Positions 1 through 64,000 of a DNA stretch of 64,000 nt are shown piece by piece. Within the stretch, counting starts at the first letter, position 1; each line of letters opens with the position of its first letter. The position numbers and the translations under genes were made by a program. The stretch lies in the NCBI GenBank assembly GCA_030390025.1, contig JASTWF010000330.1, forward strand, positions 372,001 through 436,000, given 5' to 3'. Under the pieces are notes generated by a model. It was given only the letters and a program-made list of their open reading frames with translations. It did not search any database and was not told the DNA's origin. Origin of the DNA: Squalus acanthias. Lineage: Eukaryota.

Positions 1-278
1 TGAATTTGAGGTTATTGCTGCTTTCTGTTACCAGAGAGCGAATGGTTAATGTAGATGAGGGAGGACTGTTAGTGTGCAGTGAGTTTCAGGGGTAGGCTGA
101 GCTGGGAGACAGATGGAAACCTGGTTTGGAGAAGGAGGAACATTTCCAGCTTTCATTTGGGGAATTTTCTACCAGGGCGGAGAGTGAGACTGAGGTTATT
201 GGTTCTTCGGGGGGTACAAGTCTCTGTGTAACATTAACTCTATTTTATATTAACATTAAACATCTTTCTGTCACTCAG

Positions 279-423
279 TCGCAGAATCCACACTCACTGA
301 CCCGTGTGAAAATCACACAGTCCTGGACCAGCCCTGGAGGAGCACGGATTGTAATGGGACTCAGTGCTCCCGCCAGAGGAAGTGCGATGGCAAACTTGAC
401 TACAGATGGTACAGATTTAAAAG
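279..423 (+). CDS. Exon D1 of a uromodulin/GP2-like D8C(D10C)-domain protein
   Basis: Acceptor tttctgtcactcAG (277-278) and donor AG|GTACCG (424), phase 1 in and phase 2 out. Translates to xAESTLTDPCENHTVLDQPWRSTDCNGTQCSRQRKCDGKLDYRWYRFK, which carries the DPC..L..WRS, CD and WYRF motifs of the D10C N-terminus. Not in the ORF track. An alternative in-frame acceptor lies at 283-284. Confidence 0.9.
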
Positions 424-583
424 GTACCGTAAAGGGTCAATTTCAGATAAGCTAGTCGATAGGCGAGGAGAAGTGAGAAAAAGTGTGAGATTAGGAACGA
501 GCAATGCAGGGAGACTAGGATCAACAGGGAAGGGAATGGATGAAGGGAAAAGGGGAAACAACCTGAACCAACTGAGCGAAAAG

Positions 584-3500
584 CAGAGAGTAAAGGGAAA
601 TACCCGGGATAGAGGGGAATATAGAACGGGGACAGAGAGTAAAGTGAGATACCCGGGATAGAGGGGAATATAGAACGGGGACAGAGAGTAAAGTGAGATA
701 CCCGGGATAGAGGGGAATATAGAACGGGGACAGAGAGTAAAGTGAGATACCCGGGATAGAGGGGAATATAGAACGGGGACAGAGAGTAAAGTGAGATACC
801 CGGGATAGAGGGGAATATAGAACGGGGACAGAGAGTAAAGTGAGATACCCGGGATAGAGGGGAATATAGAACGGGGACTGAGAGTAAAGTGAGATACCCG
901 GGATAGAGGGGAATATAGAAAGGGGACAGAGAGTAAAGGGAGATACCCGGGATAGAGGGGAATATAGAACGGGGACAGAGAGTAAAGGGAGATACCCGGG
1001 ATAGAGGGGAATATAGAACGGGGACAGAGAGTAAAGTGAGATACCCGGGATAGAGGGGAATATAGAACGGGGACAGAGAGTAAAGTGAGATACCCGGGAT
1101 AGAGGGGAATATAGAACGGGGACAGAGAGTAAAGTGAGATACCCGGGATAGAGGGGAATATAGAACGGGGACAGAGAGTAAAGTGAGATACCCGGGATAG
1201 AGGGGAATATAGAACGGGGACAGAGAGTAAAGGGAGATACCCGGGATAGAGGGGAATATAGAACGGGGACAGAGAGTAAAGGGAGATACCCGGGATAGAG
1301 GGGAATATAGAACGGGGACAGAGAATAAAGGGAGATACCCGGGTTAGAGGGGAATATAGAACGGGGACTGAGAGTAAAGGGAGATACCCGGGATAGAGGG
1401 GAATATAGAAAGGGGACAGAGAGTAAAGGGAGATACCCGGGATAGAGGGGAATATAGAACGGGGACAGAGAGTAAAGTGAGATACCCGGGATAGAGGGGA
1501 ATATAGAACGGGGACAGAGAGTAAAGTGAGATACCCGGGTTAGAGGGGAATATAGAACGGGGACTGAGAGTAAAGGGAGATACCCGGGATAGAGGGGAAT
1601 ATAGAACGGGGACAGAGAGTAATGGGAGATACCCGGGATAGAGGGGAATACAGAACGGGGACAGAGAGTAAAGTGAGATACCCGGGTTAGAGGGGAATAT
1701 AGAACGGGGACAGAGTGTAAAGGGAGATACCCAGGATAGAGGGGAATATAGAACGGGGACAGAGAGTAAAGGGAGATACCCGGGATAGAGGGGAATATAG
1801 AAAGGGGACAGAGAGTAAAGGGAGATACCCGGGATAGAGGGGAATATAGAACGGGGACAGAGAGTAAAGGGAGATACCCGGGATAGAGGGGAATATAGAA
1901 CGGGGACAGAGAGGAAAGGCAGATACCCGGGATAGAGGGGAATATAGAACGGGGACAGAGAGTAAAGGACGACACCCGGGATAAGGGGAATATATAACGG
2001 GAAAAGATATTAAATGGACATAACCGGGATAGAGGGGAATATAGACCGGGGACAGAGAGTAAAGGGAGATACCCGGGATAGAGGGGAATATAGAACGGGG
2101 ACAGAGAGTAAAGGGAGATACCTGGGATAGAAGGGAATAAAGAACGGGGACAGAGAGTAAAGGGAGATACCCGGGATAGAGGGGAATATAGAATGGGGAC
2201 AGAGAGTAAAGTGAGATACCTGGGATAGAAGGGAATAAAGAACGGGGACAGAGAGTAAAGGGAGATACCCGGGATAGAGTGGAATATAGAACGGGGACAG
2301 AGAGTAAAGAGAGCTACCCGGGATAGAGGGGAATATAGAACAGGGACTGAGAGTAAAGGGAGATACCCGGGATAGAGGGATATATAGAACGGGAACAGAG
2401 ATTAAAGAGAGCTACCCGGGATAGAGGGGAATATAGAACAGGGACTGAGAGTAAAGGGAGATACCCGGGATAGGGGGAATATAGAACGGGAACAGAGATT
2501 AAATGCACATAACTGGGATAGTGGGGAATATAGAAAGGGGACAGAGAGTAAAGGGAGATACCCGGGATAGAGGGGAATATAGAACAGGGACAGAGAGTAA
2601 AGAGAGATACCCGGGACAGAGGGGAATATATACGGGGACAGGGAGTAAAGGGAGATACCCGGGATAGAGGGGAATATAGAACAGGGACAGAGAGTAAAGA
2701 GAGATACCCGGGACAGAGGGGAATATATACGGGGACAGGGAGTAAAGGGAGATACCCGGGATAGAGGGGAATATAGAACAGGGACAGAGAGTAAAGAGAG
2801 ATACCCGGGACAGAGGGGAATATATACGGGGACAGGGAGTAAAGGGAGATACCCGGGATAGAGGGGAATATAGAACGGGGACAGAGAGTAAAGGGAGGTA
2901 CCCGGGATAGAGGGGAATATAGAATGGGGACAGACAGTAAAGGGAGATACCCGGGATAGGGGGAATATAGAACGGGAACAGAGATTAAATGCACATAACC
3001 GGGATAGTGGGGAATATAGAAAGGGGACAGAGAGTAAAGGGAGATACCCGGGATAGAGGGAAATATAGAACGGGGACAGAGAGTAAAGGGAGATACCCGG
3101 GATAGTGGGGAATATAGAACGGGAACAGAGATTAAATGGACATAACCGGGATAGAGGGGAATATAGAAAGGGGACAGAGAGTAAAGGGAGATACCCGGGA
3201 TAGAGGGAAATATAGAACGGGGACAGAGAGTAAAGGGAGATACCCGGGATAGAGAGGAATATAGAACGGGGACAGAGAGTAAAGGGAGATACCCGGGATA
3301 GAGAGGAATATAGAACGGGGACAGAGAGTAAAGGGAGACACCCGGGATAGAGGGGAATATAGAACGGGGACAGTGAGTATACGGAGATACCCGGGATAGA
3401 GGGTAATATAGAACGGGGACAGAGAGGAAAGGGAGATACCCGGGATAGAGGGGAATATAGAACGGGGACAGAGAGTAAAGGGAGATACCCGGGATAGAGG

Positions 3501-6500
3501 GGAATATAGAACGGGGACAGAGAGAAAAGGGAGATACCCGGGTTAGAGGGGAATATAGAACGGGGACAGAGAGTAAAGGACGACACCCGGGATAAGGGGA
3601 ATATAGAACGGGAAAAGATATTAAATGGACATAACCGGGATAGAGGGGAATATAGACCGGGGACAGAGAGTAAAGGGAGATACCCGGGGTAGAGGGGAAT
3701 ATAGAACGGGGACAGAGAGTAAAAGGAGACACCTGGGATAGAGGGGAATATTGAACGGGGACAGAGAGTAAAGGGAGATACCTGGGATAGAAGGGAATAA
3801 AGAACGGGGACAGAGAGTAAAGGGAGATACCTGGGAACGAGGGGAATATAGAACGGGGACAGAGAGTAATGGGGGATACCCGGGATAGACGGGAATATAG
3901 AACGGGGACAGAGAGTAAAGGGAGATAACTGGGATAGAGGGGAATATAGAACGGGGACAGAGAGTAAAGGGAGGTACCCGGGATAGAGTGGAATATAGAA
4001 CGGGGACAGACAGTAAAGGGAGATACCCGGGATAGAGGGAAATATAGAACGGGGACAGAGAGTAAAGGGAGATAACTGGGATAGAGGGGAATATAGAACG
4101 GGGGCAGAGAGCAAAGAGAGGTACCCGGGATAGAGGGGAATATAGAACAGGGACAGAGAGTAAAGGGAGATAACTGGGATAGTGGGGAATATAGAAAGGG
4201 GACAGAGAGTAAAGGGAGATACCTGGGATAGAGGGGAATATAGAACGGGGACAGAGAGCAAAGAGAGGTACCCGGGATAGAGGGGAATATAGAACAGGGA
4301 CAGAGAGTAAAGGGAGATACCCAGGATAGAGGGGAATATAGAACGGGGACAGAGAGTAAAGGGAGGTACCCGGGATAGAGGGGAATATAGAACGGGGACA
4401 GAGAGTAAAGGGAGATACCCGGGATAGAGGGGAATATAGAACGGGGACAGAGAGTAAAGGGAGATACCCGGGATAGAGGGGAATATAGAACGGGGACAGA
4501 GATTAAAGGGAGATACCCGGGATCGAGGGGAATATAGAACGGGGACAGAGAGTAAAGGGAGATACCCGGGATAGAGGGGAATATAGAACGGGGCCAGAGA
4601 GTAAAGGGAGATACTGGGGATACAGGAGAATATAGAACGCGGACAGAGAGTAAAGGGAGATACCCGGGATAGCGGGGAATATAGAACGGGGACAGAGAGT
4701 AAAAGGAGATACCCGGGATAGAGGGGAATATAGAACGTGGACAGAGAGTAAAGGGAGATACCCGGGATAGAGGGGAATATAGATCGGGGACAGAGAGTAA
4801 AGGAGATACCCGGGATAGAGGGGAATATAGAACGGGGACAGAGAGTAAAGGGAGATACCCAGGATAGAGGGGAATATAGAACGGGGACAGAGAGTAAAGG
4901 GAGATACCCGGGATAGAGGGGAATATAGAACGGGGACAGAGAGTAAAGGGAGATACCCGGGATAGAGGGGAATATAGAACGGGGACAGAGAGTAAAGGGA
5001 GATACCCGGGATAGAGGGGAATATAGAACGGGGACAGAGATTAAAGGGAGATACCCGGGATAGAGGGGAATATAGAACGGGGACAGAGAGTAAAGGGAGA
5101 TACCCGGGATAGAGGGGAATATAGAACGGGGACAGAGAGTAAAGGGAGATACCTGGGATAGAGGGAATATAGAACGCGGACAGAGAGTAAAGGGAGATAC
5201 CCGGGATAGAGGGGAATATAGAACGGGGACAGAGAGTAAAGGGAGATACCCGGGATAGAGGGGAATATAGAACGTGGACAGAGAGTAAAGGGAGATACCC
5301 GGGATAGAGGGGAATATAGAACGGGGACAGAGAGTAAAGGAAGATACCCGGGATAGAGGGGAATATAGAACGGGGACAGAGAGTAAAGGGAGATACCCGG
5401 GATAGAGGGGAATATAGAAAGGGGACAGAGAGTAAATGGAGATACCTGGGATAGAGGGGATTTTAGAACAGGGACAGAGAGTAAAGGGAGATACCCGGGA
5501 TAGAGGGGAATATAGAACGGGGACAGAGAGTAAATGGAGATACCTGGGATAGAGGGGATTATAGAACGGGGACAGAGATTAAAGGGAGATACCCGGGATA
5601 GAGGGGAATACAGAACGGTGACAGAGAGTAAAGGGAGATACCCGGGATAGAGGGGAATATAGAACGGGGACAGAGAGTAAAGGAAGATACCCGGGATAGA
5701 GGGGAATATAGAACGGGGACAGAGAGTAAAGGGAGATACCCGGGATAGAGGGGAATATAGAAAGGGGACAGAGAGTAAATGGAGATACCTGGGATAGAGG
5801 GGATTTTAGAACAGGGACAGAGAGTAAAGGCAGATACCCGGGATAGAGGGGAATATAGAACGGGGACAGAGAGTAAATGGAGATACCTGGGATAGAGGGG
5901 ATTATAGAACGGGGACAGAGATTAAAGGGAGATACCCGGGATAGAGGGGAATATAGAACGGTGACAGAGAGTAAAGGGAGATACCCGGGATAGAGGGGAA
6001 TACAGAACGGGGACAGAGAGTAAAGGGAGATACCCGGGATAGAGGGGAATATAGAACGGGACAGAGAGTAAAGGGAGATACCCGGGATAGAGGGGAATAT
6101 AGAACAGGGACAGAGAGTAAAGGGAGATACCGGGATAGAGGGGAATATAGAACGGGGACAGAGAGTAAAGGGAGATACCCGGGATAGAGGGGAATATAGA
6201 AAGGGGACAGAGAGTAAATGGAGATACCTGGGATAGAGGGGAATATAGAACAGGGACAGAGAGTAAAGGGAGATACCCGGGATAGAGGGGAATATAGAAC
6301 GGGGACAGAGAGTAAAGGGAGATACCCGGGATAGAGGGGAATATAGAACGGGGACAGAGAGTAAAGGGAGATACCCGGGATAGAGGGGAATATAGAACGG
6401 GGACAGAGAGTAAAGGGAGATACCCGGGATAGAGGGGAATATAGAACGGGGACAGAGAGTAAAGGGAGATACCCGGGATAGAGGGGAATATAGAACGGGG

Positions 6501-7832
6501 ACAGAGAGTAAAGGGAGATACCCGGGATAGAGGGGAATATAGAACGGGGACAGAGAGTAAAGGGAGATACCCGGGATAGAGGGGAATATAGAACGGGGAC
6601 AGAGAGTAAAGGGAGATACCCGGGATAGAGGGGAATATAGAACGGGGACAGAGAGTAAAGGGAGATACCCGGGATAGAGGGGAATATAGAACGGGGACAG
6701 AGAGTAAAGGGAGATACCCGGGATAGAGGGGAATATAGAACGGGGACAGAGAGTAAAGGGAGATACCCGGGATAGAGGGGAATATAGAACGGGGACAGAG
6801 AGTAAAGGGAGATACCCGGGATAGAGGGGAATATAGAACGGGGACAGAGAGTAAAGGGAGATAACCGGGATAGAGGGTAATATAGAACGGGGACAGAGAG
6901 TAAAGGGAGATACCCGGGATAGAGGAGAATATAGAACGGGGACAGAGAGTAAAGGAGATACCCGGGATAGAGGGAAATATAGAACGGGGACAGAGAGTAA
7001 AGGGAGATACCCGTGATAGAGGGGAATATAGAACGGGACAGAGAGTAAAGGGAGATACCCGGGATAGAGGGGAATATAGAACGGGGACAGAGAGTAAAGG
7101 GAGATACCCGGGATAGAGGGGAATACAGAACGGGGACAGAGAGTAAAGGGAGATACCCGGGATAGAGGGGAATACAGAACGGGACAGAGAGTAAAGGGAG
7201 ATACCCGGGATAGAGGGGAATATAGAACGGGGACAGAGAGTAAAGTGAGATACCCGGGATAGAGGGGAATATAGAACGGGAACAGAGATTAAATGGAGAT
7301 AACCGGGATAGAGGGGAATATAGAACGGGGACAGAGAGTAAAGGGAGATACCCGGGATAGAGGGAATATAGAACGGGGACAGAGAGTAAAGGGAGATACC
7401 CGGGATAGAAGGGAATAAAGAACGGGGACAGAGAGTAAAGGGAGATACCTGGGAACGAGGGGAATATAGAACGGGGACAGAGAGTAATGGGGGATACCCT
7501 GGATAGAGTGGAATATAGAACGGGGACAGAGGGGAAAGGGAGATACCCAGGATAGAGGGGAATATAGAACGGGGACAGAGAGTAAAGGGAGATACCCGGG
7601 ATAGAGGGAATATAGAACGGGGACAGAGAGTAAAGGGAGATACCTGGGATAGAGGGGAATATAGAACGGGGCCAGAGAGTAAAGGGAGATACCCGGGATA
7701 GAGGGGAATATAGAACGGGGCCAGAGAGTAAAGGGAGACACCAGGGATAGAGGGGAATATAGAACACGGACAGAGAGTAAAGGGAGATACCCGGGATAGA
7801 GGGGATTATAGAACGGGGACAGAGATTAAAGG
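584..7832. repeat. 49-bp purine-rich tandem satellite (about 148 units) filling the D1-D2 intron
   Basis: Consensus CAGAGAGTAAAGGGAGATACCCGGGATAGAGGGGAATATAGAACGGGGA. Period measured directly (tacccggg at 601 and 650). Most units contain CCCGGG. Confidence 0.98.
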
Positions 7833-7930
7833 ATGGGCCCCAGTTTCCGTTACTCTCTGCTAGTCTCAGTCTTTCTATAAGTTAATAAGTTCCCTCAGTT
7901 CCGGGGCTGACTCTGTGATTGTTGTTTCAG

Positions 7931-8007
7931 TTCTGGTGGATGGAAGATGCCGGAGACTGAAGTCCCAAAGTGGCGCTGCTCTACAATGAAACCAGGCTGG
8001 TTAAATG
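7931..8007 (+). CDS. Exon D2 of the D8C/D10C domain
   Basis: Acceptor gttgtttcAG and donor G|GTACTT, 77 bp, phase 2 in (AG+T=Ser, matching D1) and phase 1 out. Translates to SSGGWKMPETEVPKWRCSTMKPGWLN, comparable to UMOD [24 protein letters not shown]. Confidence 0.9.
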
Positions 8008-8100
8008 GTACTTTCATACTTTATAATATCAGATTTACACTCACGTTCCCGCACTGTTCACATTGGTTACATTCTTCAATATTTACAATCCTCATTTCAG

Positions 8101-8265
8101 GTTCCCATCCCACCGTGGGACAGGGAGAAGTGACAAGGACAGTTTGTTTTCACTCGGGTGGAAAACCCTGTCGCTGGACCCGGGAGATAAAGGTCAAAAA
8201 CTGCACCAGTTACTTTGTTTATGAGTTGAAGCCGACACCGAATTGGAACTTGGCTTATTGCACAG
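8101..8265 (+). CDS. Exon D3 of the D8C/D10C domain
   Basis: Acceptor ctcatttcAG and donor CAG|GTATGT, 165 bp, phase 1-1. Translates to GSHPTVGQGEVTRTVCFHSGGKPCRWTREIKVKNCTSYFVYELKPTPNWNLAYCT, matching the D8C C-terminal pattern HP...G.V.R..C.H....C.W...V.VK.C..Y.VY.L......AYC. Confidence 0.92.
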
Positions 8266-8448
8266 GTATGTTGCTGTTTATAACTGACCCAGAGGGGTGA
8301 TTCTGGGATGTCCCGTGTCAACAACAGAAATAAGAAAGTTACACACACCCCACCTTTTTGTAATGAATAAAGGATCTGAAACACAGAGTTTGCTATTCAC
8401 CAAACCTAAAAGGAATTGAATCAGACGCTGATCTTTGTGTCTATCGGA

Positions 8449-8835
8449 CACTCCAGGGACTTGAGCACAAAAAGCTAGGCTGACACTCCAGTGCGGTGCT
8501 GAGGGAGCGCTGCACTGTCGGAGGTGCCGTTTTTTGGATGAGACGTTAAACCGAGGCCCCGCCTGCTCTCTCAGGTCGACGTAAAAGATCCCGTGGCACT
8601 ATTTCGAAGAAAAGCAGGGGTGTCATCCCTGGTGTCCTGGGGCCAATATTTATCCCTCAACCAACATAATAAAAACAGATTATCTGGTCATTATCACATT
8701 GCTGTTTGTGGGAGCTTGCTGTGCGCAACTTGACTGCCGTGTTTGCCACATTACAATAGTGACTCCACTTCAAAAAGTAATTCATTGGCTGTAAAGTGCT
8801 TTGGGATGTCCTGAGGTCGTGAAAGGCGCTGTATA
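8449..8835 (+). mobile_element. Deu-domain SINE (SacSINE1/AmnSINE1-like), 5'-truncated; its tail resumes at 12392-12412
   Basis: Recognised segments gatgagacgttaaaccgaggcccc, gtaaaagatcccgtggcactattt and cattgctgtttgtgggagcttgctgtgcgcaa, plus the 3' ctgaggtcgtgaaaggcgctgtata. The expected continuation ataaatgcaa..tctttct is at 12392. Family name is from recall, not from a search. Confidence 0.75.
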
Positions 8836-9243
8836 CATACGAACATACGAATTAGGAGCAGGAGTCGGCCACTGGGCCCCTCGAACCTGCTCCGCCATTC
8901 AATAAGATCATGGCTGATCCGATTGCTCCACATTCCCGCCTACCCCCGATAACCTTTCACCCCCTTGTTTATCAAGAATCTATCGACCCCTGCCTAAAAA
9001 TATTCAAAGACTCTGCTTCCACCACCCTCTGAGGAAGAGAGTTCCAAAGACTCACGACCCTCTGAGAAAAAAATTCTCCTCATGTCTGTCTTAAATGGGC
9101 GCTCCATTATTTTTAATCAGTGACCCCTAGTTTTAGATTCTACCACAAGAGGAAACATCCTCTCCGCATCCAGCCTGTCAAGACACCTCAGGATCTTATA
9201 GGTTTCAATCAAGTCACCTCTTACTCTTCTAAACTCCAGTGGA
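8836..9243 (-). mobile_element. CR1-clade LINE, 3' part (end of ORF2, 3' UTR and (TTCGTATG)n tail)
   Basis: The minus strand reads PLEFRRVRGDLIETYKILRCLDRLDAERMFPLV..TRGH. The tail appears on + as catacgaacatacgaa at 8836-8851. The element continues at 11858. Confidence 0.9.
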
Positions 9244-11859
9244 AGGGCAGAAAACGTTAGTGGGGGTTGTGTACAGACCTCCAAACAGTAGTAGTGAGGT
9301 GGGGAGGGTATGAAACAGGAAATCAGAGGTGCATGCAAAAAAGGCACGGCAGTTATCATGGGTGACTTTAATATGCATATAGATTGGGCTACTCAAACTG
9401 GAAGCAATACGGTGGAGGAGGATTTCCTGGAGTGTTTAAGGGATGGTTTCCTAAACCAATATGTTGAGGAACCAACTAGAGGGGGGGCCATCCTGGACTG
9501 GGTGTTGTGTAATGAGGAAGGACTAATCAGCAAACTTGTGGTGCGAGGCCCCTTGGGGAAGAGTGACCATAGTATGGTGGAGTTCTACATTAGGATGGAG
9601 AAGGAAACAGTTAATTCAGAGACCATGGTCCAGAACTTAAATAAGGGCAACTTTGAGGGTATGAGGCGTGAATTGGCGAGGTTAGATTGGCAAGCGATAT
9701 TTAAGGGGTTATCAGTGGAAGGGCAATGGCAGACATTTAGAGATCGCATGGATGAACTACAGCAATTGTACATCCCTGTCTGGCGTAAAAATAAAAAACG
9801 GAAGGTGGCTCAACCATGGCTAACAAGGGAAATCAGGGATAGTATTAAAAGCAAGGAAGTGGCATACAAATTGGCCAGAAGTAGCAGCAAACCCGGGGAC
9901 TGGGAGAACTTTAGAACTCAGCAGAGGAGGACGAAGGGTTTGATTAGGGCAGGGAAAATAAAATATGAAAGGAAGCTTGCGGAGAACATTAAAACGGACT
10001 GCAAAAGCTTCTATAAATATGTAAAAAGAAAGAGGTTAGTAAAAACAAACGTAGGTCCCCTGCAGTCAGAAACAGGGGACGTCATAATGGGGAACAAAGA
10101 AATGGCAGATCAATTGAACAAGTACTTTGGTTCGGTGTTTACTGTGGAGGACACAAACAACCTTCCGGAAATAAAAGAGATCAAAGGATCTGGTAAGAGG
10201 GAGGAGCTGAGGGAAATCCTTATCAGTCGGGAAAAGGTGTTGGGGAAATTGATGGGACTGAAGGCTGATAAAACCCAGGGCCTGATGGTCTGCATCCCAG
10301 AGTACTGAAGGAGGTGGCCTTGGAAATAGTGGATTCATTGACGATCATTTTCCAACATTCCTTAGACTCTGGATCAGTTCCGAAGGAGTGGAGGGTGGCT
10401 AATGTAACCCCTCTTTTTAAAAAAGGAGGGAGGGAGAAAGCAGGGAATTATAGACCAGTCAGCCTGACATCGGTGGTGGGTAAAATGATGGAATCAATTA
10501 TTAAAGATGTCATAACAGACCATTTGGAAAGTGGCGACATGATAGGTCCAAGTCAGCATGGATTTGTGAAAGGGAAATCATGCTTGACAAATCTTCTGGA
10601 AATTTTTGAGGATGTTTCCAATAGGGTGGACGGGGGGGAACCAGTAGATGTGGTGTATTTGGACTTTCAGAAGGCCTTCGACAAGGTCCCACACAAGAGA
10701 TTGGTGTGCAAAGTTAAAGCACATGGGATTTGGGGTAATGTGTTGACGTGGATTGAGAACTGGTTGGCACACAGGAAACAAAGAGTAGGAGTAAATGGGT
10801 ACTTTTCAGAATGGCAGGCAGTGACCAGCGGGGTACCGCAGGGTTCGGTGCTGGGACCCCAGCTGTTTACATTATATATTAATGATTTGGACGAAGGGAT
10901 TAATTGTAATATCTCCAAATTTGCGGATGACACTAAATTGGGAGGCAGTGTGAACAATGAGGAGGATGCTAGGAGGCTACAGAGTGACTTGGACAGGTTG
11001 GGTGAATGGGCAAATGTATGGCAGCTGAAGTACAATGTGGATAAATGTGAGTTTATCCACTTTGGTGGTAAAAATAGGGAGGCAGACTATTACCTGAATG
11101 GTGGCAGATTAGGGAAAGGGGAGGTGCAACGAGACCTGGGCGTCATGGTACATCAGTCACTGAAGGTGGGAAGGCAAGTGCAGCAGGCATTCAAGAAAGC
11201 AAATGGCATGATGGCCTTCATAGCAAGGGGATTTGAGTACAGGAGTAGGGAGGTGATGCTACAGTTGTACAGGGCCTTGGTGAGGCCACACCTGGAGTAT
11301 TGTGTGCAGTTTTGGTCTCCTAACTTGAGGAAGGACATTCTTGCTATTGAGGGAGTGCAACGAAGGTTCACTAGATTGATTCCTGGGATGGCCAGACTGA
11401 CATATCAAGAAAGACTGGATCAACTGAACTTGTATCCTCTGGAGTTCAGAAGAATGAGGGGGGATCTTATAGAGACGTTTAAAATCCTGACTGGTTTAGA
11501 CAAATTAGATGCGGGCAGAATGTTTCCAATGTTAGGGAAAACTAAAACCAGGGGTCACAGTCTAAGGATAAAGGGGAAGCCATTTAAGACTGAGATGAGG
11601 AGGAACTTCTTCACCCAGAGAGTGGTGAATCTGTGGAATTCTCTACCACAGAAGGTTGTTGAGGCCAGTTCGCTAAATATATACAAAAGGGAGTTAGATA
11701 TAATACTCACAACTAGGGGGATCAAGGGGTATGGCGAGAAAGCAGGAATGGGGTACTGAGGTAGCATGTTCAGCCATGAACGCATTGAATGGCGGTGCAG
11801 GCTCGAAGGACCGAATGGTCTACTCCTGCACCTATTTTCTATGTTTCTATGTTTCTATG
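9244..11859 (+). mobile_element. CR1-clade LINE (shark HER1-like), 5'-truncated, about 2.6 kb, ORF2 endonuclease end plus reverse transcriptase, frameshifted
   Basis: Motifs VVYRPP, IMGDFN, LDWVL and SDH (APE endonuclease), then NYRPVSLTS, QHGF.KGKSC, YLDFQKAFDKV, GVPQGSVLGP and KFADDTKL (RT). A 1-bp frameshift near 10273-10278 splits ORFs 9310-10308 and 10314-11759. Ends in (TTTCTATG)3. Confidence 0.95.
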
Positions 11860-12391
11860 GATACAACCCTAGCCTGTCCAACCTTTCCTCATCAGACAAC
11901 CCGCCCATTCCAAGTATTAGTCTAGTAAACCATCTCTGAACTGCTTCCAATGCATTTACATCCTTCCTTAGATAAGGAGACCAATACTGTACTCAGTACT
12001 CCAGATGTGGTCTCACCAATGCCCTCTATAACTGAAGCATAAACTCCCTACTTTGGTATTCAATTCCCCTCGCAATAAACGATAACATTCTATTAGCTTT
12101 CCTAATTACTTGCTGTACCTGCATAATAAACTTTTGCGATTCATGCACTAGGACACCCAGATCCCTCTGCATCTCAGAGCTCTGCAATCTCTCACCATTT
12201 AGATAATATGCTTCTTTTTTATTCTTCCTGCCAAAATGGACAACTTCACATTTTCCCACATTATACGCCATTTGCCAGATCTTTGCCCACTCACTTAACC
12301 TATCGATATCCCTTTGTAGCCTGCTTATGTCTTCTTCACAATTTACTTTCCTACCTATCTTTGTGTCATCAGCAAATTTAGCAACCATACC
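11858..12391 (-). mobile_element. CR1-clade LINE, 5' part of the element split by the + strand LINE
   Basis: The minus strand reads MVAKFADDTKIGRKVNCEED...RDLGVLVH. It joins 8836-9243 seamlessly (ctccagTGGAtacaac). Confidence 0.9.
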
Positions 12392-12882
12392 ATAAATGCA
12401 ATCTGTCTTTCTAGGGTCCAACAGGTCACGATAGACCCCAAGTGTAGCCCTGGGCACTGCCCGCTTATTCTCCAGGGCCCTCGATGAGTTGTGGAATGAA
12501 GTGAGGGATGTGTGATGTAGTGACTGAGGGGAGTGGGCTGTAGTATCTATGGGGATTGGGATGCTGTGACTGAGGGGTGTGCAATAGATATGGGGAGGGC
12601 GGGGAGCGGGTCGCGGGGAGGGAGGGGAGTGGGACGTTGGGACAGAAGGGAAGTGTGGGAGTGGAGGGGAGCGGAGGGAGGGGAGCGGGATGAGGGTAGG
12701 GAGGGGAGCAGGATTGGGAGGATGGGACCGAGGGAAGTTGGATGTAGTGACTGAACGTCGTGGGGTTGGAGTATTCTGGTTTATATAAAGTCTGGTGTCT
12801 GACATTCTCGGTACACCCGTATATGGCTGGTGGCCTGTTCTGCTGTTCTTCACTCTCCCATGACGCGCTTCCTTTATTACAG

Positions 12883-12955
12883 ATCCAGAGACTTCCCCAA
12901 ATCAGGGCCCCGAGGAACAAATGACTGGAGAATCCGCTGAGGGTTCATCCACTAT
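12883..12955 (+). pseudogene. 5' part of a mucin-like repeat exon, cut off by a LINE fragment
   Basis: Same acceptor as the array (cctttattacAG). Encodes DPETSPNQGPEEQMTGESAEGSSTI and then runs into LINE RT sequence. The upstream flank (tataaagtctggtgtctgacattctc) is of type B. Confidence 0.8.
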
Positions 12956-13731
12956 AAAGGATGTAATAGCTGAGCACTTGACAAACAGTGACAGGATCGG
13001 ACAAAGTCAACATGGATTTACAAAAGGTAAATCGTGCTTGACTAATCTACTGGAATTTTTTGAGGATGTAACTGGGAAAATAGATAAGGGAGAACCAGTA
13101 GATGTGGTGTATTTGGACTTTTAAAAGGCTTTCGATAAGGTCCCGCATAAGAGATTAGCGTGTAAAGTTAAGGCACATGGGATTGGGGGCAAGGTATTGA
13201 CTTGGATAGAGAACTGGTTAGCGGACAGAAAGCAGAGAGTTGGAATAAACGGGTCTTTTTCCGAGCGGCAGGCAGTGAGAGGTTGGGTACCGCAGGGATC
13301 GGTCCTTGGACCCCAGCTATTCACAATATACATTAATGATCTAGATAAGGGAACAAAATGTAATATCTCCAAGTTTGCAGATGTCACAAAGCTGGGTGGG
13401 AGTGTGTGCAGCGAGGAGGATACCGAGAAACTCCAGGATGATTTGGACAGGTTGGGTGAGTGGGCAGAAGCGTGGCAGATGCAATATAACGTGCATAAAT
13501 GCGAGGTTATCCACTTTGGTGTCAAAAACAGCAAGGCAGACTATTATCTGAATGGCAATAGATTGGGAGAAGGGAAAGTGCAACGAGACCTGGCTGTCCT
13601 TGTGCACCAGTCGCTGAAAGTAAGCATGCTGGTGCAGCAGGCGGTGAAGAAGGCAAATGGTATGTTGGCCTTCATAGCGAAAGGGTTTGAGTACAGGAAC
13701 AGGGATGTCCTGCTGCAGTTGTACAGGGCCT
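12956..13731 (+). mobile_element. Internal CR1-clade RT fragment, inactive
   Basis: Reads KDVIAEHL..QHGFTKGKSCLTNLL..YLDF*, with a stop at 13122-13124 and FADD changed to FADV. It lacks both the 5' end and the 3' tail. Confidence 0.92.
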
Positions 13732-13793
13732 ACAACCAACTGAATAATCTGCTGACCGTTCATCCACTATCCCAGCAGTTTCTGCAGCCTCTG
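13732..13793 (+). pseudogene. 3' remnant of a type-B repeat exon
   Basis: Sequence caaccaactgaaTAAtctgctgaccgt...gcctctg|GTATCT has no acceptor and an in-frame TAA where intact B copies have GAA. The downstream flank gggcccattgtttacag...cccggagattcatcc is of type B. Confidence 0.85.
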
Positions 13794-16644
13794 GTATCTG
13801 TCTTGTGGGGCCCATTGTTTACAGTCTCTTCACTCAATGTGACTCCTGAAAACCAATTCCCGGAGATTCATCCAATCTCTTACTGAGGGATTGATTATCG
13901 TGACTGAGGGGAGTGGGATGAGAGACTGAGGGGAGTGGGATGAAGAGACTGAGGGGAGTGCGATGAGAGAATGAGGGGAGTGGGATGAAGAGACACAGGG
14001 GAGTGGGATGAGGGAACTGAATGGAGTGGGATATGGAGACAGAGGGGAGTGGGATGAGGAGACTGAGGGGAGTGGGATGAGGAGACTGAGGGGAGTGGGA
14101 TGAAGAGACTGAGGGGAGTGGGATGAGGAGACTGAGGGGAGTGGGATATGGAGACTGAGGGGAGTGGGATATGGAGACTGAGGGGAGTGGGAAGAGGAGA
14201 CTGAGGGGAGTGGGATGGAGAGACTGAGGGGAGTGGGATGAAGAGACACATGGGAGTGGGATGAGGGAACTGAATGGAGTGGGATATGGAGACTGAGGGG
14301 AGTGGGATGATGAGCCTGAAGGGAGTGGAATGAGGATTCTGAGGGGAGTGGGATGAGGAGACTTAGGGGAGTGGGATGAGGAGACTGAGGGGAGTGGGAT
14401 GAGGAGACTGAGAGGATTGGGATGAGGAGAGTGAGGGGAGTGGGATGAGGAGACTGAGGGGAGTGGGATGAGGAGACTGAGAGGAGTGGGATGAGGAGAC
14501 TGAGGGGAGTGGGATGAGGAGACTGAGGGGAGTGGGATGAGGAGAGTGAGGGGAGTGGGATGAGGAGACTGAGGGAAGTGGGATGAGGAGACTGAGGGGA
14601 ATGGAATGAGGAGACAGAGGGGAGTGGGATATGGAGACTGAGGGGAGTGGGATGTGGAGACTGAGGGGAGTGGGATGAAGAGACTGAGGGGACAGGGATG
14701 AGGAGACTGAGTAGGGTGGGATGAGGGGACTTAGGGGAGTGGGATGAGGGAACTCAAGGGAGTCGGATATGGAGACTGAGGGCAGTGGGATGAGGTGACT
14801 GAGGCGAGTTGGATAAGGAGACTGAGGGGAGTGGGATGAGGAGACTGAGAGTGTGTGATGAGGGAACCGAGCGGAGTGGGATGAGGAGACTGAAGGGAGG
14901 GGGATGACCGACTGAGGGGAGTGGAATGACGTGACTGAGGGGAGTTGGATCAGGAGACCGATTGGATTGGAATGAGGAGATTGTGGGGTGAGGGATGTGG
15001 GAGCTGAGGGGTGTGGAATGAGGGGACTTAGGGGAGTGGGATGAGGAGACGGAGGGGAGTGGGATGAGGAGACTGAGGGGAGTGGGATGAGGAGACTGAG
15101 GGGAGTGGGATGCAGCGGCTGAGGGGAGTGGGACACAGTTCCTGAGGGGAGTGGGATGCAGTTCCTGAGTGGAGAGGGATACAGTTCCTGAGGGGAGTGG
15201 ACACAGTTCCTGAGGGGAGAGGGACACAGTTCCTGAGGGGAGTGGGACACAGTTCCTGAGGGGAGTGGAACACAGTTCCTGAGGGGAGTGGGACACAGTT
15301 CCTGAGGGGAGTGGGACACAGTTCCTGAGGGGAGTGGGATACAGTTCCTGTGGGGAGTGGGACACAGTTCCTGAGGGGAGTGGGACACAGTTCCTGAGGG
15401 GAGTGGGAAGCAGTTTCTGAGGGGAGGGGGACACACTTCCTGAGGGGAGGGGGACACAGTTCCTGAGGGGAGTGGGACACAGTTCCTGAGCGGAGTGGGA
15501 CGCAGTTCCTGAGCGGAGTGGACACAGTTCCTGAGGGGAGAGGGACACAGTTCCTGAGGGGAGTGGGACACAGTTCCTGAGGGGAGAGGGATACAGTTCC
15601 TGAGGGGAGTGGGACACAGTTCCTGAGGGGAGAGGGACACAGTTCCTGAGGGGAGTGGGACACAGTTCCTGAGGGGAGAGGGACACAGTTCCTGAGGGGA
15701 GTGGGACACAGTTCCTGAGCGGAGTGGGACGCAGTTCCTGAGGGGAGTGGACACAGTTCCTGAGGGGAGAGGGACACAGTTCCTGAGGGGAGTGGGACAC
15801 AGTTCCTGAGGGGAGAGGGACACAGTTCCTGAGGGGAGAGGGACACAGTTCCTGAGGGGAGAGGGACACAGTTCCTGAGGGGAGTGGGACACAGTTCCTG
15901 AGCGGAGTGGGACGCAGTTCCTGAGGGGAGTGGACACAGTTCCTGAGGGGAGAGGGACACAGTTCCTGAGGGGAGTGGGACACAGTTCCTGAGGGGAGTG
16001 GGATGCAGTTCCTGAAGGGGATGCGGACGCAGTGAGTGAGTGGGATTGTGATTGGCTGAGGAGACTGAAGGGAGTGTGGATGAGGAGTCTGAGGGGAGTG
16101 GCATGAGGAGACTGAGGGGAGTGGGATGAGGAGACTGAGGGGAGTGGGATGAGGAGACTGAGGGTAGTGGGATGAGGAGACTGAGGGGAGTGGGATGAGG
16201 ACGCTGTGGGGAATGGGATGAGACTACTTTGTGGAGTGGTATGAGGAGATTAAGGGGAGTGTGATGAGGAGACTGAGGGGCGTGGGATGAGGAGACTGTG
16301 GGGAATGCGATGAGAATACTTTGTGGAGTGGTATGAGGAGATTAAGGGGAGTGTGATGAGGAGACTGAAGGGAGTCGGACGTGGAGACTGAGGGGAGATG
16401 GATGAGGAGACTGAGGGGAGTGGGATGAGGAGACTGAGGTGAGTGGAATGAGGAGACTGTGGGGAATGGGATGGGAATACTTTGTGGAATGGTATGAGGA
16501 GACTAAGGGGAGTGGGATGAGGAGACTGAGTGGAGTCGGACGCAGTGAGTGAGTGGGATTGTGGTTGGCTCCAGTACCAGCCTGATGACCTGTTCTGGTT
16601 TTCTCCACTCTACACTCTCCCATGTCTCTCTTTCTTTATTACAG

Positions 16645-16740
16645 ATCCGGACATATCCAAAACACAGGAACCCGAGGAACAGTCGACTCGAGAATACACT
16701 AACCGTTCATCCACTATCCCAGTGGGGTCTGCAGTCTCAG
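16645..16740 (+). CDS. Mucin-like repeat exon A1
   Basis: ttattacAG / GTATCT, 96 bp, phase 1-1. DPDISKTQEPEEQSTREYTNRSSTIPVGSAVS. Confidence 0.8.
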
Positions 16741-17370
16741 GTATCTGTCTCGTTCGGTCCACTGTGTACAGAGTGTTCACCCAATGTGACTCCTGAAAAG
16801 TTCATCCAGTCTCTTACTGAGTGAGTGGATGTTGTGACTGAGGGGAGCGGGATGAGGAGACTGAGGGGAGTGGGATGTGGATACCGAGGGGAGTGGGACG
16901 TGGAGACTGAGAGGAGTGGGAGCAGGAGACTGAGGGGAGCTGCATGAGGAGACAGAGGGGAGTGGAATGAGGAGACTGAGGGGAGTGTGATGAGGAGACT
17001 GAAGGGAGTGGGATGTGGAGACTGAGGGGAGTGGGATGAGTAGACTGAGGGGAGCTGCATGAGGAGACAGAGGGGAGTGGAATGAGGAGACTGAGGGGAG
17101 TGTGATGAGGAGACTGAAGGGAGTGGGATGTGGAGACTGAGGGGAGTGGAATGAGGAGACTGAGGTGAGTGGAATGAGGAGACTGTGGGGAATGGGATGA
17201 GAATATTTTGTGGAATGGTATGAGGAGACTGAGGGGAGCTGGATGAGGAGACTGAAGGGAGTCGGACGCAGTGAGTGAGTGGGATTGTGATTGGCTCCAG
17301 TAACAGCCTGATGACCTGTTCTGGTTTTCTCCACTCTGCACTCTCCCATGTCTCTCTTCCTTTATTACAG

Positions 17371-17466
17371 ATCCGGAAACACCCACATCACAGGAACCCG
17401 AGGAACAGTCGACTCGAGAATCCACTGACCGTTCATCCACTATCCCAGTGGGGTCTTCAGTCTCAG
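17371..17466 (+). CDS. Mucin-like repeat exon A2
   Basis: AG/GT, 96 bp. DPETPTSQEPEEQSTRESTDRSSTIPVGSSVS. Confidence 0.8.
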
Positions 17467-18648
17467 GTATCTGTCTCGTTCGGTCCATTGTGTACAGACT
17501 GTTCACCCAATGTGACTCCTGAAAAGATCATCCAGTCTCTTACTGAGTGAGTGGGTGTTGTGACTGAGGGGAGCGGGATGAGGAGACTGAGGGGAGTGGG
17601 ATGAGTAGACTGAGGGGAGTGGGATGTGGAGACTGAGGGGAGTGGGATGAGGAGACTGAGGTGAGCGGGATGAGGAGACTGAGGGGAGTGGGATGAGGAG
17701 ATTGAGGTGATTGGGATGTGGAGACTGAGGGGAGTTGGATGAGGAGAATGAGGTGTGTGGGGTGAGGAGTCTGAGGGGAGAGGGATGAGGAGACTGAGGG
17801 GAGTGGGATGAGGAGACTGAGAGGAGTGGGAAAAGGAGACTGAAGGGAGTGGGATGAGAAGACTGAAGGGAGCGTGGATGACGAGACTGAAGGGAGTGGG
17901 GTGAGGAGACTGAGGTGAGAGGGATGAGGAGACTGAGGTGAGTCGGATGAGGAGACTGAGAGGAGTGGGAAAAGGAGACTGAAGGGAGTGGAATGAGGAG
18001 ACTGAGGGGTGTGGAATTAGGAGAATGAAGGGAGTGTGGATGACGAGACTGAAGGGAGTGGGATGAGAAGTCTGAGGGGAGTGGGATGTGGAGACTGAGG
18101 GGAGTGGGATGAGGAGACTGAGGGGAGTGGGATGTGGAGACTGAGGGGAGTTGGATGAGGAGAATGAGGTGTGTGGGGTGAGGAGTCTGAGGGGAGAGGG
18201 ATGAGGAGACTGAGGGGAGTGGGATGACGAGACTGAGGGGAGTGGGATGAGGAGACTGAGGGGAGTGAGAGGAGAGGCTGAGGGGAATGGGATGAGGAGA
18301 CTGAAGGGAGTGTGATGACGAGACTGAGGGGAGTGGGATGAGGAGACTGAGGGGAGTGGGATGAAGAGGCTGAGGGGAGTGGGATGAGGAGACTGAGGGG
18401 AGCTGGATGTGGAGACTGTGGGGAATGTGATGAGAATACTTTGTGGAGTGGTATGAGGATATTAAGGGGAGTGGGACACGGTTCCTGAGGGGAGTGCGAT
18501 GCAGTTCCTGAGGGGAGTGGGACACAGTTCCTGAGGGAGCCGGACGCAGTGAGTGAGTGGGATTGTGATTGACTCCAGTAACATCCTGATGACCTGATCT
18601 GGTTTTATCCACCCTGCACACTCCCATGTCTCTCTTCCTTTATTACAG

Positions 18649-18744
18649 ATCCGGACACACCCACAACACAGGAACACGAGGAACAGTCGACTCGAGAATC
18701 CACTGACCGTTCATCCACTATCCCAGTGGGGTCTGCAGTCTCAG
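18649..18744 (+). CDS. Mucin-like repeat exon A3
   Basis: AG/GT, 96 bp. DPDTPTTQEHEEQSTRESTDRSSTIPVGSAVS. Confidence 0.8.
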
Positions 18745-20885
18745 GTATCTGTCTCGTTCGGTCCATTGAGTACAGTCTGTTCACCCAAAGTGACTCCTGA
18801 AAAGCTCATCCAGTCTCTTACTGAGTGAGTGGAAGTTGTGACTGAGGGTAGTGGGATGAGGAGACTGAGGGGAGTGGGAAAAAGAGAGGGTAGGGAGTGG
18901 GTTGAGGAGACTGAGGGGAGTGGGATGAGGAGACTGAGGGGAGTGGGATGAGGAGACTGAAGGGAGTGGGATGAGGAGACTGAGGGTAGTGGTATGAGGA
19001 GACTGAGGGGAGTGGGATGAGGAGACTGAGGGGAGTGTTATGAGGAGACTGAGGGGAGTGGGATGAGGAGACTGTGTGGAGTGGTATGAGGAGACAGAGG
19101 GGAGTGGGATGAGGAGACTGAGGGGAATGGGATGTGGAGACTGAAGGGAGTGGAATGAGGGAACTGAGGTGTGTGGGATGAGGAGACTGAGGGGAGTGGG
19201 ACGAGATTGAGGGGAGTGGGATGAGGAGACTGAGGGGAATGGGATGTGGAGACTGAGGGGAGTGGAAAGAGAAGACTGAGGTGTGCGGGATGAGGAGACT
19301 GAGGTGAGTGGGATGAGGAGACTGAGGGGAGTGGAAAGAGAAGACTGAGGGGAGTGGGATGAGGGACTGAAGGGAGTCAGATGAGGAGACTGAGGGAAAC
19401 GGGATGAGGTGACAGAGGGGAGTTGGATGAGGAGACTCAAGGAAGTGGAAAGAGGAGACTGAGTGGAGTGGGATGCGTGGACTGAGGGGTGTGGGATGAG
19501 GAGACTGAGGGAAGTGGGATGAGGAGACTGAGGGGAGAGGGATAAGGAGACTGAGGGGAGTGTGATGAGGAGACTGAGGGGAGTGGGATGAGGAGACTGA
19601 GGGGAGTGGGATGAGGAGACTGAGGGGAGTGTGATGAGGAGACTGAGGGGAGTGCGATGAGGAGACTGAGGGGAGTGGGATGAGGAGACTGAGGGGAGTG
19701 GGATGAGGAGACTGAGGGGAGTGGGATGAGGAGACTGAGGGGAGTGGGATGAGGAGGCTAAATGAAGTGGGATTAGTAGACTGAGGGGAGTGGGATGAGG
19801 AGACTGAGGGGAGCTGGATCAGGAGACTGAGGGGAGCTGGAAGAGGAGACTGAGGGGAGTGGGATGAGGAGTATGAGGGGAGTGGGATGAGGAGACTGAG
19901 CGGAGTGGGATGAGGAGACTGAGCGGAGTGGGATGAGGAGTATGAGGGGAGTGGGATGAGGAGACTGAGCGGAGTGGGATGAGGAGAGTGAGGGAAGTGG
20001 GATGAGGAGGCTGAGTCAAGTGGGCAAAGGAGACTGAACGGAATGGGATGAGGAGACTGAGGGGAGTGGGATGAGGAGACTGAGGGGAGTGGGATGAGGA
20101 GACTGAGGGGAGTGGGATGAGGAAACTGAGGGGAGTAGGATGAGCGACTGAAGGGAGTGGGATGTGGAGGCTGAGGGGAGTGGGAAGAGGAGACTGTGTG
20201 GAGTGGGATGAGGAGACTGTGTGGAGTGGGATGAGGAAACTGAGGGGAGTGGGATGAGGAGGCTGAGGGAAGCTGGATGAGGAGACAGAGGGGAGTGGGA
20301 TGAGGAGACCGAGGGGAGTGGAATGAGGAGACTGTGGGAATGGGATGAGAGACTGAGGGGAGTGGGATGAGGAGACTGAGGGGAGTGGGATGAGGAGGCT
20401 AAATGGAGTGGGATGAGGAGACTGAGGGGAGTGGGATGAGGAGACTGAGGGGAGCTGGATGAGGAGACTGAGGGGAGCTGGAAGAGGAGACTGAGGGGAG
20501 TGGGATGAGGAGACTGAGTGTATTGGGATGAGGAGACTGAGTGGAGTGGGATGAGGAGACTGAGGGGAGTGGGATGAGGAGACTGAGGGGAGTGGTATGA
20601 GGAGACTGAGGGGACTGGGATGAGGAGACTGTGTGGAGTGGGATGAGGAGACAGAGGGGAGTGGGATGAGGAGACTGAGGTGAGTGGAATGTGGAGACTG
20701 TGGGGAATGGGATGAGAATATTTTGTGGAATGGTATGAGGAGACGAAGGGGAGTGGAATGATGAGACTGAGTGGTTTTGGGCGCAGTGAGTGAGTGGGAT
20801 TGTGATTGGCTCCAGTACCAGCCTGATGACCTGTTCTGGTTTTCTCCACTCTGCACTCTCCCATGTCTCTCTTCCTTTATTACAG

Positions 20886-20981
20886 ATCCAGAAACACCCA
20901 CATCGCAGGAGCCCGAGGAACAGTCGACTCGAGAATCCACTGACCGTACATCCACTATCCCAGTGGGGTCTGCAGTCTCAG
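20886..20981 (+). CDS. Mucin-like repeat exon A4
   Basis: AG/GT, 96 bp. DPETPTSQEPEEQSTRESTDRTSTIPVGSAVS. Confidence 0.8.
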
Positions 20982-22642
20982 GTATCTGTCTCGTTCGGTC
21001 CATTGTGTACAGACTGTTCACACAATGCGACTCCTGAAAAGATCATCCAGTCTCTTACTGAGTGAGTGGGTGTTGTGACTGAGGGGAGCGGGATGAGGAG
21101 ACTGAGGGGAGCGGGATGAGGAGACTGAGGGGAGTGGGATGTGGATACTGAGGGAAGTGGCATGTGGATACTGAGGGAAGTGGGATGAGGAGACTGAGGG
21201 GAGTGGGATGAGGAGACTGTGGGGAGTGGGATGAGGAGACTGAGGGGAGTGGGATGAGGAGACTGAGGGGAGCGGGATGAGGAGACTGAGGGGAGTGGGA
21301 TGTGGATACTGAGGGAAGTGGGATGTGGATACTGAGGGAAGTGGGATGAGGAGACTGAGGGGAGTGGGATGAGGAGACTGCGGGGAGTGGGATGAGGAAA
21401 CTGAGGGGAGTGGGATGAGCGACTGAGGGGAGTGGGAAAAGGAGATTGAGGGAAGCGAGATGTGGAGACTGAGGGGAGTGGGATGAGGAGACGGAGGGGA
21501 GTGGGATGAGGAGACTGAGGGGATGGGATGAGCAGACTGAGGGGAGTGGGATGAGGAGGCTGAGGGGAGTGGGATGAGAATACTTTGTGGAGTGGGATGA
21601 TGAGACTGAGGGGAGTGGGAAGAGGAGACTGTGTGGAGTGGGATGAGGAGACTGTGTGGAGTGGTATGAGGAGGCTGAAGGGAGTGGGTTGAGGAGACTG
21701 TGGGGAGTGGTACGAGGAGACTGAGGGGAGTGGGATGAGGAAACTGAGGGGAGTGGGATGAGGAGGCTGAGGGGAGCTGGATGAGGAGACAGAGGGGAGT
21801 GGGCTGAGGAGACTGAGGGGAGTGGAATGAGGAGACTGTGGGAATGGGATGAGAGACTGAGGGGAGTGGGATATGGAGACTGAGGGGAGTGGGATGAGGA
21901 GACTGAGGGGAGTGGGATGAGGAGACTGAGGGGAGTGGGATATGGAGACTGAGGGGAGTGGGATGAGGAGACTGAGGGGAGTGGGATGAGGAGACTGAGG
22001 GGAGTGTGATGTGGAGACTGAGTAGAGTGGGATGAGGAGACTGAGGAGAGTGTGATGAGGAGACTGAGGGGAGTTGGATGAGGAGACTGAGGGGAGTGAG
22101 ATGTGGAGACTGAGGGGAGCGGGATGAGGACACTGAGGGGAGTGGGATGAGGAGGCTGAGTGGCGTGGGATGTGGAGACACAGGGGAGTGGGATGAGGAT
22201 ACTGAGGGGAGTGGGATGAGGAGACTGAGGGGAGTGGGATGTGGAGACTGAGGGGAGTGGGATGAGGAGACTGAGGAGAGTGGGATGAGGAGACTGAAGG
22301 GAGTGGGATGAGGAGAATGAGGGGAGTGGGATGAAGGGACTGAGGAGAGTGGGATGAGGAGAGTGAGGTGAGTGGGATGAGGAGACTGAGGGGTGTGGGA
22401 GGCAGTACCTGAGGGGAGAGGGACGCAGTTCCTGAGGGGAGTGTAATGCAGTTCCTGAGGGGATTGGGACACAGTTGCTGAGGGGAGTGGGACGCAGTTC
22501 CTGAGGGGAGTGGGATGCAGTTCCTAAGGGGAGTGGGACGCAGTGAGTGAGTGGGATTGTGATTGGCTCCAGTAACAGCCTGATGACCTGTTCTGGTTTT
22601 CTCCACTCTGCACTCTCCCATGTCTCTCTTCGTTTATTACAG

Positions 22643-22738
22643 ATCCGGACACATCCACAACACAGGAACCCAAGGAACCGTCGAGTCGAGAATCCACTGA
22701 CCGTACAACCACTATCCCAGTGGGGTCTGCAGCCTCAG
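22643..22738 (+). CDS. Mucin-like repeat exon A5
   Basis: AG/GT, 96 bp. DPDTSTTQEPKEPSSRESTDRTTTIPVGSAAS. Confidence 0.8.
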
Positions 22739-23598
22739 GTATCAGTCTTGTTCGGTCAATTGTGTACAATTTGTTCACCCACTGTGACTCCTGAAAAGCT
22801 CATCCAGTCTCTTACTGAGTGACTGGGTATAGTGACTGAGGGTAGTGTGATGAGGACACTGAGGGGAGTGGGATGAGGAGACTGAGTGGAGTGGGATGTG
22901 AAGACACAGGGGAGTGGGATGAGGATACTGAGGGGAGTGGGATGAGGAGACTGAGGGGAGTGGGATGTGGAGACTGAGGGGAGTGGGATGAGGAGACTGA
23001 ATGGAGTGGGATGAGGAGACTGAGGGGAGAGGGATGAGGAGACTGAGGGGAGTGGGATGAAGGGACTGAGGGGAGTGGGATTTGGAGACTGTGGGGAGTG
23101 GGATGAGGAGACTTAGTGGAGTGGGATAAGGAGACTGAGGGGAGTGGGATGTGGAGACTGAGGGGAGTGGGATGTGGAGACTGAGGGGAGTGGGATGAGG
23201 AGACTGAGGGGAGTGGGATGAGGGGACTGAGGGGATAGGGATGTGGAGACTGAGGGGTGTGGTATTAGGAGACTGAGGGGAGTGGGATGAGGAGACTGAG
23301 GGGAGTGGTATGAGGAGACTGAGGGGACTGGGATGAGGAGACTGTGTGGAGTGGGATGAGGAGACAGAGGGGAGTGGGATGAGGAGACTGAGGTGAGTGG
23401 AATGTGGAGACTGTGGGGAATGGGATGAGAATATTTTGTGGAATGGTATGAGGAGACGAAGGGGAGTGGAATGATGAGACTGAGTGGTTTTGGGCGCAGT
23501 GAGTGAGTGGGATTGTGATTGGCTCCAGTACCAGCCTGATGACCTGTTCTGGTTTTCTCCACTCTGCACTCTCCCATGTCTCTCTTCCTTTATTACAG

Positions 23599-23694
23599 AT
23601 CCGGACACATCCACAACACAGGAACCCGAGGAACCGTCGAGTCGAGAATCCACTGACCGTACATCCACTATCCCAGTGGGTTCTCCAGTCTCAG
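23599..23694 (+). CDS. Mucin-like repeat exon A6
   Basis: AG/GT, 96 bp. DPDTSTTQEPEEPSSRESTDRTSTIPVGSPVS. Confidence 0.8.
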
Positions 23695-25355
23695 GTATCT
23701 GTCTCGTTCGGTCCATTGTGTCCAGACTGTTCACACAATGCGACTCCTGAAAAGATCATCCAGTCTCTTACTGAGTGAGTGGGTGTTGTGACTGAGGGGA
23801 GCGGGATGAGGAGACTGAGGGGAGCGGGATGAGGAGACTGAGGGGAGTGGGATGTGGATACTGAGGGAAGTGGCATGTGGATACTGAGGGAAGTGGGATG
23901 AGGAGACTGAGGGGAGTGGGATGAGGAGACTGTGGGGAGTGGGATGAGGAGACTGAGGGGAGTGGGATGAGGAGACTGAGGGGAGCGGGATGAGGAGACT
24001 GAGGGGAGTGGGATGTGGATACTGAGGGAAGTGGGATGTGGATACTGAGGGAAGTGGGATGAGGAGACTGAGGGGAGTGGGATGAGGAGACTGCGGGGAG
24101 TGGGATGAGGAAACTGAGGGGAGTGGGATGAGCGACTGAGGGGAGTGGGAAAAGGAGATTGAGGGAAGCGAGATGTGGAGACTGAGGGGAGTGGGATGAG
24201 GAGACGGAGGGGAGTGGGATGAGGAGACTGAGGGGATGGGATGAGCAGACTGAGGGGAGTGGGATGAGGAGGCTGAGGGGAGTGGGATGAGAATACTTTG
24301 TGGAGTTGGATGATGAGACTGAGGGGAGTGGGAAGAGGAGACTGTGTGGAGTGGGATGAGGAGACTGTGTGGAGTGGTATGAGGAGGCTGAAGGGAGTGG
24401 GTTGAGGAGACTGTGGGGAGTGGTACGAGGAGACTGAGGGGAGTGGGATGAGGAAACTGAGGGGAGTGGGATGAGGAGGCTGAGGGGAGCTGGATGAGGA
24501 GACAGAGGGGAGTGGGCTGAGGAGACTGAGGGGAGTGGAATGAGGAGACTGTGGGAATGGGATGAGAGACTGAGGGGAGTGGGATATGGAGACTGAGGGG
24601 AGTGGGATGAGGAGACTGAGGGGAGTGGGATGAGGAGACTGAGGGGAGTGGGATATGGAGACTGAGGGGAGTGGGATGAGGAGACTGAGGGGAGTGGGAT
24701 GAGGAGACTGAGGGGAGTGTGATGTGGAGACTGAGTAGAGTGGGATGAGGAGACTGAGGAGAGTGTGATGAGGAGACTGAGGGGAGTTGGATGAGGAGAC
24801 TGAGGGGAGTGGGATGTGGAGACTGAGGGGAGCGGGATGAGGACACTGAGGGGAGTGGGATGAGGAGGCTGAGTGGAGTGGGATGTGGAGACACAGGGGA
24901 GTGGGATGAGGATACTGAGGGGAGTGGGATGAGGAGACTGAGGGGAGTGGGATGTGGAGACTGAGGGGAGTGGGATGAGGAGACTGAGGAGAGTGGGATG
25001 AGGAGACTGAGGGGAGTGGGATGAGGAGAATGAGGGGAGTGGGATGAAGGGACTGAGGAGAGTGGGATGAGGAGAGTGAGGTGAGTGGGATGAGGAGACT
25101 GAGGGGTGTGGGAGGCAGTACCTGAGGGGAGTGGGACGCAGTTCCTGAGGGGAGTGTAATGCAGTTCCTGAGGGGATTGGGACACAGTTCCTGAGGGGAG
25201 TGGGACGCAGTTCCTGAGGGGAGTGGGATGCAGTTCCTGAGGGGAGTGGGACGCAGTGAGTGAGTGGGATTGTGATTGGCTCCAGTAACAGCCTGATGAC
25301 CTGTTCTGGTTTTCTCCACTCTGCACTCTCCCATGTCTCTCTTCCTTTATTACAG

Positions 25356-25451
25356 ATCCGGACACATCCACAACACAGGAACCCAAGGAACCGTCGAGTC
25401 GAGAATCCACTGACCGTACAACCACTATCCCAGTGGGGTCTGCAGCCTCAG
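25356..25451 (+). CDS. Mucin-like repeat exon A7 (identical to A5)
   Basis: AG/GT, 96 bp. DPDTSTTQEPKEPSSRESTDRTTTIPVGSAAS. Confidence 0.8.
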
Positions 25452-26722
25452 GTATCAGTCTTGTTCGGTCAATTGTGTACAATTTGTTCACCCACTGTGA
25501 CTCCTGAAAAGCTCATCCAGTCTCTTACTGAGTGACTGGGTATAGTGACTGAGGGTAGTGTGATGAGGACACTGAGGGGAGTGGGATGAGGAGACTGAGT
25601 GGAGTGGGATGTGAAGACACAGGGGAGTGGGATGAGGATACTGAGGGGAGTGGGATGAGGAGACTGAGGGGAGTGGGATGTGGAGACTGAGGGGAGTGGG
25701 ATGAGGAGACTGAATGGAGTGGGATGAGGAGACTGAGGGGAGAGGGATGAGGAGACTGAGGGGAGTGGGATGTGGAGACTGAGGGGAGTGGGATTTGGAG
25801 ACTGAGGGGAGTGGGATGAGGAGACTTAGTGGAGTGGGATGAGGAGACTGAGGGGAGTGGGATGTGGAGACTGAGGGGAGTGGGATGTGGAGACTGAGGG
25901 GAGTGGGATGAGGAGACTGAGGGGAGTGGGATGAGGAGACTGAGGGGATAGGGATGTGGAGACTGAGGGGTGTGGTATTAGGAGACTGAGGGGAGTGGGA
26001 TGAGGAGACTGAGGGGAGTGGGATGAGGAGACTGAAGGGAGTGGGATGTGGAGACTGAGGAGAGTGTGATGAGGAGACTGAGGGGAGTTGGATGAGGAGA
26101 CTGAGGGGAGTGGGATGTGGAGACTGAGGGGAGCGGGATGAGGACACTAAGGGGAGTGGGATGAGGAGGCTGAGTGGAGTGGGATGTGGAGACACAGGGG
26201 AGTGGGATGAGGATACTGAGGGGAGTGGGATGAGGAGACTGAGGGGAGTGGGATGTGGAGACTGAGGGGAGTGGGATGAGGAGACAGAGGGGAGTGGGCT
26301 GAGGAGACTGAGGGGAGTGGAATGAGGAGACTGTGGGAATGGGATGAGAGACTGAGGGGAGTGGGATGAGGAGACTGAGGGGAGTGGGATGAGGAGGCTA
26401 AATGGAGCGGGATGAGGAGACTGAGTGGAGTGGGATGAGGAGACTGAGGGGAGCTGGATGAGGAGACTGAGGGGAGCTGGAAGAGGAGACTGAGGGGCGT
26501 GGGATGAGGTGACTGAGGGGAGTGGAATGAGGAGACTGTGGGGAATGGGATGAGAGACTGAGAGGAGTGGGATGAGGAGACTGAGGGGAGCTGGATGAGG
26601 AGACTGAAGGGAGTCGGACGCAGTGAGTGAGTGGGATTGTGATTGGCTCCAGTAACAGCCTGATGGCCTGTTCTGGTTTTCTCCACTCTGCAGTCTCCCA
26701 TGTCTCTCTTCCTTTATTACAG

Positions 26723-26818
26723 ATCCGGAAACACCCACGTCACAGGAACCCGAGGAACAGTCGACTCGAGAATCTACTGACCGTTCTTCCACTATCCCAG
26801 TTGTGTCTGCAGCCTCAG
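26723..26818 (+). CDS. Mucin-like repeat exon A8
   Basis: AG/GT, 96 bp. DPETPTSQEPEEQSTRESTDRSSTIPVVSAAS. Confidence 0.8.
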
Positions 26819-27817
26819 GTATCTCTCTCATTCGATCCATTGTGTACAGTCTGTTCACCCAATGTGACTCCTGAAAATTTCATCCAGTCTCTGACTGAGT
26901 GAGTGGGTGTTGTGACTGAGGGGAGCGGTTTGAGCGACTGAGGAGATTGGGAATAGGAGACTGAGGGGAATTTGAGGAGGATACTGAGGGGAGTTGGATG
27001 AGGAGACTGAGGGGAGTGGGAAAAGGAGACTGAAGGGAGTGGGATGAGGAGACAGAGTGGAGTGGGAAAAGGAGACTGAAGGGAGTGGGGAATGAGGAGA
27101 CTGAAGGGAGTGTGGATGACGAGACTGAAGGGAGTGGGATGAGGAGACTGCGGGGAATGGGATGAGGAGACTGAGGGGATTGGGATGACGAGACTGAGGG
27201 GAATGGGATGAGGAGACTGAGGGGAGTGGGATGAGGAGTCTGAGGGAGTGGGATGAGGAGACTGAGGGGAGCTGGATGAGGAGATTTAGGGGAGTGGGAT
27301 GAGGAGACTGAGGGGAGTGGGATGAGGAGACTGAGGGGAGTGGGATGAGGAGACTGAGGGGAGTGGGATGAGGACACTGTGGGGAATGGGATGAGAATAC
27401 TTTGTGGAGTGGTATGAGGAGATTAAGTGGAGTGTGATGCGGAGACTGAAGGGAGTGGGATGAGGAGACTGTGGGGAATGGGATGAGAATACTTTGTGGA
27501 GTGGTATGAGGAGATTAAGGGGAGTGTGATGAGGAGACTGAAGGGAGTGGTATGAGGAGACTGAGTGGAGCTGGATGAGGAGACTGAGGGGAGTGGGATG
27601 AGGAGACTGAGGTGAGTGGAATGAGGAGACTGTGGGGAATGGAATGAGAATACTTTGTGGAATGGTGTGAGGAGACTGAGGGGAGCTGGATGAGGAGACT
27701 GAAGGGAGTCGGACGCAGTGAGTGAGTGGGATTGTGATTAGCTCCAGTTCCAGCCTGATGACCTGTTCTGGTTTTCTCCACTCTGCACTCTCCCATGTCT
27801 CTCTTCCTTTATTACAG

Positions 27818-27913
27818 ATCCGGAAACACCCACAACACAGGAACCCGAGGAACAGTCGACTCGAGAATCCACTGACCGTTCATCCACTATCCCAGTGGGG
27901 TCTGCAGTCTCAG
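27818..27913 (+). CDS. Mucin-like repeat exon A9
   Basis: AG/GT, 96 bp. DPETPTTQEPEEQSTRESTDRSSTIPVGSAVS. Confidence 0.8.
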
Positions 27914-29600
27914 GTATCAGTCTCGTTCGGTCCATTGTGTACAGACTGTTCACCCAATGCGACTCCTACTGAGTGAGTGGGTGTTGTGACTGAGGGGAGC
28001 GGGATGATGAGACTGAGGGGAGTGGGAAAAAGAGAGGTAAGGGAGTGGGTTGAGGAGACTGAGAGGAGTGGGATTAGGTTACTGAGGGAAGTGGGATGAG
28101 CAGACTGAGGGGAGCGGGATGAGGATACTGAGGGGACAGGGATGTGGTTACTGAGGGAAGTGGGATGAGGAGACTGTGGGGAATGGGATGTGGAGACTGA
28201 AGGGAGTGGGATGAGGAAACTGAGGTGTGTGGGATGAGGAGACTGAGGGGAGTGGGACGAGAATGAGGGGAGTGGGATGAGGAGACTGAGGGGAATGGGA
28301 TGAGGAGACTGAGGTGCGCGGGATGAGGAGACTGAGGTGAGTGGGATGAGGAGACTGAGGGGAGCGGGATGAGGAGACTGAGATCAGTGGGATGAGTAGA
28401 CTGAGGGAAGTGGGATGAGGAGAATTAGGGAAGTGGGATGATGAGACTGAGGGGAGTGGGATGAGGAGACTGAGGGGAGCGGTATGAGGAGAATGAGGAG
28501 TGTGGGATGAGGAGACTGAGGGGAGTGGGATGAGGAGACTGAGGGGAGTGGGATGACGAGACTGTGTGGAGTGGGATGAGTAGACTGAGGGGAGCGGTAT
28601 GAGGAGACTGAGGGGAGTGGGATGAGTAGACTGAGGGAAGTGGGATGAGGAGAATTAGGGAAGTGGGATGATGAGACTGAGGGGAGTTGGATGAGGAGAC
28701 TGAGGGGAGTGAAATGTGGAGACTGAGGGGTGTGGGATGAGGAGACTGAGGGGAGTGGGATGAGGAGACTGAAGGTAGTGGGTTGAGGAGACTGAGGGGA
28801 GTGGGATGAGTAGACTGAGGGGAGTGGGATGTGGAGACTGAGGGGTGTGGGATGAGGAGACTGAGGGGAGTGGGATGAGGAGACTGAGGGGAGTGGGATG
28901 AGGAGACTGAGGGGAGTGGGATGTGGAGACTGAGGGGTGTGGGGTGAGGACACTCTGGGGAGTGGGAAGAGGAGACTCAGGGGAGTGGGATGAGTAGACT
29001 GAGGTAAGTGGGATGAGGAGAATTAGGGAAGTGGGATGATGAGACTGAGGGGAGTTGGATGAGGAGACTGAGGGGAGTGAGATGTGGAGACTGAAGGGAG
29101 TGGGATGAGGAGACTGATGGGAGTGGGATGAGGAGAATGAGCAGATTTGGATGAGGAGACTGAGGGGAGTGGGATGTGGAGAATGAAGGGCGTGGGATAA
29201 GGAGGCTGAGGGGAGTGGGATGAGGAGACTGAGGAGAGTGGGATGAGGAGACTGAGGGGAGTGGAGTCAGGCGACTGAGGGGAGCTGGATGAGGAGACAG
29301 AGGGGAGTGGGATGAGGAGACTGAGGAGAGTGGTATGAGGAGACTGAGGGGAGTGGTATGAGGAGACTGAGGGGTGTGGGCTGAGGAGACTGAGGGGAGT
29401 GGAATGAGGAGACTGTGGGGAATGGGATGAGAATATTTTTTTGGAGTGGTATGAGGAGACTAGGGGAGTGGGATGAGGAGACTGAGTGGAGTCGGATGCA
29501 GTGAGTGAGTGTGATTGTGATTGGCTCCAGTACCAGCCTGATGACCTGTTCTGGTTTTCTCCACTCTGCACTCTCCTATGTCTCTCTTCCTTTATTACAG

Positions 29601-29696
29601 ATCCGGAAACACTCACATCACAGGAACCCGAGGAACAGTCGACTCGAGAATCCACTAACCGTTCATCCACTATCCCAGTGGTGTCTGCAGTCTCAG
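29601..29696 (+). CDS. Mucin-like repeat exon A10
   Basis: AG/GT, 96 bp. DPETLTSQEPEEQSTRESTNRSSTIPVVSAVS. Confidence 0.8.
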
Positions 29697-30693
29697 GTAT
29701 CTGTCTTGTTCGGTACATTCTGTACAGACTGTTCACCCAATGTGACTCCTGAAAAGATCACCCAGTCTCTTACTGAGTGATTGGATGTTGTGACTGAGGG
29801 CAGCGGGATGAGGAGACTGAGGGGAGTGGGATGTGGATATTGAGGGAAGTGGGATGAGGAGACTGAGGGGAATGGGAAAAGGATACTGAAGGGAGTGGGA
29901 TGCGGAGACTGAGTGGAGTGGGATGAGGAGACAGAGTGGAGTGGGAAAAGGAGACTGAAGGGAGTGGGATGAGGAGACTGAGGGAGTGGGATGAGGAGAC
30001 TGAGGGGAGTGGGATGAGGAGACTGAGGGGAGTGGGATGAGGACACTGTGGGGAATGGGATGAGAATACTTTGTGGAGTGGTATGAGGAGATTAAGTGGA
30101 GTGTGATGCGGAGACTGAAGGGAGTGGGATGAGGAGACTGTGGGGAATGGGATGAGAATACTTTGTGGAGTGGTATGAGGAGATTAAGGGGAGTGTGATG
30201 AGGAGACTGAAGGGAGTGGTATGAGGAGACTGAGTGGAGCTGGATGAGGAGACTGAGGGGAGTGGGATGAGGAGACTGAGGTGAGTGGAATGAGGAGACT
30301 GTGGGGAATGGAATGAGAATACTTTGTGGAATGGTGTGAGGAGACTGAGGGGAGCTGGATGAGGAGACTGAGGGGAGCTGGATGAGGAGACTGAGGGGAG
30401 TGGAATGAGGAGACTGTGGGGAATGGAATGAGAATACTTTGTGGAATGGTGTGAGGAGACTGAGTGGAGCTGGATGAGGAGACTGAGGGGAGTGGGATGA
30501 GGAGACTGAGGTGAGTGGAATGAGGAGACTGTGGGGAATGGAATGAGAATACTTTGTGGAATGGTGTGAGGAGACTGAAGGGAGTCGGACGCAGTGAGTG
30601 AGTGGGATTGTGATTAGCTCCAGTTCCAGCCTGATGACCTGTTCTGGTTTTCTCCACTCTGCACTCTCCCATGTCTCTCTTCCTTTATTACAG

Positions 30694-30789
30694 ATCCGGA
30701 AACACCCACAACACAGAAACCCGAGGAACAGTCGACTCGAGAATCCACTGACCGTTCATCCACTATCCCAGTGGGGTCTGCAGTCTCAG
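30694..30789 (+). CDS. Mucin-like repeat exon A11
   Basis: AG/GT, 96 bp. DPETPTTQKPEEQSTRESTDRSSTIPVGSAVS. Confidence 0.8.
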
Positions 30790-33303
30790 GTATCAGTCTC
30801 GTTCGGTCCATTGTGTACAGACTGTTCACCCAATGCGACTCCTACTGAGTGAGTGGGTGTTGTGACTGAGGGGAGCGGGATGATGAGACTGAGGGGAGTG
30901 GGAAAAAGAGAGGTAAGGGAGTGGGTTGAGGAGACTGAGAGGAGTGGGATTAGGTTACTGAGGGAAGTGGGATGAGGAGACTGAGGGGAGCGGGATGAGG
31001 ATACTGAGGGGACAGGGATGTGGTTACTGAGGGAAGTGGGATGAGGAGACTGTGGGGAATGGGATGTGGAACTGAAGGGAGTGGGATGAGGAAACTGAGG
31101 TGTGTGGGATGAGGAGACTGAGGGGAGTGGGACGAGAATGAGGGGAGTGGGATGAGGAGACTGAGGGGAATGGGATGTGGAGACTGAGGGGAGTGGGATG
31201 AGGAGACTGAGGGGAGTGGGATGAGGAGACTGAGGGGAGTGGGATGTGGAGACAGAGGGGAGTGGGATTTGGAGACTGAGGGGAGTGGGATGAGGAGACT
31301 GAGGGGAATGGGATGAGGAGACTGAGGGGAGTGGGATTTGGAGACTGAGGAGAGTGGGATTAGGAGACTGAGGGGAGTTGGATGAGGAGACTGAGGGGAG
31401 TGGGATGAGGAGACTGAGGGGAGCGGGATGAGGACACTGAGGGGACTGGGATGAGGAGACTGAGTGGAGTGGGATGTGGAGACACAGGGGAGTGGGATGA
31501 GGATACTGAGGGGAGTGGGATGAGGAGACTGAGGGGAGTGGGATGTGGAGACTGAGGGGAGTGGGATGAGGAGACTGAGGGTAGTGGGATGTGGAGACTG
31601 AGGGGAGTGGGATTTGGAGACTGAGGGGAGTGGGATGAGGAGACTGAGGGGATAGGGATGAGGAGACTGAGGGGAGTGGGATGAGGTGACTGAGGGGAGT
31701 GGGATGAGGAGACTGAGGGGATAGGGATGTGGAGACTGAGGGGAGTGGGATGAAGAGACTAAGGAGAGTGGGATGAGGACACTGATGGGAGAGGGATGAG
31801 GAGACTGAGGGAAGTGGGATTTGGAGACTGAGGAGAGTGGGATGAGGAGACTGAGGGGATTTGGATGAGGAGACTGAGGGGAGTGGGATGAGGAGACTGA
31901 GGGGAGCGGGATGAGGACACTGAGGTGAGTGGGATGAGGAGACTGAGTGGAGTGGGATGTGGAGACACAGGGGAGTGGGATGAGGATACTGAGGGGAGTG
32001 GGATGAGGAGACTGAGCGGAGTGGGATTTGGAGACTGAGGGTAGTGGGATGTGGAGACTGAGGGGTGTGGGATGTGGAGACTGAGGGGAGTGGGATGAGG
32101 AGACTGAGGGGAGTGGGATGAGGAGACTGAGGGGATAGGGATGAGGAGACTGAGGGGAGTGGGATGAAGAGACTAAGGAGAGTGGGATGAGGAGACTGAT
32201 GGGAGAGGGATGAGGGGTCTGAGGGGAGTTGGATGAGGAGAATGAGGGAAGTGGCATGAGGAGAATGAAGGGAGTGAGATGAGGAGACTGAAGGGAGTGG
32301 GATGATGAGACTGAGGGGAGTGGGATGAGGAGACCGAAGGGAAGGGGATGAGGAGACTGATGGGAGTGGCATGAGGATACTGTGGGGAATGGGATGAGAA
32401 TATTTTGTGGAGTGGTATGAGGAGACTAATTGGAGTGGCATGAGGAGACTGAGGGGAGTGGGATGAGGAGACTGAGGGGAGTGGGATGAGGAGACTGTAT
32501 GGAGTGGGATCAGGAGTCTGAGGCTAGTGGGATGAGGAGAATGAGGGGTGTGGGATGAGGAGACTGTGTTGAGTGGGATGTGGAGACTGAGGGGAGTGGG
32601 ATGAGGAGACTGAGGGGAGTGGGATGAGGAGACTGAGGGGAGTGTGATTAGGAGACTGAGGGGAACGGGATGAGGAGACTGAGGGGAGTGGGATGAGGAG
32701 ACTGAGGGGAGTGGGATGAGGAGAGTGAGGGGAGTGGGATGAGGAGAGTGAGGGGAGTAGGATGAGGAGACTGAGGGGAACGGGATGAGGAATCTGAGGG
32801 GAGTGGGATGAGGACACTGTGGCGAGTGTGATGAGGAGACTGAGTGGTGTGGGATGAGGAGACTGAGTGAAGTGAGATGAGGATACTGAGGGGTGATGGA
32901 TGAGGAGACTGAGGTGAGTGGGATCAGGAGACTGAGAGTATTGGGATGACGAGACTGAGCCGAATGGGATGAGCAGACTGAGGGGACTGTATTGGGGAGA
33001 CTGTGGATACTGGGATCAGGCGACTGAGGTGTGTGGGATGAGGAGACTGAGGGGTGTGGGAGGCAGTACCTGAGGGGAGTGGGACGCAGTTCCTGAGGGG
33101 AGTGTAACGCAGTTCCTGAGGGGATTGGGACACAGTTCCTGAGGGGAGTGGGACGCAGTTCCTGAGGGGAGTGGGACGCAGTGAGTGAGGGGAGTCGGAC
33201 GCAGTGAGTGAGTGGGATTGTGATTGGCTCCAGTAACAGCCTGATGTCCTGTTCTGGTTTTCTCCACTCTGCACTCTCCCATGTCTCTCTTCCTTTATTA
33301 CAG

Positions 33304-33399
33304 ATCCGGACACATCCACAACACAGGAACCCGAGGAACCGTCGAGTCGAGAATCCACTGACCGTTCAACCACTATCCCAGTGGGGTCTGCAGCCTCAG
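33304..33399 (+). CDS. Mucin-like repeat exon A12
   Basis: AG/GT, 96 bp. DPDTSTTQEPEEPSSRESTDRSTTIPVGSAAS. Confidence 0.8.
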
Positions 33400-34673
33400 G
33401 TATCTGTCTTGTTCGGTCCATTGTGTACAATCTGTTCACCCAATGTGATCCTGAAAAGCTCATCCAGTCTCTTACTGAGTGACTGGGTATAGTGACTGAG
33501 GGTGGCGGGATGAGGACACTGAGGGGGGTGGGATGGGGAGACTGAGTGGAGTGGGATGTGGAGACTGAGGGGAGTGGGATTTGGAGAATGAGGGGAGTGT
33601 GATGAGGAGACTGAGGGGAGTGGGATGAGGAGACTGAGGGGAGTGGGATGACGAGACTGTGTGGAGTGGGATGAGTAGACTGAGGGGAGCGGTATGAGGA
33701 GACTGAGGGGAGTGGGATGAGTAGACTGAGGGAAGTGGGATGAGGAGAATTAGGGAAGTGGGATGATGAGACTGAGGGGAGTTGGATGAGGAGACTGAGG
33801 GGAGTGAAATGTGGAGACTGAGGGGTGTGGGATGAGGAGACTGAGGGGAGTGGGATGAGGAGACTGAAGGTAGTGGGTTGAGGAGACTGAGGGGAGTGGG
33901 ATGAGGAGACTGAGGGGAGTGGGATGTGGAGACTGAGGGGTGTGGGATGAGGAGACTGAGGGGAGTGGGATGAGGAGACTGAGGGGAGTGGGATGAGGAG
34001 ACTGAGGGGAGTGGGATGTGGAGACTGAGGGGTGTGGGGTGAGGACACTCTGGGGAGTGGGAAGAGGAGACTCAGGGGAGTGGGATGAGTAGACTGAGGT
34101 AAGTGGGATGAGGAGAATTAGGGAAGTGGGATGATGAGACTGAGGGGAGTTGGATGAGGAGACTGAAGGGAGTGGGATGAGGAGACTGATGGGAGTGGGA
34201 TGAGGAGAATGAGCAGATTTGGATGAGGAGACTGTGGGGAGTGGGATGTGGAGAATGAAGGGCGTGGGATAAGGAGGCTGAGGGGAGTGGGATGAGGAGA
34301 CTGAGGAGAGTGGGATGAGGAGACTGAGGGGAGTGGAGTCAGGCGACTGAGGGGAGCTGGATGAGGAGACAGAGGGGAGTGGGATGAGGAGACTGAGGAG
34401 AGTGTTATGAGGAGACTGAGGGGAGTGGTATGAGGAGACTGAGGGGTGTGGGCTGAGGAGACTGAGGGGAGTGGAATGAGGAGACTGTGGGGAATGGGAT
34501 GAGAATACTTTTTTTGGAGTGGTATGAGGAGACTAGGGGAGTGGGATGAGGAGACTGAGTGGAGTCGGATGCAGTGAGTGAGTGGGATTGTGATTGGCTC
34601 CAGTACCAGCCTGATGACCTGTTCTGGTTTTCTCCACTCTGCACTCTCCCCTGTCTCTCTTCATATATTACAG

Positions 34674-34761
34674 ATCCGGAAACACTCACATCACAGGAAC
34701 CCGAGGAACAGTCGACTCGAGAATCCACTAACCGTTCATCCACTATCCCAGTGGTGTCTGC
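34674..34761 (+). CDS. Mucin-like repeat exon A13, truncated by the assembly gap
   Basis: Acceptor tatattacAG. DPETLTSQEPEEQSTRESTNRSSTIPVVS, then N 8 bp before the expected donor. Confidence 0.7.
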
Positions 34762-35261
34762 NNNNNNNNNNNNNNNNNNNNNNNNNNNNNNNNNNNNNNN
34801 NNNNNNNNNNNNNNNNNNNNNNNNNNNNNNNNNNNNNNNNNNNNNNNNNNNNNNNNNNNNNNNNNNNNNNNNNNNNNNNNNNNNNNNNNNNNNNNNNNNN
34901 NNNNNNNNNNNNNNNNNNNNNNNNNNNNNNNNNNNNNNNNNNNNNNNNNNNNNNNNNNNNNNNNNNNNNNNNNNNNNNNNNNNNNNNNNNNNNNNNNNNN
35001 NNNNNNNNNNNNNNNNNNNNNNNNNNNNNNNNNNNNNNNNNNNNNNNNNNNNNNNNNNNNNNNNNNNNNNNNNNNNNNNNNNNNNNNNNNNNNNNNNNNN
35101 NNNNNNNNNNNNNNNNNNNNNNNNNNNNNNNNNNNNNNNNNNNNNNNNNNNNNNNNNNNNNNNNNNNNNNNNNNNNNNNNNNNNNNNNNNNNNNNNNNNN
35201 NNNNNNNNNNNNNNNNNNNNNNNNNNNNNNNNNNNNNNNNNNNNNNNNNNNNNNNNNNNNN
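34762..35261. other. Assembly gap (500 N, probably a placeholder length)
   Basis: Run of exactly 500 N. The orientation of exons and satellites inverts across it. Confidence 0.99.
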
Positions 35262-35321
35262 GTTTTCAGGAGTCACATTGAGTGAACAGACTGTAAACAA
35301 TGGGCCCCACAAGACAGATAC

Positions 35322-35417
35322 CTGAGGCTGCAGACACTGCTGGGATAGTGGATGAACCGTCAGCAGATTCTTCAGTTGGTTGTTCCTCGGTTTCCAGATT
35401 TGGGGACCTGGCCGGAC
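35322..35417 (-). CDS. Mucin-like repeat exon B1
   Basis: Minus strand ttattacAG / GTATCT, 96 bp, phase 1-1. GPARSPNLETEEQPTEESADGSSTIPAVSAAS. Confidence 0.8.
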
Positions 35418-36977
35418 CTGTAATAAAGGAAGAGAGAGATTGGAGAGTGGAGGAGTGAAGAACACCAGAACAGGTCACCAGACTGAGACGAAACCTGGAG
35501 AATGTCAGACACCAGTCTTTCTAATCACCAGAATCATACAAACCCACTCCCCTCAGGAACTGTGTCCCAATCCCCGCAGGAACAGTGTCCCACTCCCCTC
35601 AGGAACTGTGTCCCAATCCCCTCAGTAACTGTGTCCCACTCCCCTCAGGAACTGTGTCCCACTTCCCTCAGGAACTCCGTCCCACTCCCCTCAGGAACTG
35701 CGACCCACTTACCTCAGCAACTGTGTCCCAGTCCCGTCAGAAACTGTGTCCCACTCCCCTCAGGAACTGTGTCCCACTCCCCTCAGGAACTGTGTCCCAC
35801 GCCCCTCAAGAACTGTGTCCCACTCCCCTCAGGAACTGTGTCCCACTCCCCTCAGGAACTGTGTCCCACTCCCCTCAGGAAATCTATCCCACTCCCCACA
35901 GGAACTGTGTCCCACTCCCCTCAGGAACAGTGTCCCACTCCCCTCAGGAACTGTGTCCCATTCCCCTCAGGAACTGTGTCCCACTCCCCTCAGGAACTAT
36001 GTCCCACTCCCCTCAGAAACTGTGTCCCCCTCTCCTCAGGAAATGTGTCCCGCTCCCCTCAGCAACTGTGTCTCACTCCCCTCAGGAACTGTGTCCCACT
36101 CCCCTCAGGAACTGTGTCCCCCTCCCCTCAGGAACTGTGTCCCACTCACCTCAGGAACTGTGTCCCACTCCCCTCAGGAACTGTGTCCCACTCCCCTCAG
36201 GAACTGTGTCCCACTCCCCTCAGGAACAGCGTTCCACTCCCCTCAGGAACTGTGTCCCACTCCCCTCAGGAACAGCGTTCCACTCCCCTCAGGAACTGTG
36301 TCCCACTCCCCTCAGGAGCTGTGTCCCACTCCCCGCAGGAACTGTGTCCCACTCCCCTCAGGAACTGTGTCCCACTCCGATCAATAACTGTGTCCCACTC
36401 CCCTCAGGAACTGTGTCCCACTCCCCTCAGGAACTGTGTCCCACTCACCTCAGGAACTGTGTCCCTCTCCCATCAGGAACTGCGTCCCACTCCCCTCAGG
36501 AACTGTGTCCCACTCCCCTCAGTAACTGTGATCCACTCCCCTCAGGAACTGCGTCCCACTCCCCTAAGGAACTGTGTCACCGTCCCCTCTGGAACTGCGT
36601 CCCACTCCCCTCAGGAAATGCATCCCATTCCCCTCGGGAACTGCGTCCCACTCCCTTCGGGAACAGCATCCCACTACCCTCCATCTCCACATCCCACTCC
36701 CCTCAGTTCCCTCAGACCACTCCCCTCAGTCTCCTCATCCCACACCCCTCAGTCACCTCATCCCACTCCCCTCAGTCACGATTACCACTCCCCTCAGTTT
36801 CCTCATCCCACTCCCCTCAGTCTCATCAACCCACTCCCCTCAGTCTCCTCATCCAACTCTCCTCAGTCACGGTACCCACTTCCTCAGTAAGAGATTGGTT
36901 GAATCTCCGGGAATGAGGTTTTCGGGAGTCACATTGAGTGAACAGACTGTAAACAATGGGCCCCACAAGACAGATAC

Positions 36978-37073
36978 CTGAGGCTGCAGACACTGCTGGG
37001 ATAGTGGATGAACCGTCAGCAGATTCTTCAGTTGGTTGTTCCTCGGTTTCCAGATTTGGGGACCTGGCCGGAC
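36978..37073 (-). CDS. Mucin-like repeat exon B2 (identical to B1)
   Basis: AG/GT, 96 bp. GPARSPNLETEEQPTEESADGSSTIPAVSAAS. Confidence 0.8.
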
Positions 37074-38679
37074 CTGTAATAAAGGAAGAGAGAGATTGGA
37101 GAGTGGAGGAGTGAAGAACACCAGAACAGGTCACCAGACTGAGACGAAACCTGGAGAATGTCAGACACCAGTCTTTCTAAGAACCAGAGTCATACAAACC
37201 CACTCCCCTCAGGAACTGTGTCCCAATCCCCTCAGGAACAGTGTCCCACTCCCCTCAGGAACTGTGTCCCAATCCCCTCAGTAACTGTGTCCCACTCCCC
37301 TCAGGTACTGTGTCCCACTTCCCTCAGGAACTCCGTCCCACTCCCCTCAGGAACTGCGACCCACTTACCTCAGCAACTGTGTCCCAAACCCCTCAAGAAC
37401 TGTGAGCCAGTCCCCTCATGAACTGGGTCCCACTCCCCTCAGGAACTGTGTCCCACTTCCCTCAGGAACTGTGTCCCACTCCCCTCAGGAACTGCGTCCC
37501 ACTCCCCTCAGAAACTGTGTCCCAGTCCCGTCAGAAACTGTGTCCCACTCCCCTCAGGAACTGTGTCCCACTCCCCTCAGGAACTGTGTCTCACGCCCCT
37601 CAAGAACTGTGTCCCACTCCTCTCAGGAACTGTGTCCCACTCCCCTCAGGAACTGTGTCCCACTCCCCTCAGGAACTCTGTCCCACTCCCCACAGGAACT
37701 GTGTCCCACTCCCCTCAGGAACAGTGTCCCACTCCCCTCAGGAACTGTGTCCCATTCCCCTCAGGAACTGTGTCCCACTCCCCTCAGGAACTATGTCCCA
37801 CTCCCCTCAGAAACTGTGTCCCCCTCCCCTCAGGAAATGTGTCCCCCTCCCCTCAGGAACTGTGTCCCACTCCCCTCAGGAACTGTGTCCCACTCCCCTC
37901 AGGAACTGTGTCCCACTCCCCTCAGGAACTGTGTCCCACTCCCCTCAGGAACAGCGTTCCACTCCCCTCAGGAACTGTGTCCCACTCCCCTCAGGAACAG
38001 CGTTCCACTCCCCTCAGGAACTGTGTCCCACTCCCCTCAGGAGCTGTGTCCCACTCCCCGCAGGAACTGTGTCCCACTCCCCTCAGGAACTGTTTCCCAC
38101 TCCGATCAATAACTGTGTCCCACTCCCCTCAGGAACTGTGTCCCACTCACCTCAGGAACTGTGTCCCACTCCCATCAGGAACTGCGTCCCACTCCCCTCA
38201 GGAACTGTGTCCCACTCCCCTCAGTAACTGTGATCCACTCCCCTCAGGAACTGCGTCCCACTCCCCTAAGGAACTGTCTCACCGTCCCCTCTGGAACTGC
38301 GTCCCACTCCCCTCAGGAAATGCATCCCATTCCCCTCGGGAACTGCGTCCCACTCCCTTCGGGAACAGCATCCCACTACCCTCCATCTCCACATCCCACT
38401 CCCCTCAGTTCCCTCAGACCACTCCCCTCAGTCTCCTCATCCCACACCCCTCAGTCACCTCATCCCACTCCCCTCAGTCACGATTACCACTCCCCTCAGT
38501 TTCCTCATCCCACTCCCCTCAGTCTCATCAACCCACTCCCCTCAGTCTCCTCATCCAACTCTCCTCAGTCACGGTACCCACTTCCTCAGTAAGAGATTGG
38601 TTGAATCTCCGGGAATGAGGTTTTCGGGAGTCACATTGAGTGAACAGACTGTAAACAATGGGCCCCACAAGACAGATAC

Positions 38680-38775
38680 CTGAGGCTGCTGACATTGCTG
38701 GGATATTGGATGAACCGTCAGGAGATTCTTCAGTTGGTTGTTCCTCTGTTTCCTGATTTGGGGACGTGGCCGGAC
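38680..38775 (-). CDS. Mucin-like repeat exon B3
   Basis: AG/GT, 96 bp. GPATSPNQETEEQPTEESPDGSSNIPAMSAAS. Confidence 0.8.
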
Positions 38776-39485
38776 CTGTAATAAAGGAAGAGAGAGATTG
38801 GAGAGTGGAGGAGTGAAGAACACCAGAAGAGGTCACCAGACTGGGACTAGAGCTAGAGAATGTCAGACACCAGTCTTTATATGACCCAGAATCATACAAT
38901 CACACTCCCCTCAGGAAATCTGTCCCACTCCCCTCAGGAACTGAGTCCCACTCACCTCAGGATCTGTGTCACACTCCCCTCTGGAACTGTGTCCCACTCC
39001 CCTCAGGAACTGTGTCCCACTCCCCTCAGTCTCCTCATCCCACTCCCCTCAGTCTCCTGCATCACACTCCCATCACTCTCCTCATCCCACTCCCCTCAGT
39101 CTCCTGATCCCACTCGCCTCAGTCACCTCAACCCCCTCCATTCAGTCTCCTAATCCAAATGCCCTCAGTCTCCTCATGCCACTCCCCTAAGTCCACTCAT
39201 CCCACTTCCTCAGTCTCCTCATGCCGCTCCCCTCAGTCTCCTCATCCAACTCTCATCAGTTCCCTCATCCAACTGCCCCTTGTCTCTTCATCCCACTTCC
39301 CTCAGTGTCCTCATACCACACCCCGCAGGCTCCTCATCCCACTCCCCTCAGTCCCCTCATCCCACTCCCCTCAGTCACGATACCCACTCCCTCAGTAAGA
39401 GATTGGATGAATCTCCGGGAATGAGGTTTTCAGGAGTCACATTGAGTGAACAGACTGTAAACAATGGGCCCCACAAGACAGATAC

Positions 39486-39581
39486 CTGAGGCTGCAGACA
39501 CTGCTGGGATAGTGGATGAACCGTCAGGAGATTCTTCAGTTGGTTGTTCCTCGGTTTCCAGATTTGGGGACCTGGCCGGAC
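39486..39581 (-). CDS. Mucin-like repeat exon B4
   Basis: AG/GT, 96 bp. GPARSPNLETEEQPTEESPDGSSTIPAVSAAS. Confidence 0.8.
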
Positions 39582-39704
39582 CTGTAATAAAGGAAGAGAG
39601 AGATTGGAGAGTGGAGGAGTGAAGAACACCAGAACAGGTCACCAGACTGAGACTAGACCTGGAGAATGTCAGACACCAGTCTTTATATAACCCAGAATCA
39701 TCCA

Positions 39705-42700
39705 ATCCCACTCCCCTCAGGAACTGTGTCCCAATCCCCTCAGGAACTGTGTCCCACTCCCCTCAGGAACTGTGTCCCACTTCCCTCAGGAACTCTGTCC
39801 CACTCCCCTCAGGAACTGTGTCCCACTCCCCTCAGCAACTGTGTCCCAAACCCCTCAGGAACTGTGTCCCACTTCCCTCAGGAACAGTGTCCCACATCCC
39901 TCAGGAACTGTGTCCCACTTCCCTCAGGAACAGTGTCCCACATCCCTCAGGAACTGTGTCCCACTCCCCTCATGAACTGGGTCCCACTCCCCTCAGGAAC
40001 TGTGTCCCACTCCCCTCAGGAACTGTGTCCCACTCCCCTCAGGAACTGTGTCCCACTCCCCTCAGAAACTGTGTCCCAGTCCCGTCAGAAACTGTGTCCC
40101 ACTCCCCTCAGGAACTGTGTCCCACTCCCCTCAGGAACTGTGTCTCACGCCCCTCAGGAACTGTGTCCCACTCCCCTCAGGAACTGTGTCCCACTCCCCT
40201 CTGGAACTGTGTCCCACTCCCCTCAGGAACTGTGTCCCACTCCCCTCAGGAACTGTGTCCCACTCCCCACAGGAACTGTGTCCCACTCCCCTCAGGAACT
40301 GTGTCCCACTCCCCTCAGGAACTGTGTCCCACTCCCCTCAGGAACTGTGTCCCACTCCCCTCAGAAACTGTGTCCCCCTCCCCTCAGGAACTGTGTCCCA
40401 CTCCCCTCAGGAACTGTGTCCCACTCCCCTCAGGAACTGTGTCCCACTCCCCTCAGGAACTGTGTCCCCCTCCCCTCAGGAACTGTGTCCCACTCCCCTC
40501 AGGAACTGTGTCCCACTCCCCTCAGGAACTGTGTCCCACTCCCCTCAGGAACAGCGTCCCCCTCCCCTCAGGAACTGTGTCCCACTCCCCTCAGGAACTG
40601 TGTCCCACTCACCTCAGGAACTGTGTCCCACTCCCCTCAGGAACTGTGTCCCACTCCCCTCAGGAACTGTGTCCCTCTCCCCTCAGGAACTATGTCCCAC
40701 TCCTCTCAGGAACCGAGTCCCACTCCCCTCAGGAACTGTGTCCCACTCCTCTCAGGAACTGTGTCCCACTCCCCTCAGGAACTGCGTTCCACTCCCCACA
40801 GAAACTGTGTCTCACTCCCCTCAGGAACTGTGTCCCTCTCCCCTCAGGAACCGTGTCCCACTCCCCTCAGGAACTGTGTCCACTCCCCTCAGGAACAGTG
40901 TCCACTCCCCTCAGGAACTGTGTCCCTCTCCCCTCAGGAACTGTTTCCCACTCCCCTCAGGAACTGTGTCCGACTCCCCTCAGGAACTGTGTCCCACTCC
41001 CCTCAGGAACTGTGACCTCTCCCCTCAGGAACTGTGTCCCACTCCCCTCAGGAACTGTGTCCACTCCCCTCAGGAACTGTGTCCCACTCCCCTCAGGAAC
41101 TGTGTCCGACTCCCCTCAGGAACTGTGTCCCACTCCCCTCAGGAACTGTGTCCTCTCCCCTCAGGAACTGTGTCCCACTCCCCTCAGGAACTGTGTCCAC
41201 TCCCCTCAGGAACTGTGTCCCACTCCCCTCAGGAACTGTGTCCCACTCCCCTCAGGAACTGCGTTCCACTCCCCTCAGGAACTGTGTCCACTCCCCTCAG
41301 GAACTGTGTCCCACTCACCTCAGGAAATGTGTCCCACTCCCCTCAGGAACTGTTTCCCACTCCCCACAGGCAACTGTGTCCCACTCCCCACAGGAACTGT
41401 GTCCCACTCCCCAAAGGAACTGTGTCCCACTCCCCACAGGAACTGTGTCCCACTCCCCACAGGAACGGTGTCCCACTCCCCTCAGGAACTGTGTCCACTC
41501 CCCTCAGGAACTGTGTCCCTCTCCCCTCAGGAACTGTGTCCACTCCCCTCAGGAACTGCGTCCCACTCCCCTCAGGAACAGTGTCCCACTCCCCTCAGGA
41601 ACTGTGTCCACTCCCCTCAGGAACTGTGTCCCACTCCCCTCAGGAACTGTATCCCTCTCCCCTCAGGAACTGTGTCCCTCTCCCCTCCGGAACTGTGTCC
41701 ACTCCCCTCAGGAACTGTGTCCCACTCCCCTCAGGAACTGTGTCCCACTCCCCTCAGGAACTGTGTCCCTCTCCCCTCAGGAACTGTGTCCCACTCCCCT
41801 CAGGAACTGTGTCCCACTCCCCTCAGGAACTGTGTCCCTCTCCCCTCCGGAACTGTGTCCACTCCCCTCAGGAACTGTGTCACACTCCCCTCAGGAACTG
41901 TGTCCCACTCCCCTCAGGAACTGCGTCCACTCCCCTAAGGAACTGTGTCCCACTCCCCTCAGGAACTGTGTCCCACTCCCCACAGAAACTGTAACCCTCT
42001 CCCCTCAGGAACTGTGTCCCACTCCCCTCAGGAACTGTGTCCACTCCCCTCAGGAACTGTGTCCATTCCCCTCAGGAACTGTGTCCACTCCCCTCAGGAA
42101 CTGTGTCCACTCCCCTCAGGAACTGTGTCCACTCCCCTCAGGAACTGTGTCCACTCCCCTCAGGAACTGTGTCCACTCCCCTCAGGAACTGTGTCCCTCT
42201 CCCCTCAGGAACTGTGTCCACTCCCCTCAGGAACTGTGTCCCTCTCCCCGCAGGAACTGTGTCCCTCTCCCCTCAGGAACTGTGTCCCACTCCCCTCAGG
42301 AACTGTGTCCACTCCCCTCAGGAACTGTGTCCACTCCCCTCAGGAACTGTGTCCCACTCCCCTCAGGAACTGTGTCCCTCTCCCCTCAGGAACTGTGTCC
42401 CACTCCCCTCAGGAACTCTGTCCCTCTCCCCTCAGGAACTGTGTCCACTCCCCTCAGGTACTGTGTCCCTCTCCCCTCAGGAACCGTGTCCCACTCCCCT
42501 CAGGAGCTGTGTCCACTCCCCTCAGGAACTGTGTCCACTCCCCTCAGGAACTTTGTCCCTCTCCCCTCAGGAACTGTTTCCCACTCCCCTCAGGAACTGT
42601 GTCCGACTCCCCTCAGGAACTGTGTCCCACTCCCCTCAGGAACTGTGTCCTCTCCCCTCAGGAACTGTGTCCCACTCCCCTCAGGAACTGTGTCCACTCC

Positions 42701-45700
42701 CCTCAGGAACTGTGTCCCACTCCCCTCAGGAACTGTGTCCCACTCCCCTCAGGAACTGCGTCCCACTCCCCTCAGGAACTGTGTCCACTCCCCTCAGGAA
42801 CTGTGTCCCACTCACCCCAGGAAATGTGTCCCACTCCCCTCAGGAACTGTTTCCCACTACCCACAGGAACTATGTCCCACTCCCCACAGGAACTGTGTCC
42901 CACTCCCCACAGGAACTGTGTCCCACTCCCCTCAGGAACTGTGTCCCACTCCCCTCAGGAACTGTGTCCCACTCCCCTCAGGAACTGTGTCCCACTCCCC
43001 TCAGAACTGTGTCCCTCTCCCCTCAGGAACTGTGTGCCACTCCCCTCAGAACTGTGTCCACTCCCCTCAGGAACTGTGTCCCACTCCCCTCAGGAACTGC
43101 GTTCCACTCCCCTCAGGAACTGTGTCCACTCCCCTCAGGAACTGTGTCCCACTCCCCTCAGGAACTGTGTCCCACTCCCCTCAGGAACTGTTTCCCACTC
43201 CCCTCAGGAACTGTGTCCCACTCCCCTCAGGAACTGTGTCCCACTCCCCTCAGGAACTGTGTCCCACTCCCCACAGGAACTGTGTCCCACTCCCCACAGG
43301 AACGGTGTCCCACTCCCCTCAGGAACTGTGTCCACTCCCCTCAGGAACTGTGTCCCACTCCCCTCAGGAACTGTGTCCCACTCCCCTCAGGAACTGTGTC
43401 CCACTCCCCTCAGGAACTGTGTCCCTCTCCCCTCAGGAACTGTGTCCCACTCCCCTCAGGAACTGTGTCCACTCCCCTCAGGAACTGTGTCCCACTCCCC
43501 TCAGGAACTGTGTCCCACTCCCCTCAGGAACTGCGTCCCACTCCCCTCAGGAACTGTGTCCACTCCCCTCAGGAACTGTGTCCCACTCACCCCAGGAAAT
43601 GTGTCCCACTCCCCTCAGGAACTGTTTCCCACTACCCACAGGAACTATGTCCCACTCCCCACAGGAACTGTGTCCCACTCCCCAAAGGAACTGTGTCCCT
43701 CTCCCCACAGGAACTGTGTCCCACTCCCCACAGGAACGGTGTCCCACTCCCCTCAGGAACTGTGTCCCACTCCCCACAGAAACTGTAACCCTCTCCCCTC
43801 AGGAACTGTGTGCACTCCCCTCAAGAACTGTGTCCACTCCCCTCAGGAACTGTGTCCCACTCCCCTCAGGAACTGCGTTCCACTCCCCTCAGGAACTGTG
43901 TCCACTCCCCTCAGGAACTGTGTCCCACTCACCTCAGGAAATGTGTCCCACTCCCCTCAGGAACTGTTTCCCACTCCCCACAGGAACTGTGTCCCACTCC
44001 CCACAGGAACTGTGTCCCACTCCCCAAAGGAACTGTGTCCCACTCCCCACAGGAACTGTGTCCCACTCCCCACAGGAACGGTGTCCCACTCCCCTCAGGA
44101 ACTGTGTCCACTCCCCTCAGGAACTGTGTCCCTCTCCCCTCAGGAACTGTGCCCACTCCCCTCAGGAACTGCGTCCCACTCCCCTCAGGAGCAGTGTCCC
44201 ACTCCCCGCAGGAACTCTGTCCACTCCCCTCAGGAACTGTGTCCCACTCCCCTCAGGAACTGTATCCCTCTCCCCTCAGGAACTGTGTCCCTCTCCTCTC
44301 CGGAACTGTGTCCACTCCCCTCAGGAAGTGTGTCCCACTCCCCTCAGGAACTGTGTCCCACTCCCCTCAGGAACTGTGTCCCTCTCCCCTCAGGAACTGT
44401 GTCCCACTCCCCTCAGGAACTGTGTCCCACTCCCCTCAGGAACTGTGTCCCACTCCCCTCCGGAACTGTGTCCACTCCCCTCAGGAACTGTGTCACACTC
44501 CCCTCAGGAACTGTGTCCCACTCCCCTCAGGAACTGTGTCCACTCCCCTAAGGAACTGTGTCCCACTCCCCTCAGGAACTGTGTCCCACTCCCCTCAAGA
44601 ACTGTGTCCACTCCCCTCAGGAACTGTGTCCCACTCCCCTCAGGAACTGTGTCCCACTCCCCTCAAGAACTGTGTCCACTCCCCTCAGGAACTGTGTCCC
44701 ACTCCCCTCAGGAACTGTGTCCACTCCCCTCAGGAACTGTGTCCACTCCCCTCAGGAACTGTGTCCACTCCCCTCAGGAACTGTGTCCACTCCCCTCAGG
44801 AACTGTGTCCACTCCCCTCAGGAACCGTGTCCACTCCCCTCAGGAACCGTGTCCACTCCCCTCAGGAACTGTGTCCCTCTCCCCGCAGGAACTGTGTCCC
44901 TCTCCCCTCAGGAACTGTGTCCCTCTCCCCTCAGGAACTGTGTCCCACTCCCCTCAGGAACTGTGTCCCTCTCCCCTCAGGAACTGTGTCCCACTCCCCT
45001 CAGGAACTCTGTCCCTCTCCCCTCAGGAACTGTGTTCCACTCCCCTCAGGAACTGTGTCCCTCTCCCCACAGGAACCGTGTCCCACTCCCCTCAGGAACT
45101 GTGTCCCTCTCCCCTCAGGAACCGTGTCCCACTCCCCTCAGGAACTGTGTCCACTCCCCTCAGGAACTGTGTCCACTCCCCTCAGGAACTGTGTCCCACT
45201 CCCCTCAGGAACTGTTTCCCACTCCCCTCAGGAACTGTGTCCGACTCCCCTCAGGAACTGTGTCCCACTCCCCTCAGGAACTGTGTCCTCTCCCCTCAGG
45301 AACTGTGTCCCACTCCCCTCAGGAACTGTGTCCACTCCCCTCAGGAACTGTTTCCCACTCCCCTCAGGAACTGTGTCCGACTCCCCTCAGGAACTGTGTC
45401 CCACTCCCCTCAGGAACTGTGTCCTCTCCCCTCAGGAACTGTGTCCCACTCCCCTCAGGAACTGTGTCCACTCCCCTCAGGAACTGTGTCCCACTCCCCT
45501 CAGGAACTGTGTCCCACTCCCCTCAGGAACTGCGTTCCACTCCCCTCAGGAACTGTGTCCACTCCCCTCAGGAACTGTGTCCCACTCACCTCAGGAAATG
45601 TGTCCCACTCCCCTCAGGAACTGTTTCCCACTCCCCACAGGAACTGTGTCCCACTCCCCACAGGAACTGTGTCCCACTCCCCAAAGGAACTGTGTCCCAC

Positions 45701-48700
45701 TCCCCACAGGAACTGTGTCCCACTCCCCACAGGAACGGTGTCCCACTCCCCTCAGGAACTGTGTCCACTCCCCTCAGGAACTGTGTCCCTCTCCCCTCAG
45801 GAACTGTGTCCACTCCCCTCAGGAACTGCGTCCCACTCCCCTCAGGAACAGTGTCCCACTCCCCTCAGGAACTGTGTCCACTCCCCTCAGGAACTGTGTC
45901 CCACTCCCCTCAGGAACTGTATCCCTCTCCCCTCAGGAACTGTGTCCCTCTCCCCTCAGGAACTGTGTCCACTCCCCTCAGGAACTGTGTCCCACTCCCC
46001 TCAGGAACTGTGTCCCACTCCCCTCAGGAACTGTGTCCCTCTCCCCTCAGGAACTGTGTCCCACTCCCCTCAGGAACTGTGTCCCACTCCCCTCAGGAAC
46101 TGTATCCCTCTCCCCTCAGGAACTGTGTCCCTCTCCCCTCCGGAACTGTGTCCACTCCCCTCAGGAACTGTGTCCCACTCCCCTCAGGAACTGTGTCCCA
46201 CTCCCCTCAGGAACTGTGTCCCTCTCCCCTCAGGAACTGTGTCCCTCTCCCCTCAGGAACTGTGTCCCACTCCCCTCAGGAACTGTGTCACACTCCCCTC
46301 AGGAACTGTGTCCCACTCCCCTCAGGAACTGCGTCCACTCCCCTCAGGAACTGTGTCCCACTCCCCTCAGGAACTGTGTCCCACTCCCCACAGAACTGTG
46401 ACCCTCTCCCCTCAGGAACTGTGTCCACTCCCCTCAAGAACTGTGTCCACTCCCCTCAGGAACTGTGTCCCACTCCCCTCAGGAACTGTGTCCACTCCCC
46501 TCAGGAACTGTGTCCACTCCCCTCAGGAACTGTGTCCACTCCCCTCAGGAACTGTGTCCACTCCCCTCAGGAACTGTGTCCACTCCCCTCAGGAACTGTG
46601 TCCACTCCCCTCAGGAACTGTGTCCACTCCCCTCAGGAACTGTGTCCCCCTCCCCTCAGGAACTGTGTCCCACTCCCCTCAGGAACTGTGTCCACTCCCC
46701 TCAGGAACTGTGTCCCTCTCCCCTCAGGAACTGTGTCCCACTCCCCTCAGGAACTGTGTCCCTCTCCCCTCAGGAACTGTGTCCCACTCCCCTCAGGAAC
46801 TCTGTCCCTCTCCCCTCAGGAACTGTGTTCCACTCCCCTCAGGAACTGTGTCCCTCTCCCCTCAGGAACCGTGTCCCACTCCCCTCAGGAACTGTGTCCA
46901 CTCCCCTCAGGAACTGTGTCCCTCTCCCCTCAGGAACTGTTTCCCACTCCCCTCAGGAACTGTGTCCGACTCCCCTCAGGAACTGTGTCCCACTCCCCTC
47001 AGGAACTGTGTCCTCTCCCCTCAGGAACTGTGTCCCACTCCCCTCAGGAACTGTGTCCACTGCCCTCAGGAACTGTGTCCCACTCCCCTCAGGAACTGTG
47101 TCAGCGCCAGAGACCCGGGTTCGAATCTGACCTCGGGTGACTGTCTGTGTGGAGTTTGCACATTCTCCCCGTGTCTGCGTGGGTTTCCTCCGGGTGCTCC
47201 GGTTTCCTCCCACAGTCCAAAAATGTGTGGGTTAGGTTGATTTGGCTATGATAAATTGACCCTTAGTGTTAGGGGGGATTAAATTTATGGGGATAGGATG
47301 GGAGATGTTAGGGGGAATTAAATGCGTGGGATTACGGGGGTAGGGTGGGATGTGAGTACTGTGGGGATTGGGGCAGGGACAGGGTGCTGGATTTGGATGA
47401 TCAGCCATGATCGTATTGAATGGCGGAGCAGGCTCGACGGGCCGAATGGCCTACTCCTGCTCCTAGATTCTATGTTTCTATGTTTCTATGTTTCTATGTG
47501 TCCCACTCCCCTCAGGAACTGCGTCCCACTCCCCTCAGGAACTGTGTCCACTCCCCTCAGGAACTGTGTCCCACTCACCTCAGGAAATGTGTCCCACTCC
47601 CCTCAGGAACTGTTTCCCACTACCCACAGGAACTATGTCCCACTCCCCACAGGAACTGTGTCCCACTCCCCAAAGGAACTGTGTCCCACTCCCCACAGGA
47701 ACTGTGTCCCACTCCCCACAGGAACGGTGTCCCACTCCCCTCAGGAACTGTGTCCACTCCCCTCAGGAACTGTGTCCCTCTCCCCTCAGGAACTGTGTCC
47801 ACTCCCCTCAGGAACTGCGTCCCACTCCCCTCAGGAACAGTGTCCCACTCCCCTCAGGAACTGTGTCCACTCCCCTCAGGAACTGTGTCCCACTCCCCTC
47901 AGGAACTGTATCCCTCTCCCCTCAGGAACTGTGTCCCTCTCCCCTCCGGAACTGTGTCCATTCCCCTCAGGAACTGTGTCCCACTCCCCTCAGGAACTGT
48001 GTCCCACTCCCCTCAGGAACTGTGTCCCTCTCCCCTCAGGAACTGTGTCCCACTCCCCTCAGGAACTGTGTCCCACTCCCCTCAGGAACTGTGTCCCTCT
48101 CCCCTCCGGAACTGTGTCCACTTCCTTCAGGAACTGTGTCACACTCCCCTCAGGAACTGTGTCCCACTCCCCTTAGGAACTGTGTCCCACTCCCCACAGA
48201 AACTGTAACCCTCTCCCCTCAGGAACTGTGTCCACTCCCCTCAAGAACTGTGTCCACTCCCCTCAGGAACTGTGTCCCTCTCCCCTCAGGAACTGTGTCC
48301 ACTCCCCTCAGGAACTGTGTCCACTCCCCTCAGGAACTGTGTCCCACTCCCCTCAGGAACTGTGTCCACTCCCCTCAGGAACCGTGTCCACTCCCCTCAG
48401 GAACTGTGTCCCTCTCCCCTCAGGAACTGTGTCCACTCCCCTCAGGAACTGTGTCCCTCTCCCCTCAGGAACTGTGTCCCTCTCCCCTCAGGAACTGTGT
48501 CCCTCTCCCCTCAGGAACTGTGTCCCACTCCCCTCAGGAACTGTGTCCACTCCCCTCAGGAACTGTATCCCTCTCCCCACAGGAACTGTGTCCCACTCCC
48601 CTCAGGAACTGTGTCCCACTCCCCTCAGGAACTGTGTCCCACTCCCCACAGGAACTGTGTCCCACACCCCTCAGGAGCTGTGTCCACACCCTCAGGAACT

Positions 48701-51700
48701 GTGTCCCTCTCCCCTCAGGAACTGCGGTCCACTCCCCTCAGGAACTGTGTCCCACTCCCCTCAGGAACTGTGTCCCACTCCCCTCAGGAACTGTGTCCAC
48801 TCCCCTCAGGAACTGTGTCCCACTCCCCTCAGGAACTGTATCCCTCTCCCGTCAGGAACTGTGTCCCTCTCCCCTCCGGAACTGTGTCCACTCCCCTCAG
48901 GAACTGTGTCCCACTCCCCTCAGGAACTGTGTCCCACTCCCCTCAGGAACTGTGTCCCTCTCCCCTCAGGAACTGTGTCCCACTCCCCTCAGGAACTGTG
49001 TCCCACTCCCCTCAGGAACTGTGCCCCTCTCCCCTCCGGAACTGTGTCCACTCCCCTCAGGAACTGTGTCCCACTCCCCTCAGGAACTGTGTCCCACACC
49101 CCTCAGGAACTGTGTCCCACTCCCCTCCGGAACTGTGTCCACTCCCCTCAGGAACTGTGTCCCACTCCCCTCAGGAACTGTGTCCCACTCCCCACAGAAA
49201 CTGTAACCCTCTCCCCTCAGGAACTGTGTCCACTCCCCTCAAGAACTGTGTCCACTCCCCTCAGGAACTGTGTCCCACTCCCCTCAGGAACTGTGTCCAC
49301 TCCCCTCAGGAACTGTGTCCCACTCCCCTCAGGAACTGTGTCCACTCCCCTCAGGAACTGTGTCCACTCCCCTCAGGAACTGTGTCCACTCACCTCAGGA
49401 ACTGTGTCCACGCCCCTCAGGAACTGTGTCCACTCCCCTCAGGAACCGTGTCCACTCCCCTCAGGAACTGTGTCCCTCTTCCCTCAGGAACTGTGTCCAC
49501 TCCCCTCAGGAAATGTGTCCCTCTCCCCTCAGGAACTGTGTCCCTCTCCCCTCAGGAACTGTGTCCCTCTCCCCTCAGGAACTGTGTCCCACTCCCCTCA
49601 GGAACTGTGTCCACTCACCTCAGGAACAGTATCCCTCTCCCCACAGGAACTGTGTCCCACTCCCCTCAGGAACTGTGTCCCACTCCCCTCAGGAACTGTG
49701 TCCCACTCCCCACAGGAACTGTGTCCCAAACCCCTCAGGAGCTGTGTCCACACCCTCAGGAACTGTGTCCCTCTCCCCTCAGGAACTGCGGTCCACTCCC
49801 CTCAGGAACTGTGTCCCACTCCCCTCAGGGACTGTGTCCCACTCCCCTCAGGAACTGTGTCCCACTCCCCTCAGGAACTGTGTCCCACTCCCCTCAGGAA
49901 CTGTGTCCCACTCCCCTCAGGAACTGCATCCCACTCCCCTCAGTAACTGTGTTCCACTCACCTCAGTAACTGTGTACCACTCCCCTCAGGAACTGTGTCC
50001 CACTCCCCTCAGGAGCTGTGTCCCTCTCCCCTCAGGAAATGTGTCCCACTCCTCTCAGGAACTGTGTCCCACTCCCCTCAGGAACTGTGTCCCACTCCCC
50101 TCAGGAACTGTGTCCCACTCCCCTCAGGAACTGTGTTCCACTCACCTCAGTAACTGTGTCCCACTCCCCTCAGGAACTGTGTCCCACTCGCCTCAGGAGC
50201 TGTGTCCCACTCCCCTCAGGAACTGTGTCCCACTCCCCTCAGGAACTGTGTCCCACTCCCCTCAGGAACTGTGTCCCACTCCCCTCAGGAAATCTGTCCC
50301 ACTCCACTCAGGAACTGTGTCCCACTCCCCTCAGGAACTGTGTCCCACTCCCCTCAGGAACTGTGTCCCACTCCCCTCAGGAACTGTGTCCCACTCCCCT
50401 CAGGAACTGTGTCCCACTCCCCTCAGGAACTGTGTCGCACTTCACTCAGAAACTGTGTGCAACTCCCCTCAGGAACTGTGTCCCTCTCCCCTCAGGAACA
50501 GCGTCCCACTCCCCTCAGGAACTGTGTCCCACTCCCCTCAGAAACTGTGTCACACTCCCCTCAGGAACTGTGTCCCACTCCCCTCAGGAACTGTGTCCCA
50601 CTCCCCTCAGGAACTGTGTCCCACTCCCCTCAGGAACTGTGTCCCACTCCCCTCAGTAACTGTGTCCCACTCCCCTCAGAAACTGTGTCCACTCCCCTCA
50701 GGAACTGTGTCCCACTCCCCTCAGGAACTGTGTCCCACTCCCCTCAGGAACTGTGTCCCACTCCCCTCAGGAAATGTGTCCCACTCCCCTCAGGAACTGT
50801 GTGCCACTCCCCTCAGGAACTGTGTCCCACTCCCCTCAGGAACTGTGTCCCACTCCCCTCAGGAACTGTGTCCCACTCCCCTCAGGAACTGTGTCCCACT
50901 CCCCACAGGAACTGTGTCCCACTCCCCTCAGGAACTGTGTCCCACTCCCCTCAGAAACTGTGTCCCCCTCCCCTCAGGAACTGTGTCCCCCTCCCCTCAG
51001 GAACTGTGTCCCACTCCCCTCAGGAACTGTGTCCAACTCCCCTCAGGAACTGTATCCCCCTCCCCTCAGGAACTGTGTCCCACTCCCCTCAGGAACTGTG
51101 TCCCACTCCCCTCAGGAACTGTGTCCCACTCCTCTCTGGAACTGTGTCCCACTCCCCTCAGGAACTGCGTTCTACTCCCCTCAGGAACTGTGTCCCACTC
51201 CCCTCAGGAACTGTGTCCCACTCCCCACAGAAACTGTAACCCTCTCCCCTCAGGAACTGTGTCCACTCCCCTCAGAACTGTGTCCACTCCCCTCAGGAAC
51301 TGTGTCCCACTCCCCTCAGGAACTGTGTCCCACTCCCCTCAGGAACTGTGTCCACTCCCCTCAGGAACTGTGTCCACTCCCCTCAGGAACTGTGTCCACT
51401 CCCCTCAGGAACTGTGTCCCACTCACCTCAGGAACTGTGTCCACGCCCCTCAGGAACTGTGTCCACTCCCCTCAGGAACCGTGTCCACTCCCCTCAGGAA
51501 CTGTGTCCCTCTTCCCTCAGGAACTGTGTCCACTCCCCTCAGGAACTGTGTCCCTCTCCCCTCAGGAACTGTGTCCCTCTCCCCTCAGGAACTGTGTCCC
51601 TCTCCCCTCAGGAACTGTGTCCCACTCCCCTCAGGAACTGTGTCCACTCCCCTCAGGAACAGTATCCCTCTCCCCACAGGAACTGTGTCCCACTCCCCTC

Positions 51701-54700
51701 AGGAACTGTGTCCCACTCCCCTCAGGAACTGTGTCCCACTCCCCACAGGAACTGTGTCCCACACCCCTCAGGAGCTGTGTCCACACCCTCAGGAACTGTG
51801 TCCCTCTCCCCTCAGGAACTGCGGTCCACTCCCCTCAGGAACTGTGTCCCACTCCCCTCAGGGACTGTGTCCCACTCCCCTCAGGAACTGTGTCCCACTC
51901 CCCTCAGGAACTGTGTCCCACTCCCCTCAGGAACTGTGTCCACTCCCCTCAGGAACTGTGTCCCACTCCCCTCAGGAACTGTGTCCCACTCCCCTCAGGA
52001 ACTGTGTCCCACTCCCCTCAGGAACTGTGTCCACTCCCCTCAGGAACTGTGTCCCACTCCCCTCAGGAACTGTGTCCCACTCCCCTCAGGAACTGTGTCC
52101 CACTCCCCTCAGGAACTGTGTCCCACTCCCCTCAGGAACTGTGTCCCACTCCCCTCAGGAACTGTGTCCCACTCCCCTCAGGAACTGTGTCCCACTCCCC
52201 TCAGGAACTGTGTCCCACTCCCCTCAGGAACTGTGTCCCACTCCCCTCAGGAACTGTGTCCCACTCCCCTCAGGAACTGTGTCCACTCCCCTCAGGAACT
52301 GTGTCCCACTCCCCTCAGGAACTGTGTCCCACTCCCCTCAGGAACTGTGTCCCACTCCCCTCAGGAACTGTGTCCCACTCCCCTCAGGAACTGTGTCCCA
52401 CTCCCTCAGGAACTGTGTCCCACTCCCCTCAGGAACTGTGTCCCACTCGCCTCAGGAGCTGTGTCCCACTCCCCTCAGGAACTGTGTCCCACTCCCCTCA
52501 GGAACTGTGTCCCACTCCCCTCAGGAACTGTGTCCCACTCCCCTCAGGAACTGTGTCCCACTCCCCTCAGGAACTGTGTCCCACTCCCCTCAGGAACTGT
52601 GTCGCACTCCACTCAGAAACAGTGTGCAACTCCCCTCAGGAACTGTGTCCCACTCCCCTCAGAAACTGTGTCACACTCCCCTCAGGAACTGTGTCCCACT
52701 CCCCTCAGGAACTGTGTCCAACTCCCCTCAGGAACTGTGTCCCACTCCCCTCAGAAACTGTGTCACACTCCCCTCAGGAATTGTGTCCCACTCCCCTCAG
52801 GAACTGTGTCCCACTCCCCTCAGGAACTGTGTCCCACTCCCCTCAGGAACTGTGTCCCACTCCCCTCAGGAAATGTGTCCCACTCCCCTCAGGAACTGTG
52901 TCCCACTCCCCTCAGGAACTGTGTCCCACTCCCCTCAGGAACTGTATCCCCCTCCCCTCAGGAACTGTGTCCCACTCCCCTTAGGAACTGTGTCCCACTC
53001 CCCTCAGGAACTGTGTCCCATTCCTCTCTGGAACTGTGTCCCACTCCCCTCAGGAACTGCGTTCTACTCCCCACAGAAACTGTGTCCCACTCCCCTCAGG
53101 AACTGTGTCCCACTCCCCACAGAAACTGTAACCCTCTCCCCTCAGGAACTGTGTCCACTCCCCTCAAGAACTGTGTCCACTCCCCTCAGGAACTGTGTCC
53201 CACTCCCCTCAGGAACTGTGTCCACTCCCCTCAGGAACTGTGTCCACTCCCCTCAGGAACTGTGTCCACTCCCCTCAGGAACTGTGTCCGCTCCCCTCAG
53301 GAACTGTGTCCACTCCCCTCAGGAACTGTGTCCACTCACCTCAGGAACTGTGTCCCTCTCCCCTCAGGAACTGTGTCCCTCTCCCCTCAGGAACTGTGTC
53401 CCTCTCCCCTCAGGAACTGTGTCCCACTCCCCTCAGGAACTGTGTCCACTCCCCTCAGGAACAGTATCCCTCTCCCCACAGGAACTGTGTCCCACTCCCC
53501 TCAGGAACTGTGTCCCACTCCCCTCAGGAACTGTGTCCCACTCCCCACAGGAACTGTGTCCCACACCCCTCAGGAGCTGTGTCCACACCCTCAGGAACTG
53601 TGTCCCTCTCCCCTCAGGAACTGCGGTCCACTCCCCTCAGGAACTGTGTCCCACTCCCCTCAGGGACTGTGTCCCACTCCCCTCAGGAACTGTGTCCCAC
53701 TCCCCTCAGGAACTGTGTCCCACTCCCCTCAGGAACAGCATCCCACTCCCCTCAGTAACTGTGTACCACTCCCCTCAGGAACTGTGTCCGACTCCCCTCA
53801 GGAGCTGTGTCCCACTCCCCTCAGGAACTGTGTCCCACTCCCCTCAGGAACTGTGTCCCACTCCCCTCAGGAACTGTGTCCCACTCCCCTCAGGAACTGT
53901 GTCCCACTCCCCTCAGGAACTGTGTTCCACTCACCTCAGTAACTGTGTACCACTCCCCTCAGGAACTGTGTCCCACTCGCCTCAGGAGCTGTGTCCCACT
54001 CCCCTCAGGAACTGTGTCCCACTCCCCTCAGGAACTGTGTTCCACTCACCTCAGTAACTGTGTCCCACTCCCCTCAGGAACTGTGTTCCACTCGCCTCAG
54101 TAACTGTGTACCACTCCCCTCAGGAACTGTGTCCCACTCGCCTCAGGAGCTGTGTCCCACTCCCCTCAGGAACTGTGTCCCACTCCCCTCAGGAACTGTG
54201 TCCCACTCCCCTCAGGAACTGTGTCCCACTCCCCTCAGGAACTGTGTCCCACTCCCCACAGGAACTATGTTCCACTCACCTCAGTAACTGTGTCCCACTC
54301 CCCTCAGGAACTGTGTCCCACTCGCCTCAGGAACTGTGTCCCACTCCCCTCAGGAACTGTGTCCCACTCCCCTCAGGAACTGTGTCCCACTCCCCTCAGG
54401 AACTGTGTCCCACTCCCCTCAGGAACTGTGTCCCACTCCCCTCAGGAACTCTGTCCCACTCCCCTCAGGAACTGTGTCCCCCTCCCCTCAGGAACTGTGT
54501 CCCACTCCCCTCAGGAACTGTGTCCCACTCCCCTCAGGAACTGTGTCCCACTCCCCTCAGGAACTGTGTCCCACTCCGCTCAGGAACTGTGTCCCACTCC
54601 CCTCAGGAACTGTGTCCCACTCCCCTCAGGAACTGTGTCCCACTCCCCTCAGGAACTGTGTCCCACTCCCCTCAGGAACTGTGTCCCACTCCCCTCAGGA

Positions 54701-55150
54701 ACTGTGTCCCACTCCCCTCAGAACTGTGTCCCACTCCCCTCAGGAACTGTGTCCCACTCCCCTCAGGAACTGTGTCCCACTCCCCTCAGGAACTGTGTCC
54801 CACTCCCCTCAGGAACTGTGTCCCACTCCCCTCAGGAACTGTGTCCCACTCCCCTCAGGAACTGTGTCCCACTCCCCTCAGGAACTGTGTCCCACTCACC
54901 TCAGAAACTGTGTCCCCCTCCCCTCAGGAACTGTGTCCCCCTCCCCTCAGGAACTGTGTCCCACTCCCCTCAGGAACTGTGTCCCACTCCCCTCAGGAAC
55001 TGTGTCCCACTCCTCTCTGGAACTGTGTCCCACTCCCCTCAGGAACTGTGTCCCACTCCCCTCAGGAACTGTGTCCCACTCCCCTCAGGAACTGCGTTCT
55101 ACTCCCCACAGAAACTGTGTCTCACTCCCCTGAGGATCTGTGTCCCACTC
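39705..55150. repeat. About 15.4-kb expansion of 23-bp unit 2 (with 22-bp variants) in the B5-B4 intron
   Basis: Continuous AGGAACTGTGTCC(C)ACTCCCCTC array, interrupted only by a SINE at about 47.1-47.5 kb. Confidence 0.97.
47103..47498 (+). mobile_element. tRNA-derived V-domain SINE (shark HE1-like), 5'-truncated, with a CR1-type tail
   Basis: B-box GGTTCGAATC near 47118. V-domain gtgtggagtttgcacattctccccgtgtctgcgtgggtttcctccgggtgctccggtttcctcccaca. 3' end cagccatgatcgtattgaatggcggagcaggctcga...(TTTCTATG)n. TGTGTC flanks both sides (47097-47102 and 47497-47502). Confidence 0.88.
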
Positions 55151-55520
55151 CCCTCAGTCTCCTCACACACTCACCACAGTCTCCTCATCCCACTCCCCTC
55201 AGCCTCCTCATTCCACTCCGCTCAGTCTCCTGACCCCATCACCTCAGTCTCCTCATCCCACTCCTATCTGTCTCCTCATCCCACTCCCCTCAGTCACCTC
55301 ATTCCACTCCCTACAGTTCCCACATCCCACTCCCCTCAGTCTCCTCATCCCACTCCCCTCAGTCTCCACATCCCACTCCCCTCAGTCCCCTCATCCCACG
55401 ACCACAAGTCTCCTCCTCCCACTCTCTCAGTAAAAGATTGGATGAATCTCCGGGAATTAGGTTTTCAGGAGTCACATTGTGTGAACAGACTGTAAACAAT
55501 GGGCCCCACAAGACAGATAC

Positions 55521-55616
55521 CTGAGGCTGCAGACACTGCTGGGGTAGTGGCTGAACGGTCAGCAGATTCTTGATTTGGTTGTTCCTCGGTTTCCTGATTT
55601 GGGGACGTGGACGGAC
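55521..55616 (-). CDS. Mucin-like repeat exon B5
   Basis: AG/GT, 96 bp. GPSTSPNQETEEQPNQESADRSATTPAVSAAS. Confidence 0.8.
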
Positions 55617-56692
55617 CTGTAATAAAGGAAAAGAGAGATTGGAGAGTGGAGGAGTGAAGAACACCAGAACAGGTCACCAGACTGGGACTAGAGCTGGAGA
55701 ATGTCAGACACCAGTCTTTATATAACCCAGAATCACCCAATCCCATCCCCACAGGAACTGTGTCCCACTCCCCTCAGGAACTGTGTCCAACTCCCCTCAG
55801 GAACTGTGTTCCACTCCCCTCAGGAACTGCGTCCCATTCCCCTCAGGAACTGTGTTCCACTCCCCTCAGGAACTGCGTCCCACTCCCCTCAGGAACTGTG
55901 TCCAACTCTCCTCAGGAACTGTGTTCCACTCCCCTCAGGAACTGTGTCCCACTCCCCTCAGGAACTGTGTTCCACTCCCCTCAGGAACTGCGTCCCACTC
56001 CCCTCAGGAACTGAGTCCCACTCCCCTCAGGAACTGCGTCCCACTCCCCTCAGGAACTGTGTCCCACTCCCCTCAGGAACTGTGTCCCACTCCCCTCAGG
56101 AACCGTGTTCCACTCCCCTCAGGAACTGTATTCCACTCCCCTCAGGAATTGTGTCCCACTCCCCTCAGGAACTGAGTCCCACTCCCATCAGTCTCCTCAT
56201 CCCATTCCGTTCAGTTCCCTAATCCCACTCCTCTGAGTCTCCACATCTCACTCCTCTCAGTCCCCTCATCCCACTCCCCTCAGGCTCCTCATCACACTAC
56301 CCTCAGTTCCTCATCCAAATCCCCTCAGACTCGTCAAACCACTCCGCTCAGTCCCCTCATCCCACTACCCTCAGTCTCCTCATGCAACTCCCCTCAGTTC
56401 CCTCATCCCACTCCCCTCAGTCTCCTCATCCTACTCCGCTCAGTCTCCTCATACCACTCCCTTCGGTCTCCTCATCCCACTACCCTCAGGCTCCTCATCC
56501 CACTACCCACAGTCTCCTCATCCAAATCCCCTCAGGCTCGTCATCCCACACCCCTCAGTCCCCTCATCCCACTCGCCTCAGTCACGATACCCACTCCCTG
56601 AGTAAGAGATTGGATGAATCTCCGGGAATGATGTTTTCAGGAGTCACATTGAGTGAACAGACTGTAAACAATGGGCCCCACAAGACAGATAC

Positions 56693-56788
56693 CTGAGGCT
56701 GCAGACACTGCTGGGGTAGTGGATGAACCGTCAGCAGATTCTTGAGTTGTTTGTTCCTCCGTTTCCTGAATTGGGTAGGTGGCCGGTC
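56693..56788 (-). CDS. Mucin-like repeat exon B6
   Basis: AG/GT, 96 bp. GPATYPIQETEEQTTQESADGSSTTPAVSAAS. Confidence 0.8.
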
Positions 56789-58346
56789 CTGTAATAAAGG
56801 AAGAGAGAGATTGGAGAGTGGAGGAGTGATGAACACCAGAACAGGTCACCAGACTGAGACGAGAGCTGGAGAATGTCAGACACCAGTCTTGAAAAAACCC
56901 AGAATCATCCAATCCCACTCCCCTCAGGCACTGTGTCCCACTCCCCTCAGGAACTGTGTCGCAATCCCCTCAGGAACTGTGTCCCACACCCTCAGGAACT
57001 GTGTCCCACTCCCCTCTGGAACTGTGACCCACTCCCCTCAGGAACTGTCTCCCACTCCCCTCAGGAACTGTGTCCCACTCCCCTCAGGAACTGTTCCCAC
57101 TCCCCTCAGGAACTGTGTCCCACTCCCCTCAGGAACTGTGTCCCACTCCCCTCAGGAACTGTGTCCAACTCCCCTCAGGAACTATGTCCCACTCCCCTCA
57201 GGAACAGCGTCCCACTCCCCTCAGGAACTGTGTCCCACTCCCCTCAGGAACTGTGTCCCACTCCCCTCAGGAACCTCGTCCCACTCCCCTCAGGAACTGT
57301 GTCCCACTCCCCTCAGGAACCTCGTCCCACTCCCATCAGGAACTGTGACCCACTCCCCTCAGAAACTGCGTCCCACTCCCCTCAGGAACTGTGTCCCACT
57401 CCCCTCAGGAACTGTGTCCCACTCCCCTCAGGAACTGTGTCCCACTCCCCTCATAACTGTGTCCCTCTCCCCTCAGGAACTGTGTCCCACTCATCTCAGG
57501 AACTGTGTCCCACTCCCCTCAGGAACTGTGACCAACTCCATTCTGAAACTGTGGCCCTCTCCCCTCAGGAACTGTGTCCCACTCCCCTCAGGAACTGTGT
57601 CCCACTCCCCTCAGGAACTGTGTCCCACTCCTCTCAGGAACTGTGTCCCACTCCCCTCAGGAACTGTGACCCACTCCCCTCAGGAACTGTGTCCCACTCC
57701 CCTCAGGAACTGGGTCCCACTCCCCTCAGAAACTCTGTCCCACTCCCCTCAGCAAATGCATCCCACTCCCCTCAGGAACTGTGTCCAACTCCCCTCAGGA
57801 ACCTCGATCCACTCGCCTCAGGAACTGTGTCCCACTCCCCTCAGAAACTGCGTCCCACTCCCCTCAGGAACCTCGTTCCACTCACCTCAGGAACTGTGAC
57901 CCACTTCCCTCAGGAACTGTGACCCACTCCCATCAGGAACTGTGTCCCACTCCCCTTAGGAACTGTGTCCCACTCCCATCAGGAACTGTGTCCCACTCCC
58001 ATCAGGAACTGTGTCCCACTCCCCTCAGGAACTGTGTCCCACTCCCCTCAGGAACAGTGTCCCACTCCCCTCAGATTCCTCATTCCACTCCCCTCAGTCC
58101 CCTCATCCACTCCCCTCAGTCTCCTCATCCCACTCCCCTCAGCCTCCTCATCCCACTCCCCTCAGTCTCCTCATCCCACTCCCCTCAGTCTCCACATCCC
58201 ACTCCCCTCAGTCTCCTCATCCCACGACCACAAGTCTCCTCATCCCACTCCCTCAGTAAGAGATTGGATGAATCTCCGGGAATGAGGTTTTCAGGAGTCA
58301 CATTGTGTGAACAGACTGTAAACAATGGGCCCCACAAGACAGATAC

Positions 58347-58442
58347 CTGAGGCTGCAGACACTGCTGGGATAGTGGCTGAACGGTCAGCAGATTCTTGAT
58401 TTGGTTGTTCCTCGGTTTCCTGATTTGGGGACCTGGCCGGAC
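58347..58442 (-). CDS. Mucin-like repeat exon B7
   Basis: AG/GT, 96 bp. GPARSPNQETEEQPNQESADRSATIPAVSAAS. Confidence 0.8.
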
Positions 58443-61399
58443 CTGTAATAAAGGAAGAGAGAGATTGGAGAGTGGAGGAGTGAAGAACACCAGAACAGGT
58501 CACCAGACTGAGACTAGACCTGGAGAATGTCAGACACCAGTCTTTATATAACCCAGAATCATACAATCCCACTCCCCTCAGGAACAGTGTCCCACTCCCC
58601 TCAGGAACTGTGTCCAACTCCCCTCAGGAACTGTGTCCCACTCCCCTCAGGAACTGTGTCCCACTCCCCTCAGGAACTGTGTCCCACTCCCCTCAGGAAC
58701 TGAGTCCCACTCCCCTCAGGAACTGTGTTCCTTTCCCCTCAGGAACTGTGTCCCACTCCCCTCAGGAACTGTGTCCCACTCCCGTCAGTAACTGTGTCCC
58801 ACTCCCCTCAGGAACTGTGTCCCACTCCCGTCAGTAACTGTGTCCCACTCCCCTCGGGAACTGTGTCCCACTCCCCTCAGTAACTGTGTCCCACTCCTCT
58901 CAGGAATTGGGTCCCACTTCCCTCAGGAACTGTGTTCCTTTCCCCTCAGAAACTGTGTCCCACTCCCCTCAGGAACTGTGTCCCACTCCCGTCAGGAACT
59001 GTGTCCCACTCCCCTCAGGAACTGTGTCCCACTCCCCTCAGGAACTGTGTCCCATCCCCTCAGAAACTGTGTCCCACTCTCCTCAGGAACTGTGTCCCAC
59101 TCCCCTCAGGAACTGTGTCCATCTCCCCTCAGGAACTGTGTCCCACTCCCCTCAGGAACTGTGTCCCACTCCCGTCAGTAACTGTGTCCCACTCCCCTCA
59201 GGAACTGTGTCCCACTCCCCTCAGGATCTGCGACTTACTCCCCTCAGGAACTGCGTCCCACTCCCCTCAGGAACTGTGTCCCACTCCCCTCAGAATCTCT
59301 GTCCCACTCCCCTCAGGAACTGTGTCCCACTCCCCTCAGGATCTGCGACTTACTCCCCTCAGGAACTGCGTCCCACTCCCCTAGGAACTGCGTCCCACTC
59401 CCCTCAGGATCTGCGTCCCACTCCCCTCAGAAACTGCGTCACACTCCCCTCAGGAACTGTGTCCCACTCCCCTCAGGAACCGTGTCCCTCTCCCCTCAGT
59501 CTCCACGTACCACTTCCCTCTTTCTCCTCATCCCATCCCCTCAGTCTCCACATCCCACTCAACTCAGACACCTCATCCAACTCTACTCAGAGTCCTCATC
59601 CCACTCCCCTCAGACCCCTCATGCCACTCTCCTCAGTCTCCTCATCCCTCTCCCCTCAGTCTCCTCATCCCACTCCCCTCAGTCTCCTCATTCCACTACC
59701 CTCAGTCTCCTCATCCCTCTCCCCTCAGTCTCCTCATCCCACTCCCCTCAGTCTCCTCATCCCACTCCCCTCAGTCTCCTCATCCCACTCCCCTCAGTCC
59801 CCTCATCCCCATCCGATCAGTCTCCTCATCCCACTCCCCTCAGTCTCCTCATCCCACTCCACTCTGTCTCCTCATCCCCTTCACTCAGTCTCCTCATCCC
59901 ACTCCCCTCAGTCTCCTCTTCCCACTCCCCTCAGTCTCCTCATCCCACTCCCCTCAGTCTCCTCATCCCACTCCCCTCAGTCTCCTCATCCCCATCCGCT
60001 CAGTCTCCTCATCCCATTCCCCTCTGTCTCCTCATTCCCATCCGCTCAGTCTCCTCATCCCACTCCCCTCAGTCTCCTCATCCCACTCCCCTCAGTCTCC
60101 TCATCCCACTCCCCTCAGTCTCCTCATCGCCATCCGCTCAGTCTCCTCATCCCACTCCCCTCAGTCTCCTCATCCCCATCCGCTCAGGCTCCTCATCCCC
60201 ATCCGCTCAGTCTCCTCATCCCGCTCCCCTCAGTCTCCTCATTCCACTACCCCTCAGTCTCATCATCCCACTCCCCTCAGTCTCATCATCCCACTCCCCT
60301 CAGTCTCCTCCTCCCACTCCCCTCAGTCTCCTCATCCCACTCCCCTCAGTCTCCTCATCCCACTCCCCTCGGTCTCCTCATTCCACTCCCCTCAGTCTCC
60401 TCATCCCGCTTCCCTGAGTCTCCTCACCCTAAACCTCTCCATCTCCTCATCCCACTCAACTCAGACTACTCATCCCACTCCACTCAGACCCCTGACCTCA
60501 CTCCACTCAGACTCCTCATCCCACTCCCCTCAGTCTCCTCATCCCGCTCCCCACAGTGCCCTCATCCCGCACCCTTCAGTCTCCACATCCATCCGCTCAG
60601 TGTAGGCATCCCACTCCCCTCAGTCTCCTCATCCCACTCCCCTCAGTCTACAATTCCACTCCACTCAGTCTCATCATCCCACTCTCCTCCGTCTCCTCAT
60701 TCCACACCCTTCAGTCTCCTCACCCCACTCCCATCAGTCTCCTCTTCCCACTGCCCTCAGTCTCCTCATCCCACTCCCCTCAGTCTCCTCATCCCACTCA
60801 CCTCTGTCTCCTCAACGCACTCCCCTCAGTCTCCTCATCCCACTCCCCTAAGTCTCCTCATCCCACTCACCTCTGTCTCCTCATCCCACTCCCCTCAGTC
60901 TCCTCATCCAACTCCCCTCAGTCTCCTCATCCCACTCCCGTCAGTCTCATCATCCCACTCCCCTCAGTCTCCTCATCCCACTCACCTCTGTCTCCTCATC
61001 CCACTTCCCTCAGTCTCCTCATCCAACTCCCCTCAGTCTCCTCATTCCACACCCCTCAGTTTCCACGTCCCACTCCCCTCAGTCACGTCATCCCACTCCC
61101 CTCAGTCTCCTCATCCCACTCCGCTCAGTCTCCTCTTCCAACTCCCCTCAGGCCCCTCATCCCACTCCCCTAACACTCCTCATCCTCTCCCCTCAGTTTC
61201 CTCATCCCACTCCCCTCAGTCTCCTCATCCTACTCGCCTCATTCACCTCATCCCACTCCCCTCAGTCCCCTCATCCCACTCCCCTCCTTCACGATACCCA
61301 CTCCCTCAGTAAGAGATTGGATAAATCTCCGGGAATGAGGTTTACAGGAGTCACATTGAGTGAAGAGCCTGTAAACAATGCGCCCCACAAGACAGATAC

Positions 61400-61495
61400 C
61401 TGAGGCTGCAATCCCTGCTGGGATAGTGGATGAACCGTCCGCAGATTCTTGAGTTGGTTGTTCCTCCGTTTCCTGATTTGGGTAGGTGGCCAGTC
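61400..61495 (-). CDS. Mucin-like repeat exon B8
   Basis: AG/GT, 96 bp. GLATYPNQETEEQPTQESADGSSTIPAGIAAS. Confidence 0.8.
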
Positions 61496-64000
61496 CTGTA
61501 ATAAAGGAAGAGAGAGATTGGAGAGTGGAGGAGTGAAGAACACCAGAAGAGGTCACCAGACTGGGACTAGAGCTCGAGAATATCAGACACCAGTCTTTAT
61601 ATAACCCAGAATCACCCAATCCAACTCCCCTCAGGAACTGTGTCCCACTCCCCTCAGGAACTGTGTCACACTCCCCTCAGGAACTGTGATCCACTCCGCT
61701 CAGGAACTATGTCCCACTACCCATGGAACTGCGTCCCACTCCCCTCAGGAACTGTGTCCCACTCCCCTCAGCAACTGTGTCCCACTCCCCTCAGGAACTG
61801 TGTCCCACCCCCCTCAGGAACTGTCTCACACTCCCCTCAGTTACTGTGTCCCACTCCCCTCAGGAACTGTGTCTCACTCCCCTCGGGAACAATGTCCAAC
61901 TCCCCTCAGGAACTGTGTCCCACTCCCCTCAGGAACTGTGTCCCACGCCCCTCAGGAACTGTGTCTCACTCACCTCAGGAACTGTGTCCCACTCCCCTCA
62001 GGAACTGTGTCCCACTCCCCTCAGGAACTGTGTCCCACTCCCCTCAGGAACTGTGTCCCACTCCCCTCAGGAACTGTGTCCCACTCCCCTCAGGAACTGT
62101 GTCCCACTCCCCTCAGGAACTGTGTCCCACTCCCCTCAGGAACTGTGTCCCACTCCCCTCAGGAACTGTGTCCCACTCCCCTCAGGAACTGTGTCCCACT
62201 CCCCTCAGGAACTGTGTCCCACTCCCCTCAGGAACTGTGTCCCACTCCCCTCAGGAACTGTGTCCCACTCCCCTCAGGAACTGTGTCCCACTCCCCTCAG
62301 GAACTGTGTCCCGTCCCCTCAGGAACTGTGTCCCACTCCCCTCAGGAACTGTGTCCCACTCCCCTCAGGAACTGTGTCCCACTCCCCTCAGGAACTGTGT
62401 CCCACTCCCCTCAGGAACTGTGTCCCACTCCCCTCAGGAACTGTGTCCACTCTCCTCAGGAACTGTGTCCCACTCCCCTCAGGAACTGTGTCCCACTCCC
62501 CTCAGGAACTGTGTCCCACTCCCCTCAGGAACTGTGTCCCCCTCCCCTCAGGAACTGTGTCCCACTCCCCTCAGGAACTGTGTCCCACTCCCCTCAGGAA
62601 CTGTGTCCCACTCCCCTCAGGAACTGTGTCCCACTCCTCTCAGGAACTGAGTCCCACTCCCCTCAGGAACTGTGTTCCACTCTCCTCAGGAACTGTGTCC
62701 ACTCCCCTCAGGAACTGTGTCCCACTCCCCTCAGGAACTGTGTCCCACTCCCCTCAGGAACTGTGTCCCACTCCCTCAGGAACTGTGTCCCACTCCCCTC
62801 AGGAACTGTGACCTCTCTCCTCAGGAACTGTGTCCACTCCCCTCAGGAACTGTGTCCCACTCCCCTCAGGAACTGTGTCCCACTCCCCTCAGGAACTGTG
62901 TCCCACTCCCCTCAGGAACTGTGTCCCACTCCCCTCAGGAACTGTGTCCCACTCCCCTCAGGAACTGTGTCCACTCCCCTCAGGTTCTGCGACTTACTCC
63001 CCTCAGGAACTGTGTCCCTCTCCCCTCAGGAACTGTGTCCCCCTCCCCTCAGGAACTGTGTCCACTCCCCTCAGGAACTGTGTCCCACTCCCCTCAGGAA
63101 CTGTGTCCCACTCCCCTCAGGAACTGTGTCCCTCTCCCCTCAGGAACTGTGTCCCCCTCCCCTCAGGAACTGCGTCCCACTCCCCTCAGAAACTGCGTCA
63201 CACTCCCCTCAGGAACTGTGTCCCACTCCCCTCAGGAACTGTGTCCCTCTCCCTCAGTCTCCACGTACCACTTCCCTCAGTCTCCTCATCCCACTCAACT
63301 CAGACACCTCATCCAACTCTACTCAGAGTCCTCATCCCACTCCCCTCAGACCCCTCATGCCACTCTCCTCAGTCTCCTCATCCCTCTCCCCTCAGTCTCC
63401 TCATCCCTCTCCCCTCAGTCTCCTCATCCCACTCCCCTCAGTCTCCTCATTACACTCCCCTCAGTCTCCTCATTCCACTCCCCGCAGTCTCCTCATCCCA
63501 CTCCCCTCAGTCTCCTCATCACACTCAACTCAGACACCTCATCCCACTCCACTCAGAGTCCTCATCCCACTCCCATCAGACCCCTCATCCCACTCCCCTC
63601 AGTCTCCTCATCCCACTCCCCTCAGTCCCCTCATCCCCATCCGATCAGTCTCCTCATCCCACTCCCCTCAGTCTCCTCATCCCACTCCCCTCTGTCTCCT
63701 CATCCCCTTCCGCTCAGTCTCCTCATCCCACTCCCCTCAGTCTCCTCTTCCCACTCACCTCAGTCTCCTCATCCCACTCCCCTCAGTCTCCTCATCCCAC
63801 TCCCCTCAGTCTCCTCATCCCCATCCGCTCAGTCTCCTCATCACACTCCCCTCTGTCTCCTCATTCCCATCCGCTCAGTCTCCTCATCCCACTCCCCTCA
63901 GTCTCCTCATCCCACTCCCCTCAGTCTCCTCATCCCACTCCCCTCAGTCTCCTCATCGCCATCCGCTCAGTCTCCTCATCCCACTCCCCTCAGTCTCCTC

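Follow-up and report, generated by a model that had tools for sequence, protein, structure and literature searches.

The window, by which we mean the whole stretch of 64,000 nucleotides that was analyzed (G000:C2562:372001-436000), very probably contains one member of a large gene family of sharks and rays, represented by the head and the first part of the stalk. The gene type, in which a D10C head is followed by a stalk and a short tail, is real and its layout is new in comparison to GP2, uromodulin (UMOD) and the omcins. The heads of the family change fast, as in defense proteins, and a role in defense, suggested by analogy, has our slight preference. The preliminary description of the sequence had presented a lone hidden gene. 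Instead it is one of dozens, and the family is already present in other sharks and rays in the form of unnamed automatic models. The same description had overlooked a broken stalk unit (A0), the exon for the signal peptide, the C-terminal module and the fast evolution of the head.

The head and the stalk units of the window

The D10C domain is encoded by three exons, for which the coordinates given earlier were right:

279..423, + strand: exon D1, 145 bp, phase 1 to 2, end of the signal peptide and first third of the D10C domain
7931..8007, + strand: exon D2, 77 bp
8101..8265, + strand: exon D3, 165 bp, ends in phase 1, matches PF23283

The exons have AG/GT ends and share one open frame, which leaves D3 in phase 1 and continues into the unit at 16645. 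On the same contig, 28 kb upstream, a signal-peptide exon begins at C2562:344363; its phase 1 end is compatible with D1. The domain search that had been proposed for the head gave the predicted result, with D3 alone matching the Pfam family PF23283 (D8C_UMOD) at 29.1 bits (cut-off 27), and D3 also matched the GP2 and uromodulin chains in the PDB (E 7e-9 to 4e-8). When mapped via the GP2 alignment of a homolog, D1 carries an N-H-T sequon at the position of GP2 N65, as do 20 of the 34 homologous domains, and the window's head has no sequon at the position of UMOD N275. The ten-cysteine pattern of GP2 (C1-C8, C2-C9, C3-C6, C4-C10, C5-C7) is not followed. On basis of the translation and the alignments the head has nine cysteines: C3 and C6 are absent, D1 contains an extra Cys pair, and D3 has a Trp at the place where most relatives have Cys9. 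Retention of Cys2 without its partner Cys9 characterizes the window's head and was observed in two of the 34 homologous domains, while 25 keep both residues and six have lost both.

The + strand contains 12 complete stalk units of type A and one that is cut; beyond an assembly gap eight units of type B are found on the minus strand, between 35322 and 61495. A broken unit, A0, precedes them:

12883..13793, + strand: A0, broken B-type unit, split by a LINE reverse transcriptase fragment of ~780 bp (about 12953-13731)
16645..16740, + strand: unit A1, 96 bp
17371..17466, + strand: unit A2
18649..18744, + strand: unit A3
20886..20981, + strand: unit A4
22643..22738, + strand: unit A5
23599..23694, + strand: unit A6
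25356..25451, + strand: unit A7
26723..26818, + strand: unit A8
27818..27913, + strand: unit A9
29601..29696, + strand: unit A10
30694..30789, + strand: unit A11
33304..33399, + strand: unit A12
34674..34761, + strand: unit A13, truncated at 88 bp by the assembly gap
35322..35417, - strand: B-type unit, 96 bp, first of eight, candidate link to D1-D3
36978..37073, - strand: B-type unit
38680..38775, - strand: B-type unit
39486..39581, - strand: B-type unit
55521..55616, - strand: B-type unit
56693..56788, - strand: B-type unit
58347..58442, - strand: B-type unit
61400..61495, - strand: B-type unit

All 20 complete units are 96 bp long, flanked by AG and GT, of phase 1-1 and free of stops, as had been described. 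The B units represent a different subtype, with just 68 to 73 of 96 bases matching A1. In A0 the acceptor is intact and a donor-like site within the LINE, at 13027, delimits a stop-free in-frame exon of 144 bp (12883-13026); judging from these signals the LINE donor may be used. The residue composition of the A units (S 21%, T 18.5%, P 12.4%, E 13.7%) is that of a Pro/Thr/Ser-rich mucin domain and suggests dense O-glycosylation of the stalk. Most of the remaining window consists of minisatellite:

584..7832, no strand: 49-bp minisatellite, 148 copies, fills the D1-D2 intron
9298..11756, + strand: LINE within the intron that follows D3, with frames for endonuclease and reverse transcriptase
13902..34571, + strand: 23-bp polypurine minisatellite, forms the introns between the A units
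34762..35261, no strand: scaffold gap of 500 N, where units and satellite change strand
35543..64000, - strand: 23-bp minisatellite that forms the introns of the B block; the stretch separating B units four and five measures ~15 kb

The preliminary description had envisaged an acidic stalk, rich in Ser, Thr and Pro and made of symmetric 32-aa exons, that carries a D10C head and has up to ~21 units in one gene. The head and the type of stalk were recovered; the single gene of ~21 units was not, as the eight B units lie past the gap on the opposite strand and cannot be read as a direct continuation of the A block. Beyond the A block the scaffold holds three further unit contigs, B on the minus strand (12 complete units), A on the plus strand (14) and A on the minus strand (18). 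The strand flips at all three gaps between 407 and 485 kb and nowhere else, and the satellite flips along, so that misorientation within the scaffold and a sister gene or allele are both candidate readings. Within C2562:299-537 kb every array runs into a gap in its own reading direction and a tail exon was not found, which means that the 3' end of the window's gene is absent from the part of the scaffold that was read. A second head for the B block was not found between 299 kb and the scaffold end either, the runner-up among the D2-D3 matches of the genome has 88% identity (best 40 of 151 candidates scored), and outside the B block A0 alone is closely related to the B type. For these reasons the arrays probably belong to the D1-D3 head, or to its allele or a very young sister, with the contigs misoriented. 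The window's gene would then have at least 13 and up to about 57 units, in a contig order and number taken from an assembly with gaps. That the third and fourth contig are plain duplicates of the first is unlikely, as they have no unit in common and the closest pair shows 8 differences in 226 bases.

Relatives in the genome and in other elasmobranchs

Searches of the 3.7 Gb genome yielded 151 candidates for D2-D3 and 565 for the stalk unit (best 40 scored in both cases), at least 85 matches to PF23283 (among 150 scored of 327 candidates) and 79 tail matches among 86, with 48 counted for the first tail exon and some likely to be haplotype duplicates. Three of 16 distinct paralogous D2-D3 copies were broken. 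The family layout consists of a signal peptide, one to five D10C cassettes, one to at least 36 stalk units and a tail of ~55 amino acids, and lacks EGF, ZP or anchor sequences. The window's copy shares with it the signal exon, the three-exon D10C cassette and the 96-bp phase 1-1 units. In nine gap-free paralogs the numbers of units between the last D3 and the tail were 1, 1, 1, 1, 2, 2, 2, 8 and 9, and two long arrays contained 34 and at least 36, which bears out the earlier proposal that length varies by gain and loss of units. The second proposed route, skipping of whole units, is predicted by automatic RefSeq isoform models, which give white-shark LOC121274779 variants of 4, 3 and 2 units and a Pristiophorus gene variants of 5 and 4.

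A protein search with D3 gave 21 candidates, 20 of which passed, and these were all shark or ray proteins with the family layout or pieces thereof. The database models stem from Mustelus, Cetorhinus, Carcharodon, Heptranchias, Pristiophorus, Heterodontus, Amblyraja and Pristis, and all named homologs come from sharks and rays, which points to an elasmobranch as the source of the window. The models in RefSeq and UniRef (e.g. XP_041038052-59, XP_067834704, XP_072329629 and XP_032880858) are named 'uromodulin-like', 'GP2-like', 'OIT3-like' or 'uncharacterized' and carry no assigned function. They resemble the window's gene in having a signal peptide, one to three D10C domains, 32-aa units and the same tail, with D3 57-78% identical, but those retrieved have at most about 5-6 units and 740 amino acids, whereas a single contig of the window's copy carries 13 units or more. 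No paper describing the family was found among the listings and abstract openings of the open-access literature. The passages and one supplement of a shark skin-mucus proteome (PMC10707392) contain no uromodulin or GP2 entry, which says little because the result depends on the reference database of that proteome.

The tail of the paralogs and homologs comprises about 55 residues, is encoded by two exons and ends in a stop without a membrane anchor. By inspection, short acidic stretches terminate the tails of the homologs and that of the paralog at C2562:88.8 kb, and no GPI or other anchor signal is seen. A tail profile recovered 10 proteins among 1.84 billion, nine of them from elasmobranchs and one an unrelated repeat protein. 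Pfam searches gave no family common to even two of the seven tails and the ESM Atlas no usable feature match for the tail. Structural models consist of one central helix with extended flanks (core pLDDT about 80-90), and a dimer prediction scored 0.01. The fold matches were weak: the SEA halves of MUC1 and GPR110 reached Z 3.3 (rmsd 3.2-3.3, 47-49 aligned) and 2.8-2.9, and tied with unrelated entries. The complete relatives are without EGF and ZP, as four of four scanned homologs gave PF23283 alone and complete paralogs end in the two tail exons; among the 150 listed of 318 ZP candidates in the genome none lies on C2562. Given the short soluble tail of the complete paralogs and homologs, an identity as adhesion-GPCR or as UMOD, GP2 or omcin was rejected.

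None of the sequencing runs listed carried an RNA label. Splicing was followed with contigs from four runs guessed to be RNA (X1-X4), which were aligned to positions 7840-8400 of the window. These RNA-like contigs cover D2 and D3, leave four bins within the intron (8011-8086) at zero, and in one case join 8006 to 8100 at GT..AG. The D2-D3 junction that had been predicted was in this way recovered from a single contig, and the predicted junction of D3 to a unit in the form of unit-like letters. The latter form loose ends after D3 in X1, X2, X3 and X4, and D1-like letters precede D2 in X2. In X3, 19 of 30 letters after D3 agree in register with the beginning of A1 (hand count). The contigs mostly represent paralogs or relatives, and one contig from X1 shows a single difference from D3 over 140 bases. 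The data support the splicing of a family head to a unit, as distinct from the use of the window copy's own array.

Signs of constraint on the units and diversification of the heads

The preliminary description had contrasted intact unit exons with flanks that accumulate indels. We found two events in the unique flanks within the window, a 21-bp deletion common to two A units and a 1-bp deletion in one, none in the B-unit flanks and none in the exons. As about twice as much flank was compared, the difference of 0 versus 2 is within chance and not significant, and the contrast was discarded as proof of selection. The comparison of exon and flank divergence, which had also been proposed, pointed the same way: the number of distinct variants per column was 0.66 for both exon and upstream flank of the A units, and 0.31 for the exon against 0.15-0.17 for the flanks of the B units. 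Substitutions are no rarer in the unit exons than in the flanks, and with N/S ratios of ~1.2 no amino-acid constraint is visible. The avoidance of stops is a better sign of constraint than the indels. The 91 distinct variants of A and B units on the scaffold contained 0 stops versus ~4.0 expected (P about 0.02), and the set of 113 that includes the units of the neighbor gene 0 versus 4.7 (P 0.008), where both P values are rough because the variants share ancestry and are not fully independent.

It might be argued that the family is real but that this copy is decaying or mostly silent, in which case the array would be the product of a recent, satellite-driven amplification of exon plus flanks, with few or no units in the protein. 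The exon divergence, not below that of the flanks, and the N/S ratio of about 1.2 are consistent with this, like the many units that are identical or nearly so, the broken state of A0 and several half-units, the unpaired Cys2 in the head, the tail exon not found in C2562:299-537 kb, and the stops or frameshifts in other long arrays. Against it, the four contigs at 388-506 kb hold 56 complete units, all with AG/GT ends, a length of 96 bp and no stop, whereas 5 of 42 units in two other arrays (3 of 8 and 2 of 34) carry lesions. Fisher's test gave P 0.013 for the pooled arrays and P 0.14 for the 34-unit array alone, although units are not independent. In addition, the head and signal exons are intact and the neighbor gene has amplified an 81-bp, in-frame deletion variant of the unit 28 times. 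Taking both sides together, we consider a decaying copy unlikely.

For the head, from 20 D2-D3 copies, four duplicates and three broken copies were dropped and 13 intact paralogous copies retained, for which pN was 0.148 and pS 0.141, with a difference of 0.097 in the 93-bp intron. A site model with positive selection was preferred (M2a over M1a, LRT 51.8, P 6e-12), assigning 57% of the codons to omega 0.14 and about 23% to omega 4.8, with 12 codons at a posterior over 0.8; the test was run with custom code, fixed relative branch lengths and recombination unmodeled, so that gene conversion can inflate the result. The codons with the strongest signal border C4 and C9 or are located in the C5-C7 loop. 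These segments are connected in GP2 by the pairs C2-C9, C3-C6, C4-C10 and C5-C7, and a disulfide-rich region lies at the end of the D10C domain opposite the glycan groove (PMC8930769). The selected segments would accordingly form one variable patch on the D10C domain, away from the glycan.

Possible function and comparison with known systems

Considering the layout of the complete relatives, the gene would specify a secreted, unanchored protein in which a signal peptide and one to five D10C domains precede a stalk of units and a two-exon tail. The stalk, consisting of acidic Ser/Thr/Pro units of 32 residues that each derive from their own phase 1-1 exon, is predicted to be O-glycosylated and extended and could act as a spacer, whose length would be adjusted by exon copy number and by skipping. 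Units would multiply by unequal crossing-over in the satellite introns and could be skipped without frameshift. The head may meet microbial surfaces or adhesins via the variable patch at the disulfide-rich end of the D10C domain, and in copies that keep the sequon a GP2-type N-glycan might provide a further contact. The product would be a soluble defense molecule in a mucosal or glandular secretion. GP2 and UMOD bind FimH via their D10C glycans (PMC8930769), and the zebrafish omcins are described as a clustered family with multiple D10C domains that is expressed in gut and kidney, in which loss of omc5 lowers the resistance to bacteria (PMC11415648). By analogy with these proteins, a secreted mucosal defense protein is the prediction to which we incline, by a small degree.

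Two other roles were weighed against this prediction. A reproductive-tract protein (seminal, oviducal, uterine or egg-jelly), with a head that diversifies by gamete recognition or sexual conflict instead of by microbes, appears distinctly unlikely. Reproductive proteins, too, typically show positive selection and birth-and-death, and the relatives of D10C belong to the ZP-protein world. The genome itself contains large clusters of ZP domains (best 150 of 318 candidates). The characterized D10C proteins GP2, UMOD and the omcins, however, are defense proteins of gut, pancreas or kidney (PMC8930769, PMC11415648). A structural component of a gel or matrix (mucus, jelly or lubricant), whose acidic, glycosylated stalk would be the working part and whose head would serve for cross-linking alone, would agree with a stalk of ~40% Ser+Thr, 14% Glu and 12% Pro and with the existence of very long arrays. 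Yet four of the nine complete paralogs have a single unit and a cross-linker would need no fast-evolving head, which leaves this role very improbable.

The defense prediction can be extended, tentatively and with considerable doubt, to a germline repertoire of dozens of secreted recognition proteins in sharks and rays. The hypervariable patch of each head would then serve a different foreign ligand, the number of heads (1-5) would set the avidity, crossing-over and exon skipping would vary the reach of the stalk from ~30 to perhaps 1,800 residues, and the lineage-specific tail would replace the ZP module as assembly device. The D10C domain has so far been known mainly as a conserved glycan stand on ZP filaments. 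Here it is freed from ZP, multiplied within a single genome to cassette candidates that number well beyond a hundred, and diversifying at few codons, which the GP2 disulfide pattern places side by side. If the repertoire exists, D10C would be a scaffold for variable binding in addition to a stand for a glycan. Should the proteins act in defense, the mucosal immunity of elasmobranchs would have an arm that has been overlooked, and the proteins would offer a natural variable scaffold that is small and rich in disulfides. The locus moreover shows a mucin stalk that grows exon by exon through satellite-filled introns, and why such genes break assemblies and end truncated in annotation.

A literature search retrieved no paper on a vertebrate exon-per-repeat mucin. 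Frog mucins and MUC19 use exon-per-repeat exons. Stalks of this kind are not new as such, considering the precedent of SmPoMuc from Schistosoma mansoni (PMC2576457). The likeness is one of gene design only: a small repeat exon plus flanks occurs in tandem up to ~20 times, with the repeats separated by polypurine satellite, in a recombining multigene family. SmPoMuc differs in that its sequence is unrelated, its exon measures 27 bp, it belongs to a parasite and it has no D10C domain (PMC2576457).

The teleost omcins (zebrafish omc1-15) are alike in being clustered and lineage-expanded, with a variable number of D10C domains. Unlike the shark proteins, Omc5 has EGF, ZP and a predicted GPI anchor, the family is called teleost-specific, and the sections of the omcin paper covered here describe no exon-per-repeat stalk (PMC11415648). 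The decoy module of human GP2 and uromodulin (PDB 7P6R and 7PFP; PMC8930769) belongs by sequence to the same D10C fold family, and its N65-type sequon recurs in the window's copy. The differences are that the shark family lacks EGF, ZP and a GPI signal, that the genome has a separate D8C-plus-ZP locus on C23, that no separate beta-hairpin was seen before the D10C domain, and that the window's head is without the C3-C6 pair and the UMOD N275 site and has another Cys pair, located in an insertion. By analogy, the shark family may work like GP2, UMOD and the omcins, although it is not a member of their group.

Related genes on the scaffold of the window

Scaffold C2562 of the S. acanthias assembly (G000), to which the window belongs, also carries a neighbour gene and a five-cassette paralog, which combine three-exon D10C cassettes (D1-D3) with stalk units.

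C2562:208843-281300, minus strand: neighbour gene, with signal exon, two D10C cassettes and a unit array
C2562:55329-88920: five-cassette paralog, with five D10C cassettes in tandem, two complete units and the two exons of the tail

The 36 unit matches of the neighbour gene all lie within one contig; 28 of them represent an 81-bp in-frame deletion variant, and an AT donor was observed at one match. D3 of the first cassette measures 164 bp, which reflects either a frameshift or an assembly error. For the five-cassette paralog a signal exon was not found within C2562 30-55 kb, and cassettes near-identical to its own are present on C3832.

Decay and mobile elements

The following copies are examples of decay, and the head of the second lacks two cysteines.

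C702:83709-128700, minus strand: array of 34 units, one of them 95 bp long; it also contains a single stop and two GC donors
C702:513260-581927: gene of eight units that carries a stop and has AT at one acceptor and at one donor

The LINE fragment that splits A0, a B-type stalk unit of the window, contains a donor-like site. Together with the intact acceptor of A0, this site would delimit a candidate exon of exactly 144 bp (window 12883-13026) that is in frame, free of stops and half LINE-derived. Other insertions are found in introns, and half units occur in the arrays downstream of the window.

Window 47103-47496, about 8400-9200 and 11850-12400: intron insertions, presumably SINE-like and LINE-tail-like
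C2562:437864, 443719 and 449393; 467364 and 474325: half units

In the half units, which were copied two or three times along with higher-order repeats, the acceptor half is replaced by satellite or a deletion has removed the exon. A long LINE-like insertion (C2562:480.6-484.6 kb), identified by eye, immediately follows the final unit of the third unit-bearing contig.

ZP-domain loci elsewhere in the genome

Among the 150 scored of 318 candidates, ZP-domain exons were found in very large tandem clusters on C1109, C1945, C1879, C2997, C3223, C3278, C3813 and C9 (56.6-56.9 Mb). At C23:7260921-7271933, a match to D8C (the Pfam name for D10C) in a single exon is followed 10.5 kb downstream, on the identical strand, by a ZP match, an arrangement that probably represents an ordinary UMOD/GP2/OIT3-type gene.
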